DNA of 64,000 nucleotides from Verrucomicrobiota bacterium. Its GTDB lineage: Bacteria > Verrucomicrobiota > Verrucomicrobiia > Limisphaerales > UBA8199. Shown piece after piece: positions 1-64,000 of this stretch. The notes under the pieces were generated by a model, which had not been told where the DNA came from, made no database searches, and saw only the letters and a list, made by a program, of their open reading frames with translations. The stretch covers positions 14,300 to 78,299 of the forward strand of contig DAOPPX010000003.1 in NCBI GenBank assembly GCA_035358715.1, read 5' to 3'. Position 1 is the first letter of the stretch, and each line of letters opens with the position of its first letter. The translations under genes were made by a program, and so were the position numbers.

Positions 1-340
1 CGGCAACGGGCGAGCAGCCGGGGAGCATGCGGCCGCCGAGCAGGCGAACCGTGTCACCCCTGGCGGCCCGCCAGACAACCGGGGCCTTTGGCGTGCCGGA
101 ATCGGCGGCGGTGAGTTCCAGGGCGTTGGTGCGGAGGTAATTGCCGCCGCGGAGCCAGATAGTGAGGGTGCCTTTGGGGGGCTTGCCGCTTTGCCTGAGG
201 CGGCGGACCTCGTCGCGGGCGCGCTCCAGCGTGGCGAAGGGCTTGCTCCGGGTGCCGGGATTGGCGTCCCGGCCCTCGGGCGAGATGTGGAACTCATGCG
301 CAGAACCGGGGACAGCGGCCAGCACAATGACGCTGAGCAT
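1..340 (-). CDS. Right-handed parallel beta-helix repeat protein, secreted (N-terminal part; runs off window)
   Basis: Manual translation from ATG at 340: MLSVIVLAAVPGSAHEFHISPEGRDANPGTRSKPFATLERARDEVRRL...TIWLRGGNY...LTAADSGTPKAPVVWRA. This is a signal-like N-terminus plus the typical 'FHISPxGxDxNPGT..PFATL' and 'LRGGxY' start of beta-helix CAZyme-like proteins. Not in the ORF track; start could be slightly upstream. Confidence 0.8.
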   Translation of the reverse strand, partial: MLSVIVLAAVPGSAHEFHISPEGRDANPGTRSKPFATLERARDEVRRLRQSGKPPKGTLTIWLRGGNYLRTNALELTAADSGTPKAPVVWRAARGDTVRLLGGRMLPGCSPVA

Positions 341-392
341 CAATCCGCGGATTGTGCCGGGTATTCCCCACCCCGCACGAAATACCACCAGA

Positions 393-462
393 CCGGAGCG
401 CGGGCATCTTGCCCGCTTACAGGGTCCAAACGGGCTAAGCGGGCAAGATGCCCGCGCTCCGG
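393..462. repeat. REPIN-like perfect inverted repeat (27-bp arms, 16-nt loop)
   Basis: ccggagcgcgggcatcttgcccgctta (393-419) pairs with taagcgggcaagatgcccgcgctccgg (436-462); each arm has an internal hairpin gcgggca-tct-tgcccgc. Confidence 0.85.
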
Positions 463-557
463 CCTTGCCGGTGTGAAATGTCCAGATCAAGCTGGTGCGC
501 ATGTGTTGAAGGAAAGCCCGCAGGAATCGGAGAGTCTTGCCAACCATCCGGCTGTCA

Positions 558-815
558 TCATCCTCCCGCAGACTTCAGATCAATGATCTTCACCTCTTTA
601 ACGGCGTGATCAACCCAGTAACAAACCGCCGCATTTCCGATGACGGCTACTTGAATTGGCCGCCCAATCTCGTCCTGCTCGGCGTAGTCGCCGGGGCGAG
701 AAGGATCTTGGGCCAGTTCGTCAAACAGGCGAGTGATGATTTGCTGCTCCCGCCTTGGATGGCCGCGGAGCGTAGCGATGACTTCTGCCGCAATGAAAAC
801 GCGGTAGGGGCTCAT
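558..815 (-). CDS. Putative RelE/ParE-like toxin (type II TA)
   Basis: 85 aa from MSPYRVFIAAEVIATLR...; start ATG overlaps the upstream stop (ATGA, 812-815); size and layout fit a RelE-fold toxin. Confidence 0.55.
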   Translation of the reverse strand: MSPYRVFIAAEVIATLRGHPRREQQIITRLFDELAQDPSRPGDYAEQDEIGRPIQVAVIGNAAVCYWVDHAVKEVKIIDLKSAGG

Positions 816-1021
816 CCCTTTGCTTCGCCGGAAGCCAGCTCCCCCTTCCAATCTTCCAGCGCCGTCCAGTGAGCGGGTTCAGTGTCGTCAATGCGGCGGG
901 TCATTTCCGCGCGCCAGGCTGGGTCGTGCTGCAACCGGAGGTGGAAGAGAAAGGCAGCCAGTTCATTCTGCTGCTTTGTCGGCAGGCTTGCCACCGCCCG
1001 CATCAATTCAGCCATGCTCAT
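812..1021 (-). CDS. Putative antitoxin / addiction-module component
   Basis: 69 aa, 'ELMRAVASLPTKQQNELAAFL...DPAWRAEMTRRID', directly upstream of and translationally coupled to the small toxin-like ORF. Confidence 0.55.
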   Translation of the reverse strand: MSMAELMRAVASLPTKQQNELAAFLFHLRLQHDPAWRAEMTRRIDDTEPAHWTALEDWKGELASGEAKG

Positions 1022-1156
1022 GGCGTCAACCTACAACTTCGCGCGGCGACCCGCAAGCCTTTGCCAGCCAGCTAGCCGTGCTTCCGCGCCCGCGCTCAGT
1101 TGCGCCTGGCATTCGCCGCCGGGTCGCCGGTTATGCGAACGCGGCAACCGCAGCGG

Positions 1157-2245
1157 TCACAACTCCTTCATCGCAGTGTCCATTGCGGCGAAGAGCTGAC
1201 CCATGGTCGCCTCGGTCTCGTCGCCCATGTTCGAGATGCGGAACGTGGTGCCCTTGATCTTGCCGTAGCCGCCGTTAATGAGGAAGCCCTGGTTCTTGAC
1301 CAGCTTCACCAGTTTTTCCGCATCCACTACCCGCCCACCGGGGCGCGCGCCGTTATTGACGCAGGTCAGCGTGAGCGACTCGAAGCCCTTGTCGGGGAAG
1401 AGCGTGAAGCCGTGTTTGGCCGCCCAGTCGCGGGTGAGCTGGTTGGTGCGGCGATGCCGCGCATAACGCGCCTCCAGCCCCTCGGCGAAGATGTCCTGCA
1501 GCTTGGACTCCAGCGCATAGACGTGACCGATGCTCGGCGTGCTGGGCGTCATGTTCTGCGCGGCGTTCTTCTGGAACTCCACGAAGTCGAAGTAGTAGCC
1601 GCGGTCCTTGACCGTCGCCGCCTTCGCCAGCGCCGCCGGCGAACAGACGAAGAGCGCCGTGCCCGGCGGCAGCGCCAGGGCCTTCTGCGTCCCGGCCAGC
1701 AGCACGTCAATGCCCAGCTCGTCAAACTTGAGCGGCACCGCGCTCATCGAGCTGACCGAGTCCACGATGAACATTACGTCCGGATACTTCTTCTTAAGCG
1801 CGGCAATCTCCTCGATGGGGCTCATCACACCGGTCGAGGTCTCGTTGTGGATGACCGTCAGCGCGTCGAACTGGCCGGTCGCCAGCTTCTTGTCCACGTC
1901 CGCCGCGCGGATGGGCGATCCCCACGGCACTTGCAGCCCTTCGGCGTCCTTGCCGCAGCGCTTCGAGACATCGAGCCATTTGTCCGAGAAGGCGCCGCAC
2001 ATGCAGTTGAGCACCTTTCGGGACACCAGGTTGCGGATGGCGCCTTCCATCACGCCCCAGGCGGAGGACGTGCTGATATAGACCAGTTGCTTCGTGTAGA
2101 GCAACTGCTGGAGTTGCGGTTGTATCCTCGCGTAGAGGTCTTTGAAGCCCTGCCCCCGATGCCCAATCATCGGCTTGCAGAAAGCGCGGAAGGTTTTCTC
2201 GCTGACCTCTATCGGTCCGGGTATGTATAATTTGACGTGGCCCAT
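1157..2245 (-). CDS. PLP-dependent class V aminotransferase (alanine-glyoxylate/serine-pyruvate family)
   Basis: KLYIPGP start, HNETSTGV, IVDSVSS, AGTQKALALPPG (PLP lysine), FRISNMG. Start trimmed to MGHVKL. Confidence 0.92.
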   Translation of the reverse strand: MGHVKLYIPGPIEVSEKTFRAFCKPMIGHRGQGFKDLYARIQPQLQQLLYTKQLVYISTSSAWGVMEGAIRNLVSRKVLNCMCGAFSDKWLDVSKRCGKDAEGLQVPWGSPIRAADVDKKLATGQFDALTVIHNETSTGVMSPIEEIAALKKKYPDVMFIVDSVSSMSAVPLKFDELGIDVLLAGTQKALALPPGTALFVCSPAALAKAATVKDRGYYFDFVEFQKNAAQNMTPSTPSIGHVYALESKLQDIFAEGLEARYARHRRTNQLTRDWAAKHGFTLFPDKGFESLTLTCVNNGARPGGRVVDAEKLVKLVKNQGFLINGGYGKIKGTTFRISNMGDETEATMGQLFAAMDTAMKEL

Positions 2246-2485
2246 AAATCGGCTGGATTCTTCCATCAGTGCGGGAGAAAAGGCAAGGGATTTTGGCGGA
2301 GCGAAGCGTTGCGGCGTCGCAGGAGCGCATCAAGTTCGACTATCCTCCGCCAATGACATCTCCCGACAGCAGTTTCACGGTGCCGCCGCTGGCCGCTGTG
2401 GGTTGGCCAGGCGCGCCGCTGCCTGCCCGGCCTCCTGCGCAAGGTGCTGGTATTCCCTGGCCATGTCATTAGCCTGAACAGAGTT

Positions 2486-4966
2486 ATGAGCCTGAATACG
2501 ATTCCGAGTCGGCCATGGGGGACAACAGCCTCGCTGCTCTTGCTGGTCTGGGCATCTCTGCCAGTTTGCGCCGCCCAGCCTGCCCCAATCAGCCGCACCA
2601 TCAGCGCCGTCTTGCGCGAGCCGCTGCCGCCGGAGGAGCTTAGCCTCTCGGAAAATGCCGCCGAGGTGGTAATCACAGGCCCCACATTCGCGTACCGCAT
2701 TGGGAAAGCGACGGGCCTGGTCAGCGCCTTCCGTGTGGCGCGCGACGAGCAGGAGGTCATTGCGGCCAACGGCCCGGCTGACATCCAGATTGACCAATAC
2801 CGGTTTGCGACGGAACTCAACTCCTGCAAGCTCACCATTGACAGTGAGGGCAAGGACAAGATGGTCCTGCGGGCGGAGGGGGTTCTGCGCGACCCGGCCA
2901 AACGCGGGCCGGAAGTGGATTACACTCTGCTGCACACGTTCTTCAACGACGGCGTGGTGGTTACCGCGGTGAAGCTGGTGCCGCGCGGGGAATTGCGCGT
3001 GGCGCGGGAGCTGGTGTTCCGGCTTTCCGCGCAAGGCCAGCTCAGCCACTACCTCCACAAGACCCGCGCCGAGCACGGAGACGACGCCGCGCGGGGCAGC
3101 CTGCCGGCAGCCGGCCAGGCGGTCCGCTTTGCGGCGCTGACCTCCTGCTTGCAGGTCTTCAGCCCGGCGGCGGCACTGGCCATCTTCACGGATGGCGGCG
3201 CGCTGCATGTGAGCCAGCCGAAGCTGGACACGGCGGGGGTCGAAGTCACCGGGAAGCAGGACAGCCGGACGCAGGTGTCGCTGGCGCAGTACCTGGTGCG
3301 GGTCACACCCGGCGACAAGCCTTACGTGCTGAAAGCCGGCGAGCCGTTCACCTTCCGGGTCGGCCTCAGCGTGGCCCCCAACCGGCTGCCGCATCCGCGG
3401 CTGCACGACCTGCGGATGTTCACTTGGATCGGCGATGAGAAGCATCCTTATCCGACCGACGAGGAGATCAGCCGCGTCGCCCAGTTCGGCTATACGCTCT
3501 TCCAGATGCACCGCGTGGGCACGCCCGGCCAGCCGCGCCCACCGGTCGAGGAGTTCGAGCGCGTTTTGGACAAGGTGCACGAGTTGGGCCTGCTCTTTCT
3601 CTGGGAAGAGAACGCGGATCTCCTGTATGCCAGCGCGCCCGGCGTGCAGGAGTTGAAGGCCAAGGGCAAATGGCCGCTCTGGCAGGGGTTCAATTACGGC
3701 GGCCGTTACACGGCGGAGATGGACCCCTATTGCGACCTGGTGGCCACCTGCCTGGCCTCGCCAAACGGCCTGGCCGAATACCGGATAGCCAACCTCACGC
3801 GCATGCTCGACCGGTATCCTGTGGATGGAATCTACCTGGACGACAACCTGGCCTACGCCAACTGCACGCTATGGCGCGAGCACGGGCACCCGCGGGAAGT
3901 CTATGACTGCCTGATTGAACTGCACGAGATGAACTGGCGCCGCCGCGAGCTGCTGCGGCGCCGCTGTCCCCACGCGGTGCTGGTCAGCCACAGCACGCGC
4001 GCATTCGTTCTGCCGGTCGTGTGCGGTTCCGACGCGCTGATTTACGGTGAAGGCTACTCCTTCGGCTCGCTGGAAGACTATTGGAGCTACTACGGCTTTG
4101 CCAAAAGCATCCCCGCCCAGGGCATGATCTGGCCCGGCGGCCAGGACGCCGCCCGCTGCCCGGCTGCGCTGGTCTATAACTACGACCTGCTCACCGGCGG
4201 CGGCCAGTACAGCCAAATTGACTGGCGCCTCTATCCGCACAAGTTTCCGCACGCCAAGGGCGTCACCCAGGCGGAACCCTTCTACACCCGGGCCTACAAC
4301 CTGGCCCAATACTACTTCGGATTCTACGAGTCAAAGGCCTGGCAGTTTGCGGATGCCGCCGGCCTGTTCGCGACCACGGCGCCCCTGACCTACGCGACCG
4401 TGTATCGCAACCAGACGTGGGGGGACTGGCTGATCCCGGTCGCCAACATGGCTGACCAGGCCGCCAAGACCGCGCTCGATTTCCAATCGCCCCTGGCGCT
4501 CGGCCTCGTGCCGCAGAACGATTATGTGCTCTTCAACGTCCACAGGCGGCTCGCCAGGACTTTCCGGGGTGACGCCCTCAACCAGGCGTTCAGCGACATC
4601 TCGGTTCCCGGCCGCAGCCTTCAGCTCCTTTACCTGCGCCAGGCGCCGGCCTCAACGCCGTTCCACCTCTGGGGCGGCAAGCGAATCTCCGAACAATGGG
4701 ATGCCACCGCCCGGAAACTCACTGTGACCCTGCACGGCCCCGCCGGCCTGCAAGACACCGTGTTTCTGGCCGGGGCAAGCCAGGGACTGCAACTGGTCCT
4801 GGCCGGAGGACAACCGGCGCGGTTCTTCTACGATCCGGCCCAGGGTCTGGCGCATGGGCAGTTGACCTTCACCGCCAAACCGCTGACCGTTGAGGTGTAC
4901 TGTTCCCGCAGTGGCACCAACCGCCTGCCAACCAAGGTGACGACGCCCGCGAGTTCTCACTTCTGA
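2486..4966 (+). CDS. Large secreted putative glycoside hydrolase-like (TIM-barrel) protein
   Basis: Signal peptide (LLLLVWASLPVCA), N-terminal beta-sandwich-like part, central 'VDGIYLDD' barrel motif; family not identified. Confidence 0.6.
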   Translation: MSLNTIPSRPWGTTASLLLLVWASLPVCAAQPAPISRTISAVLREPLPPEELSLSENAAEVVITGPTFAYRIGKATGLVSAFRVARDEQEVIAANGPADIQIDQYRFATELNSCKLTIDSEGKDKMVLRAEGVLRDPAKRGPEVDYTLLHTFFNDGVVVTAVKLVPRGELRVARELVFRLSAQGQLSHYLHKTRAEHGDDAARGSLPAAGQAVRFAALTSCLQVFSPAAALAIFTDGGALHVSQPKLDTAGVEVTGKQDSRTQVSLAQYLVRVTPGDKPYVLKAGEPFTFRVGLSVAPNRLPHPRLHDLRMFTWIGDEKHPYPTDEEISRVAQFGYTLFQMHRVGTPGQPRPPVEEFERVLDKVHELGLLFLWEENADLLYASAPGVQELKAKGKWPLWQGFNYGGRYTAEMDPYCDLVATCLASPNGLAEYRIANLTRMLDRYPVDGIYLDDNLAYANCTLWREHGHPREVYDCLIELHEMNWRRRELLRRRCPHAVLVSHSTRAFVLPVVCGSDALIYGEGYSFGSLEDYWSYYGFAKSIPAQGMIWPGGQDAARCPAALVYNYDLLTGGGQYSQIDWRLYPHKFPHAKGVTQAEPFYTRAYNLAQYYFGFYESKAWQFADAAGLFATTAPLTYATVYRNQTWGDWLIPVANMADQAAKTALDFQSPLALGLVPQNDYVLFNVHRRLARTFRGDALNQAFSDISVPGRSLQLLYLRQAPASTPFHLWGGKRISEQWDATARKLTVTLHGPAGLQDTVFLAGASQGLQLVLAGGQPARFFYDPAQGLAHGQLTFTAKPLTVEVYCSRSGTNRLPTKVTTPASSHF

Positions 4967-5017
4967 GAATGCCCCTGCCTTGGCCTGATCCGGTTACCCT
5001 CTCCCCCGGTGGCTCCT

Positions 5018-5184
5018 CCGTAGTACCTCCGTTCTACCTCCGTTCCTCCTCCGATTGGCGATTGGAGGTGGAACGGAGGAAGGACGGAGAAGCAACGGAG
5101 GAAGCAGCGTGGGGCGAGCACCGAAGGGGCGGGTATGGTGAGGGGGGAATTAGACTCACGTCGTTTCCAACGGATCAGGATGTC
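5018..5184 (+). repeat. Extragenic repeat element, copy A (CTCCGT/ACGGAG hairpin plus conserved tail)
   Basis: Homologous to 54859-55025 (minus strand); 53-nt tails match 44/53, including gactcacRtcgtttcca. Confidence 0.8.
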
Positions 5185-5238
5185 CGTCGTGCCTGCAGGG
5201 CGGTGCGCCGGGGGGAATCGCCGCCAGGCTTTGGCGCG

Positions 5239-7569
5239 TTACTGCCGGTTTCCCGGTGGCGCCAGTTCCAGGATGCGGGCGGCCCGGGCGGGCAGTTCCA
5301 GCTCGATTGAGCGGCCGATCTTTCGCAGCGTGCCAAGCCGCTGGCGGCCGGTTTCATCCATCTGATATACGCCGGCGCGGCGGGACAGGCCGTAACGGTC
5401 GCGCGGGAGGTGAAGGGTGATGCGGGTTGGCTCGTCCGCGAGGCTGGCCAGTGCGATGCCGATATGGCCATCGGGGGCTTGCCAGGCGGCGGCCAGCGCC
5501 AGCGGGCTGGTCATCTGGAAGGCGGTCAAGCCGCCCTCCCGGCCCGCGTAAATCGAGAGGCGCGACATGTCCAGCGTGGCGGCCGGGGCAGAGAGTTGCG
5601 GGGGGCGCAGAAAAGTGCCGCGGAGGAGGTATTTCCCGGCGCGGCTACGGAGGTGCGCCAGGCGCATCACGAAGTCCATCTCCTCGGCGCGCTCGGTCAA
5701 CTGGGTGGGGAGGAAGTTGGCGATGGTGGGTTGCTGGCCCCAGACAAAGGCGCGCGCCTGCTCCAGGCAAAACTGGCGGGAGTATTTCCGGTCGAGCAGT
5801 TTGAGCGGTTCAGCGGGGGCGAACTGCGCCGGCCACAGGTCGTCATAGGGCGGCATGGTCAGCGAGGAGTAGTTGCCGTAGGTGACCGCGAAGGGGTGGT
5901 AAACCGCCGGCCAGAAGGGAATGGTCTCCCAGCCGTCGGGTGCGGCGTAGCGTTCGCGGCTGACCTGCAGGCTGAGCATCAGGTCGAGGTAAGGGAGCCA
6001 GGGTTCGCCGCAGCCTTCTCCCGCCAGAACAACCGGCTCGCGGCGGGCGGCACAACGGTGGCGGATGTCCAACTGGAGCGCTTGAAAGCCTTTCATCCAG
6101 TAAACTCCGCCGCCCACCGGGTGTCCGTGCCCGGGATCGAAACAGGCCAGGCTACTGCAGGCCTGGTCCATGTAAATGCCGTTCACGCCCAGTTCATTGA
6201 CAGCACGCTCGGACAGGCCGGCGTATTTCTGCCGCCAGAACGCGGTGCCCATGCACATCGTCGCGCAGGCCTGGCGGGTGAAGGTGTTATAGACTTCCGG
6301 GCGGACCTTGCCCTCGTTGTTCTTGACCGCGAAGCGCTCGGCTGCTTCGTTGGTCCAGCTTGAGGTGGTCATGCCCCAAAGCCGCTGGTTCATGTACACC
6401 AGGGCGCGGATGTCCTTGGCCTGGGCGCGGGCTAGGGCGTTGGTGAAGCTCTCGGCCCCTTCGCGGGGCGGCAGGTATTCCGGGAAACCTGCATCGTAGG
6501 AGCAGCCGTGCCACCAGTGCCAGAAGACGCTCACCGGCAGGCCCAGCCTTTCGCGCAATGCCACCGCCGGTTCGAGCACGCCGGGAGACCGGCCGCGGTT
6601 CCAGACCCACAGGGCGGTGTTGATCGCCCAATCGGCCACCTGCCCGCGTGCCAGCCGGCTTTCTTTGGCCCAGACCTGGTTGGTTGCCCAGGCGCGGTAA
6701 CGCTCCGCCGCGGTGAACCAGTCGCCGGTGAAAGTCCCGAGCTGAACGGCGTAGGGCAGGCGCAAGGCCTGGGCCGAAGTCGGCAGCCGTTCGGGCAGAT
6801 GGACGATTTCGCAGCCGAGGCGGTCTTCGCCGTCGCCGAAGAACGCAAACGTCTTGTTGAACCCGGCGGTGTCGTCGCAGGCCAAATACAGTCCCGGCCC
6901 GTCCTGCTGGTAAAACGCCAGGCATTGCAGGGATAAAATTCCCGGGTAGTCCCATTGATGCCGGCGTCCGGCTCCCTTCCCGCCGCCAAAGATTTTGCGG
7001 GGCTCGGCGGTTTGCTGTCCCATCCAGACCGGTACGGCCAGCCGCTCGTTCGCCTGGGGCGGGATGTTTACGACGCGCGGAAACCGGACCTGTGCGACGC
7101 TCAATTCGCGCAGGCCGGTTATGGCCAGTTCCCAGCGGCTCATCGGCTGCCCGGGCTCCAGCCGGACCGCCACCTCGACCCGCAGTTCCGGCGCCGCCGG
7201 AAGCCCGAACTTCTCCCAGGTGAGGCGCAGGCCGGGTTGCTTGCCGTCAAGCGGTTGGGAGCGAAACGACTGCGCGGTGGCCGGCGCCAGCACCTGGTTG
7301 GACGGCAGGAGCGTCAATTCCCAGAGGCCCGCGCCGGAAGGGGCGGTGCCGGCGAAGTTCTGGCGCGTGTGTGCGTCAGTTAGCGCCGCCAGGTCACCGT
7401 GTTCAGGGCCCAGGGCGACGTCCAGCCGGCCATTGGATAGCCGGAAGGTTTCCCGTTGAGCGAAAGCGTGGCTGTGGGCCAGCAGCACGAACAGCAGGAT
7501 TACGGGCAGAGAGGCAAGACGGCCCAGTGGCGGGGCGCCAGGAATATCGCGATGTGCGGGCAGTTTCAT
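5239..7569 (-). CDS. Secreted DUF6259-like putative glycoside hydrolase
   Basis: Signal peptide, N-terminal beta-sandwich, 'HWWHGCSYDAGFPEYLPP' and 'NGIYMDQ' barrel motifs. Confidence 0.65.
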   Translation of the reverse strand: MKLPAHRDIPGAPPLGRLASLPVILLFVLLAHSHAFAQRETFRLSNGRLDVALGPEHGDLAALTDAHTRQNFAGTAPSGAGLWELTLLPSNQVLAPATAQSFRSQPLDGKQPGLRLTWEKFGLPAAPELRVEVAVRLEPGQPMSRWELAITGLRELSVAQVRFPRVVNIPPQANERLAVPVWMGQQTAEPRKIFGGGKGAGRRHQWDYPGILSLQCLAFYQQDGPGLYLACDDTAGFNKTFAFFGDGEDRLGCEIVHLPERLPTSAQALRLPYAVQLGTFTGDWFTAAERYRAWATNQVWAKESRLARGQVADWAINTALWVWNRGRSPGVLEPAVALRERLGLPVSVFWHWWHGCSYDAGFPEYLPPREGAESFTNALARAQAKDIRALVYMNQRLWGMTTSSWTNEAAERFAVKNNEGKVRPEVYNTFTRQACATMCMGTAFWRQKYAGLSERAVNELGVNGIYMDQACSSLACFDPGHGHPVGGGVYWMKGFQALQLDIRHRCAARREPVVLAGEGCGEPWLPYLDLMLSLQVSRERYAAPDGWETIPFWPAVYHPFAVTYGNYSSLTMPPYDDLWPAQFAPAEPLKLLDRKYSRQFCLEQARAFVWGQQPTIANFLPTQLTERAEEMDFVMRLAHLRSRAGKYLLRGTFLRPPQLSAPAATLDMSRLSIYAGREGGLTAFQMTSPLALAAAWQAPDGHIGIALASLADEPTRITLHLPRDRYGLSRRAGVYQMDETGRQRLGTLRKIGRSIELELPARAARILELAPPGNRQ

Positions 7570-7671
7570 CCGGCGGCAAAACTGGCTCAGGATGGCCGCC
7601 CAAGCAATGAAATAGCTGGCCCCGCGTTGCGGCAGGGCGCACGACAGATTGCTTCGGGGTTGGCGACCGGC

Positions 7672-7820
7672 CTCTCATTAACACCCCGCTTCAGCGGGGT
7701 GTGGGCGATGGTCTCGGCCTCCGAACCGCTTCAGCGGTTTATCCACCGCCGTAAACCGCTGAAGCGGTTGTGGGACTCGTCCGCGTATCACACCCCGCTG
7801 AAGCGGGGTGTTAATGAGAG
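7672..7820. repeat. Nested REPIN-like element (four REP-like palindromes)
   Basis: Outer perfect 32-bp IR 7672-7703/7789-7820 (ctctcattaacaccccgcttcagcggggtgtg); inner 17-bp IR 7724-7740/7753-7769 (aaccgcttcagcggttt); all share a ccgcttcagcgg core. Confidence 0.88.
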
Positions 7821-7926
7821 ACATGCTGCGGTGTGTACATGAAGCGATATACGGAAGGCCCGGATCTACGGCATAAAACCGCCCAAAGAAGAAAACTGTC
7901 TTGCGCCCGTTGCGGCAGCGCTTCCC

Positions 7927-9204
7927 TCATTTCAGCAGGTTGATGAAGAAGGTGATGTTGAGCGCATTGACAAAATCAATCAGGAACGCTCCCACCACAG
8001 GCACAACGAGGAACGCGCGCGGCGCCGGGCCGAAGGATTCGACCAGGGCCTTCATGTTGGCCACGGCATTGGGGGTGGCGCCGAGCCCAAACCCGCAGTG
8101 TCCCCCGGCCATGACTGCCGCCTCGAAGTCGCGGCCCATCAGCCGGAAGGTCACAAACCAGGCATAGAGCGCCATGACGACCACCTGCACCGCCAGGATA
8201 ATGAGCATCGGCAGGGCGGTGTTGGCCAGCTCGATCAGGTTCAGGCTCATCATGGCGATAGCCAGAAACACCCCGAGCGAGACCGCGGCCAGCGTGTCAA
8301 TGATTTCACTATCCGCCCACGGCCGGCGGCTGGCATCCAGCAGGTTGCGCACGCCAACGCCGAGCAACATCGCGCCCATATAGACCGGGAAGGTGAGGCC
8401 CGTCTGCTGAATGAAGTAGCTGACCCAGGCACCGGCCTTGATGCAGGCCAGCAACAGCAGCAGGTGCGCGAGAAACGGCCGGCCAAATCCGGCCAACAGG
8501 CGGAGGTCTTTGAGGATTCCGGAGGCGCCCGCGCTGCCGGCTTCCAGATGGATTTGCGCGCTGGTGCCCGGTTTGAGGTTGCGTCGGCGAATCAGCGAGC
8601 CGCCTACCGGCCCGCCAATCAGGCCGCCGCTCACCAATCCGAACGTCGCCGCGGCCATCCCCACGACCGCCGCGGTCGGCAGGCCCGCTTTCTCCAGGTC
8701 GGCGGCAAAGCCCAGCGCCGTGCCGTGGCCGCCGGTCATGGTCACACTGCCGCAGGCCAGGCCCAGCAGCGGCGACACGTCGAGCAGCTTTGCCAGGGCC
8801 ACGCCGATGCCGTTCTGCATCACAGCCAATACGCCCGCCGCTCCCCAGAAAAGCAGCACCTGGACGCCGCCGCGCCGCACCAGTTCCCAGCGGGCATTGA
8901 GTCCGATGCACGTAAAGAAGGCCACGAGGAACGGCGTGTTCACGTTCTTGCTCGGCGCGTTGACCCAATCAATCTCAGCCGTGACCAGCCACGTCCACCA
9001 GCGGGCCGTTACGTTGGTCTGGAACTGCGCGGCGAATGCGCCGGAAAGGTTTCCCAACAGCACCAGCAGCGACACGAGCAAGCCGCCGACGACCGGGGCG
9101 GGAATGTTGAAGCGCGAGAGCAGCCGGATGCGTTTGACGAGGAACTCGCCCGACAGCAACACCGGGATTGCCAGCAGCACTACGAACAGGGCGGGAATTG
9201 TCAT
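7927..9204 (-). CDS. gltS: Sodium/glutamate symporter
   Basis: IPAPVVGG, FFTCIGL, GGHGTA, GFGLGATPNA motifs; highly hydrophobic, 425 aa. Confidence 0.93.
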   Translation of the reverse strand: MTIPALFVVLLAIPVLLSGEFLVKRIRLLSRFNIPAPVVGGLLVSLLVLLGNLSGAFAAQFQTNVTARWWTWLVTAEIDWVNAPSKNVNTPFLVAFFTCIGLNARWELVRRGGVQVLLFWGAAGVLAVMQNGIGVALAKLLDVSPLLGLACGSVTMTGGHGTALGFAADLEKAGLPTAAVVGMAAATFGLVSGGLIGGPVGGSLIRRRNLKPGTSAQIHLEAGSAGASGILKDLRLLAGFGRPFLAHLLLLLACIKAGAWVSYFIQQTGLTFPVYMGAMLLGVGVRNLLDASRRPWADSEIIDTLAAVSLGVFLAIAMMSLNLIELANTALPMLIILAVQVVVMALYAWFVTFRLMGRDFEAAVMAGGHCGFGLGATPNAVANMKALVESFGPAPRAFLVVPVVGAFLIDFVNALNITFFINLLK

Positions 9205-9361
9205 GGCTGTTTCATTGTTTCACATCGCGCGAGGATTCGGGCGCAACTTAGCAGCCGGGGTCCGGAATCACAATGCAATCCCGCCGCAGGCGCGCGGAGG
9301 GCAGGGGCGGCATGGGATTTGGAATTCGACACCCGCCGCCGGGTTTGCTAGGAAGCACAAT

Positions 9362-10438
9362 GTGCGTTCAGAAATCATCAAAGACATCGCGCGCATTGTT
9401 GTGAAGCTGGGCACCGGCGTGCTGACGGATAACCGGAAGCAGCCGGACCTTGCCCAAATGGAGCAGTTGGTGGGGCAGATGGCCGAACAGCGGCAAGCGG
9501 GCCGGGAGGTGCTGGTTGTCTCGTCGGGGGCGGTGGGCGCGGGCATGGGCGCGCTGGGTTTTCAGAAACGCCCGCGCGAGCTGGCCGACTTGCAGGCGTG
9601 CGCGGCGGTAGGGCAGTCGCGGCTGATGGCTATTTACGACAAGCTCTTCGGGATGCACGGCCTGTCGGTCGCCCAGATCCTGCTCACGCACGACGATTTG
9701 GAGCACCACGAGCGCCATCTTAACGCCCGCAACACGCTGGTGACGCTCCTGGCGCACGGGATTGTGCCCATTATCAATGAGAACGACGTGGTCTCCTTCA
9801 CCGAGCTGAAGTTCGGCGACAACGACCTGCTGTCGGCCCTGGTGGCCTCGTTGCTGCCGGCGGATTTGCTGCTCATCCTGACCACGGTGGACGGCGTGCT
9901 GGAGGACTTTGGCAAGGCCAATCCCCGGACCATCCCTCTCATCAAGCGCGTGGACGAGGCGCTGGAGCAAACGGCGGAGGGCACCAGCAGCGCGACCGCC
10001 GTCGGCGGGATGGCCTCGAAGGTTCAGGCGGCAAAGATCGTCATGCGCTCCGGCGTCCCGCTGGTGATTGCCTCGGGCCGGAAGAAACGAGTGATAAGCC
10101 GCGTGGTGGCGGGCGAGGAGGAAGGCACGCTCTTCGTGCCCCAGCCGACCCGGCTCAAGGGCCGCAAACGATGGATTGCCTTCTTTCACCATCCCAAGGG
10201 CGCGCTGGTTGTGGACGCCGGGGCGCGCAAGGCGGTGCGCGAGGGGGGCAAGAGCCTCCTGCCGCCCGGGATCGTGCGCTGCGAGGGCACCTTCGCAGCC
10301 GGCGAGGTGGTGCGTATTTGCGACCAGGACGGCACGGAGTTCGCCCGGGGCATCGCCGGGTTTGACGCCGCTCAAATCAAGGCCCGGAAGCTCCAGCGCA
10401 TTGAAGTGGTCCACCGGGACAACCTGGTCCTCCTGTGA
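9362..10438 (+). CDS. proB: Glutamate 5-kinase with PUA domain
   Basis: RIVVKLGTG, PIINEND, FGDND, GGMASK, C-terminal VVHRDNLV. True start taken as GTG at 9362 inside ORF 8438-10438. Confidence 0.95.
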   Translation: MRSEIIKDIARIVVKLGTGVLTDNRKQPDLAQMEQLVGQMAEQRQAGREVLVVSSGAVGAGMGALGFQKRPRELADLQACAAVGQSRLMAIYDKLFGMHGLSVAQILLTHDDLEHHERHLNARNTLVTLLAHGIVPIINENDVVSFTELKFGDNDLLSALVASLLPADLLLILTTVDGVLEDFGKANPRTIPLIKRVDEALEQTAEGTSSATAVGGMASKVQAAKIVMRSGVPLVIASGRKKRVISRVVAGEEEGTLFVPQPTRLKGRKRWIAFFHHPKGALVVDAGARKAVREGGKSLLPPGIVRCEGTFAAGEVVRICDQDGTEFARGIAGFDAAQIKARKLQRIEVVHRDNLVLL

Positions 10439-10534
10439 CGGCCAAACGGAGAGCCGTGGGACATTGGAGCGGCGGAGCGAACTGATGCAGCTTCTCAACG
10501 CCCCAATGCCTCACCAACCCGCCGCCCCCTTTCC

Positions 10535-11197
10535 ATGAAGCGATCTCCTGCAATCAACGACTTGCTCACCATCATGGGCCGGCTCCGCTCGCCCCGGGGC
10601 TGCCCCTGGGACCGGCAGCAAAACCACATGACTCTGCGCTGGCACGCTGTGGAGGAGGTCTATGAGCTGTTTGACGCGATCGAGGCTGGCGACGACCACG
10701 AACTGGAGGAGGAACTGGGCGATGTGCTGTTGCAGGTGGTGTTCCACTGCCAACTGGCCAAAGAGCGCGGCGCGTTTGACTTCGAGAGGGTCGCCCGGCG
10801 CATCGCCGACAAATTGGTCCGCCGCCATCCTCACGTGTTTGGCGATGTCCGCGTCAAGGACGTGGACCAGGTCTGGGCGAACTGGGAGAAGATTAAGCGC
10901 GCCGAAAAGCACGGGACCCGGCACGCCCGCCCCTCCGCCCTGGATGGAATTCCCAGGTTTCTGCCCGCGCTGCTGCAGGCTGCCAAACTGGTGCGCAAGG
11001 CGCACAAGGCAAAGCTGCTGGCCCGCGGCGGCGGCCGGCGCGTCCGCACCAAGCGAGAATTGGCCGCACAGCTTTTTGCGCTGGCGCAATTCGCGCAGGA
11101 ACGGGGTTGGCCGGCCGAGGAGCTGTTGCGGGGCGAGATCAAGCGGCGCGAGCGTGAGCTGCGCCGGCGCGAGAAGCAGCAGGACGCGCGCCGCTAG
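10535..11197 (+). CDS. mazG: MazG family nucleoside triphosphate pyrophosphohydrolase
   Basis: LRSPRGCPWDRQQ, EEVYEL, EELGDVLLQVVFH, KLVRRHPHVFG. Confidence 0.92.
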   Translation: MKRSPAINDLLTIMGRLRSPRGCPWDRQQNHMTLRWHAVEEVYELFDAIEAGDDHELEEELGDVLLQVVFHCQLAKERGAFDFERVARRIADKLVRRHPHVFGDVRVKDVDQVWANWEKIKRAEKHGTRHARPSALDGIPRFLPALLQAAKLVRKAHKAKLLARGGGRRVRTKRELAAQLFALAQFAQERGWPAEELLRGEIKRRERELRRREKQQDARR

Positions 11198-11217
11198 CCC
11201 GGCTGTATCACACCCAA

Positions 11218-11287
11218 CGCCGCGTGAGGGCACGCGGCCTGCAGGAACAGGGGTGTTTGGCTGCAGGCCGCGTGCCCTCACGCGGCG
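11218..11287. repeat. REPIN-like perfect inverted repeat (27-bp arms, 16-nt loop)
   Basis: cgccgcgtgagggcacgcggcctgcag (11218-11244) pairs with ctgcaggccgcgtgccctcacgcggcg (11261-11287); arms have internal hairpin gccgcgtg-aggg-cacgcggc. Confidence 0.85.
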
Positions 11288-11384
11288 CACTGTTGCCCCT
11301 TCCATCGAAGCATGAAACATGTGGGCTAGGCGTTGAGGAATCCCCGCTCGACTCCCGGCTGCGCTTGTGGTTTCTTCTAGGCGT

Positions 11385-12494
11385 ATGACTGACCCGCGTT
11401 ACCGCAAGCTGGCAAAGTTACTCGTCGAATACTCGACGGCCCTCAAGAAGGGAGATCGCATCCTGCTGGACATGATTGATGTGCCCGACGAGTTTTCCGT
11501 CGAGCTGATGCGGGCGGCGCGGGCAGCGGGCGCCACGCCCATCATCGAGGTCCGCCACACCCGCGTCAACCGGGAGATTCTGCGCGCCATCAACCCCCGC
11601 CACGCCCTGCTGGTGCGGGACATCGAGTGGTTCCGGATGAAGAAGATGCAGGCGTATGTGGCCGTTCGCGGCAGCGACAACGCGAGCGAGAACGCGGACG
11701 TGGCCAGCGAGCGCATGGCGCTCTACAGCCGTGCCATCCGTCCGGTGCTCAACTACCGGGTCAGAAGGACCCGCTGGTGCGTGCTGCGGTGGCCCACGCC
11801 CAGCATGGCCCAGGCGGCCGGCATGAGCACCGAGGCGTTCGAGGATCTCTATTTCGATGTCTGCACGCTGGATTATCGCCGGATGGCGCGCGCGATGGTG
11901 CCGCTGGAGCGCCGGATGAAGCGCGCCGACCGCGTTCACATCAAAGGGCCGGGCACGGACCTGACGTTCAGCATCAAAGGCATGGGGGCCCAGATGTGCA
12001 AGGGGGACCGGAACATCCCTGACGGCGAGGTGTTCTCCTGTCCCGTCAAAGACTCCATCAACGGGTGCATTCGGTTCAACGCGCCGACTCTCTACTCGGG
12101 CACGAAGTTCGAGAATGTCTGCCTGGAATTCAAGAAAGGCAGAATCGTAAAGGCCACCGCGAACAACACGCGGCGCCTGAACGAGATTCTGGACACGGAC
12201 CCTGGCGCCCGCTACACGGGCGAATTCTCGCTGGGCCTCAATCCCCGGATCCTGCAGCCGATGTGCGACATCCTGTTCGATGAGAAGATCGCCGGTTCAT
12301 TGCATCTGACCCCGGGCCAGGCCTATGAGGAATGCGACAACGGCAACCACTCGGCTGTGCACTGGGACATGGTGCTGATTCAGCGGCCCGACTGGGGCGG
12401 CGGCGAGGTCTGGTTCGACGGCAGGCTGATCCGCAAGGACGGGCTGTTCGTGCCGAAGGACTTGAAGCCGCTCAACCCGGCAAATCTGAGGTAG
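11385..12494 (+). CDS. Aminopeptidase, M29 family (AmpS/PepS-like)
   Basis: NIPDGEVF, GEFSLG, ILFDEKIAGSLHLTPG, SAVHWDMV metal-binding motifs. Confidence 0.92.
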   Translation: MTDPRYRKLAKLLVEYSTALKKGDRILLDMIDVPDEFSVELMRAARAAGATPIIEVRHTRVNREILRAINPRHALLVRDIEWFRMKKMQAYVAVRGSDNASENADVASERMALYSRAIRPVLNYRVRRTRWCVLRWPTPSMAQAAGMSTEAFEDLYFDVCTLDYRRMARAMVPLERRMKRADRVHIKGPGTDLTFSIKGMGAQMCKGDRNIPDGEVFSCPVKDSINGCIRFNAPTLYSGTKFENVCLEFKKGRIVKATANNTRRLNEILDTDPGARYTGEFSLGLNPRILQPMCDILFDEKIAGSLHLTPGQAYEECDNGNHSAVHWDMVLIQRPDWGGGEVWFDGRLIRKDGLFVPKDLKPLNPANLR

Positions 12495-12584
12495 GCCGGG
12501 CAGCCGGAGCACCAGCCGGTCGCCGGTTCTCGGGGGCGGTTGAGGTGGGTCAGCCGCCTGGGGCTGTTGCGGCCTGGAGCCGCA

Positions 12585-13493
12585 TCACTGCTCTCCCTTC
12601 AACACCGCCAGGAACTCCTTCAGCCCCGCAGACAGGATTTTATTCTTCCTGAGAATCGCCGCCAGCGGACGGTAGAATTCCCCGTCCTGGAGGGTCACCT
12701 GGGCCAGGGTGCCCTGCTTGACTTCCTGTATGACGGTGCTTTGGGGCACAATGGCAATCCCTGCGTCAATTTCCACAGCGCGTTTGACCGTCTCGATGTT
12801 GTCGAACTCCATCACGTGCTGCACCTCGACAGAATGCCCTTTGAGAAGCTTGTCAAGGGCCTTGCGAGTGGGGATATCGGGTTCGAAGCTGATGAGCTTC
12901 TGTTTGTTGAGGGTTTCCAGGCGGAGGTTCCTTTGCCGGGCCAACGGGTGTTGCGGGTGGCAGATCACCACCAGCGGGTCCTTGCGCAGCGGGTAGATTG
13001 CCAATTTTCTGACGCGGACCGGATACGCTACCAGGCCCAAATCCACCGCGTTGCCCATTACGTCTTCATACACCTGGTTGGCGCGGCGGTACTCGACTTG
13101 CACATTGACCGTTGGATAGGTCTTGAGGAACCGCTTCAGGCACGGCGGCAGGTCGTGCAGGCCAATGCTGTAGATAGTGGCAACGCGAATGCTCCCCGAG
13201 ACCATTTCCCTGGTTTCCTTCAGCCGGGTCTGGAGCTCGTTGTAGATGGCGATGGCCTGCTTGCCGTGCTGGTAAAGCGTTTGGCCTTCCCGGGTCAGGC
13301 GGAATGTTCTCCTGGTGCGTTCGATTAGCCATTTCTTCCTGCTGGGCCCGGTCTTGCGCGGTAAGAGCCTGCGTTCCAGGGAGCTGATCTGCTGGCTGAT
13401 CGCCGATTGGGTCACGCCATTTATCTGGGCGGTTATGGTGAAGCTCTTGGTCTCAGCCAGATCGCAGAATACCTTCAGACTCTCGATTTGCAT
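12585..13493 (-). CDS. LysR family transcriptional regulator
   Basis: N-terminal HTH (SFT..AQINGVTQSAISQQISSLE) plus substrate-binding domain; start MQIESL. Confidence 0.92.
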   Translation of the reverse strand: MQIESLKVFCDLAETKSFTITAQINGVTQSAISQQISSLERRLLPRKTGPSRKKWLIERTRRTFRLTREGQTLYQHGKQAIAIYNELQTRLKETREMVSGSIRVATIYSIGLHDLPPCLKRFLKTYPTVNVQVEYRRANQVYEDVMGNAVDLGLVAYPVRVRKLAIYPLRKDPLVVICHPQHPLARQRNLRLETLNKQKLISFEPDIPTRKALDKLLKGHSVEVQHVMEFDNIETVKRAVEIDAGIAIVPQSTVIQEVKQGTLAQVTLQDGEFYRPLAAILRKNKILSAGLKEFLAVLKGEQ

Positions 13494-13757
13494 AAGAAAC
13501 CCCAATACCGTATTTAACAAACGCAGTCAACTGCCGCGGGAGGCAGTCACTCTTATCGGCCCGCGCCACTCTCAGCCGGCCGCTGGTCTTTGAGCTGCGG
13601 CCGCTGATTTGACTCATGCGCATTCCGGACGAGGGCTGGCAAATGTGTTGGCCCTGCCCCCCCGCCGCTCGGAGGGTGCTTTTCTGAACGGAGAGGCCGC
13701 GATGGACTGGATCAGGAGAGCCTGCCAGCCAGAACTGCGCCGATCCGTCCCGGCTCC

Positions 13758-14171
13758 TTAATCCGCGCCTTCCGGTACCGCCACGAAGGCCGCCGGCAGC
13801 AGCTCCTTGACCGTGAATTTTCTCACGGCGCTCAGCGCCCGGCTGTCGGCCACCCAAACGGCGGCATGCGGGGCATACTCGGCGAGCAGTTGGCGGCAGG
13901 CGCCGCAGGGCATCGGCCCGCCCGGGGCGCGCGCAACGACCGCCACCGCCACGAAATTCTGCTTCCCGGCGGTCAGGGCGTTGAACAGCGCCACGCGCTC
14001 GGCGCAGCAGGTCAAGCCGTAGCTGGCGCTCTCGACGTTGGCGCCGGTGATCACCTCGCCCGACCGGGTGAGAATAGCCGCGCCGACCTTGAACCGGGAG
14101 TACGGCGCCACCGCGCGCTGCCGGGCCTGGGCCGCCGCGCGCACCAATGCGGGTTTAATGGGTCTGGCCAT
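13758..14171 (-). CDS. cdd: Cytidine deaminase
   Basis: APYSRFKVGAA, NVESASYGLTCCAER, PCGACRQ zinc motifs. Confidence 0.95.
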   Translation of the reverse strand: MARPIKPALVRAAAQARQRAVAPYSRFKVGAAILTRSGEVITGANVESASYGLTCCAERVALFNALTAGKQNFVAVAVVARAPGGPMPCGACRQLLAEYAPHAAVWVADSRALSAVRKFTVKELLPAAFVAVPEGAD

Positions 14172-14985
14172 AAATCTGTGCGAAGGTTGTGAGCATCCGG
14201 GCGGCTGCGCGCTTTACCCGTTCGGCGGTTTCCAGCACCTCCGCGTGCGACAGCGTCTGGCGGCTTCGGCCCGCGGCGAGGTTAGTGATGCACGAGACCC
14301 CGGCGACCTTCAGGCCGCATTGGCGCGCCACAATTGCCTCGGGCACGGTGCTCATGCCTACGGCATCGGCGCCGAGCTCGGCAAACGCCCGAATCTCGGC
14401 GGGCGTTTCGTAGCTTGGTCCGCAGACCGCCAGGTATACGCCCGACCGCAGCTTCACGCGGCAGGCCCGGCCTGCCCGCCCCAGCAAGCGCCGCAGGCCC
14501 GGGTCATAGACGCAGGTCAGGTCCACGAAGCGTGGCAAACCGGGCACCGGTTCGCCGCGCAAAGGGTTGATGCCCATGAAGTTGACGTGATCCGTCAGCA
14601 CCATGAAGTCGCCCGGGCGGAAGGAGCGATTCACGCCTCCGGCGGCGTTGGTGAGCAGCAGATCCCGGATGCCGCAGGCGGCCAGCGCGCGCACGGCGAA
14701 CGTAACCACCGTCATCGGGTGCCCCTCGTAATAATGCGCCCGGCCGCTGAGCACCATGACCGGCGTGCTGCCCAGAAGGCCGATGAGCAGTTGCCCCGCG
14801 TGCCCGCTCACGCCGGTTGGAGGGAAGCCCGGAAGCCGCTGGTAGGCGATCTGCGCGTCCACCTGCAGTTCGCTTAACACGTGATGGAAGCCGCTGCCCA
14901 GCACGAATGCCAGCGTCGGGCGCAGCGGGGAGATTTTGCGCAGCCGTGCGGCGGCGATTTTGGGGTCTGGTTGTCGTTTGCTCAT
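14155..14985 (-). CDS. punA: Purine-nucleoside phosphorylase (PunA/XapA family)
   Basis: VLGSG, GHAGQL, GRAHYYEG, TNAAGG, GPSYETPAE, GMSTVPE, TNLAAG. Confidence 0.9.
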   Translation of the reverse strand: MSKRQPDPKIAAARLRKISPLRPTLAFVLGSGFHHVLSELQVDAQIAYQRLPGFPPTGVSGHAGQLLIGLLGSTPVMVLSGRAHYYEGHPMTVVTFAVRALAACGIRDLLLTNAAGGVNRSFRPGDFMVLTDHVNFMGINPLRGEPVPGLPRFVDLTCVYDPGLRRLLGRAGRACRVKLRSGVYLAVCGPSYETPAEIRAFAELGADAVGMSTVPEAIVARQCGLKVAGVSCITNLAAGRSRQTLSHAEVLETAERVKRAAARMLTTFAQIYGQTH

Positions 14986-15040
14986 TCCTGATCTCTGGCG
15001 CAACTGCATTGCCCTGGCCGGCTTCGACCTGTGCACGAAA

Positions 15041-15240
15041 TTGGACAGCAACAATATGCGCCGCTATTCACGGCACCTGATTCTGCCTGAAGCAGGGCTG
15101 CAGGGCCAAAGGAAAATTCGCGCTGCCCGGCGTGCCGTGCGCCGGGCGGGTCCGGTACGGCTGCGGCCTTGTATCCGGACGCCGCCGTCGCCAAGCGCGG
15201 TGTCCCCGACCTGATCCAGACCGCCGAGATGTTGAATCTA
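15041..15240 (+). pseudogene. MoeB/ThiF family relic (frameshifted, internally deleted)
   Basis: LDSNNMRRYSRHLILPEAGLQGQRKIRAAR matches the MoeB N-terminus. Other frames give VPCAG, SGTAAALYPDAA (~GSPAALYLAAA) and GVPDLIQTAEMLNLI (~late ThiF-domain helix). Confidence 0.6.
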
Positions 15241-15319
15241 ATCCCGGCCAGTTGCCGATCACTTGCGCCGGAAAACAGGTTGCCGCCGCCGCCGGACTGG
15301 CCTAATGTCATGGCGGGTT

Positions 15320-15396
15320 GCGCGAGTAGCTCAATTGGATAGAGCGTCGGCCTCCGGAGCCGAAGGTTGAGAGTTCGACCCTCTCCTCGCGTACCA
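15320..15396 (+). tRNA. tRNA-Arg(CCG)
   Basis: gcgcgag acceptor stem, D arm gctc/gagc, anticodon arm tcggc-ctCCGga-gccga, T arm gagag-ttcgacc-ctctc, encoded CCA. Confidence 0.97.
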
Positions 15397-15494
15397 GCCT
15401 GCGATTTGCGGTTTTCGTCGCAGAATCAATGGAAACCCGCTTATCCAGTCGGTTTCATCACGTCGCCGGAACTTGGATTGAACCACCCCCCAAA

Positions 15495-15525
15495 ACCAGA
15501 CCAAACCAGAACAGAAACCAGAACA
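15495..15525 (+). promoter_or_regulatory. Putative integrase arm-type sites (left end of element 1)
   Basis: ACCAGAACA at 15505 and 15517 (12-bp period) plus degenerate ACCAGACCA at 15495; same pair recurs at 22913/22925 and 33312/33324. Confidence 0.7.
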
Positions 15526-15915
15526 ATTCAAGGGGCTGAAAGGGGAATCGGTTCGAGACCCTCTGGCTTTGCGTTCCGTGTTGCGGCGGTAGAATCTCCC
15601 ACCCTACGGAGGAAGACACGCCCCAAACCCTCTGAGGCAGAAATCGGCCACCCTCAAATCGTGAACGTCGGAACGGGTGACGCTAAACTGTCCGGCCAAC
15701 ATACTCGAGCCAAACAGTTGGCCGAATGGATTAGCAATAGCGGTATTGTGATGCGGGGCTGCTAAGGGCGAAAACCCCAATTCTCGCAAGAATAAGTTTG
15801 GAACAAATCTTGCTTATATTACCGATTGGCAGTATTGCTGCCGAATGAACGAAAGGAATCACTGACGGAAAACTGAACGATAAGACAACAAAATTTGCGT
15901 AGCTTCGGCTGCGGG

Positions 15916-16027
15916 TCATCTGAAATCTGGACAATTTTAGGATACGGGACCGCGCCAAAGCCCAACGCCCAATCGGGCGTGGGCTTGGCGTTCCATCCCG
16001 TAGTGGCTCGTCCAGAGCCTCAGATGA
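15916..16027 (+). ncRNA. Candidate structured RNA, rod-like hairpin with six stacked helices
   Basis: tcatctga/tcagatga, tctggac/gtccaga, tacggga/tcccgta, gcgcc/ggcgt, aagccca/tgggctt, cgccc/gggcg, closed by an AATC loop. Strand not established. Confidence 0.55.
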
Positions 16028-16095
16028 GTGGGCGTTAGGTTCACGCCCCTTCCTTTTGCCGCTGTCTGGCTGCGTGAAAAACACCATAAGAAAAC

Positions 16096-16755
16096 ATGCA
16101 GACAAAATCATTACTCGGAGTTCTCACCATCACGGCGGCACTTGCGATGCAGGCTCACGCCCAAACCAATACTCTCATCGCTACTTTGACGATGCAGTTC
16201 ACAAGTGCGCAAAACTTGACAACTCCGGTTTTGCCGCTTGGGGGAAGTTACTTTTTTCTCGTGACCGGCCGTTACGGCGTTGGCCCCGGTGACAGAGGCG
16301 AGGCTATGTCCGATGCTGCTTACAACACAATTATTACGAGCACTCTTGACCAAACCCACAATCCCGGTCACCATTGGCAGTGGAACGGAACATACACGAA
16401 CCGCCCCAATCCCGACGCTTATCAAACCAACCATGTTTATCGCTTTGATTTCACAGGCCGAGGAGCGGCAGAGGTACTCGCGTTTACTGACCCGGTTTAC
16501 GGGGATAACGTTGGAACGCTCACCTTTCAGTTGTATCAATTAGGGCCATTGGTGAACTTAATTAAAGCTGTCAAACCGTCGTTCAGCAATCTCACTCTCA
16601 CCACAAATTACCAGTTGCAGGTTTCCGCCGACCTGAATACGTGGACCAACCAAGGCTCACCGTTCACCGCCACCAACACGAGCATGGTTTATCCGCAATA
16701 CTGGGACGTGGACAATTGGAACCAGCTTTTCTTCCGGCTCCAAGTGACTCCGTAA
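16096..16755 (+). CDS. Secreted protein with C-terminal verrucomicrobial-type domain
   Basis: Signal peptide (LLGVLTITAALAMQAHA); ends NYQLQVSADLNTW...LFFRLQVTP. Confidence 0.75.
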   Translation: MQTKSLLGVLTITAALAMQAHAQTNTLIATLTMQFTSAQNLTTPVLPLGGSYFFLVTGRYGVGPGDRGEAMSDAAYNTIITSTLDQTHNPGHHWQWNGTYTNRPNPDAYQTNHVYRFDFTGRGAAEVLAFTDPVYGDNVGTLTFQLYQLGPLVNLIKAVKPSFSNLTLTTNYQLQVSADLNTWTNQGSPFTATNTSMVYPQYWDVDNWNQLFFRLQVTP

Positions 16756-16785
16756 TTGTGGAACCCTGAACCGGAATTAGCTAAT

Positions 16786-16818
16786 CCCCATCCGCTTTCG
16801 TAGCCGGTGGGGTTTTTC
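16786..16818 (+). terminator. Rho-independent terminator (probable)
   Basis: GC-rich hairpin cccca...tgggg followed by ttttt, downstream of 16096-16755. Confidence 0.55.
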
Positions 16819-17014
16819 ATTTCCCGCATTCCTTCTCACCAAGCGCCCGTTGGCACTGGTCCCCATTTCCCACGATGCGTCCGGTTCTGTCTCTGGTGAT
16901 GTTTTCGGTTGCGTGGTAAATCGCCACGATGCGTCCGGTGCCGTCGCGGAGGGTGTTTCGGTCAACGCGGGCGATTATACGTCCCTCACGATTTCTCAGG
17001 AAATTATCGCTCAT
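16817..17014 (-). CDS. Small hypothetical protein with (R/L)DxxGRIV repeats
   Basis: 65 aa with three 'GRI(I/V)' repeats; follows the resolvase on the same strand. Confidence 0.55.
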   Translation of the reverse strand: MSDNFLRNREGRIIARVDRNTLRDGTGRIVAIYHATENITRDRTGRIVGNGDQCQRALGEKECGK

Positions 17015-17020
17015 AGGATT

Positions 17021-17692
17021 TCAAGCGGTTTGGGTTTTCAGGATGTTGCGGACGGTCGCCGGATACCATTGCCCGCCGTTGCGGGTGGCAATCCCCCGCC
17101 TGTTCAAGCAATCACAAATCCCCCGAAGGGTCTGAACGCCCGCCGACTTGATTTCCTGAATGATGGGAAACACCTTGGCGGCAAAGTCAGCCTTGGCGGT
17201 CTTGTTCGCCACGGCCATTGCGGCCACAGCCTTTTGGGGATTGGGTGTTCCCAATTGTTTGCCGGTGGCTTTGAGGGCGGCCAACGCTTTTGTCGTTCGT
17301 TCGCTAATCAGTTCACGCTCCCGTTGCGCCAGCAAAGCCAGAACCCCTATCGTAAAGCGGTCACACCCCGCAGCGTCGCACGCGATGAAATCCGCTCCGC
17401 TGTTTTGGAGGCGTAGCAAAAACTCAGCATTTCGCGCCAGCCTGTCCAGTTTAGCGATTACCACCGTGCCCTTGGATTTCTTGGCGTATTCCAGTGCCGC
17501 CGCCAGTTGGGGGCGTTCATCTGATGTTTTCTTGCCGGTTTCCACTTCGGAAAACTCCATAGCCAAGACCCCGCCTTGGCTTTCAACAAACCGCCGAACC
17601 GTCTCTTTCTGTGCCGCCATACCATTGCCGTCCAGCCCTTGCATTTTTGTGCTCACTCTGTAATAGCCGATGTAGATTTTCATTATGGACAA
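17021..17692 (-). CDS. Serine recombinase (resolvase/invertase family)
   Basis: YYRVST (catalytic Ser), ERPQLAAAL, VIAKLDRLAR, ERELISERT; C-terminal 'LNRRGIATRNGGQW' DNA-binding part. Confidence 0.93.
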   Translation of the reverse strand: MSIMKIYIGYYRVSTKMQGLDGNGMAAQKETVRRFVESQGGVLAMEFSEVETGKKTSDERPQLAAALEYAKKSKGTVVIAKLDRLARNAEFLLRLQNSGADFIACDAAGCDRFTIGVLALLAQRERELISERTTKALAALKATGKQLGTPNPQKAVAAMAVANKTAKADFAAKVFPIIQEIKSAGVQTLRGICDCLNRRGIATRNGGQWYPATVRNILKTQTA

Positions 17693-18072
17693 CTGGATAC
17701 GCTGTCCGCGAAGCGCCCGGCAAAGCGAAATGTATAAAATCTATACGTCGGCAAAGATTTCGCTCCGCCCTCCAGAAAAAGGCAAATCCCGCTGAAATTG
17801 GTATGGTTCTTTCTCCTGAGCGCCGGGGCTGCGGCTCCGTGTTAGCCAGCCAGCGCCGGCCAGCCTGATTTCTTTTCACCATTGGGAAAGCACACCGGCA
17901 GAGCGCCCGGCGTGCGCCAAAGAGTCGGCAACGGCGGATTAAACCGCCAGAGGGTCAATACTCCGCCTGAAATGGGAACGGCCTGACGCAAACCGGCGAC
18001 GTTGACAAACCGCCAGCCGACAACTACAACGCAGCTATCGGCGCGAATCCAATAAGAGCCCTTACGATACTC

Positions 18073-18999
18073 TTGGCCGGGTGGTTTTCCTTCCACGTCA
18101 CCGCAGCCACCTTGGAAGAGGTTGCCCCCCATTTCGCCACAACTACTGAAATCGTTTGGAAGGTTCCAACCAACCAAGTGCCGAAGCGGTTATGGATATA
18201 CGGGATAGGGCCTCACGTCTTTTCAGCAGCGACAATTTCAAACGCCGTCGTTCTGGCAGGGTTTCAACAGAAGGGATTTCCGAAGCCGTCAGCAAAGGCC
18301 ACGGTCATTTGGGATAGAATTGCTGGCAGCACCGTTGGTGAGCCGCGTCCCCCCTATTTTGCTCTTACGCCGAAACGTGGGGCGATTCAGTATGACATTG
18401 GGGACCGCTGGCCGGATGCGCCCAACGAAATCTTGGCGGACCGGGCCGCCGTTGAATACGCATGGGATTGTCTTGCTCGGCTCGGCATAGACCGAGCGCA
18501 GTTCGTGAAAACAAACATCGCCAGTTTCGGCGTTGCTTTCCCGCGCCAGATAGATGGAATCCGATTCCAAGATGATTCCGAAGGCTTTTCATTCCAGCAA
18601 TACGGCAAGGACCGAAAACTGCGTTGCTTTTGCCTGACGCTTCCAACACTCGAACGCGTGAAGGAGGACACGACTGCCAGCCCGCAGGAAATCATCGCCG
18701 CCATTCGGGCGTTCAAGGTTCCGATAATGCCAAACGGGGAAGAAGCCGACTACTTCGCCAGAGTCAAAGCTATGTCGAAAGCCAAGAGGCTCACGATTAC
18801 AAAACTGTCGCTCTACTACGGCGAAGGAACAATTGGAGAGACACCGCCTGAAAATGAACTGCCGAAGGCTGTAACGCCGGTTGCGTATTTGGAAACCACC
18901 GCCGACTTTGGCACCAGCAACGCACCCCTGACGCTCGCTGCCCCCATCCTTTCCTCTGACGTGAGGCGACTTCTCCAGACGAAACACGGGCGCAAGTGA
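18073..18999 (+). CDS. Hypothetical, probably secreted protein
   Basis: 308-aa ORF; in-frame upstream NPIRALTILLAGWFSFHVTA looks like a signal peptide; start codon uncertain (TTG used). Confidence 0.55.
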   Translation: MAGWFSFHVTAATLEEVAPHFATTTEIVWKVPTNQVPKRLWIYGIGPHVFSAATISNAVVLAGFQQKGFPKPSAKATVIWDRIAGSTVGEPRPPYFALTPKRGAIQYDIGDRWPDAPNEILADRAAVEYAWDCLARLGIDRAQFVKTNIASFGVAFPRQIDGIRFQDDSEGFSFQQYGKDRKLRCFCLTLPTLERVKEDTTASPQEIIAAIRAFKVPIMPNGEEADYFARVKAMSKAKRLTITKLSLYYGEGTIGETPPENELPKAVTPVAYLETTADFGTSNAPLTLAAPILSSDVRRLLQTKHGRK

Positions 19000-19103
19000 A
19001 TACGTATCCATTCCTCAGCGCCGGGATGGACCGGGTATTGCGAACGGGTGGGGGGTGGTCCGCAGGGAGCGCAAAGCGCTCATATCCAGAAGTTGCGCAA
19101 TTC

Positions 19104-19352
19104 TTAGTGGCGTTTTGTGAGTTGTCGGTTCTGTTTGTCCAACTCCCGTTTCCTGCGTTCTGCGGCTTGGTGCTTGCTCAGCACGGACCGCAACCGAGCC
19201 GCCTTCTCCTTGTAGCCGTCAATCTGGATATTCAGTCGGTCGGCTCGGCCATCGGCTTCGTTAAGGTAGGGAGCGAGCGTGGCTTCAAGTTGGGCGAGCA
19301 AAACCTCAAGGGCCGCGAGGATTTTGGTGGGCTGGTAGGCGTTATCGGTCAT
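19104..19352 (-). CDS. Small coiled-coil hypothetical protein
   Basis: 82 aa, helical and charged; overlaps upstream ORF by ATGA. Confidence 0.5.
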   Translation of the reverse strand: MTDNAYQPTKILAALEVLLAQLEATLAPYLNEADGRADRLNIQIDGYKEKAARLRSVLSKHQAAERRKRELDKQNRQLTKRH

Positions 19353-19627
19353 TTTGCCCTCCCGTCTGACTGCGAGCCGGATGGCGTGGTCCTTGGCTTG
19401 CTAGCCAGCCAGCGTTTCAGCTTCTCCATCTCGGCGTCGTTGCGTCGGTGTCTCTCGGTGGTGCGTTGCTTGGCGTCGTCAATGATAGCAGTGGCCATCC
19501 TCTCGATGCGGGCGGCTCGCTCCTCAGCGGAGCCAACTGCGTCGGTTTTTTGGGTATCATTCATCTTTCGGTTCTCTTTCTCCTTTAACGGCGGGTCATT
19601 CCGCCACTGAGTATAAATACCGGCCAC
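19349..19627 (-). CDS. Small hypothetical protein
   Basis: Charged helical ORF coupled to 19104-19352; real start may be MNDTQK (~19563). Confidence 0.45.
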   Translation of the reverse strand: MAGIYTQWRNDPPLKEKENRKMNDTQKTDAVGSAEERAARIERMATAIIDDAKQRTTERHRRNDAEMEKLKRWLASKPRTTPSGSQSDGRAK

Positions 19628-19791
19628 CGCGGAGAAGTCGTCGGGATAATCGAAGCAACCACTCGTGGCCGAGCCTACTTATGGACGGCCGAAGCCTCAG
19701 GTTCAGCGAACCACCGGTTCTCCTTTGGCCTGCCCCATGCATCGTCATCGTGGGGCCTCGTGCGAACCCACGTCCAACACAGGGGGTGATA

Positions 19792-19821
19792 TGTTTACCT
19801 CTGTGGTGGCATAATGGAGGG
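19792..19821 (+). repeat. Left arm of 30-bp inverted repeat flanking polymerase-like gene
   Basis: tgtttacctctgtggtggcataatggaggg; 29/30 match to reverse complement of 21228-21257. Confidence 0.9.
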
Positions 19822-19862
19822 TAGTAGATGTAGAGAGAAAAAGATTACTTGGAGTTACAGCC

Positions 19863-21206
19863 TCACCTGACCACCACGGCAACACCGAACTGCCGAACAG
19901 CGTTTTGTTGGATGAATGCCTTGACCTTGTCGAGTTTGCCCGTGATGTCGTGGTCATCCCGTTCCGCGAACACGCCAACTCCATCATACTCGTAAGCCAA
20001 TGTCAGCCCCAGACCATCAGCAAAGCCGTAAAGGGCTGGGTCGAGCATCAACGGCCCTTCGTATTCTTCCGTGATGAGCCTGCCAGTGATACGTCGGTCC
20101 TCCATCGCGGTCCATACTCTGGCCATCTCCGGAAATCGTCTTTGGAACCACGCCTCCAACCTTCGGTTGTCCGTCCGGTTGGTTCGGCCATCGGTCCTCC
20201 GTTTGTATTGTCTCGCACCATTCAGCCACGAGTTGAGGCAGTCCTTGAAATCTGCTCTTGGCGTGGTGATACCGGCTTCCCTGACAATCGCGTCCCGCGG
20301 GTCTGTATCGTGGTCGGTGAAAAGGCCGGTCCATTCCCGATGCTCCCTTTCCAAGTCAACCCGGTTGACCGCCACGCCGAGTTTCGCGTCAATGGCCGCG
20401 GCTTCGTTGGTATAGAACTCCCACAGCAATCGGCCAAGGAAAGTCGGGTGACAGGCTCGGACGTCCAAGGTCGCGACGTAGGGCCTGCCACGGAAAAGAG
20501 CGAACTGCCGGTATTTACTGGAGAGGCCAACGAACTCGTGATAGATGCGGCCTTCCTTAATCTCTAAGTTACCAAAATCCCGCCTCACGATGGCCAGCAG
20601 ATGGTGAAGGGCGGAGTTGAAACGTCCCGGCTCCTCCCGTTCGTCTCGCCGTAGTTGTGCGAGCACCGCATCCACGTCGAACTCCACCGAGCGATTGAAG
20701 CCGTCAATGATTTGCTTGATTGGCTCCTCGTAAGCCTTCAGCGTCATCTTACGCTTGGAAATGGCCACCTGATTTCGTCGCCGGGTTTGCGGGTCCTTCA
20801 GCAAATGGTAGAGCCACTGAAAGATGCCACCGGTCACCAGCCTGCGGCCCACGTCCGTAATTGCGAAGTTGCGGCATTCGCCCTCTGCGAACGCGTTTGC
20901 TGGTGGCCGATACGGAGTGAAGGTGAGCAAGCCAAGGTCCCTGAGAGCGTCGCGGTAATGCGTGTGCGAGTGCCGGAATGACCGAAACCGGCTTTCGATG
21001 TCCCTGTAGTCCCAAGTCACGGGCTTGCCATCGTTCCGTTCCACTGCGGCGTCAATCGCTCGTAGCCAGTATTGAGCTGTGTTGATGGCCTCCGGCTTCG
21101 CTTGGAAGAGAGGATGCTTGATGAGCAGGTCAAAGAGGTCCTTGCTTACCTTGACCCTGTCCCAAACGCGATAAGGTGAGTTGTCTGGTGCTTGACCATT
21201 AGCCAT
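19863..21206 (-). CDS. wHTH + minimal PolA/T7-RNAP-superfamily (TV-Pol-like) putative replication protein
   Basis: GRIYH pre-motif, motif A-like VATLDVRACHP, motif B-like RADFKDCLNSWLNG, 'WFQRRFPEM', motif C-like LAYEYDGVGV; N-terminal wHTH-like segment. Family assignment is by motif order only. Confidence 0.6.
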   Translation of the reverse strand: MANGQAPDNSPYRVWDRVKVSKDLFDLLIKHPLFQAKPEAINTAQYWLRAIDAAVERNDGKPVTWDYRDIESRFRSFRHSHTHYRDALRDLGLLTFTPYRPPANAFAEGECRNFAITDVGRRLVTGGIFQWLYHLLKDPQTRRRNQVAISKRKMTLKAYEEPIKQIIDGFNRSVEFDVDAVLAQLRRDEREEPGRFNSALHHLLAIVRRDFGNLEIKEGRIYHEFVGLSSKYRQFALFRGRPYVATLDVRACHPTFLGRLLWEFYTNEAAAIDAKLGVAVNRVDLEREHREWTGLFTDHDTDPRDAIVREAGITTPRADFKDCLNSWLNGARQYKRRTDGRTNRTDNRRLEAWFQRRFPEMARVWTAMEDRRITGRLITEEYEGPLMLDPALYGFADGLGLTLAYEYDGVGVFAERDDHDITGKLDKVKAFIQQNAVRQFGVAVVVR

Positions 21207-21227
21207 TCATTTACCCTAAACTATACT

Positions 21228-21257
21228 CCCTCCATTATGCCACCACAAAGGTAAACA
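21228..21257 (-). repeat. Right arm of 30-bp inverted repeat (promoter position of polymerase-like gene)
   Basis: ccctccattatgccaccacaaaggtaaaca; on the minus strand contains TGGCATAAT (extended -10-like) about 25-30 nt before the start codon. Confidence 0.88.
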
Positions 21258-21272
21258 CCATCCAGCCGCACG

Positions 21273-21299
21273 AAAAACCCCGAACCGAAGTCCGGGGTC
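21273..21299 (-). terminator. Rho-independent terminator
   Basis: Minus strand accccggac-TTCG-gttcggggt followed by TTTT, after the coiled-coil/wHTH gene. Confidence 0.8.
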
Positions 21300-21320
21300 T
21301 GCTGGTATTGGCTCGGGCGA

Positions 21321-21725
21321 TTACGCTGCGGCCTTCATCCCGTATTTGCCATCGGCCAACGCGAACACTGCCTTGGCTCCGGTGGACTTCTTCTTCAGTA
21401 CGTTCTTGATTTTCCACGACGTGAAGGCATCGCCGACTGCCGCAATGATTTCGTCAGCCGTCAGCGGCTTACCCTTGGCAGTGAGCACTTCGGCAATCTT
21501 GGTCTCAGCCTTTGGCTTCATCGGTTGCGGCTTCCACTCCGGGTCCAGTTGTCGGACCTCGGCGTCGAGGGCCACCAGTTCCGCCCTCATCTCCGCGTAT
21601 CGGTCTTTAAGGGGCTGGGCCAGAGCGACCCGCTGCTGGTTCAAGGCTTGGATTTTCGCGTTGATGTCGGCCAGTGCCGCTTGGGCGTTTTTGCTTCCAG
21701 TTCGGTCTACTGATATGTTTTTCAT
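21321..21725 (-). CDS. Coiled-coil + winged-helix DNA-binding protein (H-NS/Lsr2-like architecture)
   Basis: MKNISVDRTG... 134 aa: N-terminal heptad helix, Pro-rich linker, Lys-rich wHTH-like C-terminus; paralog at 31716-32126. Confidence 0.7.
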   Translation of the reverse strand: MKNISVDRTGSKNAQAALADINAKIQALNQQRVALAQPLKDRYAEMRAELVALDAEVRQLDPEWKPQPMKPKAETKIAEVLTAKGKPLTADEIIAAVGDAFTSWKIKNVLKKKSTGAKAVFALADGKYGMKAAA

Positions 21726-21793
21726 ATTGGCAGGGCTTGTCCCACGGGACCGCAAACCCGGCAACAGCCAAGGAGCGAATAGTTGAGCCACGG

Positions 21794-22906
21794 CTAAAAC
21801 GTGAGCCGGTTGGCCATCTTCCGCATATGCTCCCGGTTCAAGTGGCCGTAGGTTTTCCCGATGAGCACGCCGCCATCCTTGTGCCCGACCCACTTGGCGA
21901 TGGTCATATAGTCAATGCCCGTCATCACGCAGGTTGAGATGAAGTAGTGGCGGCACAAATGAAGGGTGAAATCCGGCAACCCCACAACCCGGCGAACCCC
22001 TTCAACCATTTTCTGAAACGACTGAACGGCGGTCTTTGTCCGGTGCGGTTTGCCCAAACGGTATGACGGGAAGAGATACGGAACCCCCTGAATCGCTTTG
22101 GCCTTCATACACAGCAGGTGGTTTTCCAAATTGCGGCTGAAGTCAACGCGACGGCTTTCAAAGTTCTTTGTCGTGTCCCCCTGAAACACCAATTGCCGGT
22201 TTTGCCAATCCACATTTTCCCATTTCAGATTCGCCACTTCGGATTTACGCCCACCTGTGAACATTAAAAGCAGGAGGAAGTCGGCAAACTGTTCCCCTGT
22301 AATGGGGTGGTTTCGCAGGGCTTCGGTTCCAATCCTGAGAAGGTCATCCGTCGAGAACAACCTTCGCTCTACGGACTTCACCTTTAACGGCGTGATACCG
22401 TCGAACGGCAGCTTCTGGATGTATCTTTCCGTTCTCGCCAGCTTCAACACCGCCCGAAGGGCTTTGACGTGATGATTGGCCGTAGTCGGCGACAACCCCC
22501 TTTCGAGCATCTTCCCGCGATAGGAGAGGATTTGACGCGACGTGATTTTGCTGATTTTCATGTCCGCCCCCAAAAACTTTTCCCAGTGCTTCAGGCAATT
22601 GTCTTCACGAATCGCCGACACCTTGGACCTGCCCGACACCTTCCGGTAATGCTCACGGAACGTTTTGAAATCCGGCGCTGAACGCGTGCTGGCGATTTCT
22701 CCGTCCTTGATTCCCTTCAACACGTCATACATCGCTTTGACGGCTTCCGTTCGGCTGGCTGCGCCGTTCAACCGGATGCGGTTGTTCCTTTTGATTCCGG
22801 TTTCAGGGTCAACCACCATCGCCTGAACGTAGAAGGAGCCGTTTCGCTGCCACAGCCCGCGGACCCTTCGGCGTGAACCGTCGAATACCTTTTGGAATGA
22901 CTTCAC
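21794..22906 (-). CDS. Tyrosine integrase (element 1)
   Basis: TGGRKSE (R), TTKN (K), HLCRH (HxxR), WVGHKDGG...KTYGH (H, Y); adjacent to att. Confidence 0.96.
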   Translation of the reverse strand: MKSFQKVFDGSRRRVRGLWQRNGSFYVQAMVVDPETGIKRNNRIRLNGAASRTEAVKAMYDVLKGIKDGEIASTRSAPDFKTFREHYRKVSGRSKVSAIREDNCLKHWEKFLGADMKISKITSRQILSYRGKMLERGLSPTTANHHVKALRAVLKLARTERYIQKLPFDGITPLKVKSVERRLFSTDDLLRIGTEALRNHPITGEQFADFLLLLMFTGGRKSEVANLKWENVDWQNRQLVFQGDTTKNFESRRVDFSRNLENHLLCMKAKAIQGVPYLFPSYRLGKPHRTKTAVQSFQKMVEGVRRVVGLPDFTLHLCRHYFISTCVMTGIDYMTIAKWVGHKDGGVLIGKTYGHLNREHMRKMANRLTF

Positions 22907-22912
22907 CCTTCA

Positions 22913-22933
22913 ACCAGAACAGGGACCAGAACA
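22913..22933 (+). promoter_or_regulatory. Putative integrase arm-type sites (right end of element 1)
   Basis: ACCAGAACA x2 with 12-bp period, immediately upstream of the integrase GTG. Confidence 0.7.
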
Positions 22934-23014
22934 ACTGGCCAGCGTCAGGAAGGGGAATCGGGGATGCTCTTGGCCGGGAATACCTTGTGGCACATTGGTT
23001 TTATCGTCGGGCCT

Positions 23015-23060
23015 CCTCCGGAGCCGAAGGTTGAGAGTTCGACCCTCTCCTCGCGTACCA
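23015..23060 (+). repeat. att duplication of tRNA-Arg 3' half (internal att)
   Basis: cctccggagccgaaggttgagagttcgaccctctcctcgcgtacca, identical to 15351-15396; no tRNA 5' half upstream. Confidence 0.95.
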
Positions 23061-23238
23061 TCTTTTTGGCGGCTTTATTGAGGTTTTCAGCGGAATTAAG
23101 GAATCAGAGGAGGGTTTTTCGCCGGCTTTGTTGGCCACTTTGTTGGCTTTTTTTCTTGTTTGGGACTGTTGGTTTCGGTAGATTTCAGGTGGTTGCAATC
23201 GGACCGAAAACTGATCACCAACACGGAAAAGAGGAATT

Positions 23239-25446
23239 ATGCACCTTGAAATGCGAACCGAAGCCAACGGAGACGTGCGCCGAATTTGGTATGGGCGGTT
23301 CATGGTCAATGGCAGGCGCGAGTGCGTGAACCTCGGCGTCAAGATGACGGGGACGCCCCCGGCGTCGGGGCGGCTGCGGGACCGCGGGGACGCGGCGTTC
23401 GAGCAGTCGCGGGGGGCGGCGGCGCTGCGGCTGAAACAGGTGGCAGCCGAGGCGCGAACCGTGCGGGACTCGGCGCGGCTGGTCGAGAGGTTATACGCTC
23501 TCAAGACGGGCAAAGAGGTGCGGGAGGTGAAGCTGTCGGAGCTGGAGACAGAGTGGGCCGGGCTGGCGCGCCGACGGGCGCTCGCGGACAAGTACGCGCG
23601 GGAAGGGCGGAAGACGTTGGGGCGGCTGGTGGCGTTCGTGCGGTCGCGCAATCGGCGAGCAACGGACCTGGCGCACGCGGACCCGGAGACCGTGGCCGCA
23701 TTCATGCAGGCCGAGAAGGATCGGGGGGTTAGCGGACGGACGTGGAACAAGAAGCTGAAGCTGCTGCGGTCGGCATTCAGACATTTGTTGCCGAGCGGCG
23801 CGCCTAATCCGTTCGACCGGCTGGTGACGCGGGAGGAGGCAATGGTGTTCCGGCAGCCGTTCACGGCGGCAGAATTGAGGGCCATCCTGGAAGCCGCGAA
23901 GGACGACGATTTTATCCGGCCAATCATTGTGACGGGCATGTGCACGGCCATGCGCCGGGGCGATTGCTGCCTGCTCAAGTGGAAGGACGTGGACTTGCGG
24001 GGCGGGTTCGTGACGGTCAAGACGGCGAAGACGGGCGGGACGGTGAGCATCCCGATTTTTGGCCGGCTGCGGGATGAACTCGCGAAGAGGGCGGAGAAGG
24101 CGGCTAAAAAGCTGAAAACTGGAAAGCTGAAGGCTGAAATCAGGGGGCCGGGGGTTGGTGAGGGAGCGGCTCGCTCGGAGAGCAAGGCCTATCACGGAGA
24201 GGGCTTCGTGTTCCCTGAGGCGGCAGCGATGTATCGTTCGAATCCTGACGGCATCACGCGGCGGGTGAAACAGGTGCTGTGGGCGGCCTTAGCGGGCGGG
24301 GGGGCTCCGGCGCGCAAAGGGGTGGAGGTGCCGGCCGAGGAGGTGCGGCGGCGTGGCGAGGCTTACCTGGCCGGGCTGCCCGCGGGAGAGCGCACGGAGC
24401 GCCTGGTGCGGGTGTTCGGCCTTTACATGGACGGGGGCAGCGTGGATCAGGTTGCCAAGGCCGCCGGCGTGAGCCAGAGTTCCGTTTCGGTTTATCTGAA
24501 TGAGATCGCGGCGGCGATCGGGTGCGGGGTGGTGCGGTGGCAGGCTGGCGCGGGCAGCGTGGCCAGGGCTCTGAAGGCGGACGATTCGGTGTTGCGCTCG
24601 GCGCGAGCGGGCGGGCTGAGGCGCGCCAGTGTGCGGGACTTCCACAGTCTGCGCGTGACCTGGGTGACGCTGGCTTTGTCGGCGGGTGTGCCGTTGGAAC
24701 TGGTGCAGCGGGTGCGCGCAGCGATCAGGCATTCCCGCTTCGGCAGCGACTCGGACACGTACAAAGACAAGTTTCTCAACTGGTGGATGGGGCTTGAGTT
24801 TTTGGCACACGTCAGCCAGGGCGAGAACATCGGACGAACAGTCGCAATCCATGCGAGCGATGCGTTGCTGCAACGATATCTTTATCGGCTGGTCAGCGAT
24901 CTGGTGAGGACGCTCAAGGGGCAGCAGATCACCTGGGACGCGGATTTTGCAACGGCATCGGGGGCGGCAACGCTGAATGACTTGGAATACCCTGCCGCGC
25001 TCAAGTTGCTGCAAACGCCAGCGGCGGCAACGAAGCTGGCCGCCAGTTTTGGGGACAATCCGGTCGCCGGCCTTCGGATTGCCCGCCTAGCGACGGCCCT
25101 TCAAGACCCCAAGAAAACGGCTGATCTTCTGGCTGCGCATCATCGGCATTTGCTGTGGCAGCTTAGCAGGCTGTACCGGATCCGATGCTGCATCGTCCAC
25201 GGCTCCCAGGTCCGGTTCAAACTGCCTTTATTCGCCGCGAATGTGGAATTCTACTTAAAGGAGCTCATAACCGTTTGCTTGCGGGCGCTCACATTGAATC
25301 CCCACGTTGCTTCGTTGCGGGAGGTCTTCCAGCGCGCGGCGTTCGCCCGTCAGCGAGTGGACGGCGAACTGCGGGCAACCCCGCCGAATCCGGACGCCAT
25401 CCGTAACGCCGTCTTCAACTCGGTCATAATCCAAGAGAATCCCTGA
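23239..25446 (+). pseudogene. In-frame chimera: truncated Tyr integrase (to ~24714) fused to HEPN-domain protein C-terminus
   Basis: MRRGD, VKTAKT, DFHSLRVTW, GVPLELVQRV, then an abrupt switch where the 'GH...Y' should follow. The C-terminus has NWWMGLEFL and the R-x4-H motif RCCIVH. ctttgttggc direct repeats (23126, 23138) upstream resemble arm sites. Confidence 0.75.
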
Positions 25447-25454
25447 GCAACGCC

Positions 25455-26744
25455 ATGACCGATAAACCAAGATTGATTGAGGTCGCCTTTCCGCTGAAGC
25501 AGGCGTCGCTGACGAGCGTGCATGAGAAAAATGTGCGGCATGGGCACATCTCGACGCTGCACATCTGGCCAGCGCGACGGCCACTGGCGGCGTGCCGGGC
25601 GGCGCTGCTCTGCACGCTGTTGCCTGATCCGGGCGACGCGCAGAAGCGGCAGGAACTGCTCGACATGATTGGCGGGAAGGTGGTGAACCGCGTCGTCCCG
25701 TCGGAGGACGAAGAGGGCAACGCGGTTTCTGAGGAAAAGGAAACGGTAGAGGGTGGCGTCCTGGCGTGGGGCAATGAGAATGCAGCGGAGATGGATATCT
25801 TGCGCGCGGCCATCAAGGAGTTCTACGCCGGCAGCGCCCCTAAGGTGCTGGACCCGTTTGCGGGCGGCGGTGCTATTCCGTTGGAGGCGATGCGGCTGGG
25901 GTGCGAGGTTACGTCGGCAGACCTGAATCCGGTGGCGTGGTTCATCCAGAAATGCACGCTGGATTACCCGCAGCGATTCGCGGGAAAGAAATGGCCGCTG
26001 CCGGGGTTCGTGCGCGAGTGGCCGGATTTTGTGGAGGATTTCATCGCGGGCAAGATGAAGAAGCGGAAGGGCGAGCAGAAACCGCATTTCACGGATGCAA
26101 AGCAGATTCAACTATTGGCGCTAGAGGATGCGGACCTGGCGTGGCATGTGCGTGCCTGGGGGCGCTGGGTGTTGGAGCGAGCGCGACAGGACCTGGCGGC
26201 ACGCTACCCGATGGCGGACGGCGAACCGACCGTAGCTTACCTGTGGGCGCGCACCGCACGCGACCCGCAAACGACCGGACGGATCCCGCTACTCAAGACG
26301 TTTTGGCTTGGGAAGAAGAAGGGCAAGCGCGCCGCGTTGCTTCCCGTGCCGAAGGCCGACGGCTCGGGCGTGACTTTCAAGCTCCTGCGTGAAGCAGACC
26401 TGGCGCAACCACAACGTGTGGTAGAACAACATGAGTTCTTACAGCGGTGGGAGGTGACCGGAGAAACGCTGGAAGACTTTTTGAATGACGGGACGATGAA
26501 CCGCGCCGGCGTGTGGAGTCCTTGTGGTGGGCGCCCCGGGATCATTGCGCTTACCACGAAGGATGACCTGCCGCGCCAAGGCAACCAGCGTTTGCTGGGC
26601 ACGCAAATGGTCGCCGTTGTCGTAGAGCGGAAAGAGCCGAACCGGAAGAGGCCTACAAAGGTGTACAGGTTGCCCAACGAGCAGGAGATCTCGGCGGCAG
26701 TGGTGGCCGAGCAACCTGAAGACGGAACTGCCGCGCGTGATTGA
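25455..26744 (+). pseudogene. DUF1156 adenine DNA methyltransferase, C-terminally truncated
   Basis: RLIEVAFPL, TLHIWPARRPLAACRA, VLDPFAGGGAIPLEAMRLG, YLWART; ends before the catalytic DPPY-type region. Confidence 0.85.
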
Positions 26745-28704
26745 CGCGCAGAAGGCAGCGGCCGGGACGTTGAACGGGCGGGAGGTGGAGGCGGCGTGCG
26801 TGGCGGCATTCATCTACTCGCAACCGATCGGGGAGCAGGCGGAGGTAGGGGATTTGCGGTGGCTGGTGGGGCCGACGTGCGACCTGCCGGCGGTGTTCAA
26901 CAACGGGCTGATCGCCTGGGCGAACAGCTCGTGGTATTTGGAGGAAACGGACGCGACGGAGCCGACGACGAATGTTCCGAAGTATTGGCGGCTGGGACCG
27001 AAACCCAACCTCAACCAGGTCCACCACAGTTACAAGATCAAGGCCCTGAGCGTGGCCAGGAGCAAGTTCGATGAATTGGCGAAGAAATGCACCCCGCTCA
27101 AAGAGGGGTGTGACCAAGAGGGGATCAAGTTCCACAATCATCCGCCCTCGCCGGCGGACGTAGAGGATGACGGTCTGTTTCGGCTGGTGGTGCTGGGGGC
27201 GGATCATGCCGGACAGCCGGGGATGAAACCGTTGGCAAGCGCGGAAGCGTACTTGCGGACGCACTCGTCGCCGACGGACAACCGCACTTGTCAGAACGTG
27301 GTGCTCGTGGTGACGCCCAGCGTGGGCGGATTGCAGCAGGCGGAACAGCAAGTGGCCGAGTGGCTGGCGTGGCAAGAAATCAAGGGCTCGAAAGATTTCA
27401 AGGATTACGAAGCGCACGTAAAGGAGATGGTGAACAAGCGCGAGCGCTTGGCGAAGCAGGCGGCGGAAACGGCGGTGAAGAACGCCTTCGAGCTGGCGCT
27501 GCACGTAGACAAGACCGGGGCGGTACAGGTTAAGAAATTTACGATGGGGGCACAGGCGTTGTTCCCGACCCTGCTACAAGAAAAAGACCTTCGGCTGTTC
27601 AAGGAGAAGATTGACGCCGAGACGATCATGCCGGGCGGGCCGTACGCCGTTTGGCCAGCGACAGATGACCGCGTACAGGTGAGCGCGCTTTACCAACAAT
27701 TTGCCAGGCGGCCTAACTTGCCGAAGCTGTTAAGCCAACAGACCGTGACGAACACGATTGCCGATGCGGTGCAGCGCGGGGTGCTGGCATTGCGTCACGT
27801 GCGGCCGGACGGATCGGAGCAGTGGTTTTGGCGGTCGAAGATAGACGTGGCGGACTGGGAAAAGACGGGCGAGGCGTGTTTGCCGAAGAAAGCGGCGCTG
27901 AACAGCGTTAGCGCGAAAGCGGTGCTGCCGGAAGCGCTGCCAGGGTTATGGCCAGCGGAGCCGAATGGGGTGGAATTGGCGACGGTGTGCTCCTGGTTCG
28001 ACGGGGCGCATGCCTTTCAGGAGGTAACGCAACCGGGGTATCCGGCAGAGGCGCGCGCCATTCCGCAGGCGGCCGTGGCTGAGGTCCACAAGGCCGTGGC
28101 CCAGGCCGTTAAGACGGGGGACCTGTGGCTGGTGTTCGGCAATGACAGCGTGTGGCAGGAAGAGCCGACAGCCATTCAACTGGATGCGAAAGCGAAAGTG
28201 TTTCGGCGTCCGGCACCGCTGAGCGCCATCGAGTTGCTGCCGGGCGCGCTGAAGGATGCCTGGAGTACGGGGGCGGAGCCAAAGACGACGGTGGCGACGC
28301 TTTACGCCGAACTGAAAAAGGCGAGAGGCAATCCGTGGCCGCCAAAGGCATTTATCAGCACGCTGAGCGATGCGCTGGGGCGCGGACTGGTGCAGCGAGT
28401 TTCGGGCAGCGGTCCGCTCGTGTCGCTGGCCGCGGATGGGAAGGTGGAGCTGGCGGTCAAGGCGAGCGCGCCGGCGCCGGCACCCCAGCCTGGTGCCGCA
28501 CCTGGCCGCAGGATGTCGCCGCGAGTGACGCTGTCACCGGCGGAGTTCCAGAACCTGGCAGACGAGGTGGCGACGCTGAGCACGTCACTGGCTGGATGTG
28601 ACGTGCAACTTGAGGTGGCGGTGTCCATCAAGGCGAAGCCCGATACAAAGCTGGATGAGGCGAACAAGCTCCTGGAGAAGATCAAGGCGGGATGGAAGCT
28701 CTGA
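26701..28704 (+). pseudogene. DUF499 ATPase, C-terminal part only
   Basis: Frame opens at WWPSNLKTELPRV...; 'AAFIYSQP', 'SWYLE', 'WRLGPKPNLNQ', 'FRLVVLG' typical of DUF499 C-halves; no Walker motifs present. Confidence 0.7.
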
Positions 28705-28746
28705 AGAGCGGGCGATGAAACGGTCAGTTCATTCTCAGGAGGAAAC

Positions 28747-29169
28747 ATGAGCGATTCGGTCGCAATGGCACTGGACGCATTTGTGCGTTCGATCTCGATT
28801 AACCGGGACACGCCGCACAGTTTGTTGCTTGGGGCCGGCGCCTCGGTCAGCTCGGGGATACCTTCCGCCGAACGGTGCATTATGGAGTGGAAGGGCCGGA
28901 TGTTCACGACTGCCAACCCGGGATTGGAGAAGGAGGTGGGACACCTGTTCCTGCCGTCGGTGCAGCGGCGGATTCAGACATGGCTCGACAGGCAGGCGGG
29001 GTTTCCGGCGGCCGGCGCGGCAACGGAATACAGTTTTTACTGCGAACGTTGCTACCCGCTGGCAGATGATCGCCGAGCCTATTTCCAGAGCCTGGTGAAG
29101 GCGGGGAAACCGGGCTATGGCTATCGGCTGCTGGCGTTGCTGGCTGAGGCCGGTGTTTTCGACTCGGTC
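28747..29169 (+). pseudogene. SIR2-like (SIR2_2) NADase domain, truncated
   Basis: LLLGAGASVSSGIPSA, YSFYCERCYP..DDRRAYF, PGYGYRLLALLAEAGVFDSV; breaks just before the expected WTTNFD motif. Confidence 0.85.
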
Positions 29170-30545
29170 TCATCCCGCACAAGCGGACTGGTGGTGGCGG
29201 CAGCAATCAGTTTGCCTCCGTTGAAATTGTACCCAAAGGGTTGTGTGGGGACGATGGTTGACGCAATGGCGATATGGTTCAGTTTACCGTCTTCCTTCTG
29301 TTCCTTGGTCCACCCGATGAAATCATCACGAGGCCCCAACGCAGGGAAGTCTCCGCTGATGGCCCCGATGCCTAGCACCGGCTTTTCTGGTTGGCTGGCG
29401 TCAACCACGAAAAACTTTATGTATCGTCCGGGTGTCTGATAGTTGACCGCAGAGGAAATAAAGTGCCGATAGACGCTCCACAGCAGATGACCCGCCTTGT
29501 CTTTGACAATGAGAATCTCAGGAGAAAGCCGTTCGATGGCCGCGATTGTATCCTGCTCGTTTTCCAAGTCAGCCGGTGCCCAAACGTTGCTTTCCGCCGC
29601 CACAATTAAATCGGGGTCGGCAACTTTGGTATCCACCAATTGATAATACTTTTGAGCAAACGTATAGTCTCTGACCGAAAGGGATTTCAGCTCAGTGAGG
29701 TTTTCAACGAGCGCCTGTGTCTCCAGCGCGATGTCCATCGTGGGTTTGTTTTGTGCGTGATGGGCAACGCACTCCTCGCACCAGTCAAGACGACCTGAGT
29801 ATTCGGGCATATCAGGGTAGATTGACAGAAAGACATCGTCCGGTCCTTTGACACGGCCACAACGAACGCAGGCGAGTTGCATGGGGTCCAAGCCGAAATA
29901 GCTCAACACGTCATTCAACGCATACTGCCACTTGTCCAATAGAATTGGCAGGGGCGCGAGGCCCGTGTCGAAGCAATCAAAGAGGGCGTTTTCCAACTCG
30001 GGCGATGCCTTCGCAAGGCTCCTGTATAGGCTCTGGGAGCCAGCAAAATTGTTTCTTAGTTTCTTGAGGATGGTTTCCGTGGTGTCGCCTTCCACGGGTT
30101 CACTTTGCTTTGTGGTGGGCTTCTCGTCGGGGTTCTTGTCTAGGTGCCCGGCCTTAAGGGAACCCGTGACGATGTATGCCTGCCGGAGGCTTGTGGCCTC
30201 ATTCAAATTCTTCACATGTTCAGATTTTGCGAGCTTCATGTAGCGTTCAGCGGTGGTGTCAGATATGGCCTCACAGTTCTGTTTCAGCCACTTCAACCAG
30301 TTGCCGTGGCCGACCGCATCTTTGGCGTGGTTAAGGTATTGGCCGGCTTTGATGGCGGCAGCGATTGCCTCCCGCCCCTGTTTCTTTGATAGTCGGTCGG
30401 CCAGCTTAACGGCTTGATGAGCGTCCAAAATGGCCTTGGCGTATTCCTCCAAGGTTTTGGGGGGGGCAATGGTAACGGTGGACGGTGTGGTGGGTTCGGC
30501 CACCGGTGCAAATGCGGTATCGTTGGTTATTGTGTTCAGTGTCAT
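29170..30545 (-). CDS. DUF3102 + Zn-finger + DUF4338 (DruA-like) fusion, C-terminally truncated
   Basis: AGQYLNHAKDAVGHGNWLKWL...TAERYMKLA (DUF3102); CVRC...CEEC; TPGRYIKFFVVD, GPRDDFIGW, KLNHIAIASTIVPTQPFGYNFNGGKL (DUF4338). ORF track extends to 29121 across the junction. Confidence 0.75.
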
Positions 30546-30729
30546 ATATGGTAGTGAGTTTTGGTTTTAGTTTTTTCCCTCATTGTATCGGCTCTCCCAA
30601 GAGGACGGGTGTGCCAGCGCCGCATTTCGCAAATGGCCTAATTTCAGTGGATTCATAAGGGTGAGGCTTAGCGGAGAATGATTACCTTTCCGGTGGTTGG
30701 CAGGGGGCACATCGGATAAACTGCGCTGG

Positions 30730-31701
30730 ATGAATGCGTTCGGAAAGCCCTACGACCTGCCCTATGACGATTGGGACCAAGAGAAGGTGGGGCCGGGTTT
30801 TTACCGCTTGCTCGCAGAGCACCCCGTTTTCAATCGCGAGAAAAAGGCCATCAGCGCCGCCCATTCGTGGCTGAACGAAATTGCCGCCGGCCAACACGCT
30901 AACGAAGGCAGAAACGTGACGGTCGGCTACAAGACCATTCAGGACCACTTCCGAAAGTTTTCCCAATCGCACGCCGCCTTCATTCGAGCTCTCAGTCAGT
31001 ATCGTCTGGTCGACATCAGCAAAGTCGAGAGAAGGACCCGCTCGTTCGCACTGACGGAAGCCGGATGGCGACTCTTACAAGAGGGAAACTATCGTTGGCT
31101 TCATTTGCTGCTAACGGACCCAAAAACGCGCAGGCGGAATCAGGTGGCAATCGCCAGACGAAAGCTGAGGCGCACCACCTACGCCGACCCGACACGGCGA
31201 GCGATTGAGGAATTCCGGCACAACGTGACGTTCGACCGAGCCGGACTCCTTAAACAGTTGCGGGTGGACAACTCACGGGTAGGGAGGACCGCCGATATGC
31301 GGCGCAATTTCGTTATCCACCCGCTGCTCGCCTTCGCGACACGCAAGTTTTGTGAACTAAAAGAAAGGCGTGGCGCCATCTACCATGAGTGGTTTTCCCT
31401 CCCTTGGCACTTCCGGCGCTTCGCTTCGTTCAAGGGGAGGCAATACATCATGCCCTTGGAATGTCCGAAAGAGCAGTTGTGCCAGTTCTGCCCAGCCCTA
31501 TGCGCCTACGGAGAGAGCTTGGGGTTGGCGCTCGTTTACGATTACGAAAGCGTGAGCGTGTTTGGTGACATGAACGACTCGAAATTGCTGAACAAGTTAA
31601 GGCGGGTCAAAGCGTTTATTCGGCACCAAACCTGCGAAACCAGCGCCCAAGCCAAGAACCATGACTGCTTGGAGAACCCCGGCGAATTGCCGGGGTCGTG
31701 A
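30730..31701 (+). CDS. Degenerate paralog of the polymerase-like protein (palm largely deleted)
   Basis: Shares WLxxLLxDPxTRRRNQVAIxxRK, GxIYHE and KLxxVKAFI with 19863-21206. Motif A TLD becomes PLE, motif C YDG becomes YES, and the region between them is mostly missing. Confidence 0.75.
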   Translation: MNAFGKPYDLPYDDWDQEKVGPGFYRLLAEHPVFNREKKAISAAHSWLNEIAAGQHANEGRNVTVGYKTIQDHFRKFSQSHAAFIRALSQYRLVDISKVERRTRSFALTEAGWRLLQEGNYRWLHLLLTDPKTRRRNQVAIARRKLRRTTYADPTRRAIEEFRHNVTFDRAGLLKQLRVDNSRVGRTADMRRNFVIHPLLAFATRKFCELKERRGAIYHEWFSLPWHFRRFASFKGRQYIMPLECPKEQLCQFCPALCAYGESLGLALVYDYESVSVFGDMNDSKLLNKLRRVKAFIRHQTCETSAQAKNHDCLENPGELPGS

Positions 31702-31715
31702 CTGTCAGACGGTGA

Positions 31716-32126
31716 TTACGCCACCGCCCGAACGACGTATTTGCCATCGGCGAAGGTAAACACCGCCTTGGCCCCCTGTGACCGCTTCTTCAGGGTGTTC
31801 TTCACCTTCCAGGGGGTGAAGGCATCGCCCACGGCGGCGATGATAGCGTCAACGTCCATCGGTTGCCGGTTCGCGCTGAGGATTTCCGTAATCCGGGTTT
31901 CGGCCTTGGGCTTCATCGGCTCCGGCTTCCAAGTGGGGTCCAGTTCGGCGATTTGGGATGCCATCTGAACCACCTCGGCCCGCAGTTCAGCGTAGCGAAC
32001 CTTGAGGGGTTCAGCCAAGGTGACCCGCTGCTTCGTCAGCGCCTCAATTTGGGCGTTGATTTCAGCGAGCGCGGATTGAGCGTTCTTGTTTCCGGTTCCA
32101 GTTCGATTTTGTGATGTAGGTTTCAT
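31716..32126 (-). CDS. Coiled-coil + winged-helix DNA-binding protein (copy 2)
   Basis: Closely similar to 21321-21725 (KNAQ.ALA.INA.I.AL..QRV.LA.PLK.RYAE.RAE; WKP.PMKPKAET). Confidence 0.72.
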   Translation of the reverse strand: MKPTSQNRTGTGNKNAQSALAEINAQIEALTKQRVTLAEPLKVRYAELRAEVVQMASQIAELDPTWKPEPMKPKAETRITEILSANRQPMDVDAIIAAVGDAFTPWKVKNTLKKRSQGAKAVFTFADGKYVVRAVA

Positions 32127-32192
32127 TGTGCTCCTGGGCTACTTCAGAAAAGCGACACCGGCAAGCGATGGGCGCGCGAGATTTCGCTGCGG

Positions 32193-33305
32193 CTAAAACG
32201 TGAGCTTACTTGCCATCTTCTGCATGTGCTCGCGGTTCAAATGCCCGTAGGTTTTACCAATCAGCACACCGCCGTCCTTGTGGCCAACCCACTTGGCGAT
32301 TGTCATGTAGTCAATGCCCGCCATCACGCAGGTTGAGATGAAATAGTGACGGGTTAGGTGAAGGGTGAAGTCCGGTAAGCCCACGGCACGGCGAACGGAT
32401 TCGACCATTTTCTGGAAGGACTGAACGGCAATGCGTGTTCGATGGGGTTTTCCCAAGCGATAAGACGGGAACAGATAGGCCACCCCTTGAAGGGCTTTGG
32501 CCTTCATGCACAGCAGGTGGTTTTCGAGGTTGCGGCTGAAGTCAACACGACGGCTCTCAAAGTTTTTTGTCGTGTCCCCTTGGAACACGAGTTGCCTATT
32601 TTGCCAGTCAACGTTTTCCCATTTCAGATTCGCCACTTCTGATTTGCGCCCACCCGAATACATGCACAGCAGCAGAAAATCTGCGAACTGCTCGCCGGTT
32701 ATTGGGTGGTTCCGCAGAGCATCGGTCCCAATTTTCAGAAGGTCCTCAGTACAGAACAACTTCCGCTCCACGGATTTGACCTTGAGGGGCGTGATGCCAT
32801 CGAACGGCAGCTTCTGAATGTATTTTTCCGTTCTCGCCAACTTCAGCACCGCCCGCAAAGCCTTGACGTGATGATTGGCCGTGCTCGCCGACAGCCCCCG
32901 TGCGAGCATTTGGCCGCGATACGCGAGAATCTGCCGCGGATTGATTTTGCTGATTCGCATGTTGGCTCCCAGAAACTTTTCCCAGTGCTTCAGGCAATTG
33001 TCCTCACGAATCGCCGACACCTTGGACCTGCCCGACACCTTCCGGTAATGCTCGCGGAACGTTTTGAAATCCGGCGCTGACCGCGTGCTGGCGATTTCTC
33101 CGTCCTTGATTCCTTTCAGCACACCATACATGGCCTTGATGGCCTCCGTTTGGCTGGTTGCCCCAGTCAGCCGGATGCGGTTGTTCTTTTTGATTCCGGT
33201 TTCAGCGTCAACCACCATCGCCTGAACGTAGAAGGAGCCGTTCCGCTGCCACAACCCGCGTATTCGTCGGCCTGAGCGGTCGAATACCTTTCGGAAGGAA
33301 TTCAC
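32193..33305 (-). CDS. Tyrosine integrase (element 3)
   Basis: 370 aa, same length as and closely similar to 21794-22906; catalytic R, K, HxxR, H, Y all present. Confidence 0.96.
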   Translation of the reverse strand: MNSFRKVFDRSGRRIRGLWQRNGSFYVQAMVVDAETGIKKNNRIRLTGATSQTEAIKAMYGVLKGIKDGEIASTRSAPDFKTFREHYRKVSGRSKVSAIREDNCLKHWEKFLGANMRISKINPRQILAYRGQMLARGLSASTANHHVKALRAVLKLARTEKYIQKLPFDGITPLKVKSVERKLFCTEDLLKIGTDALRNHPITGEQFADFLLLCMYSGGRKSEVANLKWENVDWQNRQLVFQGDTTKNFESRRVDFSRNLENHLLCMKAKALQGVAYLFPSYRLGKPHRTRIAVQSFQKMVESVRRAVGLPDFTLHLTRHYFISTCVMAGIDYMTIAKWVGHKDGGVLIGKTYGHLNREHMQKMASKLTF

Positions 33306-33311
33306 CGTCCA

Positions 33312-33332
33312 ACCAGAACAAGGACCAGAACA
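33312..33332 (+). promoter_or_regulatory. Putative integrase arm-type sites (element 3)
   Basis: ACCAGAACA x2 with 12-bp period upstream of the integrase start. Confidence 0.7.
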
Positions 33333-33413
33333 ACAGGCGAGCGTCAGGAAGGAAAGACGGGGATGCTATTGGCCGGGAATACTTTGTGGCAGATTGGTTT
33401 TATCGTCGGGCCT

Positions 33414-33459
33414 CCTCCGGAGCCGAAGGTTGTGGGTTCGACCCCCGCCTCGCGTACCA
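33414..33459 (+). repeat. Outer att duplication of tRNA-Arg 3' half
   Basis: cctccggagccgaaggttgtgggttcgacccccgcctcgcgtacca; 42/46 identical to the other copies, all differences in the T-stem. Confidence 0.93.
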
Positions 33460-33466
33460 CTTCGTT

Positions 33467-36400
33467 TCAAGGAATCAGAATCCGATAAAAGCGGCTGGGA
33501 GGAATAGCAGTGATTGGGAAGTCGTTGGTGACAAGGCCGCCAGTGCCGGGATTGGTCACGAGCGACAGCCAGTTGTTGGTGTTCGTGAGCGTATCCACGT
33601 ATTGGACGACATAATCAATCCCGGTCACGCTTGGGAAAACCAGGAGGAAGTTCGTTATCGCGCCGCCAGGTTGTGATGGTTCCCCCCGGCTAACAGTAAG
33701 GCGCGGCCCAACAACGGTCAGGACCGCAACGGGGCTGGTTACCGCAGCGGCGAGATTCGTCACCACGAGGTCATAGTTGCCGACGTTGGCGGGCCGGACA
33801 GTCGCCAGGGTGTAGCAGTCGGTGGTTGCGCCGGGGATGTTAACCCCCTGGAACCGCCACTGGTAAGCCAATTGGCCGCCGCAGTTGTTGGTGGCACTAA
33901 TGCAGAGGATGGCGCTTTGCCCGAGGGGAACAGCCTCGCTGACAGGGCCCTCGAGAATTACCGGCGGGGCAACCACCGTCAAGTTAGCGATGCTGCTGGT
34001 CTGCGAGCCATCCAGGCTGGCCACTACCACGTCAAAGCTGCCCGCATCCGCGCACTGCGTGTTAGTGCACATATAGGTGCTGTCGGTTGCCCCGGCGAGC
34101 TGGCCGCCGTTGAAGCGCCATTGGTAGGTCAAGGGGCTTGCGCAGTCGTTGGTGGCTGTCACCCCGAAGAATGCATCCTCACCCCGGACAACGGTTAGGC
34201 TGGAGGGCGGGGCGAGAATGACAGTGGGGACGATAACGGTGACGGTGAAAGAACACGAGTTGGTGTTGCCGCTGGCGTCCGTCGCTGTGCAACGGACCGG
34301 CGTCACGCCCACCGGGAAGGTTGCGCCGCTCGGCGGCTCGCTCACGAGGTTGGTTACCGCGCAGTTGTCGCTGGCGGCAACCTCCCAGGTCACATTGCTC
34401 CTGCTGCATTGTCCTGCATCCGCACCGACTGTGATGCTGGCCGGACAGATCACGGTCGGCGGCGTGTCGTCTGCCACCAGGACGTAGTTGGTGCAATAGG
34501 CCGTATTGCCCGCAGGGTCGAAGGCCCCCAGCACGACCTCGTTTGTGCCCAAGCTCAGCACGGCGTCGGTCGCCACGCTCTGCGTGACGGTTACGGAACC
34601 GCAGTTGTCCGTGGTGAGAATGTAGTTGGTGCCGGTAATGTCCGGCATAAGCGCCTGGCAGTTCGTGCCCGCCGTCAGGGCCACGTTGGTCAGGCACCAA
34701 CTGATTACCGGCGGCTCCGCGTCGTCCACCGTCACCACGAAGCTGTCTGCCGCGCTGTTGCCCGTCGCATCCGTGGCCTGGAAGGTGTTAGTCGTTTTAC
34801 CCGCGGGAAACAAGGAACCGCTGGGCAGGCCGGCGAGTTGGGTAATCATCACCTCCGAACAATCGTCCCGGCTTGCTGGCGCGGTGTAATGAACTACGGC
34901 GCCGCACTGGCTGGGTTGGTTGGTCGTGCCCAGGTCCGCCGGGCACTCGATCGAAGGCGGTGCCTGGTCTAGCACCAGCACGAAGCTGGTGCAGTAAGCC
35001 GCGTTGCCCGCAGGGTCGAAGGCCCCCAGCACGACCTGGTTTGTGCCCAGGCCTAGCACTGTGTCGGTCGCCACGCTCTGCGTGACGGTTACGGAACCGC
35101 AGTTGTCCGTGGTGAGAATGTAGTTGGTGCCGGTAATGTCCGGCATAAGCGCCTGGCAGTTCGTGCCCGCTGCCACGATGACGTTGGTCAGGTGCCAGGT
35201 GATTGCCGGCGGCGTGTCGTCCGCCACCAGGACGTAGTTGGTGCAATAGGCCGTATTGCCTGCGGGGTCGAAAGCGCCCAGCACGACCTCGTTTGTGCCC
35301 AGGCCTAGCACTGTGTCGGTCGCCACGCTCTGCGTGACGGTTACGGAACCGCAGTTGTCCGTGGTGAGAATGTAGTTGGTGCCGGTAATGTCCGGCATAA
35401 GCGCCTGGCAGTTCGTGCCCGCCGTCAGGGCCACGTTGGTCAGGCACCAACTGATTACCGGCGGCTCCGCGTCGTCCACCGTCACCACGAAGCTGTCTGC
35501 CGCGCTGTTGCCCGTCGCATCCGTGGCCTGGAAGGTGTTAGTCGTTTTACCCGCGGGAAACAAGGAACCGCTGGGCAGGCCGGCGAGTTGGGTAATCATC
35601 ACCTCCGAACAATCGTCCCGGCTTGCTGGCGCGGTGTAATGAACTACGGCGCCGCACTGGCTGGGTTGGTTGGTCGTGCCCAGGTCCGCCGGGCACTCGA
35701 TCGAAGGCGGTGCCTGGTCTAGCACCAGCACGAAGCTGGTGCAGTAAGCCGCGTTGCCCGCAGGGTCGAAGGCCCCCAGCACGACCTGGTTTGTGCCCAG
35801 GCCTAGCACTGTGTCGGTCGCCACGCTCTGCGTGACGGTTACGGAACCGCAGTTGTCCGTGGTCAGGATGTAGTTGGTGCCGGTAATGTCCGGCATAAGC
35901 GCCTGGCAGTTCGTATCCGCTGCCACGATGACGTTGGTTACATGCCAGGAGATGGTTGGCGCCTCGGCGTCCAGGACAACCACGCGTTGCTGGCAGCTAT
36001 TGGTGTTGCCGCTGGTATCGGTGACCGTCCAGGTGACCAGGTTGGTGCCCAGCGGATAGCTTGACTGTTGATCGTTGGTTACCCCTGCTATTCCGCAGTT
36101 GTCGCCTGTTACCGGACTGCCCAGAGCCACATTGGTCGCCGCGCATGTGCCCGCATCCGCGTTCACGGCCACGTCTGCAGGACAGGAGATAGTGGGGGGC
36201 GAGGTTTCGCCCGTCGTGAGGACGGCGGCGAGTGAAGCGGCGCTGCCCAGCAGATTGCTAACGATCATTGTGTAAGAGCCCGCGTCGGGGCATTGGAAGT
36301 CGGACAGAGTCAGCGTGGTTGAGGTTGCCTCCGCCAGATTTGTCCCGTTGAATTGCCATTGATAGCTCAAGGGCGGAAGTCCGACAGCCAGCCCCACCAA

Positions 36401-39400
36401 ACGGACTTCGCAACCCTCGATCACGGTTTGGCTGAAAGGATGCACTGTAACGTGTGGGCGACCATCGCTTGCCAGCGCCAGTGGGTGATATCCACCAGCG
36501 GCGGTTGCCGCCACATTGGTCAGTCCCGCCGGAAGATTGGTTTGAGCGTAGGTGTTGTCACCCCACCCGAGCATTGTCCCGTCCGATGTCAGCGCGAGGC
36601 TGTAATACCGCCCCGCAGCGATGGCGACCACATTGCTCAAATCGGCAGGCGGGTTGATCTGGCCGTAGGTGTTATCGCCCCAGCCAGCCACCGTTCCGTC
36701 GGCTCGGAGCGCCAGACTGTGGTTGCCGCCGGCGGCGAGCATGACCACATTGCTCAAACCGTTGGGGATGTTTGCCTGCCCGTATTGTGGGTTGACTCCG
36801 GCGTTGGTGAGGCCTGCCCCCCATCCCACCACTGTTCCATCGCACTTCAAAGCCAGGCTGTGATAACTCCCGGCCGCTATGGCCACCATGTTGCTCAACC
36901 CGCCCGGAACGCTCGCCTGCCCGTAATGCGGAGTCAGTCCGCTGTTGGTTGTGCCCGCGCCCCAGGCTGTCAGCGAACCGTCGCGCTTCAAAGCCAGGGT
37001 ATGAAATCCGCCGCCGGAGGTCATTGCCACGTCGCTCAAGCCGTCCGGCACCATCGCCTGCCCGAAGTGCGGGCTGATACCCGTGTTGGTTGTTCCTGCG
37101 CCCCAGGCTGCCAGGGTCCCGTTGGATTCAAGTGCCAGGCTGTGATAGGCCCCGGCTGCGAGGGCAACGACATTGCTCAAGCCATCCGGCACGATTGCCT
37201 GCCCTCGCTGCGGGTTGACGCCGGTGTTGGTCGTGCCCGCGCCCCAGGCTGCCACGGTCCCGTCGGCCCTCAATGCCAGACAGTGGTAAAGGCCGCCAGC
37301 TACCGCCAGCACGTTGCTCAAGCCTCCGGGAACATTGGCCGCGGCGTAGTCGTTGCGGCCCCACACGACCAGCGGCCAGAGCGTCAAGAGAGCATTCGAA
37401 CTGGTGACGCTGCCGTAAGCGTTGGTCACCACCAGCCGGTATTCTCCGATTTCAGAGGACTGCACATTTGACACGGTCAAACTGGCCGTGGCTGAGCCGC
37501 TGATTTTCCCCCCGTCCGCCAGGTTCGTCCCGGCCCGACGCCACTGAAAACCCATCGGGCCAGGGCCAACGACCGCCGTTGTGAACAAGACGGTCGCCCC
37601 GGCCAAGGCCGTCTGGCTGGCGGGCTGAGTCAAGATCACGGGCGGAAGATTCGCAACCAGCGTGGCATTCGAGCTGATTACCTGGCCATAGAGATTGCTT
37701 ACGGCTAGGGAATAGTAGCCCATATCTCCGGCTGCCACCTGCGCCACGGTCAAAGCGGGCGTGAGCGCGCCGCTGATGTTAGCGCCGTCCACCAAGGGAA
37801 TGCCCCCTTTAAGCCACTGGTAATGCATGGGCGGAGTGCCAGCCTCGCTGACTGTAAACGTGGCTGGCGCCCCAACACTCACGGTCTGGTTCGTCGGCTG
37901 GCCGACGATCCACGGGTCCCGCACCGTCAGCACGGCGTTGGAGCTGAGTGCGGAGCCAAACTCATTGGTAACAATTACGGTGTAGGTGCCGGCCTGGGCC
38001 GCGCCTACATTGGTTAGCGTCACCACGCAATCAACTGCCCCAGCGAGGTTAGTGCCGTTGTGAAACCACTCGTAAGCCAGTGGTTCCGTGCCAAGCGCGA
38101 TGACCTGGAGGATTACATTCGTCCCGGCGATCACCGTTTGGTCGCTGGGCTGACCGGTGACAACAGGCGGCGCGTTGACGGTGATAACATTGGTCGTGGA
38201 GTTGTTGCTGGGATTGGGGTCGAAAGTCAGACTGGCGGCCGCAAGAGTATTGGTGTTGGGCCCCCCAACGCTGGGGGTTACCACCAGGGTGAAGTTGGTA
38301 GCGCTGCCGCCCGGCATGGGACCGACGCTGGCGATAACCGTCTCGCCGAGGCTGACGCAGCCCGGGGACGCCGAGACGAAGGTGACACCGGCCGGCAAGG
38401 TATTGGTCAGCGTCACATTGACAGCGGGGGCCGGCCCGAGGTTGGTGACCGTGAGGGTGTAAGTGAGGGGTTGGCCGCGAACCACGGGGTTGGGCGAAGC
38501 CGTTAGAGCGGCCTCAAGGTCGGCACTCGCGGTGCAGCAGGCATAGCTCAGAATGGTGACCGACAGAGTGTCAACGTGCCAGCCTGCGCCGCTGACGCCG
38601 CTATCCGAGCCGCAGCGCCAGCGCAACTGGATGCTCTGACCGGCAGCCGCCGGGGGCAGATTGATCAGGGTGGCGATGAAGCCGCCGGAGTTGCCCGTCC
38701 AGGCGGACCGGCCCGACAAGGGGTTGTTATAGGAACTGCTGAGTGTGCGGGTGTAGCCGCCGCTGACGAAGTTGCCGCCCGCCGTTAGGATGTCGGCCCA
38801 CGACTCGGTGCCGATCTTGATTTCCAGCACACCGCCATCGTAGCCGGACTCAAGTTGGTAGCTGTGTTGGAAACTCACCTGGGCCGGGCTGACTGGCAGC
38901 GTGATGGTCGGAGAGTTTAGCTCGTTTACGCCAACGTCGTCCGGGTCGGGAGAGAAGACGGAATTGGGGGCGGTGTCGCTCGCGGCTGTGGTGGTGACCC
39001 ACCCCGACTGAGCGTTGCTGGCTGAGGTGGTCCAATTTGCCGGCAAGGCCGGGGGAGTGACAGCGTCGAAGTCCTGATGGAGATTAGTGGAGATGCTGGA
39101 CTGGCCCAGCGGAAACGAGAAGGTCACTGTCCCCAAATTTGTGCCGCTGTCTTCCAAGTGGAGGGTGGCGGTGTTGTTGCCCCCGCAGGCGCCCGTGGCC
39201 GTAAAAGTGAAGGGGCGGGCGACCGCCGCGGCATTGGTGACCAGCACGCCGTAGGCCTGCGGACCGCTTGGCGAGGTTACGCCGTTGGTGGCCAGCAGCG
39301 TCGCGACGAGGTTGGTGGTGTTGCGCCCGCCGCTGTTCTTCAGGGCAAAATCAACGCTGACCGTTTCATTGGGATCAGCCACCCCGTTGGCAGGGGTGCA

Positions 39401-41089
39401 TCCTTCGAGCTTGACCAGGGCGTTGTCCGCGGCGATGACCGGTCCTTCCGGACCAACCCCAAAAGTCATCGTCGTTCCACTGGCGCTGAAATGGTGGAAG
39501 TTGATGCCGGACGGCGACCCATCCCACCAGCGGGCACTGGGGCTGGTTGAGTCGCTGAACCAGTTGCTGTAGCCGCCCGCCGTGTTGCCGAGGTAGTAAA
39601 GATCTCTGGAGTCGCCGCTGTTGACGTTGTTTTGAAAGTGCCACAGGTTGTCGGCCTGCATGAGGGACGCTTCGTAGTTCAGGTGGGAGGTGTTGAGGTT
39701 GGTGCTTTGGTTGTCCCGGTCGCCCAATTCGTCAATGTGCCAGATCGCGATCCCGGAAGCGGGGAGGTTCGCGTCCCGGCCGCTCTTCTGGCGGTTTTCC
39801 ACCAGGAAGTACTCCGTGGACACTCCTGGTTTGGCGTAGCGGTAGAAGTTGTTGAAGTTCGTGCCCGAGGAACTGACGGATGCCGTGAGAACAGAACTGC
39901 TGGTCAGGGGAATGGTCGTCGCCCATCCGGCAGCACGTTTCAGATAAGCGCAGACTTGCGCAGGGTTGTAATTGAAGCTGCCACTACTCATCAGGCAGAA
40001 GTTCCCGGCCCCGCCGGTCGAGTCATAATCGTAGTCGTAGAGGTCCGGGAATCCGCACAGCATGTGGCCGTTCTCGTGGCAGAAGGTCCCCAGCGTAAGG
40101 CCGGTCCCAAGGTTGGTGATTTGGTATCTATAGACCCTTTTGCCGTTGCCCAGGTCAATTGAGCTGGCCAGCACCCATGAATGGGGCCACAGCCCATAAG
40201 ACCAAACCCCGCTATTGGCTCCCGCGAAGAAGACATTGCAGGCGGCTACGCGGCTGCTCCCATCCACCGTCAGGTTGCTGAACGTCGGCAGGATGTCTGT
40301 TGTGTAATTCGCCAGCGCTTTCATGGCAGCGATGGCATCCGTGATGAGCAGGCGCCCCTGTATCCCGCAATCGTTGGCGGTGTTGTTGTAATAGGTCTTG
40401 GGTTGGGGCGCCCGGATGTAGATTGTCACCACGTTGCTGTAGGTGAGCAGGTTTGCGGAGTTGTCGAGGTAGTATTGTTTTACCGAGCCATTGTTGCCGT
40501 AGCCGGTGTAGCTGTCGCCGTTACAGTAGTTGATGACTTCCGCCTGCGGGATGGTTCCGACTGCATCACTGAAATCAATCAGCAGGGTCAGCCCCAGCTT
40601 CTGTCCTGTCGTGGTCCAGGACGGTGGCGACTTCGCGTCGCCGTCCTTCGCGGCAGCGAGTTCGGCGAGCCGTTGTCGGCTCTTCAAATCGCTCCAACGC
40701 CGTGTAATTTCCATACCTTGATCCCAACGCGCGAAGCGGGCTGCTGCTTGCTTGCGCACTGCCTTGGAATTGATTCGCAGGTGCGGTTTGAGGCCCAGCG
40801 CCGCAGGATCGCCCCGGCCAACGGCAACGCCGATGCCAACGAGTTGCTCCCCGTCGGCGGACAACTGCGCGTACTCGTAGCCTCGGGTCTGCTGGTTGAA
40901 GACGACCGTGTATCCATCCAGGGTTTCGAACACAGCGTAGAATTCGTCGCCCTGCCCCCAGAGCACAATCTGTGTCCCGTCAGGTTGCGTGAACGGCACC
41001 TTCTCTGCGAAGGGCGCGCCCGGCGCGGCGATTCGGCAGAGAAACAGCAGGCTGGCAAGTCCGACCAGTCTGGGGATCGTAGGTTTCAT
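33467..41089 (-). CDS. Giant secreted M6 (immune inhibitor A-like) metalloprotease with DUF11, Ig, RCC1-like and HYR-like repeats
   Basis: Signal peptide; LIDFSD, HENGHMLCGFPDLYD, EYFLVENRQ; ADL...YTLTVTNLGP (DUF11); Ig 'YQWxFNG'; 'AAGxYHSLAL..DGT..WG' repeats; 'PxISCP..FPxGxT' repeats; terminal RFYR. Confidence 0.9.
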   Translation of the reverse strand: MKPTIPRLVGLASLLFLCRIAAPGAPFAEKVPFTQPDGTQIVLWGQGDEFYAVFETLDGYTVVFNQQTRGYEYAQLSADGEQLVGIGVAVGRGDPAALGLKPHLRINSKAVRKQAAARFARWDQGMEITRRWSDLKSRQRLAELAAAKDGDAKSPPSWTTTGQKLGLTLLIDFSDAVGTIPQAEVINYCNGDSYTGYGNNGSVKQYYLDNSANLLTYSNVVTIYIRAPQPKTYYNNTANDCGIQGRLLITDAIAAMKALANYTTDILPTFSNLTVDGSSRVAACNVFFAGANSGVWSYGLWPHSWVLASSIDLGNGKRVYRYQITNLGTGLTLGTFCHENGHMLCGFPDLYDYDYDSTGGAGNFCLMSSGSFNYNPAQVCAYLKRAAGWATTIPLTSSSVLTASVSSSGTNFNNFYRYAKPGVSTEYFLVENRQKSGRDANLPASGIAIWHIDELGDRDNQSTNLNTSHLNYEASLMQADNLWHFQNNVNSGDSRDLYYLGNTAGGYSNWFSDSTSPSARWWDGSPSGINFHHFSASGTTMTFGVGPEGPVIAADNALVKLEGCTPANGVADPNETVSVDFALKNSGGRNTTNLVATLLATNGVTSPSGPQAYGVLVTNAAAVARPFTFTATGACGGNNTATLHLEDSGTNLGTVTFSFPLGQSSISTNLHQDFDAVTPPALPANWTTSASNAQSGWVTTTAASDTAPNSVFSPDPDDVGVNELNSPTITLPVSPAQVSFQHSYQLESGYDGGVLEIKIGTESWADILTAGGNFVSGGYTRTLSSSYNNPLSGRSAWTGNSGGFIATLINLPPAAAGQSIQLRWRCGSDSGVSGAGWHVDTLSVTILSYACCTASADLEAALTASPNPVVRGQPLTYTLTVTNLGPAPAVNVTLTNTLPAGVTFVSASPGCVSLGETVIASVGPMPGGSATNFTLVVTPSVGGPNTNTLAAASLTFDPNPSNNSTTNVITVNAPPVVTGQPSDQTVIAGTNVILQVIALGTEPLAYEWFHNGTNLAGAVDCVVTLTNVGAAQAGTYTVIVTNEFGSALSSNAVLTVRDPWIVGQPTNQTVSVGAPATFTVSEAGTPPMHYQWLKGGIPLVDGANISGALTPALTVAQVAAGDMGYYSLAVSNLYGQVISSNATLVANLPPVILTQPASQTALAGATVLFTTAVVGPGPMGFQWRRAGTNLADGGKISGSATASLTVSNVQSSEIGEYRLVVTNAYGSVTSSNALLTLWPLVVWGRNDYAAANVPGGLSNVLAVAGGLYHCLALRADGTVAAWGAGTTNTGVNPQRGQAIVPDGLSNVVALAAGAYHSLALESNGTLAAWGAGTTNTGISPHFGQAMVPDGLSDVAMTSGGGFHTLALKRDGSLTAWGAGTTNSGLTPHYGQASVPGGLSNMVAIAAGSYHSLALKCDGTVVGWGAGLTNAGVNPQYGQANIPNGLSNVVMLAAGGNHSLALRADGTVAGWGDNTYGQINPPADLSNVVAIAAGRYYSLALTSDGTMLGWGDNTYAQTNLPAGLTNVAATAAGGYHPLALASDGRPHVTVHPFSQTVIEGCEVRLVGLAVGLPPLSYQWQFNGTNLAEATSTTLTLSDFQCPDAGSYTMIVSNLLGSAASLAAVLTTGETSPPTISCPADVAVNADAGTCAATNVALGSPVTGDNCGIAGVTNDQQSSYPLGTNLVTWTVTDTSGNTNSCQQRVVVLDAEAPTISWHVTNVIVAADTNCQALMPDITGTNYILTTDNCGSVTVTQSVATDTVLGLGTNQVVLGAFDPAGNAAYCTSFVLVLDQAPPSIECPADLGTTNQPSQCGAVVHYTAPASRDDCSEVMITQLAGLPSGSLFPAGKTTNTFQATDATGNSAADSFVVTVDDAEPPVISWCLTNVALTAGTNCQALMPDITGTNYILTTDNCGSVTVTQSVATDTVLGLGTNEVVLGAFDPAGNTAYCTNYVLVADDTPPAITWHLTNVIVAAGTNCQALMPDITGTNYILTTDNCGSVTVTQSVATDTVLGLGTNQVVLGAFDPAGNAAYCTSFVLVLDQAPPSIECPADLGTTNQPSQCGAVVHYTAPASRDDCSEVMITQLAGLPSGSLFPAGKTTNTFQATDATGNSAADSFVVTVDDAEPPVISWCLTNVALTAGTNCQALMPDITGTNYILTTDNCGSVTVTQSVATDAVLSLGTNEVVLGAFDPAGNTAYCTNYVLVADDTPPTVICPASITVGADAGQCSRSNVTWEVAASDNCAVTNLVSEPPSGATFPVGVTPVRCTATDASGNTNSCSFTVTVIVPTVILAPPSSLTVVRGEDAFFGVTATNDCASPLTYQWRFNGGQLAGATDSTYMCTNTQCADAGSFDVVVASLDGSQTSSIANLTVVAPPVILEGPVSEAVPLGQSAILCISATNNCGGQLAYQWRFQGVNIPGATTDCYTLATVRPANVGNYDLVVTNLAAAVTSPVAVLTVVGPRLTVSRGEPSQPGGAITNFLLVFPSVTGIDYVVQYVDTLTNTNNWLSLVTNPGTGGLVTNDFPITAIPPSRFYRILIP
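34457..35956. repeat. 750-bp intragenic tandem duplication
   Basis: 34457-35206 and 35207-35956; the ~550-bp core (about 34567-35113 vs 35317-35863) reads identical by eye; shadow ORFs recur with exact 750-bp offset. Confidence 0.92.
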
Positions 41090-41262
41090 AGTGACCCTCT
41101 CTGGCTGCTGGGGAATGGCTATTTCATTACAAGCAACTTCTCACAGGTGCGAGCCTGGCGCAAACTGCAGGAAAGGTCGAACTAATTGCGCAAGCGGAGC
41201 GCAGCAGTTCGTGCCTGCCCAAACGGCTTGAAAACCCGGTCTGCTGTGCCAACATCCCGGGC

Positions 41263-42018
41263 ATGAAGTCTTTGATGACCGTTCACGCGCTGCTGACCGC
41301 TGCTTTCGTTTTGAACCCTGGCGCCATGCCTGGCCAGACCGGGCCAGCCTCCGAGCTTAATCAGTGCGTGAAGCCTGTCCCACGCGACGGACAAGGCTAT
41401 CAGCGGCATCTGGAGCTGAGCAAGCGTGTCAAGGACAGTCAGGGGCTGGCCAAAGTCATCTTCGTCGGCGACTCCATCACTCAGGGTTGGGAGGGCAACG
41501 GCAAAGAGGTCTGGGCCAAGTATTACGCACCCCGGCAGGCTCTGAACCTGGGTATTGGCAGCGATCATACCCAGCACGTTCTCTGGCGCCTCGACCACGG
41601 CAATCTCGACGCCCTGCGCCCCAAGGTCGCCGTCGTCCTCATCGGCGTGAACAACATCCCCGACACCAACAATACTCCCCGGCAGGTTCTCGAAGGGGTG
41701 ACCGCGGTCGTCAGGAAGCTCCGGGAGAAGCTCCCCGAGACCAAGGTTCTGCTCCTGGGCATTTTCCCATTCCGGGAGGACTTCTGCGACCAGCGCGCCA
41801 AGGCGCTCCAGGTTAATCAGGCTCTGCACAAGCTGGATGATGGCCAATGGATTCGGTTCCTGGACATCGGCCACCGGTTTATCCAGCCCGATGGCAGAAT
41901 CTCCCGGAGCATGATGCGCGACTTCTTGCACCTCTCGCCCGCCGGCTATCGTCTGTGGGCCGAGGCCATCGAGCCCGAGCTGGCGTCCATGCTTGGTGAG
42001 AAACCTATAGCGCCGTGA
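41263..42018 (+). CDS. SGNH/GDSL hydrolase (PAF-acetylhydrolase Ib-like)
   Basis: FVGDSIT, NLGIGSD, LIGVNN, DFLHLSPAGY. Confidence 0.92.
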   Translation: MKSLMTVHALLTAAFVLNPGAMPGQTGPASELNQCVKPVPRDGQGYQRHLELSKRVKDSQGLAKVIFVGDSITQGWEGNGKEVWAKYYAPRQALNLGIGSDHTQHVLWRLDHGNLDALRPKVAVVLIGVNNIPDTNNTPRQVLEGVTAVVRKLREKLPETKVLLLGIFPFREDFCDQRAKALQVNQALHKLDDGQWIRFLDIGHRFIQPDGRISRSMMRDFLHLSPAGYRLWAEAIEPELASMLGEKPIAP

Positions 42019-42154
42019 ATCGGGCGCGCTCTGGCGAAATCTCCTTCGCACGATCCATTCCGGGGCGTGTGTCTGGGGGGGCGGATTTGCTGTTTCCGAA
42101 AGGGCCAGACTTCTCTAAGCTTCGCCCCCGCATGATGGCTGTTAAATTGTCCTT

Positions 42155-42856
42155 ATGAAGATTGCGTTGTTTGGCATTGCCGAGATCAAAGCCGGCAAGC
42201 ATAACCTCAAGGATCCGCGGCTGGACCAGGCCGACAAGTTGGTCGAGGCTGACAAGAAGACCCACGCACAAGCCGATGTGATCGGCGAGGACCTGATGCT
42301 TGAAGCCGATGGCATCCTTGCCACCCAGGAAACGAAGGCGGATTTGATCCTCAAAGACCTCGAGTTCGTGGAAACGCGCCTGGGTCGCGATCCGCAGCCC
42401 GGGGAGCGCGCGGCGCTGGAGAAGATCAAAGCGCTGCTGGAAAGCGAACGGTTTGTATTCAACTCAGGCCTGAGCGCCGAAGACTTGCAGGCGGTCGCGG
42501 CGCACAGCTTTTACACGAACAAGCCGGTCACGGTCGCGGCGTACGAAGACCTGCAGGATCCGGAGGCCCTGTTGCTGCGAGCCTTTACGGACGCAGGCTA
42601 CATCTGTTTTCTGACGGTCGGCGGCAAGGAGAACCGCGCCTGGCCCATTCGCAAAGGCAGCACAGCCTGGGAAGCGGCCGGCACGATTCACTCGGATATC
42701 CAGAAGGGCTTCATCCGCGCGGAAGTGATCAGCTTTGCTGACTTCATCGCAGCCGGCGGCGAGACCCAGGCGAAGCGGGCGGGCAAGCAGCGCCTGGAAC
42801 TCAAGCAGTATGTCGTGCAGGATTATGACCTGGTGAACTTCCGCTTCAATAAGTGA
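42155..42856 (+). CDS. Short YchF-like protein (DUF933/TGS C-terminus, degenerate G-domain)
   Basis: DPRLD, LILKDLEFVETRL, NKPV, FLTVGGKENRAW, AAGTIHSDIQKGFIRAEV, YVVQDYD..FRFN; no GxxxxGKS/T. Confidence 0.8.
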   Translation: MKIALFGIAEIKAGKHNLKDPRLDQADKLVEADKKTHAQADVIGEDLMLEADGILATQETKADLILKDLEFVETRLGRDPQPGERAALEKIKALLESERFVFNSGLSAEDLQAVAAHSFYTNKPVTVAAYEDLQDPEALLLRAFTDAGYICFLTVGGKENRAWPIRKGSTAWEAAGTIHSDIQKGFIRAEVISFADFIAAGGETQAKRAGKQRLELKQYVVQDYDLVNFRFNK

Positions 42857-42956
42857 GCTGGCTGGATTGAGCGTCACGCAACACGCAATGTGTGACACAG
42901 AGATGCCGATTTACCCCTTTCCGCTGCCGCGCTGTCTGGTTTAGAGTCTGGGCGTT

Positions 42957-45659
42957 ATGGCCTTCCTGTGCCGCTGCATTGTGGTTTTGACCTTGCTGCT
43001 CGCCGCTGGGGCGCGGCTTTCGGCGGCGAGCGCGGCGGACCGCGCCTTCGACGCGGCCATAAAGGCTTTCCGTGACACCTTCTATGACCGGGCGGAAGCG
43101 CAGTTGGCCGAGTTTCGTCAGAAGTATCCAACTTCGCCGCGCCTGGCGGAAGCGATCCTGCTGCAGGCACAGGCGCGGCTGGAACTGGCGAATTACACTG
43201 GCGCGATTGATCTGTTATCCGCCCACCAGACCAGCGCGGGCGCCAACGCCGACCAATACCTATTCTGGCTGGCAGAAGCTTATGCGCGCAAAGGGGATTG
43301 GCGCGCGGCCAGCGAGGCCTTTGCGCGGCTGGTCAAAGAGTTCCCGGCCTCCTCGCGGCGCCTGGAGGCCGTGATTGGCGAAGCATCGGCGCGGGCGGCT
43401 TTGGCGCGAACAGACCCCGCGGAATGGCCGCGCCTGATCGCTTTGCTCCAGGAAACAAACGGGGTCTTCCAGTCCGCAGTGCGCGCCCAGGCCGATTCCG
43501 AACTGTTGGCACATGGCTGGTTGTGGCTGGGCGAAGCGCAGTTTGCGACCAGGGATTATCGCGCCGCCGAGGAGACCATCCAGCCGCTGGCCAAGCGCCT
43601 CTTGAAACCGAAGCTGGCCTGGCAGTGGCAGTATCTGCTATGCCGCATCCAGGTTGCCGACGGGCGGCCGGAAGCGGCGCTGCAGGGCACAACCAACCTC
43701 CTGGCGATGGCGGCCAGTGCCGCGCAAGGCAACCTGCGAGCCGAGAGCGCCGCGTTCCAGGCCGCCTTGTTCGAGCGGTTGGGCCGCATCGAAGACGCCG
43801 CCGCGGCTTACCAGCAGAACCTTGCCGACGGCGCCCCGCCCGAGCGCCAGTGCCAGGCGCTGCTGAGGATCAGCGAATTGTATCTGGCCCACAACAAGAT
43901 CCCGGAGGCCACACAAATCCTGGAGAGGTTTCTGGCGCAGCATCCTGAAGCGGCTTCGGCGGACCTGGCGCTGCTTACGCTGGGGGAGTTGCGGCTCCGT
44001 CAATACGAAGCCGCCCCTGGCACCAACCAGGTGCTCGTTGCCGCGATCAATGCGCCGGACGTGACCAACAACCTCCGGCTGGCGCGGGAGTCCCTTGAGG
44101 CGCTGACGAAGAAGTTTCCACAAAGCCCGCTCCTCGGGAAGGCGCACCTCGACCTGGGGGGATGTTATTGGTGGGAAGGCCGAATGCCGGAAGCTGAGGC
44201 CGCCTTCCAGACTGCGGTGGAACGTCTGCCTGCATCGCCGGACCAGGCAATGGCTTACTCCAGGCTGGCGGACGCCCGGTTTCACCAGACGAACTACGCG
44301 GGCGCGGTCAAAACCTATCAGGCGATCATCGAGAAGTTCGCCGAGGTGCCGGAGGTAAGGACGAATCTGTTCGAGCGCGTTCTGGATCAGACCGTGCGGG
44401 CGGGATTGGCGGCAGGGGACCTGGCGGCTGCCACCAACGCGCTCCACAAGGTGCTGGCCTGGTATCCCGACCGCCCGGATACCGTCCGGGCGGTGCTGTT
44501 GACCGGCCAGGAAATCAGTCGCCGAGGCGATGCGGCGGCGGCGCGGCGGATATTCCTGGAGTTTACCAATAGCGTTCCCCACACCCCCCTGCTGGCAGAC
44601 CTGCAACTGGCCGTGGCTGGCACCTACGAGCAGGAGAGCAGGTGGCAGGAGGCGATTGCGCAATATGACATCTGGCTGGCCACTTTCACGAACAATCCGG
44701 CCCGGCCGCGCGCCGAGTATGCTCGCGCCTGGAACATCTTCCAGGCCGGCCGCGAGACAAATGCGCTGACGAGCTTCACCAACCTCGTGGCCCGGTTTCC
44801 AACCAACGAATTCGCTCCTCTGGCCCAATGGTGGGTTGCTGACTATTATTACCGCACGGGCAACCCTGTGGAAGCGGAGCGGAATTACAAGCTGCTGTTC
44901 CTGAACACGAACTGGCCCCCCTCCGAGCTGACCTACGAGGCACAATTGATGACCGGGCGCGCTGCCGTAGCCCGCCAGGGCTGGGGCGAGGCCAGGACCT
45001 ACTTCAGCAGCCTGTACAACAACACCAACGGCCCGAGCCTTGACTTGCGTCTCCAGGCCTTGTTCGAACTCGGCCTGGCATTGATGCGAACCGTGGCCCC
45101 GTCGGAAACGAATCGGCTGGCCAATTGCGAGGAAGCCACGCGAGCCTTTGGCCGGATTTGCGACGAATATCCGACCAACCGGCTGGCGGTCCGGGCGTGG
45201 ATTGAGCGGGCCAACTGTTACCTGCAGTGGGCGCTGGCCCGGCAGCAATACGACTCCCTGACCAATGCGCTGAACGCCTACCAGCGGGTCATTGATTCAC
45301 AGCAAGCCGACGTGCGAGCCCGCAGCCAGGCCAAAGTCGGCCAGGCCATTGTGCTTGGCAAATGGGCCGAACAAAAAGACGGCGAGGAGCGGACCGCCCT
45401 GCTCAAGCCGGCGCTCAGTAACTGTCTGGACGTGGTTTACGAAACCATCCTACGAGAAGACGAACAACGCGATCCGTTCTGGACCAAGGAAGCTGGCATC
45501 GAGGCCTTCAACCTCGCCGAGGCCATGCAGGCGTGGTCCCAGGTGGCCAGTGTGTACCAGCGACTGACGAATTCGGTCTGGCCCCGGTTGCCCGCCTCGC
45601 TGGAGAAGCGCGCTTTGAGGGCCCTGGAGAACCTGGAGCAGGGAAAGGCAGGCCGCTGA
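42957..45659 (+). CDS. Exported tetratricopeptide repeat protein
   Basis: Signal peptide and many TPR-like helices (F...YP.SP). Confidence 0.85.
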   Translation: MAFLCRCIVVLTLLLAAGARLSAASAADRAFDAAIKAFRDTFYDRAEAQLAEFRQKYPTSPRLAEAILLQAQARLELANYTGAIDLLSAHQTSAGANADQYLFWLAEAYARKGDWRAASEAFARLVKEFPASSRRLEAVIGEASARAALARTDPAEWPRLIALLQETNGVFQSAVRAQADSELLAHGWLWLGEAQFATRDYRAAEETIQPLAKRLLKPKLAWQWQYLLCRIQVADGRPEAALQGTTNLLAMAASAAQGNLRAESAAFQAALFERLGRIEDAAAAYQQNLADGAPPERQCQALLRISELYLAHNKIPEATQILERFLAQHPEAASADLALLTLGELRLRQYEAAPGTNQVLVAAINAPDVTNNLRLARESLEALTKKFPQSPLLGKAHLDLGGCYWWEGRMPEAEAAFQTAVERLPASPDQAMAYSRLADARFHQTNYAGAVKTYQAIIEKFAEVPEVRTNLFERVLDQTVRAGLAAGDLAAATNALHKVLAWYPDRPDTVRAVLLTGQEISRRGDAAAARRIFLEFTNSVPHTPLLADLQLAVAGTYEQESRWQEAIAQYDIWLATFTNNPARPRAEYARAWNIFQAGRETNALTSFTNLVARFPTNEFAPLAQWWVADYYYRTGNPVEAERNYKLLFLNTNWPPSELTYEAQLMTGRAAVARQGWGEARTYFSSLYNNTNGPSLDLRLQALFELGLALMRTVAPSETNRLANCEEATRAFGRICDEYPTNRLAVRAWIERANCYLQWALARQQYDSLTNALNAYQRVIDSQQADVRARSQAKVGQAIVLGKWAEQKDGEERTALLKPALSNCLDVVYETILREDEQRDPFWTKEAGIEAFNLAEAMQAWSQVASVYQRLTNSVWPRLPASLEKRALRALENLEQGKAGR

Positions 45660-45737
45660 CTTGCGTGCCCGGCCAGGCAACGCCAGAACCGACCGCCCAA
45701 CTTCCGCTCCGGGCACAAGCGGCGGCACGCGGGCACT

Positions 45738-46376
45738 ATGAAGCACCTTCCGGCCCAGGAAGCGCTGGCCCTCGGAGTCGTTATTCTGGCCGCTGGGCGC
45801 TCCGCGCGCATGGGCAAGCCCAAACTGCTCCTGCCGTGGGGCGAAACGTCTGTGCTGGGTCATTTGATCTGCCAATGGCAAGCCCTCGGGGCCACACAGA
45901 TTTCCGTTGTTTGTGCCGCAGGTGATCTAGCCCTTGAGGCGGAACTGGACAGGCAAGGCTTCCCGGCCGAAGACCGAATCCACAACCCGGCGCCTGAGCG
46001 CGGCATGTTCAGCTCGATTCAAAGCGCGGCGCAATGGCCGGGATGGCGGGCGGCTCTCACCCATTGGGCGATCGTGCTCGGCGATCAGCCGCAGGTGCGG
46101 CCCCAGACGCTGCGCCAACTGTTGGATTTCAGCGCCGCGCACCCCGCCAGCGTCTGCCAGCCCGCGCGGCGCGGCCACGGACGTCATCCTGTCCTGCTGC
46201 CCAAAGCTGCCTTCCGGCAGGTGGTGGGCACAACAGCGGCGACGCTGAAGGACTTCCTTGCCGCCGGGTCCCAACACATCGCCTGCTGCGAACTCGATGA
46301 TCCCGGCCTGGACCTGGACATTGACCGTCCGGAGGATTACGAGCAAGCCCTCAGGGTGAGCGGGCTGTCTTCTTAA
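45738..46376 (+). CDS. Nucleotidyltransferase, MocA/MobA family
   Basis: VILAAGRSARMGKPKLLLPWG, GMFSSIQ, LGDQP, DIDRPEDY. Confidence 0.88.
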   Translation: MKHLPAQEALALGVVILAAGRSARMGKPKLLLPWGETSVLGHLICQWQALGATQISVVCAAGDLALEAELDRQGFPAEDRIHNPAPERGMFSSIQSAAQWPGWRAALTHWAIVLGDQPQVRPQTLRQLLDFSAAHPASVCQPARRGHGRHPVLLPKAAFRQVVGTTAATLKDFLAAGSQHIACCELDDPGLDLDIDRPEDYEQALRVSGLSS

Positions 46377-46438
46377 GTGCGCGCCGCTCGGGAGGCGCGG
46401 CTTCAAGCCAGCGGAGAACCAGAGTCTTGCGTTGGTGG

Positions 46439-47857
46439 CTACATCCCGCTGCGGACAAAGGTGAAATACGCCACCAGCACCAACGCCAGCCCGTAGGTCA
46501 GCCAGCCGATCTGCCGGCCTTTGCCGCTGAACAGCTTGATGATTGGGTAGCTGATAAAGCCCAGCGCGAGGCCGTCGGCGATCGAATAGGACAACGGAAT
46601 CCCGATCAGGGTCAGGAAAGCAGGCACCGATTCGCTGTAATCCTTCCAGTCCACCTTCGCGACGTTTTGAATCATCATGGCGCCGACGATCACCAGCGCC
46701 GGCGCGGTAATGGGCGGGTAGCTGCCCACCATCGCGATCAGCGGGCTGAAGCAGAGCGCCAGCAGGAATAGAGCTGCAACCACCAGCCCCGTCAGCCCCG
46801 TCCGCCCGCCCTGCTCGACGCCCGCGGCGCTCTCGACAAAACTCGTCACCGTGCTCGTGCCCAGCGCCGCCCCCGCAACCGTGCCAACCGCATCCGACAG
46901 CATCGCCTGTTTGGCGCGAGGCAACTTGTTGTCTTTGATGAAGCCCGCTTGCTCGCATACACCGATCAGCGTGCCGATCGCGTCAAATACGAGCATGAAC
47001 AGGAACACGAAAATGAACGGCAGCATCTTCGGCGTCAGCGCATGGGCCAGGTCTGCCTTTAAGAACGTCGGCGCCAGGGATGGTGGCGGCGCCACGATGC
47101 CTTTCGCAAATTCAAAGCGCTGTTCCAGCATTGACCCGGTGACGTCCGCCGCAGCCGCAATCGCGCGGGGCAGGTGCGGCAGGGCCAGTTTGAGCACCAC
47201 GGCCAACGCCGTCGCGCCCACGATGCCCCAGAGGATCGAACCGCGCACTCCGCGCGCGTGCAGCACCGCCGTCAGTAGCAGCCCGGCAAAGAACACGAGC
47301 AAATCCGGCGAGGCAAAATGCGCGTTCATTCTCACCGCCGTGCCGGGGTCCTTGAGAATCAGCCCGGCATTCTGCAGGCCGATGAAGGCGATGAACAATC
47401 CAATGCCCGCGGCAATGCCGTTCTTCAGGCTGGGACTGACGGCGTTGAAGATCAGCTCGCGCAGCCCCACCAGCGACAGGATCAGGAACAGCACCCCCGA
47501 AATGAACACTACTCCCAGCGCGACTTCCCACGCATTGCCAAACCCCGCTGCCGCCGCAGCCGGGATGGCCGAGAACACGAAGAAGAAATTCTCCCCCATC
47601 CCGGGCGCCTGCGCGATAGGATAGCGCGCATACAGCGCCATGATGGCCGTGGCCAGCGCCGCCGACAGGCAGGTCGCCGCCGTCACCGCGCCAAAATCCA
47701 TGCCCGTGGGTTTGCCGAACATCGCGCCCGACAACACAGCCGGCTGGACGAAGATGATGTAGGCCATCGTCAGGAAGGTCGTCAGCCCCGCCAGCAATTC
47801 TGTCCGCGCACTGGTCTGGTTCTCCGACAGGCGAAACAATCGTTCGAGCATAGCCAT
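46439..47857 (-). CDS. NCS2/AzgA-family purine permease
   Basis: ELLAGLTTFLTMAYI, APGMGENFFF, FDAIGTL, ESAAGVEQGGRTGL; start trimmed to MAMLER. Confidence 0.92.
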   Translation of the reverse strand: MAMLERLFRLSENQTSARTELLAGLTTFLTMAYIIFVQPAVLSGAMFGKPTGMDFGAVTAATCLSAALATAIMALYARYPIAQAPGMGENFFFVFSAIPAAAAAGFGNAWEVALGVVFISGVLFLILSLVGLRELIFNAVSPSLKNGIAAGIGLFIAFIGLQNAGLILKDPGTAVRMNAHFASPDLLVFFAGLLLTAVLHARGVRGSILWGIVGATALAVVLKLALPHLPRAIAAAADVTGSMLEQRFEFAKGIVAPPPSLAPTFLKADLAHALTPKMLPFIFVFLFMLVFDAIGTLIGVCEQAGFIKDNKLPRAKQAMLSDAVGTVAGAALGTSTVTSFVESAAGVEQGGRTGLTGLVVAALFLLALCFSPLIAMVGSYPPITAPALVIVGAMMIQNVAKVDWKDYSESVPAFLTLIGIPLSYSIADGLALGFISYPIIKLFSGKGRQIGWLTYGLALVLVAYFTFVRSGM

Positions 47858-48098
47858 CCCCAGAGTTCTGCGCCCCCTTTTCAGCCAACTCAAGCCCGGA
47901 GTTGGAGAAAGCGCCGGCAAGCCAGGTCCGGGGTGGTGCCGCTCCCGCGCCAGCGCATCCAACACTGGATTGGTTTGCCGTCGTCCTCAATGGGGCCGGG
48001 ATGCCGTGCCCGATTTGACAGGCTCAATTCAATGCGCTATTCATAATGGCCCAATGACAAATCTGACACTGCGCGGCAGCATGTGCGCTATCGCACAC

Positions 48099-48878
48099 AT
48101 GTTCAACCGCAGACCTGAAGACCTCAGTATCGCCCTCGTGGCGTTCTCCCTGGCGGCCACGACTCTCCCGCTGCAGGCTCAGCCAATCACTGTTCCAAAC
48201 TTCTCCTTCGAATCGCAATCGGGTGCTGGCTACCCGTTTGGCGTGAACGTCTACATTGACTCCTGGCAAAAGCCTGAGAACCCAGGCTACCCGGAAGGCG
48301 GAGAATTCTACTGGATCCAGTCAGCCGGAGCCTTCGTCGGCATCCCGCCGAACACTCCGAATCCGTACAGCAACCTCCTGGGCAGTCAGGCAGCCTACGT
48401 GCTGTCCATGCCCGGCGCCGGCCTGTTTCAGGACGACCAAACCGCCGACTGGAGCGGCGCGCAGACCGGGCTGAACGCCACCTACCAGGTCGGCTCGTCC
48501 TATCAATTGACCCTTGGCGTCTTTGGCAAAGGCATGGTGGAGGATTACTCCAGCCTCGAACTGAGCCTCTACTACCGGGACGGTGCAAGCCGGATCACAA
48601 TCGGCACGCCCACCACCATCACCTTTGACACGGCCATCTTCAATCCCGCAGGGCCGTTCGCACTCGTTGACTACTCCGTCATCGTTCCCACCGTCCAGGC
48701 CGGAGACGCCTGGGCCTACAAGAACATCGGCATCTCGATTGCATCCGTCCTTGGCAACGGCTCCGGCTATTGGGACATGGACAACGTCCGCCTGGTTGCC
48801 ACCGTGCCCGAGCCGGGCTCCCTCACCCTCGCGGCTTTAGGGCTGAGCGCCCTCCTGTTCAGGAGACTGCGCTCCTGA
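48099..48878 (+). CDS. PEP-CTERM sorting-domain protein
   Basis: Signal peptide; C-terminal VPEPGSLTLAALGLSALLFRRLRS. Confidence 0.9.
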   Translation: MFNRRPEDLSIALVAFSLAATTLPLQAQPITVPNFSFESQSGAGYPFGVNVYIDSWQKPENPGYPEGGEFYWIQSAGAFVGIPPNTPNPYSNLLGSQAAYVLSMPGAGLFQDDQTADWSGAQTGLNATYQVGSSYQLTLGVFGKGMVEDYSSLELSLYYRDGASRITIGTPTTITFDTAIFNPAGPFALVDYSVIVPTVQAGDAWAYKNIGISIASVLGNGSGYWDMDNVRLVATVPEPGSLTLAALGLSALLFRRLRS

Positions 48879-48932
48879 GGCGAAGCCTGAGGGCGGGCGC
48901 CGGAACGCCAGCCCCCGGCCAGGTTTCCTCCC

Positions 48933-49853
48933 ATGTTCAAGCCGACTCTTGCCATCGCCGCCGGCATCGCCTTCACCTTGCTGGAGCCCCTGGCCTCCGC
49001 TGGCCCCATCCCTGTTCCTAACGCCTCCTTCGAGTCCCCCGCCACCACCTTTGTGAGCGTTAACATAGACTCCTGGCAGAAGGCAGACAAACCCGGTTGG
49101 TATGCCGAAGGCGGCGGCTTCCTTTGGAGCCAGCTGGTCGGCCTTTTCAAGAACACGGGCATCACCAGCCCCGATCATATTGACAACTGCGACGGCAGCC
49201 AGGCCATCTGGCTGTTCGTTGTCCCCCAAGTCGCCCTCTTCCAGGACTACGACTCGACAGACTGGAGAAGCCCGGTGCCTACTCACGCCTTCAGCGCCAC
49301 CTTCGAGCCCGGCAAGTCCTACCAGCTAACTGTCGGTGTCCTTGGGACCAGCGGCGGCATGCTCCAGGGCGCCACGCTCGAACTCAGCCTCTACTATCGC
49401 GACGCCAACAGCAACAAAGTCGCCGTCGCCGCCGTCTCCATCACCAACACCCCCTCCATCTTCAGCACCAACACCCATTTCGTGGACTGCCAGGTCGCCG
49501 TCCCCACCGTGAGGCCCACCGACGCCTGGGCCGGACAAAACATCGGCATCCAGATGCTCTCGACCGTGGATACCAACCTCCAGGGCGGCTACTGGGATCT
49601 CGACAACGTTCGCCTCTCCTCAATTCTCGAGCCCGTTCTCCTCAACCCCGTCCGGACCAACAACCAAATCCAGTTCACCCTCCAAAGCGAGCCTGACCTC
49701 CGGCTCGAAATCCTCTCCGCCACCAACCTCACCCTCCCCCTGTCCGACTGGACCAGCCTGGGCACCCTCACCAACACCTCCGGGACCGCTTCCTTCACCG
49801 ACCCTGCGGCAGGCACCTGCCGCCGCTTCTACTGCGCGCGGCGCCTGCGCTGA
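48933..49853 (+). CDS. Secreted paralog of the PEP-CTERM protein with an alternative C-terminal domain
   Basis: Same passenger (VPNxSFES, IDSWQK, YQLTxGV, LELSLYYRD, AWAxxNIGI, GYWDxDNVRL); ends ...ATNL...DW...FTD...RRFY. Confidence 0.85.
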   Translation: MFKPTLAIAAGIAFTLLEPLASAGPIPVPNASFESPATTFVSVNIDSWQKADKPGWYAEGGGFLWSQLVGLFKNTGITSPDHIDNCDGSQAIWLFVVPQVALFQDYDSTDWRSPVPTHAFSATFEPGKSYQLTVGVLGTSGGMLQGATLELSLYYRDANSNKVAVAAVSITNTPSIFSTNTHFVDCQVAVPTVRPTDAWAGQNIGIQMLSTVDTNLQGGYWDLDNVRLSSILEPVLLNPVRTNNQIQFTLQSEPDLRLEILSATNLTLPLSDWTSLGTLTNTSGTASFTDPAAGTCRRFYCARRLR

Positions 49854-49862
49854 GAGAACCGG

Positions 49863-50648
49863 ATGAACTCCGCGCCTTCATCTACTCGCGCCTTTACGCT
49901 CATCGAACTGCTGGTCGTCATCGCCATCCTCGCCATCCTCGCCGCATTGCTGCTTCCCGCGCTGGCATCTGCCCGGGAAAAGGGCAAGCGAGCGGCCTGC
50001 GTTTCCAACCTGCGCCAGATCGGCATCGCCATACACAACTACGCCCCCGATTTCGACGGCCGGATCCCCTTCGGCCCCAAAGCCCCGCCGTTCACCAGCC
50101 CCGCCGAGTTCTACCCCTCCACCGGCGCCCCCACGAGCCTTCTTTCGCTGCGCAGCGGGGCCCCGGCGGCCCTCGGCCTCCTCCTCCAGCCCTACCTCGC
50201 CACGCAGCCCAAAGTCCTGTTCTGCCCCAGCAGCGATCAACCGCTGGACGCCCAGGCCGAGCTGAACAAGGTCGGCACCAGCCAAGCCCAGGGCAGCTAC
50301 TACTATCGCCACGGCGGCAATACCCAATTGTTCGAGAACCCGGCTGCCCCTCCTCCAACCGAACACCTCAAGCTCGACAGCCTTGGCCTCAACCGCAAGG
50401 GCCTGCCGATCCGCGCGCTGGCTATAGACACCCTTTTCCTATGTCCGGATGACCTGGAGGTCTTCAACGTCAAACCCCGCACCCACCACCAGCAACGCGT
50501 TGCTGACATTCTCTTTTCCGACGGTCATGTCGCCACGCGGCCCAACCGCAACGGCAGATTCACCGTGGACGTGCGGGACTACGCCCAGTTGCGCGACTCC
50601 TTCAATCGGATACTCGCGGTCCTTGAACAGGCCGACACCGAGCCGTGA
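49863..50648 (+). CDS. Prepilin-type N-terminal cleavage/methylation protein (H-X9-DG type)
   Basis: [25 protein letters not shown]; C-terminal H...ILFSDGHV. Confidence 0.88.
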
Positions 50649-51028
50649 ATCCGGCAGCTTAAGCCGCCCTATTTCGGCAACTTCTCAAACCGGAACGTGC
50701 AGCACCCCAGCTCCAGCACGTTCTTATTCGCCGCAAGCCGGTTCTTGAGGCTTGGAATCAACCTGTGTACCCGATGCTTTCCGTTCCTGCAATAAATTGG
50801 GATGCAGCCCAAACTCGCCCCCCACCACTGGCGCGGAGCAGAGGCGCAATAGCGGGCTCTATCGGTCTCTCGATGGGCGACTGCTTGCACAAGCCTGGTG
50901 CCCGGCAGGCAGAGGTTAATATCTACATATCAAGATACGTTGATTTCTGGCTTGCCCTGCAGGATGGCAGCCGTTAGGTTGCTCCGGTCCGGCCCGTTGA
51001 GGGGCCAGCCGAATTGTGGAATAAGACA

Positions 51029-54000
51029 ATGGCAGATGTGAATGTCAGAGTGGAGCGATCGCAGGAGCTGGAGCGGCTGCTGCGGGAGCGCATTGTGCTT
51101 CTGGACGGGGCGATGGGCACGATGATCCAGGCGCACCACCTGGGCGAGGCGGCATTTCGCGGGGAGCGTTTCAAGGATTGGCCTCGGGATTTGAAGGGCA
51201 ACAACGACCTGCTCAGCCTGACGCAGCCGCAGATCATTCAGGCCATCCATCGTGAGTACCTCGAAGCCGGGGCAGACATTATCGAGGCGAACACGTTCAA
51301 CTCGACCTCGATCTCGCTGGCGGATTACGGGCTGGAGAACCTGGCCTATGAGCTGAATGTGGCGGGGGGGCGCAATGCGCGCGTCGCGGCGGACGCCGTG
51401 ATGGCGGCGCATCCCGGGCGCGTGTGTTTTGTCGCGGGCGCGCTCGGGCCGACCAGCAAGACGGCATCCCTTTCGCCCGATGTCCATAACCCGGCATTCC
51501 GCGCCGTCACTTTTGACCAACTGGTCGGGGCATATTCCGAGCAGACTCGCGGTTTGCTGGACGGGGGGGTGGACTTGCTGCTGCTGGAGACGGTGTTTGA
51601 TTCGCTGAACTCCAAGGCAGCGCTGTTCGCGATTGCGCAACACTTCGAGGATACCGGCCGCCAGGTGCCGGTGATGGTCTCCTTCACGATCACCGACCTG
51701 AGCGGGCGCACCTTGTCGGGCCAGACGGTGGAGGCGTATTGGAATTCCATTTCGCACCACCGGCTGCTGAGTGTTGGCATCAACTGCGCGCTGGGGCCGA
51801 AGGAGATGCGGCCATTCATCGAGGAGTTGGCCGGCATTGCGGACATCTTCGTCAGCGCCTACCCGAACGCGGGGCTGCCCAACCCGATGTTGCCGACCGG
51901 TTTCCCCGAGACGCCCGAGACGCTCGCCCTGCAGCTCAAGGAATGGGCGGAGAACGGGTGGCTGAACATCCTCGGCGGCTGCTGCGGCACCACGCCCGCG
52001 CACATCCGGGCGCTGGCCGGGGCGATTCGCGGCTTGCCGCCGCGCATCCCGCCGAAAATCAAGCCGGCCACCCGCTTGAGCGGCCTGGAGGCGCTGACCA
52101 TTCGCCCGGAGGCGAACTTCGTCAACATCGGCGAGCGCACCAATATCACCGGCTCGCCCCGGTTCGCCAAGCTGATCCTGGCCGGCAATTACGAAGCCGC
52201 GCTGGCCATCGCCAAGCAGCAGGTCGAGAACGGCGCCCAGGTCATTGATGTGAACATGGACGAGGGCATGCTGGATTCGGAGAAGGCGATGACAACCTTT
52301 CTGAACCTGGTGGCCGCGGAGCCGGACATCGCCCGCGTGCCGGTGATGATTGACAGCTCCAAGTGGTCGGTCATCGAGGCAGGACTGAAGTGTCTCCAGG
52401 GCAAAGGCATCGTCAACTCGATCAGCCTCAAGGAAGGCGAGGAGAAATTCGCCAGCCGGGCCAGGCTGATCCGGCGTTACGGCGCTGCGGTGGTGGTGAT
52501 GGCGTTCGACGAACGCGGCCAGGCGGACACCTTCGAGCGCAAGATCGAAGTCTGCGGGCGCTCGTATCGCATCCTGACCCGGCAGGCCGGCTTCCCGGCG
52601 CAGGACATTATCTTCGACCCGAACGTGCTCACGGTCGGCACCGGGATCGAGGAGCACAGCAACTACGCGGTGGACTTTATCCGCGCCACGAAGTGGATCA
52701 AGGAGAACCTGCCCCTGGCGCGCGTCAGCGGCGGCATCAGCAACGTGTCGTTCTCCTTCCGCGGCAACAACGTGGTGCGGGAGGCGATGCATTCGGCTTT
52801 TCTCTACCACGCCATCCGGGCCGGGCTCGACATGGGCATCGTGAACCCCGGCATGTTGGAGGTGTATGAGGAGATACCCGGGCCGCTGTTGGAGCGCGTG
52901 GAAGACCTGCTGCTCAATCGCCGGCCGGATGCGACCGAGCGGTTGGTCACGTTCGCCGAGAGTCTCAAGCAGAAGGACGAGGCGGACATTGCCGAGGCGG
53001 AGTGGCGCAGGGAATCCGTCGAGCAACGTCTCAGCCACGCGCTCATCAAAGGCATCGTGGATTACATTGACAAGGACGCCGAGGAGGCCCGCCAGAAGTA
53101 TGGCAGGCCGCTGCAGGTCATCGAGGGGCCGCTCATGCAGGGCATGAACGTGGTCGGCGACCTGTTCGGCTCCGGCAGGATGTTTCTGCCGCAAGTGGTC
53201 AAGAGCGCGCGGGTGATGAAGAAAGCCGTTGCCTGTCTGCTGCCGTTCATGGAGGCGGAGAAGGCCGCGTCCGGCCAGCGCCAATCCCAGGGCTGTATTC
53301 TCCTGGCCACCGTCAAAGGTGACGTGCACGACATCGGCAAGAACATCGTCGGCGTAGTGCTCGGCTGCAACAACTACGAGGTCATAGACCTGGGCGTCAT
53401 GGTGCCAGCGGAGAAGCTCCTGCAGACCGCGCGCGAGCGAAAGGTAGATATTGTCGGCGTGAGCGGGCTGATCACCCCCTCGCTGGACGAGATGGTCCAC
53501 GTCGCCAAGGAAATGGAGCGTGAGGGGTTCCGCATTCCCCTGCTGATCGGCGGTGCCACCACCAGCAAGGCCCACACGGCCGTGAAGATCTCCGCCGGCT
53601 ACTCCCAGCCGGTTGTTCACGTCCTGGACGCCTCGCGCGCTGTGGGCGTGGTGAGCAATCTCCTGAATCCCCGTCTCAAGCCTGCTTACGTCGAAGGTGT
53701 CCGCGCCGACTATGACAGAGTCCGCGCGCAACACGGCGGGGCCGCGGCCAAACCGCTGCTTACCCTTGAGGAGGCCCGCCGCCGTCGCACCCCCATCGTG
53801 TGGCAGGCGAGCGACATTCCTCAGCCCGCCTTTACCGGGCTGCGCGTCCTCGCTTCCGACCACGCAACACGCGACACGCAACACGCTTTCCCCCTCAGCC
53901 TGGCCGACCTGGTCCCTTTCATAGACTGGTCGCCGTTCTTTCACACCTGGGAACTGCGCGGCCGCTACCCGGACATCCTGCAGAACCCCGAAGCGAAGAA

Positions 54001-54805
54001 ACTCTTCGAGGACGCGCAGGAACTGCTGCACGACATTGTCCTACGGAGATCACTGATCGCGCGCGCCGTGTATGGCTTCTTCCCGGCCAATGCCGTCGGC
54101 GATGACGTCGAGCTCTACACCGACGACTCCCGCACGCGTGTCCTCGCTACCTTCCATTTCCTCCGTCAGCAAATGGACAAGCCCCAGGACCAGTTCAACC
54201 ATTGCCTGGCGGACTACATCGCGCCCAAAGTCCCTCAATCCTCAACTCTCAACCCTCAACTCCCCGACCACCTGGGCGCCTTTGCTGTCAGCGCCGGTTT
54301 CGGTGCCGAGGAACTGTGCGCCGCATTCGAGCGTGACCACGACGACTACAACTCGATCATGACCAAGGCCCTGGCCGACCGGCTGGCCGAGGCGTTTGCT
54401 GAGTACCTCCACAAGCGGGTCCGCCAGGAATGGGGCTATGGCCAGACCGAGGACCTGACCAACGCCGACCTGATTCGCGAGAAATATCGCGGCATCCGGC
54501 CCGCCGCCGGTTATCCCGCCTGCCCTGACCACACGGAGAAGTGGACTCTCTGGAAACTGCTCGACGTGGAGACGCACACCGGCATCAAGCTGACCGAGAG
54601 CTGCGCCATGTGGCCCGGTGCCAGCGTCAGCGGGCTCTACTTCGCTCACCCGGAGTCCAAGTACTTCGGCGTTGGCAAGCTCGGCCGCGACCAGGTGCTG
54701 GATTACCACCGCCGCAAGCACATGGACCTGCCCGCCGTCGAGCGCTGGCTCGGCCCCTATCTGAACTACGAACCCGCCCCCGCAACGTCGCAGCAGCCGA
54801 CCTGA
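51029..54805 (+). CDS. metH: Cobalamin-dependent methionine synthase
   Basis: [51 protein letters not shown]. Confidence 0.98.
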
Positions 54806-54858
54806 AGAGGCCCTGGTTTTGACCGCAGAGGCCCACCAACGGAGGGATTCGAGCCTCC

Positions 54859-55025
54859 GACATCCAGACCCACTGGAAACGATGTGAGTCGAGTTCCCCC
54901 CTGACCAGACCCCGTCTTTCGGCCGTAGTACATCCGTTGCTCCTCCGTCCCTCCTCCGTCCCTCCTCCGTCCCACCTCCCACCGCCGGTCGGAGGAGGGA
55001 CGGAGGAGGGACGGGGGTGCTACGG
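54859..55025 (-). repeat. Extragenic repeat element, copy B
   Basis: Reverse complement aligns with 5018-5184: ccgtagcac...gtactacgg hairpin built of 11-bp ccgtccctcct units, plus the conserved tail. Confidence 0.8.
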
Positions 55026-55133
55026 TGGCAACTGGCATCGCGGTAACGGCCGGCAGCTTGCGGTCCGAACTGGTCAAACGGCGCCCGCGTTTTCCGTTGA
55101 GTCGCTTTCCGGCGCGGACTAGCTTGGGCTTCC

Positions 55134-56105
55134 ATGAACATCTTTGTCACTGGCGGCGCCGGCTATATCGGCTCGATTTGCGCCGAAGCGTTGTTGGAAG
55201 CCGGATATGCCGTGACGGTTTATGACGATCTGAGCGAAGGCCATCGCTCGGCGGTGGACCGGCGGGCGCGGTTTGTGCCGGGGCGCCCGGACGAGGCGGG
55301 CCACATCCTCAACGCCATCCAGGAGGCCCGGCCCGACGCGATCATGCACTTCGCCGCCAACGCGTTGGTTGGCGAGTCCATGACCAACCCGAGGAAGTAC
55401 TTCCACAACAACGTCGTCAATGGCCTCAAGCTGCTCGATGCCGCCGTCGAATGCGGCGTGAAGAAGTTCGTTTTCAGCTCCACCTGCGCCACCTACGGCC
55501 CGCCCGAGCGCCTGCCGATGACCGAGGACTTGCCCCAACGCCCGATCAACCCATACGGCGAGTCCAAGCTGATCTTCGAGAAAATGCTCCAGTGGTATCA
55601 GCGGATCTACGGGCTGGAGTTCATTGCCTTCCGGTATTTCAACGCCGCCGGCGCCAGCGAGCGATTCGGCGAGCACCATCGCCTCGAAACGCACCTCATC
55701 CCCAACGTCCTGCAAGTCGCCCTGGGCCAGAAACCGCACTGCGAGATTTACGGCACGGATTACCCCACCCCCGACGGCACCTGTATTAGGGATTACATCC
55801 ACATCCGCGACCTGGCCCAGGCGCATATCCTCGGCCTGACGCCCGGCCGCCAGGGCTTCTATAACCTCGGCAACGGCGATGGTTACTCTGTGCGCCAGGT
55901 GCTCCAGACCTGCGAAAAGGTTGCCGGCAAAGCCATCCCCGCTCTTGAAAAGCCGCGCCGTCCCGGCGATCCGCCGCGCCTGGTCGCCTCAGCGGCACGG
56001 GCGATGCAGGACCTCGGCTGGCAGCCCAAGTATCCCAGTCTCGAAGACATCATCGCCAGCGCCTGGACCTGGCACCAGCGCCACCCCCAGGGCTATCCCG
56101 ACTAA
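55134..56105 (+). CDS. galE: UDP-glucose 4-epimerase
   Basis: VTGGAGYIGS, FSSTCATYG, PYGESK, YFNAAG, DGTCIRDYIH. Confidence 0.96.
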   Translation: MNIFVTGGAGYIGSICAEALLEAGYAVTVYDDLSEGHRSAVDRRARFVPGRPDEAGHILNAIQEARPDAIMHFAANALVGESMTNPRKYFHNNVVNGLKLLDAAVECGVKKFVFSSTCATYGPPERLPMTEDLPQRPINPYGESKLIFEKMLQWYQRIYGLEFIAFRYFNAAGASERFGEHHRLETHLIPNVLQVALGQKPHCEIYGTDYPTPDGTCIRDYIHIRDLAQAHILGLTPGRQGFYNLGNGDGYSVRQVLQTCEKVAGKAIPALEKPRRPGDPPRLVASAARAMQDLGWQPKYPSLEDIIASAWTWHQRHPQGYPD

Positions 56106-56161
56106 CCCATCTGACGTCGCTCCGACCCGGGCATCATTCCTGCCGCGAGCAAACGTCCTGC

Positions 56162-57724
56162 TCACCGGCTCGCGCTCAGCACCTCTACGGGACCGAGGTT
56201 GTGACGGATCGTCAGCACGCCGGCGGGTGCGTCAAACCACCACCCGACCTGGCCCTCGGCAGGCGCGGCCTTCAGTAGCTGAAGATCATGCGCGCCCGCG
56301 CGCACGGCCTTCGGCACGAAGCTCAGCTTGAGAACCGCGCGCGATGCTGCAATGGTCTCGAACCTCACCTGTCCTGCCGAGTAGCGGACATTCTGCGGGC
56401 AAACGCTGCTGCCCAGGAGGTGATCCTGCCGGTTGGGCGCCAACTCCGGCAGGGAGGACATCGCCTCAAGCACATGGCACACCGTATAGAGATGCTGAGA
56501 ATACCAATCTGGCCGGTTGGCTTTGCCCTTCTTCGGGTTCACGGAATGGAAGAAGGTGCGGAAGAGGCCGGCGGGCGACTGCATGTAGGTGAGCGCATTG
56601 ATCCCTGACAATGCGCGCCGCTTCACCTGCTCATCGCGGGTAATTGAGTATAGGTTGGCCAGGGCCAGGCAGTAGCGCGCGGTGTGCCCCGGCATGATGT
56701 GATCGAACCCCGCCTGCTCGGCAACAGCCGGCGCGGGTGCCGCGGCATGGCCATCGGTGTGCACCAACCGTTCCTCCATCCGGCTGAGGATGCGGCGGCC
56801 CATTTCGATATACTTCGGTTGGTCTGTGGCCTGGCGGAAAAGGTAGGCGGCCGTGAAGGACATCGGCTCGGCGGAGAGGTAGCCTTCTTCCTTGAGGCGA
56901 ATGTCCTCGTGGTAAGTGCCCCACAGGTTCTTCTCGACGTTCCGTTGAAGCATGAGCTTGAGGGCGCGGTCATGGGCGCGGCGATAGGCCGGCTGGTCGT
57001 CGTGGCGACGCATCGTCTCGAAGAACTCCACCATGAAGACCGGCGCCCCGCCGAAATCCTGCCGGACGCTGCCGTCCTCCGGCAAAACTCGGAAGGGCCA
57101 GCTCCCGTCTTTGCGCTGCTGGCGGACGAGGGTTTCGGCGATCGCCCGCGCGCCGTCGAGGTATTTCTTCTGCGAATCAGCTTCGTAAAGGGCGAGATAG
57201 GCGCTGCCGATGAATGCCGCTTTGTCCGGCTCAATGCTGTCTTCATCCCTCGATCCGCCGGGCCGCCCGTTGGAGAAGGTGGAGTAGGGCAGGTTGCCGT
57301 ATGCCGCCCCGGACGGGGTTGAGTGCCCCAGATTCCAGTCGGCCAGGTCGCGGGCGCGGAGCAGCCATTCCCGCTCTCCGGTGTAGGCGTAATAGCGCAG
57401 GAAGGTAAACATGAAGTAGGCATGCTGGCGCGCCGGAAAGGACAATGCGCGCTGCGAACGCGAACCATCCGGATTCACAAAGGCGCTGGTGAAATAGCCG
57501 GCCAACTCGCCGTTTGATTGGCCGGGCACATAACCGCCATCCGCCTTCTTAAGAAACTGCATGGCTTCGGTGATTGCCGCCGCCACCGGCCGACGCGGCA
57601 GGACAACACCGTTGGCCACGGGCACTCCACTGGCTTTTGCCGGCTCCGCTGCCCCGAGCGGACCGGCTGCCGGCAGATGTAGCAGCCCAACGACAAAGAG
57701 GATGTGCAACTGCTGGCTATTCAT
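56162..57724 (-). CDS. Secreted (alpha/alpha)-barrel hydrolase-like hypothetical protein
   Basis: Signal peptide; 'YYAYTGEREWLLRARDLADW' and 'KYLDGARAIAETL' helices typical of toroid glycosidases. Confidence 0.6.
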   Translation of the reverse strand: MNSQQLHILFVVGLLHLPAAGPLGAAEPAKASGVPVANGVVLPRRPVAAAITEAMQFLKKADGGYVPGQSNGELAGYFTSAFVNPDGSRSQRALSFPARQHAYFMFTFLRYYAYTGEREWLLRARDLADWNLGHSTPSGAAYGNLPYSTFSNGRPGGSRDEDSIEPDKAAFIGSAYLALYEADSQKKYLDGARAIAETLVRQQRKDGSWPFRVLPEDGSVRQDFGGAPVFMVEFFETMRRHDDQPAYRRAHDRALKLMLQRNVEKNLWGTYHEDIRLKEEGYLSAEPMSFTAAYLFRQATDQPKYIEMGRRILSRMEERLVHTDGHAAAPAPAVAEQAGFDHIMPGHTARYCLALANLYSITRDEQVKRRALSGINALTYMQSPAGLFRTFFHSVNPKKGKANRPDWYSQHLYTVCHVLEAMSSLPELAPNRQDHLLGSSVCPQNVRYSAGQVRFETIAASRAVLKLSFVPKAVRAGAHDLQLLKAAPAEGQVGWWFDAPAGVLTIRHNLGPVEVLSASR

Positions 57725-57833
57725 GCGGGGCAGGGTATTGTCGGCCGGGTCTGGTTCAAGACTGAAGAGCCTGCGCAGCGGGGCAGCTTTTCGCAGTTTC
57801 CAACTGCCTCCCGCACCGTTATAAATCATCCGC

Positions 57834-58697
57834 ATGTCTCAATATCGCGTTGGCATCATTGGCGGCAGCGGGCTGTATCACATCGAAGGCTTTACCCGCC
57901 AGAAATGGGTCAGGGTCAAGACGCCCTTCGGCCCGCCTTCGGATGATTTTCTCACGGGCCAACTGGCCGGGCGGGAGGTGGTTTTTCTGCCCCGGCATGG
58001 GCGGGGCCACCGGATTCTGCCCAGCGAGTTGAATCACCGCGCCAACTTCTGGGCCTTGAAGAAGCTGGGCGTGGCCTGGGCCATCAGTGTGAGTGCCGTG
58101 GGTTCCCTCCAGACCCGATACCGGCCCTGCGACATCGTGCTGCCGGACCAATTCCTCGACCGCACCAAACAAACCTCGGCGCATAGCTTCTTTGGCCGTG
58201 GCATTGTCGGGCATATCGCCTTCGCGCACCCCATTTGCGAGGAACTGCGGCAGCTTCTGCTGAAAGCCGCGCGGGCGCTCAAGGCGCGCGTCCACGACGG
58301 CGGCACTTACGTCAACATGGAAGGGCCGGCTTTCAGCACGCGCGCCGAGTCGTTCACCAACCGCAAGCTCGGCTACGACGTCATCGGCATGACCAACCTT
58401 GGGGAGGCCAAATGCGCGCGGGAAGCCGAGATTGCCTACGCCACGATGGCAATGATCACCGATTACGACTGCTGGAAGGAGGACGAGGCACACGTCACCG
58501 TGGAGATGGTGATCGCCAACCTCAAGAAGAACGCCGCGATGGCCAAGGCGATCGTCGCCAAGGCGCTGCCGCGGATTCCCACCGAGCCTGACTGGCCCTG
58601 CCACGACGCGCTCAGGAACGCCATAATGACCGACCGGAAATGCTGGCCCGCCAGAACCATTCGCGAGCTGGGGCCGATCTTGCGCAAGTATCTTTGA
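57834..58697 (+). CDS. mtnP: S-methyl-5'-thioadenosine phosphorylase
   Basis: GIIGGSG, TPFGPPS, FLPRHG, EGPAFSTRAES, IGMT, TDYDCW. Confidence 0.93.
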   Translation: MSQYRVGIIGGSGLYHIEGFTRQKWVRVKTPFGPPSDDFLTGQLAGREVVFLPRHGRGHRILPSELNHRANFWALKKLGVAWAISVSAVGSLQTRYRPCDIVLPDQFLDRTKQTSAHSFFGRGIVGHIAFAHPICEELRQLLLKAARALKARVHDGGTYVNMEGPAFSTRAESFTNRKLGYDVIGMTNLGEAKCAREAEIAYATMAMITDYDCWKEDEAHVTVEMVIANLKKNAAMAKAIVAKALPRIPTEPDWPCHDALRNAIMTDRKCWPARTIRELGPILRKYL

Positions 58698-58802
58698 CTG
58701 AACGGCGGCGCGGCGGAGTGGCGCGCTGCCGCCCACTCGCAGTGCGCGGCGGATGCGGCGGCAGCTTGACCGGTCCGGGCCAGGCGTTAATATCACAGCG
58801 TT

Positions 58803-59186
58803 ATGCCAAAGAAGACTGTCATCAAGCCTGCCAAGTCCGCTCCCGCGGTCGGGCCTTACAACCACGCTGTGCGCGTCGGCGACCTGCTGTTCTGCGCCGG
58901 CCAAATCCCCATTGATCCAGCCACCGGCAATCTCGTTTCCGGCGGCATCCAGGCCCAGACCGACCGCGTCCTGCAGAACGTCAAAGCCATTCTCGACGAT
59001 CAGGGGTTGAGCTTCGCCCATGTCGTCAAGAGCACCGTCTTCCTGACGAACCTGGCGGACTTTGCCGGGATGAACGAGGTCTATGCCAAATCCTTCACGG
59101 CGGATTTTCCGGCGCGCTCGACCATCCAGGTGGCCGCGCTCCCCAAAGGCGCCAGTGTGGAGATCGAGGTCGTTGCCCATTACTGA
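58803..59186 (+). CDS. ridA: RidA family imine deaminase
   Basis: APAAVGPY, PARSTIQVAALPKGASVEIE. Confidence 0.92.
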   Translation: MPKKTVIKPAKSAPAVGPYNHAVRVGDLLFCAGQIPIDPATGNLVSGGIQAQTDRVLQNVKAILDDQGLSFAHVVKSTVFLTNLADFAGMNEVYAKSFTADFPARSTIQVAALPKGASVEIEVVAHY

Positions 59187-59221
59187 GCCGGCGGCTGACC
59201 ATCGGCGATCACAGACACCAC

Positions 59222-60583
59222 ATGTCCACTGAAGTTGCCCTGCTGATCGGCGCGGCCGGCGGAATTCTAGTCGGCTTTGCGCTCGGCTGGTTGTATCGCC
59301 GGGGCCAAGGCAGCGCCGCGGATGACCGGCTGGCGAACGAACTGCGGCAACAGTTGGCGCAGCGCGAGGGGGACTTGGCCAAAGTGCGGGAGCAGTTGAC
59401 CCGCACCAGTGAGACAGCCGCCGAGGCGAAGGCGAAACAGGAAGCCGGGGAGAGCCTGCTTAAGGACCAGCGCATGCTATACGAGCGCGCGATGGCTGAA
59501 GCCAGGGCAGCGCAAGAGAAGGCACTGGCGGATTTGCGCGAGGCATTCCAGGCGTTGAGCGCGGAGGCGTTAAAGCGGACCGCGCCGGAATTCCTGCGCC
59601 TGGCGGAGCAGAGCTTCGGCAAGTTCCAGGAGACGGCCAAGGGCGATTTGGCCCAGCGACAGGAGGCAATCAAGACGCTGGTCGAGCCGCTCAAGCAGCA
59701 ATTGGGTACTTACCAGCAGCGGCTGCAGCAGGCTGAGGCAACGCAAGCCGGCACGCTGGGAGAGGTCAAAAGGCAGCTCGAAGCGCTGGCGCAGCAAAGT
59801 CACGCGCTGGCGCAAGAGACACAGCAGTTCCGCGCGGTGCTGCAGTCCGGCCCGGCGCGCGGGCGCTGGGGCGAGGAGACGTTGCGGCGAGTAGTCGAGT
59901 CTGCGGGCATGAGCGCGCATTGCGATTTCAGCGAACAAACCAAGGAAGGCGAGTCCAAGCCAGACCTGGTGGTGCGGTTGCCCGGCGAACGGCTGATCAT
60001 CGTGGATGCGAAGGTGCCAGACCTCGATTTCCTCAGCGCGCTGGAAGGCGCCGACGCCACACGGCGTGCGGAGTCACTGGCCGCGCACGCGGCGAAGCTC
60101 AAGGCGACCATCAAGGCGCTGGCGGAGCGGGATTACCCAAGCCAGTTTCCCAACGCGCTGGATTACGTGGTGCTGTTCCTGCCGGCGGAGTCGCTCTTCA
60201 GCGCCGCGCTGGAAGGGGACCGGGAACTGATCGTGTGGGCGGCCCAGAAACGCATCCTGCTGACGACCCCGGCGTCTCTGATCGCTCTGCTGCGGTCGGT
60301 GAGCGTAAGCTGGCAGCAGCACGCGCAGACGGTCAACGCGCAGAAGATCGCCGAGGCGGCGCAGGAGCTCTACGCGCGCGTGGTGAAGTTCACCGAGCAC
60401 TTCGAGAAGATCCGGGCGGGGCTGGGGCGCGCCAACGACGCTTTCAACGAAGCGGCAGCCAGTTTCCAGACGCGCGTGCGTCCCGCCGGCGAACGCTTGG
60501 CCGAGCTCGGAGGAGGGACCCCGGGCAAGGAACTGGCCGATGTGCAGCCGCTGGACTCCGCCCTGCACTCGCCGGCGGGATAA
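59222..60583 (+). CDS. rmuC: DNA recombination protein RmuC
   Basis: N-terminal TM helix, coiled coil, RGRWGE, KPD, IIVDAK, YVVLFLPAE. Confidence 0.93.
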   Translation: MSTEVALLIGAAGGILVGFALGWLYRRGQGSAADDRLANELRQQLAQREGDLAKVREQLTRTSETAAEAKAKQEAGESLLKDQRMLYERAMAEARAAQEKALADLREAFQALSAEALKRTAPEFLRLAEQSFGKFQETAKGDLAQRQEAIKTLVEPLKQQLGTYQQRLQQAEATQAGTLGEVKRQLEALAQQSHALAQETQQFRAVLQSGPARGRWGEETLRRVVESAGMSAHCDFSEQTKEGESKPDLVVRLPGERLIIVDAKVPDLDFLSALEGADATRRAESLAAHAAKLKATIKALAERDYPSQFPNALDYVVLFLPAESLFSAALEGDRELIVWAAQKRILLTTPASLIALLRSVSVSWQQHAQTVNAQKIAEAAQELYARVVKFTEHFEKIRAGLGRANDAFNEAAASFQTRVRPAGERLAELGGGTPGKELADVQPLDSALHSPAG

Positions 60584-60726
60584 GCGCCCGGTGCGTTCCG
60601 AATTCCCGAGCGGCGGTTCGGGCGCTCGTCAATCCACCCAGGGTCTGAGCCGGCCCCGCGGCCCGCGCGCGCCTCCCGGCCCGCTTTTGGCTTGGCAACT
60701 GGACCTCTTGTCCTACCCTTGGTTTC

Positions 60727-61542
60727 GTGATTCATCCAACCGCGATTATTCATCCCCACGCAAAGCTGGATGGGACTGTGCAAGTGGGACCCTTTGCGGT
60801 CATTGATGAGGCCGTGGAAATCGGCCCGCATTGCGTTGTCGGCTCCCATGTCTATCTGACGGGGGTGACCTTTATCGGTGCGCATAACCGTTTCTACGCC
60901 GGCTGCGTGATCGGGGAGGCGCCGCAGGACCTGAAATACAACGGCGAGCCCACCGTCGTGCGGATTGGCGACCACAACGTGTTCCGCGAGCACGTGACTG
61001 TGCACCGGTCCAACCATGCACCGGAGGAGACGGTGATTGGCTCCCGGGGCTTCTATATGGCCAATTGCCACGTCGCGCACAACTGCCGCCTGGGCGATTC
61101 CGTCATCCTCGCCAACGGCGTGCTGCTGGGCGGCCACGCGAGCGTGGACGACCGCGCGTTCCTGTCGGGCAATTGCCTCGTCCACCAGTTTGTGCGCGTT
61201 GGCACGCTGGCCATGATGCAGGGCGGGGCGGCCCTCAGCAAAGACCTGCCGCCTTACACCGTGGCGCGCGGCGTAAACCAAATCTGCGGCCTGAACACCG
61301 TCGGCCTGCGGCGGGCCGGTTTGAGCCCGGCTGAGCGGCTGGAGCTTAGACAGCTTTACCACACCTTGTTCCGACAAGGGCGCAACCTGCCCGACGCGGT
61401 GGCTGAGGCGCGGAAGGAGTTCTCGAGCGCGCCCGCCAGAACAATGCTGGACTTCCTGGCGGCAGGCAGGCGCGGGGTCTGCCGCGAGGTGGGGGGGCGG
61501 AGGGGGGATTTGAGCTTTGACGAAGCTCCGGCAAGCGACTAG
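60727..61542 (+). CDS. lpxA: UDP-N-acetylglucosamine acyltransferase
   Basis: IHPTAII, PQDLKY, IREHVT-like 'FREHVTVHR', HVAHNC, VHQFVRVG hexapeptide repeats. Confidence 0.93.
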   Translation: MIHPTAIIHPHAKLDGTVQVGPFAVIDEAVEIGPHCVVGSHVYLTGVTFIGAHNRFYAGCVIGEAPQDLKYNGEPTVVRIGDHNVFREHVTVHRSNHAPEETVIGSRGFYMANCHVAHNCRLGDSVILANGVLLGGHASVDDRAFLSGNCLVHQFVRVGTLAMMQGGAALSKDLPPYTVARGVNQICGLNTVGLRRAGLSPAERLELRQLYHTLFRQGRNLPDAVAEARKEFSSAPARTMLDFLAAGRRGVCREVGGRRGDLSFDEAPASD

Positions 61543-62629
61543 GTTCTTGTTATTGATGAGCAATAGGCTTTCGCGTGTTCGGTTTTGGGTTGGGGCTGCG
61601 GCGTTGGTCATGGGCGTCTGGCTGGCCTGCAGCGCGCAAGCGGCTGGCCGCCAGCGGGGCCGGGCCATTCAATTCACGCCCTCCAAGAGCGACGAGGTTC
61701 TGACCAACCTGCACCAGCTAAGGAACAAGAAGGACAGCCTGAAGCGGTTGGAGGAGGACCTCAACGCGCCGCTGCAGAACTTCACGCCCCGGAGCTCCCT
61801 CGAAGGCGTTGTTGCCCCGCCGCCTCGTTCTGCAGCCCCGTCAGCAGTCCAGAGCAAGCGGGCGAAGGAACTGCTGGAGCGCCGCAAGAACTGGGTCTTT
61901 ATGACTCCGGACGAACTTCTCGGTGGCCCCACCGTGGAGCAAATCCTCCAGGCTCCCGATTACGGCGCGGACGGCCGGCTAGAGAAGGATTTGCCGGCCA
62001 TGGAAAGCTACTACGAGCGCCTGCTTCCCAAGCGCCCGGCCAAGAACATCATGGGCCAGGCGCAAACGGACGAGCTGTTCAGCCTGCCCAATAGGCCCAA
62101 CTCACTCGAGGCACCTGCAAACGATGACTCAGACCTTCCCGCCGGGATCCGAGAGAGCGCGGACGCGCTCCAGAACGCCTTCCGGTCGGATGACAACAGC
62201 TCTCCGTATTTTCGGAGCGCAACGGCCACCGATTTCTCCGATCCCTTTAGGCTCGGCGGCAGAGCGGCGCCCACCGAGCAGATGTTGGAGCACAAGAAAC
62301 GCATGGACGAGTATCGGGCCCTGGTGGACTCAAGTTGGCGCTCACCAGCAGGAGCGAACTCAGGCTTTTCGGCGCTCAGTCCTGGCGGCGCGGCACTTTC
62401 CACCGCAAGTCCCGCCAACAAGCTGCCTGGAGTTTCCACCCCGGAGTCACCGCGCGGGTTGGAAGCGCAGTTGAACATTCGTGAGCCTCTGCTTGGTCCG
62501 CCCGGGCTGCCCGATGTGAATGCGAAAGCTCTCGGCCAATCCAGGCCAACGCCAGTTGTGCCCAAGGTCCGGCAAACGAAAGTGGCGACCACCCAACCCG
62601 CGTATTTCGCGCCCAAGCGAGCTTTCTAG
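61517..62629 (+). CDS. Hypothetical exported Pro/Ser-rich protein
   Basis: 370-aa ORF with a signal-like hydrophobic segment. Confidence 0.6.
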   Translation: MTKLRQATRFLLLMSNRLSRVRFWVGAAALVMGVWLACSAQAAGRQRGRAIQFTPSKSDEVLTNLHQLRNKKDSLKRLEEDLNAPLQNFTPRSSLEGVVAPPPRSAAPSAVQSKRAKELLERRKNWVFMTPDELLGGPTVEQILQAPDYGADGRLEKDLPAMESYYERLLPKRPAKNIMGQAQTDELFSLPNRPNSLEAPANDDSDLPAGIRESADALQNAFRSDDNSSPYFRSATATDFSDPFRLGGRAAPTEQMLEHKKRMDEYRALVDSSWRSPAGANSGFSALSPGGAALSTASPANKLPGVSTPESPRGLEAQLNIREPLLGPPGLPDVNAKALGQSRPTPVVPKVRQTKVATTQPAYFAPKRAF

Positions 62630-62813
62630 CCGAATCTCCCGGTTCTGAAACCAGGCCGCAAGGTAATTCCAACACAGCCTGAGGACCGTTGCCCCGCAAC
62701 CGGGGCGCAACCGGCCTGCACTTCCAAAGCCCGTTGGCTTCCGCCAGCAGTCCGATTGGCCTGCCGCGCGCAACTTGTGCCCGTGCATCGCTCAGGCGTC
62801 GAGCAATGGCCGG

Positions 62814-64000
62814 TCAATGGGCGGAGGTCAGCACGAGCACCTGTTCCAGGGTGGAAATACCCTCCCGGGCCCGATCCAGCGCCACCATTCGGAGCGTGCG
62901 CATGCCCTGGCCAATGGCGATCTTGCCCATTTCGCGTGTGTTGGCGCGGGCGATGATGAGCTTGCGGATCTCGTCGGTGATAGTCATGGCTTCAATAATG
63001 GCCATGCGGCCGGAATAGCCGGAATCCTTGCACCGGTCACACCCCCGCCCTCGATACAGCGTGACACCATCGAAGATGCTCGGGTCAATGTTCAGGTCCT
63101 GGAACATCTTGGTCGGATAGGTCACAGGCTCTTTGCAGTGCGAGCAGATGCGGCGCATCAGGCGCTGCGCGCACGCGAGGATGACGGACGAGGAAATCAG
63201 GAACGGCGCGATGCCCATGTCGTCCAGGCGCGCAATGGCCCCAGGCGCGTCATTACAGTGCATCGTGCTCAGGACCTGGTGGCCAGTCAGCGCCGCCTCG
63301 ATGGCGATTTCAGCGGTCTCCGTATCCCGGATTTCCCCGATCATGATTATGTCGGGGTCCTGGCGAAGAATCGAACGGAGCGCGTTGGCAAAGCTCAGTC
63401 CGATCTCTTTCTTGGTCGGCACCTGGTTGATGCCCGGAATCTGGAACTCGACCGGGTCCTCGACGGTCACGATGTTATAGACCGGGTTGTTCAACTCGTT
63501 GAGGGCCGAATAGAGTGTCGTGGTCTTGCCCGAACCCGTCGGACCGGTGACCAGAATCAATCCGTGCGGGGCATCTACCGCGGCTTTGACCTGCTGAAAC
63601 GTGTCAGGATCGAGCCCGAGCTTGTCAATGCTCGCGGAGAGATTCGACTTGTCCAGGAGGCGCAGCACCACCTTTTCACCATGCACCGTGGGCATGATCG
63701 AAACCCGGAGGTCGTAGTCCTTCCCCCCCACGCGGATGCGCATGCGCCCGTCCTGCGGCAGGCGCCGCTCCGCAATGTCCAGGCTGCTCATGATCTTGAA
63801 GCGCGAGACCAAAGCCAGTTGCATCTGTTTGGGCGGCGCCGTCGCGTCCATCAAAACGCCATCAATGCGGTAGCGCAGCCGCAGCGTCTTATCGAATGGC
63901 TCGATATGCACGTCGCTGGCGCGGTCCTTGACCGCCTGAACCAGGATGAGGTTGGCGAGCTTGATGACCGGTGCCTCTTCGCTGGAAGCAGCCAGTTGGT
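62814..64000 (-). CDS. GspE/PilB secretion ATPase (continues beyond window)
   Basis: Upstream in-frame EAPVIKLANLIL...ASDVHIEP; RLPQDG, Walker A GPTGSGKTT, EDPVE, LRQDPD, GEIRD, zinc CxxC pairs. Confidence 0.95.
   Translation of the reverse strand, partial: QLAASSEEAPVIKLANLILVQAVKDRASDVHIEPFDKTLRLRYRIDGVLMDATAPPKQMQLALVSRFKIMSSLDIAERRLPQDGRMRIRVGGKDYDLRVSIMPTVHGEKVVLRLLDKSNLSASIDKLGLDPDTFQQVKAAVDAPHGLILVTGPTGSGKTTTLYSALNELNNPVYNIVTVEDPVEFQIPGINQVPTKKEIGLSFANALRSILRQDPDIIMIGEIRDTETAEIAIEAALTGHQVLSTMHCNDAPGAIARLDDMGIAPFLISSSVILACAQRLMRRICSHCKEPVTYPTKMFQDLNIDPSIFDGVTLYRGRGCDRCKDSGYSGRMAIIEAMTITDEIRKLIIARANTREMGKIAIGQGMRTLRMVALDRAREGISTLEQVLVLTSAH

What the first reader, a model, noticed from the sequence alone, without database searches (positions are those of the whole stretch)
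15351..33459. A family of small tRNA-Arg(CCG) elements with a shared integrase - coiled-coil/wHTH - polymerase-like core, stacked in tandem
Seen: elements 1 and 3 share a 370-aa integrase, ACCAGAACA arm pairs, near-identical attP-side flanks (ggatgct.ttggccgggaatac.ttgtggca.attggttttatcgtcgggcctc), the coiled-coil/wHTH gene and the polymerase-like gene, but carry different cargo. An unrelated integrase (element 2) uses the same site. Inference: this is a conserved three-gene backbone defining a satellite-like or IME family at a hotspot tRNA.
Basis: partly seen in the sequence, partly recalled or inferred. Interest (0 to 1): 0.7.

Follow-up and report, generated by a model that had tools for sequence, protein, structure and literature searches.

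The report
Polymerase-carrying mobile islands stacked at tRNA-Arg
Three small mobile DNA islands (one intact, two decayed) sit one after another at a single tRNA-Arg gene, and two belong to a rare verrucomicrobial family that carries its own miniature DNA-polymerase-I-like enzyme, of a kind predicted in 2008 but never studied.

Summary
The last 46 nt of tRNA-Arg(CCG) occur three times (15351, 23015, 33414). They bound an intact 7,664-bp element, E1, and a 10.4-kb composite. The composite is a decayed defence island (E2, dead integrase) fused by deletion to the right-hand remnant of an E1-like element (E3).

E1 and E3 share:
- a 370-aa tyrosine integrase (89% identical);
- paired ACCAGAACA arm sites;
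- a coiled-coil/winged-helix protein (63% identical);
- a polymerase-like gene (38% identical).

The polymerase-like protein folds confidently (pLDDT 93) as an exonuclease-less family-A polymerase with an N-terminal winged-helix domain. Its invariant residues and gene neighbourhood fit the TV-Pol branch described by Iyer et al. 2008.

Eleven related loci correct the "three-gene backbone". The constant core is small protein, polymerase, small serine resolvase and a 65-aa protein, plus a 29-nt motif upstream of polymerase and resolvase. The integrase is exchangeable: two tyrosine types or large serine recombinases.

E3 belongs to a conserved sub-lineage with a fingerless, inverted polymerase paired with DruA/DUF3102. 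A congener has the empty site. Another carries an E2-type island at the same tRNA.

No satellite or conjugation hallmark was found. This is a new member of a predicted but uncharacterised kind.

The parts
15320..15396 (+). tRNA-Arg(CCG). Its 3' 46 nt (15351-15396) form att copy 1 (attL of E1).
   Evidence: ARAGORN; Rfam; repeat family D4
15505..15525 (+). Pair of ACCAGAACA arm-type sites, tRNA-proximal arm of E1
   Evidence: The same pair lies about 115 nt from tRNA-Arg in the independent locus L029.
16096..16755 (+). 219-aa cargo protein with a signal-peptide-like N-terminus. No family match.
   Evidence: Matches (phmmer E 6e-33) a LamG-family ORF in L007; which part aligns was not examined.
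16817..17014 (-). 65-aa conserved core gene immediately downstream of the resolvase (three GRIV-like repeats)
   Evidence: phmmer hits next to the resolvase in L004, L006, L025, L027, L029, L030 and L045; no Pfam match
17021..17692 (-). Small serine recombinase (resolvase/invertase type, 223 aa); conserved core gene
   Evidence: PF00239 E 1.6e-25; present with the polymerase in all related loci that extend far enough
18073..18999 (+). 308-aa cargo ORF, no homologue in related elements
19104..19352 (-). 82-aa coiled-coil ORF, conserved upstream of the resolvase in some relatives
   Evidence: phmmer hits in L030, L045 and L046
19792..19821 (+). Second copy of the family motif TGTTTACCTnTnnGGTGGCATAATGGAGG. 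In E1 it is inverted, so it forms a 29/30 inverted repeat with 21228-21257 around the polymerase gene.
   Evidence: only these two copies in the 5.5-Mb genome
19863..21206 (-). 447-aa polymerase: N-terminal winged-helix domain plus family-A (TV-Pol-like) thumb, palm and fingers; no exonuclease domain
   Evidence: AF2 pLDDT 93.4. Foldseek hits Taq, T7, apicoplast and DpoZ polymerases, and 'putative DNA pol I', 403 aa, at E 5e-10. R220, D248, K321, E383 and D408 are invariant in 49 homologues.
21228..21257 (-). Family motif upstream of the polymerase, same orientation as the gene
21321..21725 (-). 134-aa small core protein: 50-residue helix plus C-terminal winged helix
   Evidence: AF2 pLDDT 85; Foldseek hits winged-helix domains; conserved in 9 elements
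21794..22906 (-). E1 tyrosine integrase, 370 aa, intact
   Evidence: PF00589, PF13102 and PF24624; phrog_1 E 3e-49
22913..22933 (+). ACCAGAACA pair, integrase-proximal arm of E1
23015..23060 (+). att copy 2 (attR of E1, attL of E2)
23239..25446 (+). E2 integrase, dead. Residues 1-492 are 95% identical to an intact 568-aa integrase of a congener. From nt 24714 an unrelated 243-aa tail replaces the last 76 residues, which normally carry the catalytic Tyr.
25455..29200 (+). Collapsed defence cargo of E2: HmaB methylase fragment (25455-26744), HmaC ATPase fragment (26737-28704), and SIR2 N-terminus of a short-pAgo system (28747 to about 29200)
   Evidence: PADLOC; Pfam DUF1156; G+C 0.60-0.66 for windows within the segment versus about 0.54-0.58 in E1 and E3
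29121..30545 (-). DUF3102-DruA(DUF4338)-like ORF of E3, cut at its 3' end by the E2/E3 deletion joint (about 29165-29210)
   Evidence: DruA and DUF3102 genes flank short polymerases in L045 and L046
30697..31701 (+). E3 'fingerless' polymerase homologue (334 aa). It is inverted relative to the small protein and integrase, and a degenerate motif lies at 30679-30697.
31716..32126 (-). E3 small coiled-coil/wHTH protein (136 aa)
32193..33305 (-). E3 tyrosine integrase (370 aa, open frame)
33312..33332 (+). ACCAGAACA pair, integrase-proximal arm of E3
33414..33459 (+). att copy 3: the native, displaced tRNA 3' half
   Evidence: Same T-stem and the same CTTC flank as the empty-site tRNA of congener G599

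Best explanation
The region is a tandem array of three integrative elements at the anticodon-loop site of tRNA-Arg(CCG).

E1 (15397-23060, 7,664 bp) is intact. E2 (23061 to about 29.2 kb) is a decayed defence island whose integrase has lost its C-terminus. E3 (about 29.2 kb to 33459) is the integrase-proximal remnant of an E1-like element. One deletion removed E2's right end, the att site between E2 and E3, and E3's left half.

E1 and E3 belong to a rare family of compact verrucomicrobial elements. The conserved core is a dimeric-looking coiled-coil/winged-helix protein, a roughly 450-aa TV-Pol-type family-A polymerase with its own N-terminal winged-helix domain, a small serine resolvase and a 65-aa protein. 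A 29-34-nt cis motif precedes the polymerase and resolvase genes. This core is combined with interchangeable integration modules.

Shown: the ends, the arm sites, the gene homologies, the fold, the co-occurrence, the empty site, and reuse of the site by another island.

Inferred mechanism: the lambda-type integrase binds core and arm sites and excises the element as a circle. The TV-Pol then primes and/or copies that circle, probably starting at or regulated through the conserved motif. The motif would be read either by the polymerase's N-terminal domain or by the small winged-helix protein. The resolvase would resolve multimers of the replicating circle. Cargo consists of defence, anti-defence and secreted-protein genes. 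The route of cell-to-cell transfer is unknown.
For: Ends and arm sites.

Empty site in G599, an E2-type island alone at the same tRNA in G601, and att copy 3 as the native half.

Fold and catalytic residues of the polymerase.

Small protein fold.

Co-occurrence of small protein, polymerase, resolvase and the 65-aa gene with three integrase types.

Motif conserved with 4 or fewer mismatches in 29 nt in all but one copy, across elements whose polymerases are only 52-60% identical, and absent elsewhere in the genome.

Precedent: TV-Pols with an N-terminal domain lie next to resolvase and integrase genes and were proposed to replicate mobile elements (PMC2579912). The one TV-Pol member tested, CcPol-MP of SCCmec, is a primase (PMC10061031).

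E1 was seen in the same arrangement on the six places returned (19 contigs carry the gene), from several samples.
Against: No helicase, SSB or other replication gene accompanies the polymerase, unlike CcPol-MP-Cch2.

No homologue was found on any plasmid or phage record by tblastn.

No direct sequence link to a named TV-Pol was obtained. The profile did not hit phage Ma-LMM01 or any PDB chain.

The motif could simply be a host-type extended -10 promoter (TGGCATAAT) with an operator.

In E1 the second motif copy points into the 3' end of the polymerase gene, which a simple shared-promoter role does not explain.
Confidence: 0.6

Rival explanations
1. The small protein, polymerase and resolvase form a self-contained replicative cassette (a TV-Pol 'replicative transposon' in the sense of Iyer et al.). 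It moves between islands by resolvase-mediated recombination at the conserved motif. The integrases would then belong to the host islands rather than to the cassette.
For: The same core occurs with three unrelated integration modules. Motif copies bracket the polymerase as direct repeats in most loci and as inverted repeats in E1. The polymerase segment is inverted in E3, L030 and L045. In L004 the second motif copy breaks off exactly after GGTGGC. Brucella TV-Pol/resolvase elements flanked by repeats are reported in PMC2579912.
Against: The core always sits directly next to the integrase, in the same order. The motif shows only weak dyad symmetry (7 of 11 by eye), unlike typical serine-recombinase sites. 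The six assemblies examined show E1 in one orientation only. No cassette was seen without an integrase on a sufficiently long contig.
Confidence: 0.15
2. The roughly 450-aa enzyme is a promoter-specific single-subunit RNA polymerase or sequence-specific primase, and the 29-nt motif is its cognate promoter or start site. It would drive its own gene and the resolvase operon.
For: The motif resembles a T7-type promoter in layout: a conserved specificity block, then AT-rich ATAAT, then a conserved GGAGG followed by a purine-rich, nearly C-free stretch of about 20 nt. It is conserved over its whole length, not only at -10/-35 positions, and is confined to the element. Motif C reads (Y/H)-D-G without a second acidic residue, as in T7 RNAP's H-D-S (the comparison is from my own knowledge).
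Against: A bulky H/W/Y sits five residues after the motif-A Asp, where DNA polymerases place the steric-gate Glu and T7 RNAP a Gly (the alignment was made by eye). The closest fold matches are DNA polymerases. The protein is half the size of any known single-subunit RNAP. TGGCATAAT is also a good host extended -10 element.
Confidence: 0.1
3. One reading: a phage satellite (PICI/P4-like) or an integrative mobilisable element that depends on a helper phage or conjugative element.
For: Small size, tRNA site, tandem stacking and defence or anti-defence cargo such as AcrVA2-like and Mom-like genes in relatives. The transfer route is unexplained.
Against: Pfam, PHROGs and NCBIfam find no capsid-redirecting, packaging, AlpA-type, primase-helicase, relaxase or coupling-protein gene in E1. 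The precomputed Pfam annotations of the called genes in the related loci show none either.
Confidence: 0.1
4. The polymerase-like protein is a defence or anti-defence effector rather than a replicase, and the islands are passive defence islands.
For: The islands carry defence fragments (Hma, SIR2/pAgo, DruA-like). A catalytically impossible fingerless form is maintained in several lineages.
Against: No PADLOC match for the polymerase, small protein or resolvase beyond one weak chance-level hit. The polymerase is the constant core next to recombinases, not variable cargo.
Confidence: 0.05

Closest known systems
TV-Pol elements (Iyer, Abhiman and Aravind 2008, PMC2579912): the subset with an N-terminal helical domain linked to a gamma-delta resolvase, a lambda-type integrase or a transposase
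   Same: A minimal family-A polymerase without nuclease domains. Invariant beta-hairpin Arg, two catalytic Asp and a fingers Lys. An extra N-terminal domain. Neighbouring resolvase and integrase genes. Location in integration hotspots. Verrucomicrobia are named among the source phyla.
   Different: No direct sequence link to a named TV-Pol could be made here. The paper does not describe the coiled-coil/wHTH partner, the 65-aa gene, the 29-nt motif, tRNA att and arm sites, integrase swapping or the fingerless sub-lineage.
CcPol-MP primase of SCCmec and the PolA-SSB primases of Bacillota islands (PMC7581432, PMC10061031)
   Same: A truncated family-A polymerase paired with a small partner protein on integrative islands. 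The islands use site-specific recombinases, stack in tandem at one site and carry defence cargo.
   Different: The partner here is a coiled-coil plus winged helix, not an OB-fold SSB. It lies upstream, not downstream, of the polymerase. No Cch/Rep helicase is present. The N-terminal domain is a wHTH rather than an exonuclease remnant. The host phylum differs.
Pipolins (piPolB-encoding integrative elements; PMC11551731)
   Same: In concept: small integrative elements at tRNA genes with tyrosine recombinases, their own primer-independent polymerase and exchangeable defence cargo.
   Different: The polymerase there is family B, here family A. There is no homology between the cores.
P4-like and PICI phage satellites
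   Same: A tRNA-adjacent integrase, small size and tandem occupancy of hotspots.
   Different: None of the defining regulatory, primase-helicase or capsid/packaging-hijack genes is present.

Membership tests
TV-Pol polymerases (Iyer et al. 2008) | Family-A-type thumb/palm/fingers catalytic core | tested here: met
   AF2 pLDDT 93.4. The 26 best PDB matches are family-A DNA polymerases (prob up to 1.0, E from 5e-3). The best BFVD hit is 'putative DNA polymerase I', E 5e-10, TM 0.55/0.61.
TV-Pol polymerases (Iyer et al. 2008) | Absolutely conserved Arg in the beta-hairpin and two metal-binding Asp in the palm | tested here: met
   R220, D248 and D408 are invariant in 49 homologues of 22-59% identity.
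TV-Pol polymerases (Iyer et al. 2008) | Fingers RxxxK motif | tested here: inconclusive
   K321 is invariant. R317 is present in E1, but position 317 is K or R in only 19 of 49 sequences.
TV-Pol polymerases (Iyer et al. 2008) | No nuclease domain; optional N-terminal globular domain; neighbourhood with resolvase, integrase or transposase | tested here: met
   447 aa with an N-terminal helical/winged domain spanning residues 22-137. Resolvase and integrase are adjacent in the related loci that extend far enough.
TV-Pol polymerases (Iyer et al. 2008) | Detectable sequence relationship to named TV-Pol members | tested here: inconclusive
   The profile of 49 sequences found nothing in phage Ma-LMM01, which is named in the paper, nor in PDB chains. 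No Pfam, PHROG or NCBIfam model matches. Other named members were not available.
PolA-SSB (CcPol-MP) primases | Small OB-fold ssDNA-binding partner encoded next to the polymerase | tested here: not met
   The partner is a 50-residue helix plus a winged helix. There was only a weak PHROG SSB hit, E 0.006.
PolA-SSB (CcPol-MP) primases | Helicase (Cch/Rep) in the same operon | tested here: not met
   No helicase domain in E1, nor in the precomputed Pfam annotations of the related elements.
Phage satellites (P4-like, PICI, cfPICI, PLE) | Capsid- or packaging-hijack genes, an AlpA/Stl-type regulator and a primase-helicase replicase | tested here: not met
   No such Pfam, PHROG or NCBIfam match in any E1 or E3 ORF. 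SatelliteFinder itself was not available.
Integrative mobilisable/conjugative elements | Relaxase, coupling protein or T4SS genes; oriT | tested here: not met
   No relaxase or T4SS domains. oriT cannot be recognised with these tools.
Lambda-type tRNA-integrating islands | Tyrosine integrase, direct repeats of the tRNA 3' part, arm-type sites on both arms, and an empty site in relatives | tested here: met

The most novel reading that the evidence does not exclude
The 450-aa TV-Pol is a sequence-specific initiator polymerase. It would be either the smallest single-subunit promoter-dependent RNA polymerase or a site-specific primase. It would recognise the conserved 29-nt motif through its own winged-helix domain and start at the GGAGG that follows the ATAAT. 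The family would then be a self-contained orthogonal transcription or priming system, with the fingerless paralogues acting as motif-binding regulators.
Probability: 0.12. Interest if true: 0.85.

Novelty: new member of a known kind. Interest (0 to 1): 0.45.

Why it matters
TV-Pol polymerases linked to resolvases and integrases were predicted in 2008 to replicate a class of mobile elements. Only the distant SCCmec CcPol-MP has ever been tested.

E1 is a very small (7.7 kb), apparently intact example. It has mapped ends and arm sites, a documented empty site, four or five core genes and a sharply conserved cis motif. That makes the open question directly testable: what such a minimal family-A polymerase does, and on which DNA.

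The exchangeable integrase and the conserved fingerless-polymerase lineage also show how replication modules are shuffled and inactivated among defence-carrying islands in an under-studied phylum.

Tried and rejected
1. A degenerate fourth att site at 18066 (GATACTCTTGGCCGGG): the alignment shows only a 16-nt chance match.

2. A fourth att at the E2/E3 boundary: none exists. The joint lies inside a SIR2 fragment and a DruA fragment.

3. The E1 308-aa ORF as a homologue of the 301-aa gene following the polymerase in L004: no similarity.

4. Inversion of a whole segment (17806-19827) to explain the reversed second motif: weakened, because the 82-aa ORF between motif and resolvase keeps the family orientation.

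5. The E3 short polymerase as a one-off pseudogene: rejected. The same deletion boundaries recur in several diverged proteins and in a complete element.

6. Polymerase homologues on plasmids or phages: none by tblastn.

7. A link to the TV-Pol of phage Ma-LMM01: no hit.

8. Rfam families in the region: only the tRNA.

9. The wide profile could not seed search for related loci.

11. The ATG inside the motif as a start codon: in frame with the polymerase only in L007 (by eye), so rejected.


Full report
**Anatomy**

The window holds one tRNA gene, tRNA-Arg(CCG), at 15320-15396 (Rfam). Its last 46 nt begin one base before the anticodon loop. They recur at 23015-23060 (46/46) and at 33414-33459 (42/46, with compensatory T-stem changes). 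ACCAGAACA occurs six times in 64 kb against 0.22 expected. The six form three tandem pairs: 108 nt after the tRNA (15505/15517), and 6 nt upstream of each 370-aa integrase start (22913/22925 and 33312/33324). The roughly 80 nt between each integrase-side pair and the core repeat are near-identical in the two copies. This stretch also resembles the 5' part of the tRNA itself.

**The three elements**

E1 (15397-23060, 7,664 bp) carries these genes:
- a 219-aa secreted-looking protein;
- a 65-aa ORF;
- a 223-aa serine resolvase (PF00239, E 1.6e-25);
- a 308-aa orphan ORF;
- small ORFs;
- the 447-aa polymerase-like gene;
- a 134-aa protein;
- a 370-aa tyrosine integrase.

The next segment, 23061 to about 29.2 kb, has a different composition: G+C 0.60-0.66 with strong GC skew, against 0.52-0.58 in E1 and E3. 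Its integrase is 95% identical over residues 1-492 to an intact 568-aa integrase in a same-genus genome. At nt 24714 it is replaced by an unrelated tail, losing the C-terminal 76 residues that normally carry the catalytic Tyr. Its cargo consists of fragments: HmaB residues 6-309 against a 973-position model, HmaC model positions 478-769 of 941, and the first roughly 150 residues of a SIR2 domain of a short-pAgo system.

No att copy separates this segment from the last one. The SIR2 fragment abuts a 3'-truncated DUF3102-DruA-like ORF on the other strand at about 29165-29210. So there are three elements but only three att copies. One deletion removed E2's right end, the middle att and E3's left half.

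E3 retains the DruA-like ORF, a 334-aa polymerase homologue, a 136-aa small protein and an open 370-aa integrase. Identities to E1 are 89% (integrase), 63% (small protein) and 38% over two blocks (polymerase).

**Hotspot and polarity**

Three same-genus genomes were compared.
- G599 has the empty site: left flank, tRNA, the four bases CTTC, then sequence matching window 41220 onward.
- att copy 3 has the G599 T-stem and the same CTTC, so it is the displaced native 3' half.
- G601 has an E2-type island (92% identical to 22994-24714) directly after the tRNA, with no E1.
- G602 has a tRNA with the E1-type T-stem and no island.

**The polymerase-like protein**

No Pfam, PHROG, NCBIfam or PADLOC model matches it. 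It has 184 cluster representatives at 50% identity in 1.84 billion proteins. All 42 hits in the 5.8-billion set carry no Pfam domain, and where a source names them they are "hypothetical protein".

AlphaFold2 with 49 homologues gives pLDDT 93.4 and pTM 0.87. In the PDB the 26 best Foldseek matches are all family-A DNA polymerases, including Taq, T7, the apicoplast polymerase and DpoZ. In BFVD the best is a 403-aa "putative DNA polymerase I" (E 5e-10, TM 0.55/0.61).

R220, D248 (D-I-R-A-C-H-P), K321 (KxxLNxxxNG), E383 and D408 (Y-E-Y-D-G) are invariant across the 49 sequences. Residues 22-137 form a helical/winged-helix domain ahead of the thumb. There is no exonuclease domain.

This is the signature that Iyer et al. 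2008 gave for TV-Pols: a beta-hairpin Arg, two palm Asp, a fingers Lys and no nuclease. They noted a subset with an N-terminal helical domain that sits next to gamma-delta resolvases, lambda-type integrases or transposases in integration hotspots. They proposed these as novel replicative mobile elements and listed verrucomicrobia among the sources (PMC2579912). The only TV-Pol relative tested, CcPol of SCCmec, is a primase when paired with the OB-fold protein MP (PMC10061031).

I could not make a direct sequence link to a named TV-Pol. Membership therefore rests on fold, motifs, architecture and neighbourhood.

**The small protein**

AlphaFold2 (pLDDT 85) gives one 50-residue helix followed by a winged helix. 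Foldseek finds generic winged-helix domains. It is not an OB-fold SSB, so this is not a PolA-SSB pair.

**The family**

Related loci came from metagenomes and MAGs labelled Verrucomicrobiota. In those that extend far enough, the small protein, polymerase and resolvase occur together and in the same order. A homologue of the 65-aa ORF follows the resolvase in seven of them.

The integrase varies:
- the 370-aa type at tRNA-Arg(CCG) in E1, E3, L004/L005 and L029. L029 shows the tRNA-proximal ACCAGAACA pair;
- a 412-aa tyrosine integrase between duplicated tRNA-Leu(GAG) genes about 10.3 kb apart in L007 and L009;
- large serine recombinases in L008/L026, L025, L027, L030 and L045.

The constant backbone is therefore the replication/resolution core, and the integration module is swapped.

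The family is rare. Hits at E <= 1e-5 were found in 8 of 201 sampled genomes of the order, four of them strong, and in 3 of 401 across the phylum. The pattern scan of one genome per species returned only three loci, but that scan depends on two peptide patterns. No satellite or conjugation hallmark was found in any of the loci.

**A conserved cis motif**

TGTTTACCTTTACGGTGGCATAATGGAGG, followed by a purine-rich stretch, lies upstream of the polymerase. It lies again upstream of the resolvase or its small leader genes, in the same orientation as those genes. All but one copy have 4 or fewer mismatches in 29 nt, in elements whose polymerases are only 52-60% identical. The exception is the second copy in L004, which breaks off after GGTGGC.

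In E1 the second copy is reversed. This gives the 29/30 inverted repeat 19792-19821/21228-21257 around the polymerase gene. These are the only two copies in the 5.5-Mb genome.

The motif contains a good extended -10 element (TGGCATAAT). However, it is conserved over its full length. It may be a regulated promoter, an initiation site for the polymerase, or a recombination site. I could not discriminate between these.

**E3 is not just a wreck**

Its 334-aa polymerase homologue lacks the entire fingers and the central palm. Both catalytic Asp positions are changed. The same deletion boundaries recur in several diverged proteins: P0046, P0053, P0056, P0074, P0188 and P0189.

L045 is a complete element of this type. 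Its order is large serine recombinase, small protein, short polymerase on the opposite strand, DruA, DUF3102, an 82-aa-like gene, resolvase and a 65-aa-like gene. L046 has the same core where its short contig allows.

So the "fingerless" polymerase, divergent from a DruA/DUF3102 gene, defines a maintained sub-lineage. The DruA-like ORF of E3 is a lineage partner rather than arbitrary cargo. L030 shows the inverted arrangement with what appears to be a full-length polymerase, read in two frames on a contig where other genes are also split.

**Mechanism and verdict**

Shown: integration at the anticodon-loop site with arm-type sites; tandem stacking; decay of two of the three elements; a conserved polymerase/resolvase core; and an exchangeable integrase.

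Inferred: excision to a circle, TV-Pol-dependent priming or replication at or under control of the motif, and multimer resolution by the resolvase. These steps follow Iyer's proposal and are conceptually parallel to pipolins and SCC elements.

E1 appears in the same arrangement on the six places returned, out of 19 contigs from several samples that carry the gene.

The finding is real and well delimited. Its interpretation needs correcting on two points: the core composition, and the lack of any evidence for a satellite or IME. The class was predicted in 2008. I rate it a new member of a known but uncharacterised kind, of moderate interest.

Noticed in passing
window 33464-41219: The 2,540-aa secreted protease/Ig-repeat gene directly right of the array is absent from the congener with the empty site. 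There, the tRNA plus CTTC is followed by sequence matching window 41220 onward. No att copy bounds this 7.7-kb difference.
   Followed up: partly
window 19792-19821 and 21228-21257: In E1 alone the second family motif is reversed. This gives a 29/30 inverted repeat around the polymerase gene, and the second copy points into the gene's 3' end. It could drive an antisense transcript or mark an invertible segment. The six assemblies examined show one orientation only.
   Followed up: partly
L045 5329-13152; L046; window 29121-31701: A conserved sub-lineage of elements has a polymerase lacking the whole fingers subdomain. The gene is transcribed divergently from DruA (DUF4338) and DUF3102 genes. 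The association of an inactivated TV-Pol with a Druantia-type DruA domain is unexplained.
   Followed up: partly
window 16817-17014 (-): A 65-aa ORF with three GRI(I/V)-containing repeats is conserved immediately after the resolvase in seven related loci. It has no Pfam match.
   Followed up: partly
L041 (G601:C50) 2966-11087: The intact E2-type integrase in a congener is followed by PqqD, methyltransferase, B12-binding radical SAM and kinase-like genes. This looks like a RiPP-type cluster carried as island cargo at the same tRNA-Arg.
   Followed up: no
L028 550-610 and 3514-3574: A distant polymerase homologue (28% identity) sits next to a Mu-type portal gene. A 61-nt, 98%-identical direct repeat lies just upstream of the polymerase and again 3 kb downstream. 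So repeated leader elements also accompany remote family members.
   Followed up: no
L004 6011-7210; L007 9126-9929: Cargo of related elements includes an AcrVA2-like protein and a Mom-like protein, which suggests anti-defence cargo alongside defence genes.
   Followed up: no
window 22994-23014 and 33393-33413: The element-side flank left of the 46-nt core resembles the D-arm/anticodon-stem part of the tRNA. attP therefore carries a roughly 70-nt tRNA-like stretch, not only the exact 46 nt.
   Followed up: partly

Follow-up and report, generated by a model that had tools for sequence, protein, structure and literature searches.

Genomic Setting of the Repeat

The window, that is, the whole 64,000-nucleotide stretch of DNA that was analysed, carries a 7.66-kb element whose left attachment site (attL, 15351–15396, plus strand) is the 3′ part of a tRNA-Arg(CCG) gene. 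An identical 46-bp repeat at 23015–23060 forms the other bound of the element, and a copy with 91% identity to the att repeat, at 33414–33459, bounds the next element. The core genes lie on the minus strand and encode a tyrosine integrase (21794–22906; PF00589, PF13102 and PF24624), a conserved 134-aa protein (21324–21725), a 447-aa polymerase of the TV-Pol (transposon–virus polymerase) type (19863–21206) and a small resolvase (17021–17692; PF00239), the latter being the serine recombinase that the sequence-only reading had placed in the element. The same order of integrase (or large serine recombinase), 134-aa protein, polymerase and resolvase is found in more than 10 elements. In the model of the 134-aa protein (pLDDT 85), a winged helix at the C-terminus follows a long helix of the coiled-coil type; 10 homologues were aligned, and Foldseek gives generic winged-helix matches. 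The 7.66-kb element contains no other replication gene and no helicase or P-loop gene, and its small neighbouring genes match no family.

The polymerase gene is framed by a 30-bp inverted repeat. The right arm, or box copy 1 (21228–21257, minus strand; TGTTTACCTTTGTGGTGGCATAATGGAGGG), is a promoter-like box located just upstream of the gene; the left arm, or box copy 2 (19792–19821, plus strand; TGTTTACCTCTGTGGTGGCATAATGGAGGG), is inverted with respect to the gene and faces its 3′ end. The repeat is as it had been described from the letters of the DNA, with arms identical at 29 of 30 positions and 1406 nt apart, and the polymerase gene is the sole plausible gene between them. When up to three mismatches were allowed, a search of the window returned the two arms and nothing else, against no matches in 100 shuffles. 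In the whole 5.5-Mb assembly, the arm sequence is present at these two sites only, which speaks against the box as a general host promoter.

The right arm includes TGGCATAAT and does lie in promoter position, with 21 nt from the end of the arm to the ATG. This short leader (21207–21227, minus strand) is C-free, and the first C appears at +26, within the coding sequence. The left arm begins 41 nt beyond the polymerase stop codon and faces into the gene; in the sense of the box, it is followed by a C-poor tract (19822–19862, plus strand) that abuts the stop codon and has its first C at +27. An intrinsic terminator is situated behind the 134-aa gene (21273–21299, minus strand), where a hairpin of −23.9 kcal/mol (z −3.3) is followed by UUUUU. 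Its folding energy and T-run make this terminator, also proposed earlier, credible; it shields the polymerase gene against transcripts coming from upstream.

On the other side of the polymerase gene, the resolvase gene is 2.1 kb from box copy 2. The intervening cargo genes, 19104–19627 and 18073–18999, are not present in the relatives. The window also contains a decayed sibling (30681–31701, plus strand), comprising a degenerate box, in which the first conserved block is retained and the TAAT block is gone, and a truncated polymerase paralogue. The paralogue (30697–31701, plus strand) has 334 aa, lacks motifs A and B and is oriented opposite to its own integrase gene (32193–33305, minus strand), as noted earlier.

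The 447-aa Polymerase

The product of the framed gene had been taken for a minimal enzyme resembling PolA or T7 RNA polymerase. The former likeness is borne out by the predicted structure (pLDDT 89), the best Foldseek matches of which are T7 DNA polymerase, Taq and Klenow, with a probability of about 1. The matches are confined to the polymerase domains of family-A enzymes, and no nuclease domain is present; the best viral matches are phage proteins of ~400 aa named ‘putative DNA polymerase I’ (E 1.5e-9). In the model, an N-terminal winged-helix region is followed by family-A-like thumb, palm and fingers, with antiparallel helix pairs at 118–151 and 178–208, N-terminal to the palm.

Motifs A, B and C follow in order, with R220, D248, K321, N329–G330 and D408 as key residues. 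Profile alignment with hhalign, made to Klenow and CcPol, places D248, K321..N329–G330 and D408 on Klenow D705, K758..Y766–G767 and D882. R220 is located in a predicted short β-hairpin, and the segment that follows it aligns locally to Klenow NLQNIP...SADYSQIELR. Among 55 diverse relatives, R220 and D248 never vary and D408 is kept in at least 90%; K321, the counterpart of Klenow K758, is also invariant. Many members have R or K at position 317, and others L, M or E.

The likeness to family A is one of fold and profile–profile comparison only: the canonical DNA_pol_A model (PF00476) is unmatched, and the protein has no sequence match in Pfam (even at E ≤ 1), PHROG, NCBIfam or PDB. A tblastn search with the polymerase against phage and plasmid records found no relatives, and a defence-system search gave no match. 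Single-subunit RNA polymerases of the T7 type have about 800–1100 aa, an N-terminal promoter-binding domain and a specificity loop. The window protein, at 447 aa and with phage RNA polymerases ranked 27th or lower at weak scores, falls outside this class. Its gene is transcribed, with 27–43% of its 31-mers contained in four metatranscriptomes.

The TV-Pol family was described by Iyer, Abhiman and Aravind (2008, Biol Direct 3:39, PMC2579912), who reported it from Verrucomicrobia and Planctomycetes and predicted its members to be primase-polymerases. TV-Pols are stand-alone proteins of 400–600 aa with a minimal family-A core, no nuclease domain, an extra N-terminal domain, an absolutely conserved arginine in a β-hairpin ahead of the palm, two catalytic aspartates in an RRM-like palm and an RxxxK motif in the first fingers helix; their genes are found in small mobile elements beside a γδ-type resolvase and/or a λ-type integrase (PMC2579912). 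The window protein shares the minimal core, the hairpin arginine, the two aspartates, the fingers lysine and the recombinase neighbours, and it fits the family; the RxxxK arginine of TV-Pols is conserved in part only among its relatives. The earlier remark that no described system with this layout is known is not supported, since the gene and its resolvase and integrase neighbours match TV-Pol elements, a class already described (Iyer et al. 2008, PMC2579912). That description mentions neither a 30-bp conserved box in two copies nor a C-free tract.

The 30-bp Box among Relatives

Both arms are copies of a 30-bp box, TGTTTACCTTTACGGTGGCATAATGGAGG, which is present in every fetched upstream-flank locus with a protein about 51% or more identical. 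The box is composed of block I (TGTTTACCTTT), five variable nucleotides and block II (G.CATAATGGAGG). It is near-invariant in 29 copies from 18 distinct elements, in which the polymerases are just 51–80% identical and the flanking DNA is unalignable. The edges of the box are sharp, and per-position conservation over the 29 copies reveals no dyad symmetry. All 29 copies, the inverted ones included, are followed by a G-rich tract of about 30 nt without C; over these copies, the C content is 7% in the tract versus 28% upstream. In distant relatives, a TATAAT-like hexamer precedes a G-run, e.g., TATAAGTGGGGGGTGGGG.

In an extended −10 promoter of the σ70 type, TGn is followed by a −10 hexamer in which position −11 is A and position −7 is T, and transcription starts about 7 nt downstream. 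The box includes TGnCATAAT, and a consensus scan identifies the left arm as a σ70-type site with the TG extension. TGGCATAAT is found in 27 of the 29 copies; both copies of L077 have CGTAAT, with G at the normally essential −11 of the −10 element. Conserved block I sits at the position of the σ70 spacer; the −35 position is outside the conserved box and is not conserved. One clade has a leader of 230 nt with the box at its head; the leader has 76% DNA identity and is better conserved than the protein, and a helix of this leader pairs CCUCCCGGC with GCCGGGAGG just ahead of the start codon. A conserved leader headed by the box is expected if the box marks the mRNA start.

Other assignments of the box were considered and rejected. 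RNAalifold proposes a stem between blocks I and II, yet the single-stranded DNA fold has just −1 to −2 kcal/mol (z +0.1 to −1.5). A σ54, σ28 or ECF promoter and a site I of serine recombinases appear improbable because of misfits of spacing or symmetry, as judged by eye. Among IMG/VR viral contigs there are no box matches, a text search of the literature did not find the core string of the box, and Rfam recognises only tRNAs in the element, in L001 and in the distant loci.

Copy 1 is always upstream of the polymerase gene and in sense orientation. A second copy is found downstream of the gene in 11 elements; it is direct in nine of them (L001, L002, L008, L010, L066, L070, L073, L075 and L077) and inverted in two, the window element and L065. 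The direct second copy usually precedes the resolvase gene or small genes, and in four of the nine elements it starts 1–10 nt past the polymerase stop codon. Just behind the second box, L001, L002 and L008 each encode a resolvase with 73–75% identity to that of the window. The inverted layout is not a feature of the family: in 37 homologous loci, the best inverted match between upstream and downstream flanks was never above shuffled controls. The sequence-only reading had held that homologous genes without flanking inverted repeats, along with arms free of transcripts and binding and a lack of inverted reads, would make the repeat a one-off local duplication. Such homologous genes are indeed found, yet the arms are no one-off duplication, as the box is conserved throughout the subfamily.

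L065, the polymerase of which is 80% identical to that of the window, has box copy 2 in the same inverted position. In both elements, the inverted arm is kept at 28–30 of 30 positions and the tract is C-free, although the tract sequences differ (the first C in L065 is at +33). This joint retention of arm and tract argues that the inverted copy is under selection. An antisense gene driven by the left arm (open reading frame 19905–20567, plus strand) was considered and rejected, since the same frame is open, and even longer, in relatives with a direct second box; it is a by-product of GC-rich codon usage.

The two copies within an element share derived changes, namely GT in both copies of the window element, C..TA in both of L008 and CGTAAT in both of L077. 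The box distance is 1.0 within an element versus 2.05 between elements (permutation p = 0.01). The shared changes fit a single element-encoded factor that would read both copies; gene conversion, instead of co-evolution with a protein, could also produce this co-variation.

Proposed Function of the Box

Three roles had been suggested for the arms: recognition sites or origins for the encoded enzyme, a promoter paired with an antisense promoter, and recombination sites for inversion. The comparative data are best fitted by the second. The box would be a promoter/operator cassette specific to the element, the second copy of which, in the window, fires antisense into the polymerase gene; belief and doubt in this reading are about evenly balanced.

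According to this proposal, the arms would be two copies of a 30-bp transcription-start cassette belonging to one subfamily of small tRNA-integrating elements of Verrucomicrobiota-type bacteria, with an integrase, a coiled-coil/winged-helix protein, a TV-Pol and a resolvase as the core. The cassette consists of the invariant upstream TGTTTACCTTT, five variable bases and an extended −10-like block that includes a G-rich discriminator (TGGCATAAT-GGAGG), followed by about 30 nt free of C. Copy 1, behind the terminator and 21 nt before the ATG, would be the promoter of the polymerase gene. The cassette is probably used by the host RNA polymerase, and block I may be bound by a winged-helix protein of the element, for which the 134-aa protein and the N-terminal domain of the polymerase are candidates. 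Copy 2 would normally drive the transcription unit that comes next, either the resolvase gene or small genes. In the window lineage, the cassette, together with its C-free tract, appears to have been turned round in place; transcription from the flipped copy would begin 70 nt beyond the stop codon and cross the polymerase gene in antisense. Convergent transcription or antisense RNA would then probably lower or gate replicase expression, similar to the control of plasmid rep genes.

In favour of the promoter reading, copy 1 is the sole candidate promoter in the window between the strong terminator and the ATG. The location of block I in the σ70 spacer, the −35 position outside the box and the G at −11 in L077 count against it. 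Ordinary promoters are also not known to rely on a C-free tract.

Sets of activator- or repressor-dependent promoters that include an antisense member are known from phage λ, in the CII-dependent PRE, PI and PaQ, and plasmid rep genes are under antisense or convergent control by R1 CopA and pIP501 RNAIII. By analogy with such systems, several promoters would share one short box that is read by a single element-encoded factor, and one of these promoters would fire antisense into a key gene and damp its expression. Unlike in the phage and plasmid cases, the near-invariant 30-bp box lies in the spacer/−10 region and not around −35, and the antisense copy is beyond the 3′ end of the gene.

Alternative Explanations

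According to the main rival reading, the box might instead be where the TV-Pol itself initiates, or an origin primed by a transcript, which is unlikely but not far-fetched. In one version, the winged-helix domain would dock on TGTTTACCTTT, TAAT would melt and synthesis would begin at GGAG, as happens at T7-type promoters or at primase sites. In the other, a host transcript over the G-rich, C-free tract would form a stable R-loop and be extended by the family-A-like polymerase. In either version, the two convergent copies in the window would initiate on opposite strands. The succession of TAAT and GGAG does resemble the layout of T7-type promoters. The box is sharp-edged and restricted to these elements (two copies in 5.5 Mb); the C-free, G-rich tract after every copy, the hexamer and G-run of distant relatives, the tolerance of G at −11 in both copies of L077 and the unconserved −35 would also suit such a site, as would the lack of another replication gene in the element. 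Origins at which a transcript primes a family-A enzyme include ColE1 (RNA II and Pol I), the T7 primary origin and the mitochondrial LSP–CSBII region (Pol γ). They offer an analogy in the succession of a promoter and a G-rich, C-poor non-template strand, with a family-A-type polymerase adjoining.

Further support comes from the prediction that TV-Pols are primase-polymerases (PMC2579912) and from a related complex, CcPol-MP of SCCmec, an element that also has the helicase Cch2 (Bebel et al. 2020, PMC7581432; Rice 2023, PMC10061031). Primase activity is proven for CcPol-MP, which favours starts with a purine opposite a template C; the site it prefers lies within the putative origin, with the replication genes on one side and the gene for the serine recombinase on the other (PMC7581432). 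Like CcPol-MP, the window protein is a truncated polymerase of family-A type, encoded on an integrative element that also carries a serine recombinase. However, the operon of CcPol-MP includes an adjacent small OB-fold partner and a replicative helicase, neither of which was identified in the window element by family searches, and the N-terminal part, a winged helix in the window protein, is an exonuclease remnant in CcPol-MP. CcPol-type proteins are reported from Bacillota only, and the profile likeness is weak (hhalign global P = 3.6e-4).

Several observations speak against an initiation site. Copy 2 faces the downstream gene in 9 of the 11 two-copy elements, which looks like ordinary promoter logic; the polymerase gene has no promoter candidate other than copy 1; one clade has a conserved mRNA leader headed by the box; T7-type RNA polymerases come far below DNA polymerases in the Foldseek ranking; and no counterpart of the SSB or helicase partner of CcPol-MP was found. 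That box and C-free tract together form a dedicated TV-Pol initiation signal, with a T7-promoter-like de novo start or an R-loop origin whose transcript is extended, would be a rather improbable outcome.

The inverted copy could be a neutral leftover of the rearrangement that brought 2.1 kb of cargo between polymerase and resolvase, given that the arrangement is seen in one lineage only (the window and L065) and that the cargo genes are missing from relatives. This is very unlikely, as arm and C-free tract have been retained in two elements with 80% protein identity, the surrounding non-coding DNA of which can no longer be aligned.

Inversion of the 1.4-kb polymerase segment between the arms, by the serine recombinase or by homologous recombination, was the third of the earlier ideas. 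The near-perfect 30-bp inverted repeat and the small serine recombinase occur in one element, and the paralogue of the decayed sibling lies the opposite way round relative to its integrase; crossover sites are nevertheless a highly improbable role for the arms. One orientation only was found in 19 contigs from independent samples encoding the identical protein and in the contigs of four DNA runs, a comparison of assembled sequences that would miss rare variants. Of the 11 two-copy elements, 9 have their copies as direct repeats, between which recombination leads to deletion and not to inversion. The box is asymmetric, unlike the dyad-symmetric hix, gix and res site I, and no arm is found at the right junction of the sibling. 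Inversion between identical inward-facing promoters would also leave polymerase expression unchanged.

An IS-like unit of 1466 bp, with one open reading frame (the 447-aa protein), 30-bp terminal inverted repeats and a promoter in one end, can practically be discounted, because there is a single genome copy, no target-site duplication and a polymerase fold in place of a transposase, and it is effectively refuted by relatives that carry the same sequence as direct repeats, invariably at one fixed position of a shared element backbone.

Significance for TV-Pol Elements

Apart from the distant CcPol-MP of SCCmec, we know of no experimental work on TV-Pols and of no cis-acting site known for them before. 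The 30-bp box provides a sharply bounded, element-specific and exact piece of DNA for assays of transcription, binding, priming and replication. The convergent arrangement is a natural variant that can tell orientation-dependent action, as of a promoter, from orientation-independent action, as of an origin. If the box serves as promoter and operator only, it would represent a tidy but ordinary control of a replicase gene on an integrative element. If it is an initiation signal of the TV-Pol, these islands of 7–10 kb would replicate themselves by means of a one-protein replicase and a defined origin of 30 bp, and the convergent pair in the window would be a two-strand origin bracketing the replicase gene.

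Inverted arms and the tRNA-integrated island

The inverted repeat that the sequence-only reading placed around a polymerase-like gene is borne out: the 30-bp arms at 19792–19821 (+) and 21228–21257 (−) are identical at 29 of 30 positions, with a spacer of 1406 nt. At three mismatches or fewer, these are the only two matches in the window (0 in 100 shuffles), and the arm sequence occurs at these two sites only in the 5.5-Mb assembly. One credible gene lies between the arms, 19863..21206 (−), and encodes a protein of 447 aa. The right arm ends 21 nt from its ATG; the left arm starts 41 nt beyond its stop codon and is oriented toward the gene. Just upstream of the right arm, the gene of a 134-aa protein ends in a strong hairpin with a U-run (−23.9 kcal/mol, z −3.3), which makes the proposed terminator, isolating the arm from the upstream gene, a credible one.

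The element is an island of 7.66 kb that has identical 46-bp copies of a tRNA-Arg(CCG) 3′-end repeat at its boundaries (15351–15396 and 23015–23060). Following the orientation of the polymerase gene, it starts with a tyrosine integrase, the 134-aa protein and the 447-aa protein, then two small proteins and a 308-aa protein on the opposite strand. After these come a small serine recombinase (the one already noted; it matches PF00239) and two proteins of 65 and 219 aa.

The 447-aa protein

The protein has no match in Pfam, PHROGs, NCBIfam, PADLOC or PDB sequences; its family comprises 184 representative clusters among 1.8 billion proteins. An AlphaFold model obtained with 34 homologues as input is confident (pLDDT 89, pTM 0.82). 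The PDB structures that resemble it most are without exception family-A DNA polymerases (T7 DNAP, Taq, Klenow, apicoplast polymerase; probability about 1, E from 3e-3); among viral models, the top matches are 'putative DNA polymerase I' proteins of about 400 aa from uncultured phages (E 1.5e-9, TM 0.6). Residues R220, D248 and K321 are invariant in 55 relatives with identity down to 20%, and R250, E288, N329, G330, E383, D408 and G409 are nearly so. Comparison of the family profile with a Klenow/CcPol alignment, rebuilt from the supplement of PMC10061031, gave a weak (P = 3.6e-4) but collinear match, pairing D248 with Klenow D705, R317/K321 with R754/K758, N325 with F762, N329–G330 with Y766–G767 and D408 with D882. 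The N-terminal ~150 residues are predicted to contain a winged-helix-like unit (helices 67–73 and 81–90, hairpin 94–116).

The transposon-virus polymerases (TV-Pol; Iyer, Abhiman & Aravind, PMC2579912) are minimal family-A-like polymerases of 400–600 aa, marked by a β-hairpin Arg, two Asp and an RxxxK motif, with an additional N-terminal domain in a subset. They are predicted to be primase-polymerases; Verrucomicrobia and Planctomycetes are among the groups that have them, and the elements carrying them also encode a gamma-delta-type resolvase, a lambda-type integrase or both (PMC2579912). The architecture of the 447-aa protein matches this family, to which it is assigned by architecture, motifs, fold and gene neighbourhood. 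At the RxxxK positions, K321 is invariant, whereas residue 317 is R or K in many homologues and L, M or E in others. The earlier assignment as a minimal PolA-like protein was therefore right, whereas the gene class had already been described. The sole biochemically studied relative, CcPol-MP of SCCmec, is a primase (PMC7581432; PMC10061031); it begins synthesis with a purine, and its start site lies in a putative origin between replication and recombinase genes (PMC7581432).

A conserved box in related elements

Flanking inverted repeats, whose conservation in homologues was a point raised by the sequence-only reading, are not a family trait: at 37 homologous loci, drawn from both genomes and metagenomes, the best inverted match between the 300 nt upstream and the 300 nt downstream of the gene was in no case above shuffled controls. 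In the arms, a conserved 30-bp box, TGTTTACCTTTACGGTGGCATAATGGAGG[G/T]AG, is present in an inverted arrangement specific to this lineage; the box itself appears undescribed so far. The box is present in every fetched locus having an upstream flank and a protein at least ~51% identical, giving 29 copies in 18 distinct elements. Its edges are sharp and the flanking DNA is not alignable; positions 1–5, 7, 9, 11, 17, 19 and 21–27 are invariant, and variation falls mostly at 12–16. Upstream of the polymerase gene there is always one sense-oriented copy; its distance to the start codon is 13–35 nt in some elements and about 230–250 nt in one clade.

Eleven elements have a second copy, downstream of the gene. 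In nine of them it is a direct repeat: the resolvase gene comes next in L001, L002 and L008, and small genes do in L010, L066, L070, L073, L075 and L077; in L066, L010, L073 and L075 it starts 1–10 nt past the polymerase stop codon. It is inverted only in the window's element and in L065 (protein 80% identical). In the window, 2.1 kb of cargo separates the inverted box from the resolvase; its genes (18073–19627; 92 aa, 82 aa and, on the opposite strand, 308 aa) have no family match and no counterpart in relatives. This cargo is lineage-specific, and it is inserted at the very position that box copy 2 and then the resolvase occupy in relatives.

Each box copy, read in its own sense, is followed by a C-free stretch. 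The first C lies between +5 and +64, in most copies around +30, and C content is 7% in the first 40 nt after the box versus 28% in the 40 nt upstream; of all 40-nt stretches in the element, only 0.3% hold at most two C. Only the C-poverty of the tract is kept, not its sequence. The tracts of the inverted copies in the window (19822–19862) and L065 differ in sequence yet are both C-free, which argues that box and tract were turned round as one unit and are still under selection. The two copies within an element also share derived changes (GT in the window, C6 and TA in L008, CGTAAT in L077), with a distance between box copies of 1.0 within elements versus 2.05 between them (permutation p = 0.01). 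Such sharing would be evidence for one element-specific factor reading both copies; gene conversion could also give the pattern.

A second, decayed island follows the first and ends at 33414–33459. Its 334-aa paralogue of the polymerase, 30697..31701 (+), lacks residues ~250–390, including motifs A and B, and is indeed opposite to its own integrase, as had been noted. In the box upstream of the paralogue (region 30681–31701 (+)), block I (TGATTACCTTT) is retained and the TAAT block is gone; the paralogue and its box look like a dead, inverted copy. The 3′ end of the paralogue merges directly into the terminator of the adjacent 134-aa homologue.

Several other loci were observed. Distant relatives (25–30% identity) have no box; a TATAAT-like hexamer and then a G-run lie ~95 nt upstream of the gene. 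In those from freshwater metagenomes (L020:2672-2950, L003, L021, L025, L026, L036–L038, L047), a conserved ~150-nt non-coding block (…CGCACAAGAGGCTCTTTGGCTTACGAGGACGGGCCGCCAAGGCGTCCGGG…GGGCTGAAAGCCC…), with no Rfam family match, precedes the hexamer and G-run. In L074:1788-3344, a 518-aa large serine recombinase (PF07508) replaces the tyrosine integrase and is followed by the same core of 143-aa protein, polymerase and resolvase; the core module evidently combines with different integration enzymes. L072:108-1679 encodes a 523-aa protein in which an integrase SAM-like N-terminal part (PF13102) is continuous with the last two-thirds of the polymerase (65% identity across 67% of the query); it arose either by a fusing deletion or through chimeric assembly. 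The Logan contig L064 ends 34 nt past the polymerase stop codon, immediately before the inverted arm, and L059, L060 and L063 start at one identical base within the integrase; these assembly breaks may stem from repeats, either the arms or the integrase that the tandem islands have in duplicate.

Possible functions of the box

The simplest account of the box is an element-specific transcription-start cassette whose flipped copy is antisense in this lineage, a reading to which we give about even chances. Several observations favour it. No other promoter candidate is present here between the terminator and the start of the polymerase gene; the box includes an extended −10 (TGGCATAAT) with GGAGG directly after it; direct second copies face the next gene; and in one clade the box stands at the head of a 230-nt leader whose conservation (76% DNA identity) exceeds that of the protein. 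Block I (TGTTTACCTTT) is probably an operator, since it is placed where the sigma-70 spacer would be. It might be bound by the conserved element-encoded 134-aa protein (21324–21725 (−); 58–68% identity in all close relatives) or by the polymerase's own N-terminal winged-helix domain. The modelled 134-aa protein has a 50-residue coiled-coil helix and a C-terminal winged helix, an H-NS-like architecture, suggesting that the protein may regulate or silence the element. Transcription from the flipped second cassette would run antisense across the polymerase gene, plausibly damping the replicase.

The leader of that clade has a predicted 9-bp helix, in which CCUCCCGGC pairs with GCCGGGAGG preceding the start codon, and an inner helix with three compensatory pairs. 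Between box and start codon, its ~190 non-coding nt (L001:5790-5975; also L002, L008, L010, L070 and L077) are a candidate translational control RNA; they have no Rfam match and are absent from the window's element.

The main rival reading, to which we give about half the weight of the first, is that the polymerase itself starts at the box, or that the box is an origin primed by a transcript (R-loop). Four features that an ordinary promoter leaves unexplained point that way: the −35 position is not conserved, L077 has G at −11 in each of its two copies, the C-free, G-rich tract comes after every copy, and the box is found only beside a predicted primase-polymerase. Analogues would be T7 promoters, ColE1, T7 origins and mitochondrial LSP–CSBII, all of which serve family-A enzymes.

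The proposal that the arms are recombination sites for an inversion switch is not supported: the 19 independently sampled contigs that encode the identical protein, and the contigs of four DNA runs, all have a single orientation (contigs drop rare variants), the box is asymmetric, and its copies are direct in most relatives. An IS-like unit was rejected on its single copy, the lack of a target duplication and the polymerase fold; a hairpin inside the box, an antisense ORF and a known RNA family were also rejected.

The interpretation given by the sequence-only reading is partly supported: it stands for the protein and finds no support for the inversion switch. For the box, the mechanism may be that of a promoter/operator or, with less weight, that of a polymerase start site, a distinction that is directly testable.

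What the first reader, a model, noticed from the sequence alone, without database searches (positions are those of the whole stretch)
19863..21206. Compact wHTH + PolA-superfamily palm protein as the likely replicase/primase of a small integrative element
Seen: motifs occur in PolA order (GRIYH; TLDVRACHP; RADFKDCLNSWLNG; FQRRFPEM; AYEYDGVGV) in only 447 aa, with no exonuclease or helicase domain. Established: family A DNA polymerases and T7-like RNAPs share motifs A/B/C, and TV-Pol is a mobile-element branch predicted to prime or replicate. Inference: this is the only replication-like gene in a 7.7-kb element with no capsid, relaxase or helicase, suggesting an undescribed satellite/IME replication strategy.
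Basis: partly seen in the sequence, partly recalled or inferred. Interest (0 to 1): 0.75.

Follow-up and report, generated by a model that had tools for sequence, protein, structure and literature searches.

The report
Minimal polymerase-like gene of integrative island
A 447-residue protein with no database annotation folds as a DNA-binding winged helix joined to a stripped-down family-A polymerase, and it is probably the replication-starting enzyme of a small family of tRNA-inserted mobile islands in Verrucomicrobiota.

Summary
The ORF (19863-21206, minus strand, 447 aa) and its five motifs are real. Across 138 homologous core domains, R220, D248, K321, N329, E383 and D408 are 99-100% conserved.

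- **Sequence searches:** Pfam, NCBIfam, PHROGs, PADLOC, PDB sequences and hhalign against PolI all give nothing.
[quoted passage not shown] The N-terminal 165 residues match MarR-type winged helices.
- **Island:** The gene lies in a 7,664-bp island between perfect 46-bp repeats at tRNA-Arg(CCG).
- **Conserved module:** In eight independent related elements the order is integrase, coiled-coil/wHTH gene, this gene, serine resolvase. No helicase, SSB, capsid or relaxase was found.
- **Circular relative:** A 36%-identical relative sits on a 6.3-kb contig that assembles as a circle.
- **Conserved box:** A near-invariant 32-bp box flanks the gene in two copies and occurs nowhere else in the genome.

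The most likely role is a site-specific primase-polymerase that starts replication of the excised island. It resembles the predicted TV-Pol elements and the proven CcPol-MP primase, but it is a new, unannotated variant. No activity has been tested.

The parts
19863..21206 (-). Gene for the 447-aa wHTH + minimal PolA-like protein (P0001)
   Evidence: ORF and translation. The exhaustive profile search returned 265 proteins at E<=1e-3 from the library of 50%-identity cluster representatives. AF2 model pLDDT 89.2. Foldseek hits are only PolA or T7-like polymerases.
20727..21101 (-). N-terminal MarR-like winged-helix domain (about aa 36-160)
   Evidence: DSSP shows H40-57, E63-66, H67-74, H81-90, wing E94-99/E111-116, H118-137 and H139-160. 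Nearly all of the top 50 Foldseek PDB hits are MarR-family regulators, plus the replication terminator RTP (E 4e-3 to 7e-2, probability up to 1.0).
20583..20723 (-). Two-helix hairpin (aa 162-208), the thumb-like element
   Evidence: DSSP shows H162-173, H178-191 and H193-208 immediately before the Arg hairpin. The assignment as thumb is inferred from its position.
19866..20582 (-). Palm + fingers core (aa 209-447): R220 hairpin, D248 (motif A), K321...N329-G330 (motif B-like helix), W353/P359 (WF..FPEM), E383, D408 (motif C)
   Evidence: The topology is beta(241-249), helices 252-398, beta hairpin 402-405/409-413, helix 421-440, then a last strand. Conservation is 99-100% in 138 sequences; motif C reads H-D-G in 32 sequences and has D-E in 6.
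21228..21257 (-). Upstream copy of the conserved 32-bp box TGTTTACCTTTGTGGTGGCATAATGGAGGG, ending 21 nt before the ATG and pointing into the gene
   Evidence: The same box lies upstream of the homologous gene in L016, L018, L019, L021, L022, L025, L026 and L037.
19792..19821 (+). Downstream, inverted copy of the box (29 of 30 identical), starting 42 nt after the stop codon and pointing back into the gene
   Evidence: These are the only two copies in the 5.5-Mb genome. The same inverted arrangement occurs in L025; the pair is in direct orientation in L018, L021, L022, L026 and L037.
21321..21725 (-). Conserved 134-aa coiled-coil + probable wHTH gene between the integrase and polymerase-like genes
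   Evidence: tblastn finds 43-67% identity in L016-L019, L021 and L022. Only weak wHTH-type Pfam hits fall at residues 120-156 of the 190-aa ORF as scanned, which is about residues 64-100 of this 134-aa product. A paralog lies at 31716..32126.
21794..22906 (-). Tyrosine integrase (370 aa) next to attR
   Evidence: PF00589 E 6.9e-15 and phrog_1 E 3e-49.
17021..17692 (-). Small serine recombinase (resolvase/invertase type, 223 aa), a conserved partner of the polymerase-like gene
   Evidence: PF00239 E 1.6e-25. It lies downstream of the polymerase-like gene, at 39-74% identity where measured by tblastn, in L016/17, L018, L019, L021, L022, L037-39 and L040-42.
15320..15396 (+). tRNA-Arg(CCG); its 3' 46 nt (15351-15396) form attL
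   Evidence: ARAGORN and Rfam; repeat family D3.
23015..23060 (+). attR, a perfect 46-bp copy of the tRNA 3' end. A third copy, 91% identical, at 33414-33459 closes a second, decayed island
30730..31701 (+). Degraded paralog in island 2. Its N-terminal 247 aa are 38% identical, the region from motif A to the fingers (about aa 250-389) is missing, both Asp positions read Glu, and it is inverted relative to its integrase

Best explanation
The gene encodes a catalytically competent, minimal member of the family-A (PolA/T7-like) polymerase superfamily fused to an N-terminal MarR-like winged-helix DNA-binding domain. It is the replication-initiating enzyme of a 7.7-kb island integrated at tRNA-Arg(CCG).

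Proposed course (steps 2-4 are inferred):
1. The tyrosine integrase excises the island as a circle through the 46-bp att repeats.
2. The winged helix docks the protein on an element-specific DNA site. The best candidate is the near-invariant 32-bp box that flanks the gene.
3. The polymerase core uses D248 and D408 as metal ligands, K321 on the O-helix equivalent, and R220 on the template hairpin. It makes or extends a short primer that host replication proteins take over, because the island carries no helicase or SSB.
4. The linked serine resolvase resolves multimers.

Shown here: the fold, residue conservation, the conserved gene module, the element boundaries, and a circularly assembled relative. 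Not shown: any enzymatic activity, binding to the box, or replication of the island.
For: - **Fold:** The AF2 model has pLDDT 89.2 and pTM 0.82. All 50 top PDB Foldseek hits are A-family DNA polymerases (T7, Taq, Klenow, apicoplast Pol, DpoZ) with probability up to 1.0. The BFVD top hit is a 403-aa 'putative DNA polymerase I' at E 1.5e-9 and TM 0.60/0.65; nearly every named BFVD hit among the first 45 is a DNA polymerase or a T7-like RNA polymerase.
- **Topology:** The secondary-structure order is that of a PolA palm with fingers inserted after strand 1. D248 ends strand 241-249 and D408 sits in the 402-413 hairpin turn.
- **Conservation:** R220, D248, K321, N329, E383 and D408 are 99-100% conserved in 138 homologs. 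Distant members read H-D-G, or have D-E, at motif C, as in PolA's HDE.
- **Asp spacing:** The Asp-Asp spacing is 160 aa, against 155 in CcPol (D169/D324, PMC7581432).
- **N-terminal domain:** It matches MarR-like wHTH proteins.
- **Module:** The order ccwHTH, pol-like gene, resolvase, with a tyrosine integrase wherever the upstream flank was captured, recurs in eight independent related elements. The integrases are swapped (85% or 26% identity) and the att sites differ: L019 and L022 are bracketed by tRNA-Leu(GAG).
- **Distant members:** They sit beside tyrosine or large serine recombinases, where temperate elements keep their replication gene, and no helicase is present.
- **Circular relative:** L034 is a MEGAHIT k141 contig with an exact 141-bp terminal overlap. 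That implies a 6,346-bp circle carrying only an integrase, the polymerase-like gene and small ORFs.
- **Box:** The 32-bp box is nearly identical between elements whose proteins are only 55-60% identical. It has only two copies in the genome, both flanking the gene.
- **Distribution:** The family matched in only 2 of 201 sampled genomes of the phylum, counting the window's own genome, as expected for a mobile gene.
- **Decayed copy:** The decayed neighbouring island carries a copy that has lost exactly the catalytic core.
Against: - No sequence-based method links the family to PolA. Pfam (68 members scanned), NCBIfam, PHROGs and PDB profile searches are all empty.
- hhalign against PolI polymerase domains is not significant (E 0.2).
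- PDB Foldseek E-values are marginal (best 2.6e-3) and global TM-scores are low (0.2-0.4).
- The O-helix Tyr that is universal in PolA and T7 RNA polymerase is an invariant Asn here (N329). The Arg of the RxxxK motif is K or R in only 67 of 138 sequences.
- No helicase, SSB or recognisable origin accompanies the gene.
- The two-box arrangement is restricted to the close clade and does not generalise to distant subfamilies.
- A circular assembly path could also arise from a tandem array.
Confidence: 0.55

Rival explanations
1. It is a box-specific single-subunit RNA polymerase, or a transcription-type primase like T7 RNA polymerase or mitochondrial POLRMT, rather than a DNA polymerase. The 32-bp box would be its promoter, and the two copies would drive the gene itself and either the next gene or an antisense RNA.
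For: - The box is about 32 bp and almost invariant while the proteins have diverged to 55-60% identity.
- It is unique to the element in the genome.
- Its core is followed by a purine-rich tract (GGAGGGAGA...) in the copies read.
- In L016, L021 and L022 it precedes a roughly 230-nt leader with no ORF, conserved among the three, upstream of the gene.
- It does not fit sigma-70 spacing.
- From memory only, T7-class promoters are about 23 bp and end in TATAGGGAGA.
- T7-like RNA polymerases appear among the Foldseek hits.
- A basic beta-hairpin (aa 333-345) follows the O-helix equivalent, roughly where T7 RNA polymerase carries its specificity loop.
Against: - The best structural matches are DNA polymerases, not RNA polymerases.
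- Position D+5 in motif A is a bulky H, W or Y, where T7-like RNA polymerases have Gly and DNA polymerases a steric-gate Glu (from knowledge).
- In three loci the second box points into the 3' end of the gene.
- Distant subfamilies have no comparable box.
- The box could simply be an operator or origin bound by the coiled-coil/wHTH protein.
Confidence: 0.12
2. It is an active nucleotidyltransferase with a non-replicative job, such as repair or gap filling during integration and excision, synthesis of a defence or signalling polynucleotide, or an anti-phage function. In that case it would be cargo or an accessory of the island.
For: The island and its neighbour carry defence-type cargo, and related loci carry Mom-like, AcrVA2-like and restriction-related genes. 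No helicase or origin is evident. Polymerase-like enzymes are used in defence systems, for example reverse transcriptases.
Against: - The gene belongs to the invariant backbone (integrase, ccwHTH, pol-like gene, resolvase), while the cargo differs between elements.
- There is no PADLOC match.
- The 6.3-kb circular relative has almost nothing else.
- In distant elements the gene sits where the replication gene usually is.
Confidence: 0.15
3. It is a catalytically dead polymerase fold kept as a DNA-binding regulator or initiator that only recruits host enzymes.
For: Some 'Pol' partners in PolA-SSB elements retain little more than an RRM core, and most of those lack the catalytic Asp residues (PMC10061031). 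The window itself holds such a dead copy at 30730-31701. The O-helix Tyr is missing.
Against: Near-total conservation of both Asp residues, the Lys, the Arg and a Glu across 138 divergent sequences points to selection on catalysis.
Confidence: 0.05
4. The 1,466-bp unit bounded by 30-bp inverted repeats is an insertion sequence, and the protein is its transposase.
For: The layout (one ORF between 30-bp terminal inverted repeats) is that of an IS.
Against: - The genome has only two copies of the gene, both in the same three-gene context.
- In five related elements the repeats are direct, not inverted.
- The fold is a polymerase palm, not RNase H-like.
- The conserved acidic residues come in the order D, E, D.
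Confidence: 0.02

Closest known systems
TV-Pol family (Iyer, Abhiman and Aravind 2008, PMC2579912), in particular the subset with an N-terminal extra domain found next to a gamma-delta resolvase or lambda-type integrase
   Same: - It is a minimal PolA-like core: a two-helix thumb, a beta-hairpin with an absolutely conserved Arg, an RRM palm with two Asp, and fingers inserted after strand 1.
- It has no nuclease domain.
- It is about 400-600 aa long.
- It sits in small mobile elements with a resolvase and/or integrase and no helicase.
- TV-Pols were reported in Verrucomicrobia and Planctomycetes.
- A primase-polymerase role was predicted for them.
   Different: - No sequence link could be shown here. 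The family profile finds nothing in Microcystis phage Ma-LMM01, which the paper lists as a TV-Pol carrier, and no reference TV-Pol sequence was available.
- The N-terminal domain here is a MarR-like winged helix, whereas TV-PolN was predicted to be all-helical.
- The RxxxK motif is only half conserved.
- An invariant Asn replaces the O-helix Tyr.
CcPol-MP primase of SCCmec and the PolA-SSB pairs of Bacillota (PMC7581432, PMC10061031)
   Same: - It is a truncated A-family polymerase encoded by an integrative island next to site-specific recombinases.
- CcPol's two catalytic Asp residues are 155 aa apart, against 160 here.
- CcPol-MP is experimentally a dNTP-using primase-polymerase, which gives a working precedent for the mechanism proposed.
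   Different: - CcPol needs the OB-fold protein MP to bind ssDNA and to prime, and it is encoded with a Cch helicase. Neither partner is present here.
- DNA binding is instead supplied in cis by a fused winged helix.
- The hosts are Verrucomicrobiota, not Bacillota.
- A tyrosine integrase and a small resolvase replace the large serine recombinases.
- CcPol keeps the steric-gate Glu and the Phe of PolI; here the position five residues after the motif A Asp (the steric-gate Glu position) is His, Trp or Tyr.
Bacterial DNA polymerase I and phage T7 DNA polymerase (Pfam PF00476)
   Same: They are the best structural matches. The motifs are colinear: GRIY with GRIHT, D248 with motif A, K321...G330 with motif B, WF..FPEM with YF..YPGV, and [YH]-D-G with HDE.
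   Different: The polymerase part is about 285 aa against about 420. There are no exonuclease domains. PF00476 gives no match. The Tyr of motif B is Asn. The genome has its own ordinary polA elsewhere.
Plasmid initiators that are origin-specific primases (ColE2 Rep) and self-priming piPolB of pipolins (from knowledge; piPolB is cited in PMC10061031)
   Same: One element-encoded protein both recognises the replicon and makes the first primer, so no element-encoded helicase is needed.
   Different: Those enzymes use AEP-type or family-B catalytic folds, not a family-A palm.

Membership tests
Family-A (PolA/T7-like) polymerase superfamily | Right-hand fold with an RRM palm and with fingers inserted after palm strand 1 | tested here: met
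   The AF2 model (pLDDT 89.2) gives only PolA polymerases among the top 50 PDB hits. The BFVD top hit has E 1.5e-9 and TM 0.60/0.65. The DSSP order of elements matches.
Family-A (PolA/T7-like) polymerase superfamily | Two catalytic aspartates, one at the end of strand 1 (motif A) and one in the strand 2/3 hairpin (motif C) | tested here: met
   D248 ends strand 241-249 and D408 lies in the turn between strands 402-405 and 409-413. They are conserved in 137/138 and 138/138 sequences. Three-dimensional superposition could not be tested because no coordinates were available.
Family-A (PolA/T7-like) polymerase superfamily | Motif B helix R-x-x-x-K-x-x-x-F/Y-x-x-x-Y-G | tested here: inconclusive
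   K321 is present in 137/138 sequences and G330 in 128/138. The residue at K-4 is K or R in only 67/138. The Tyr position is Asn in 136/138.
Family-A (PolA/T7-like) polymerase superfamily | Significant sequence-profile match to PF00476 or to solved PolA sequences | tested here: not met
   None of 68 members scanned hits PF00476. PDB profile searches are empty. hhalign gives E 0.2.
TV-Pol (PMC2579912) | Thumb made of two antiparallel helices directly before the palm | tested here: inconclusive
   Helices 178-191 and 193-208 precede the Arg hairpin. Their three-dimensional position was not inspected.
TV-Pol (PMC2579912) | Beta-hairpin carrying an absolutely conserved Arg | tested here: met
   R220 is present in 137/138 sequences and lies in a short hairpin at about 216-222.
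TV-Pol (PMC2579912) | No fused or linked nuclease, and a neighbourhood with a D5 helicase or with a resolvase, lambda integrase or transposase | tested here: met
   There is no nuclease domain. A resolvase follows the gene in all eight clade elements (nine counting the window's own island), and a tyrosine integrase is present wherever the upstream flank was captured.
TV-Pol (PMC2579912) | Detectable sequence relationship to reference TV-Pols | tested here: not met
   The A2 profile finds no match at E<=10 in the Ma-LMM01 genome, which the paper names as a carrier. No other reference sequence could be obtained, so this is a weak test.
CcPol-MP / PolA-SSB primases (PMC7581432, PMC10061031) | A small OB-fold SSB partner encoded next to the polymerase | tested here: inconclusive
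   The conserved neighbour is a coiled-coil + wHTH-like protein. The small downstream ORFs (92 and 82 aa) are not conserved in related loci. Their folds were not predicted.
CcPol-MP / PolA-SSB primases (PMC7581432, PMC10061031) | A helicase (Cch or D5-like) in the same operon | tested here: not met
   No helicase domain was found in the island or in the flanks captured for the related loci examined (about 2 to 21 kb of DNA per locus).
T7-like single-subunit RNA polymerases | Promoter-specific initiation with NTPs, an N-terminal promoter-binding domain and a specificity loop | not testable with these tools
   There are only hints: the conserved 32-bp box and a basic hairpin after the O-helix equivalent.

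The most novel reading that the evidence does not exclude
The protein could be a sequence-specific, de novo initiating minimal polymerase. Its fused MarR-like winged helix would read the near-invariant 32-bp box (...GGTGGCATAAT|GGAGGGAGA), and the roughly 285-aa PolA core would start an RNA or DNA chain there. That would make it by far the smallest promoter- or origin-specific relative of T7 RNA polymerase, and a one-protein replication and/or transcription module for a helicase-less integrative element.
Probability: 0.15. Interest if true: 0.85.

Novelty: new variant of a known kind. Interest (0 to 1): 0.62.

Why it matters
Primases have been considered to belong to two folds (DnaG and AEP). 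CcPol-MP is the only demonstrated family-A exception, and no TV-Pol with an N-terminal domain has been characterised.

This family is invisible to every annotation library tried: the exhaustive profile search returned 265 proteins at E<=1e-3 from the library of 50%-identity cluster representatives. It offers a compact, single-chain candidate in which DNA recognition is fused to the polymerase rather than supplied by an SSB and a helicase.

It comes with a candidate recognition site and a naturally small replicon (6.3 to 10.5 kb). That makes three questions directly testable: how small a PolA enzyme can be, how such enzymes begin chains, and how helicase-less integrative islands replicate. It also gives a handle for annotating a class of small tRNA-borne islands in Verrucomicrobiota.

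Tried and rejected
1. Sequence annotation gave nothing significant. I tried Pfam, PHROGs, NCBIfam and PADLOC on the protein, on 68 diverse members and on 10 atypical long members.
2. PDB sequence and profile searches were empty.
3. hhalign against 9-11 PolA polymerase domains taken from this phylum was not significant, for both the whole protein and the core (E 0.2). The GRIY, motif B, FPEM and motif C regions did fall in register, and the only local hit was WF..FPEM against YF..FPGI.
4. I looked for a TV-Pol reference. The paper's supplement is not held as sequences. The A2 profile finds nothing in Ma-LMM01, where PF00476 finds only an ordinary split PolA.
5. tblastn against the phage and plasmid collections and a scan of IMG/VR found no relatives.
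6. A second word-index search with the diverse alignment returned only the same clade.
7. The IS/transposase reading of the 30-bp inverted repeat was rejected. The genome has two copies in a fixed context, and the repeats are direct in other elements.
8. Reading the inverted repeat as an invertase switch could not be tested. The paralog in island 2 is inverted, but the contigs give no sign of polymorphism.
9. The two-box layout does not generalise to distant subfamilies. Only short upstream repeats were found in L034 and L035, and a 61-nt repeat in L020.
I therefore made no read-level test of excision, copy number or inversion.
11. Model coordinates are not exposed, so I made no residue superposition.
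Full report
**Observation.** The ORF at 19863..21206 (minus strand, ATG start, 447 aa) exists as described. The five quoted motifs sit at residues 219-223 (GRIYH), 246-254 (TLDVRACHP), 317-330 (RADFKDCLNSWLNG), 354-361 (FQRRFPEM) and 404-412 (AYEYDGVGV). A word-index search found 42 homologs, all unnamed. An exhaustive profile search of 1.84 billion cluster representatives found 265 at E<=1e-3 and 131 at E<=1e-30. In an alignment of 68 diverse members (down to 20% identity) the invariant residues are R220, D248, K321, N329, E383 and D408. In 138 core domains they are present in 136-138 sequences. Motif C reads [Y/H]-D-G. It has His in 32 sequences and D-E in 6, which is the PolA 'HDE' form.

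**No sequence-level annotation.** Pfam, PHROGs, NCBIfam and PADLOC give nothing for the protein, for 68 members or for 10 atypical long members. PDB sequence and profile searches are empty. hhalign against PolI polymerase domains taken from this phylum is not significant (E 0.2). With a permissive alignment, however, GRIY falls on GRIHT, K..N.G on motif B and YDG on HDE. The one local match is WFQRRFPEM against YFKQFPGI. The family is therefore dark to sequence methods.

**Fold.** AlphaFold2 with 34 homologs gives pLDDT 89.2 and pTM 0.82. Against the PDB, all 50 best Foldseek matches are family-A DNA polymerases (T7, Taq/KlenTaq, Klenow, Bacillus fragment, apicoplast Pol, DpoZ, M. smegmatis Pol1). 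Probabilities reach 1.0, but E-values are marginal (best 2.6e-3) and global TM-scores are low at 0.2-0.4, as expected for a protein lacking two thirds of those enzymes. Against predicted viral structures, the best hits are roughly 400-aa proteins, including a 'putative DNA polymerase I' at E 1.5e-9 and TM 0.60/0.65. Nearly every named hit among the first 45 is a DNA polymerase or a T7-like RNA polymerase.

The secondary-structure order is that of the PolA palm:
- a two-helix hairpin (178-208);
- a short hairpin carrying R220;
- strand 241-249 ending in D248;
- an all-helical insert (252-398) carrying K321/N329/G330, W353/P359 and E383;
- a hairpin (402-405/409-413) with D408 in the turn;
- helix 421-440 and a last strand.

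I could not superimpose residues because coordinates are not exposed. The correspondence of the two aspartates therefore rests on topology and conservation.

**N-terminal domain.** Residues 1-165 were modelled alone from 11 sequences (pLDDT 75.6). They match almost only MarR-family winged-helix regulators, plus the replication terminator RTP (E 4e-3 to 7e-2, probability up to 1.0). The title 'wHTH + PolA palm' is thus right at fold level. The polymerase part occupies only about 285 residues.

**The element.** tRNA-Arg(CCG) lies at 15320-15396. Its last 46 nt recur perfectly at 23015-23060 and at 91% identity at 33414-33459. This defines two tandem islands of 7,664 and 10,399 bp.

Island 1 carries these genes:
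- a tyrosine integrase (21794..22906);
- a 134-aa coiled-coil/wHTH-like gene;
- the polymerase-like gene;
- two small ORFs and a 308-aa ORF with no matches;
- a small serine recombinase (17021..17692);
- a secreted protein.

Nothing resembles a capsid, terminase, relaxase, helicase or SSB.

Island 2 has a second integrase and coiled-coil gene. It also holds an inverted, degraded copy of the polymerase-like gene that lacks residues ~250-389 and reads Glu at both Asp positions. The genome has no other copy.

**Related elements.** Eight independent elements in metagenome or MAG loci share the order ccwHTH, (cargo), polymerase-like gene, (small ORFs), resolvase on one strand. These are L016/17, L018, L019, L021, L022, L037-39 and L040-42. 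A tyrosine integrase precedes the module wherever the upstream flank was captured. The integrase is either 85% or only 26% identical. The L019 and L022 elements are bracketed by duplicated tRNA-Leu(GAG) instead. The backbone is therefore the ccwHTH, polymerase-like gene and resolvase trio, with exchangeable integrases and cargo.

Named carriers are Verrucomicrobiota MAGs. The family matched in only 2 of 201 sampled genomes of the phylum, counting the window's own genome. More distant members (22-36% identity) lie beside tyrosine or large serine recombinases and runs of small ORFs, again without helicases. One lies on a phage-like contig.

L034 is a MEGAHIT k141 contig whose first and last 141 nt are identical. 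That implies a circular path of 6,346 bp (37% GC) encoding only an integrase, an 80-aa protein, the polymerase-like protein and small ORFs. This is the best available hint that such elements exist as small circles, although a tandem array would give the same assembly.

**A conserved box.** The gene is bracketed by a 30-bp inverted repeat, 19792-19821 and 21228-21257, with 29 of 30 positions matching. The chance expectation is 0. These are the only two copies in the 5.5-Mb genome. The same roughly 32-bp sequence, (A)TGTTTACCTTTACGGTGGCATAATGGAGG(G/T)AG, occurs upstream of the homologous gene in L016, L018, L019, L021, L022, L025, L026 and L037. A second copy follows downstream of the gene:
- inverted in the window and L025, and in L016 (right half only);
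- direct in L018, L021, L022, L026 and L037.

The box is almost identical between elements whose proteins are 55-60% identical. Its core is followed by a purine-rich tract in the copies read. In three loci it is separated from the start codon by a roughly 230-nt stretch, conserved among the three, with no ORF. It does not fit sigma-70 spacing, although it contains TGGCATAAT. I read it as a site for an element-encoded protein: a promoter/operator, an origin, or less likely a resolvase site. Distant subfamilies lack it.

**Mechanism.** The best-supported reading is an active minimal PolA-type enzyme that starts replication of the excised island. Its fused winged helix would target it to an element site, host proteins would do the rest, and the resolvase would resolve multimers (confidence 0.55). 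Fold, conservation, gene position, loss of the catalytic core in the decayed island and the circular relative all support this. No activity, binding or replication has been shown.

Rivals:
- a box-specific RNA polymerase or transcription-type primase (0.12);
- a non-replicative nucleotidyltransferase (0.15);
- a dead fold acting as a regulator (0.05);
- an IS transposase (0.02).

**Comparison with known systems.** The closest described kind is the TV-Pol family (PMC2579912). Its subset with an N-terminal domain lies next to resolvases or lambda-type integrases without helicases, and it was seen in Verrucomicrobia. The structural criteria and the context criterion are met, but sequence membership could not be shown.

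The closest characterised enzyme is CcPol-MP of SCCmec (PMC7581432, PMC10061031). It is a truncated PolA that primes with dNTPs, but it needs an OB-fold partner and a helicase that are absent here.

The differences from all PolA enzymes are the fused MarR-like domain, Asn in place of the O-helix Tyr, His/Trp/Tyr at the steric-gate position, and Gly after the motif C Asp with an invariant Glu (E383) on the preceding helix.

**Verdict.** The fold interpretation is supported, and the functional claim is plausible but untested. This is a new, unannotated variant of a known kind and is of moderate to high interest.

Noticed in passing
window 19792-19821 and 21228-21257; L016, L018, L019, L021, L022, L025, L026, L037: A near-invariant 32-bp box (A)TGTTTACCTTTACGGTGGCATAATGGAGG(G/T)AG occurs twice per element, flanking the polymerase-like gene. 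The pair is inverted in some loci and direct in others. It is far better conserved than the proteins and has no other copy in the genome.
   Followed up: partly
L034 (ENA ERZ27247952, k141_5301932), 1-6487: This contig has an exact 141-bp terminal overlap, implying a 6,346-bp circle (37% GC). All called genes are on one strand: an integrase, a 36%-identical relative of the polymerase-like protein, and small ORFs. A 21-nt exact repeat lies at 2741 and 2853, upstream of the polymerase-like gene.
   Followed up: partly
window 23061-33459: A second island at the same tRNA site looks decayed. It holds an integrase-like ORF fused to other sequence (23239..25446), a DUF1156-like methylase start (25455..), a 655-aa ORF and a 474-aa ORF whose sequence looks DUF4338 (DruA)-like by eye. 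It also has a second integrase and coiled-coil gene.
   Followed up: no
window 30730-31701: A paralog of the polymerase-like gene remains an open frame but lacks the catalytic core. Both Asp positions read Glu, and the gene is inverted relative to its integrase. A remnant of the box (TTACCTTTCCGGTGG) lies at 30683-30697.
   Followed up: partly
own genome, contig C1:311928-312938 (L002): A second, weak PF00476 match (58.7 bits) lies inside an 1,156-aa open frame. Its motifs are variant (LDYSAAEV, AKPFTFGIPYQRG, ILHDA). This is a large divergent PolA-like protein, separate from the ordinary polA on contig C215.
   Followed up: no
L019 6520-6604 and 17068-17152; L022 1678-1762 and 11917-12001: Related elements are bracketed by full duplicate tRNA-Leu(GAG) genes and use an integrase only 26% identical to the one here. 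The same backbone has therefore been moved between att sites by integrase exchange.
   Followed up: partly
L020 550-610 and 3514-3574: On a phage-like contig (Mu-type portal) that carries a 28%-identical relative, a 61-nt repeat (98% identical) containing a hairpin and the start codon precedes both the polymerase-like gene and a gene 3 kb downstream.
   Followed up: no
window 16096-16755 and 16817-17014: The C-terminal roughly 75 residues of the secreted 219-aa protein are 70% identical to the end of an unrelated protein in L019. A 65-aa ORF next to the resolvase recurs in L016 and L018.
   Followed up: no
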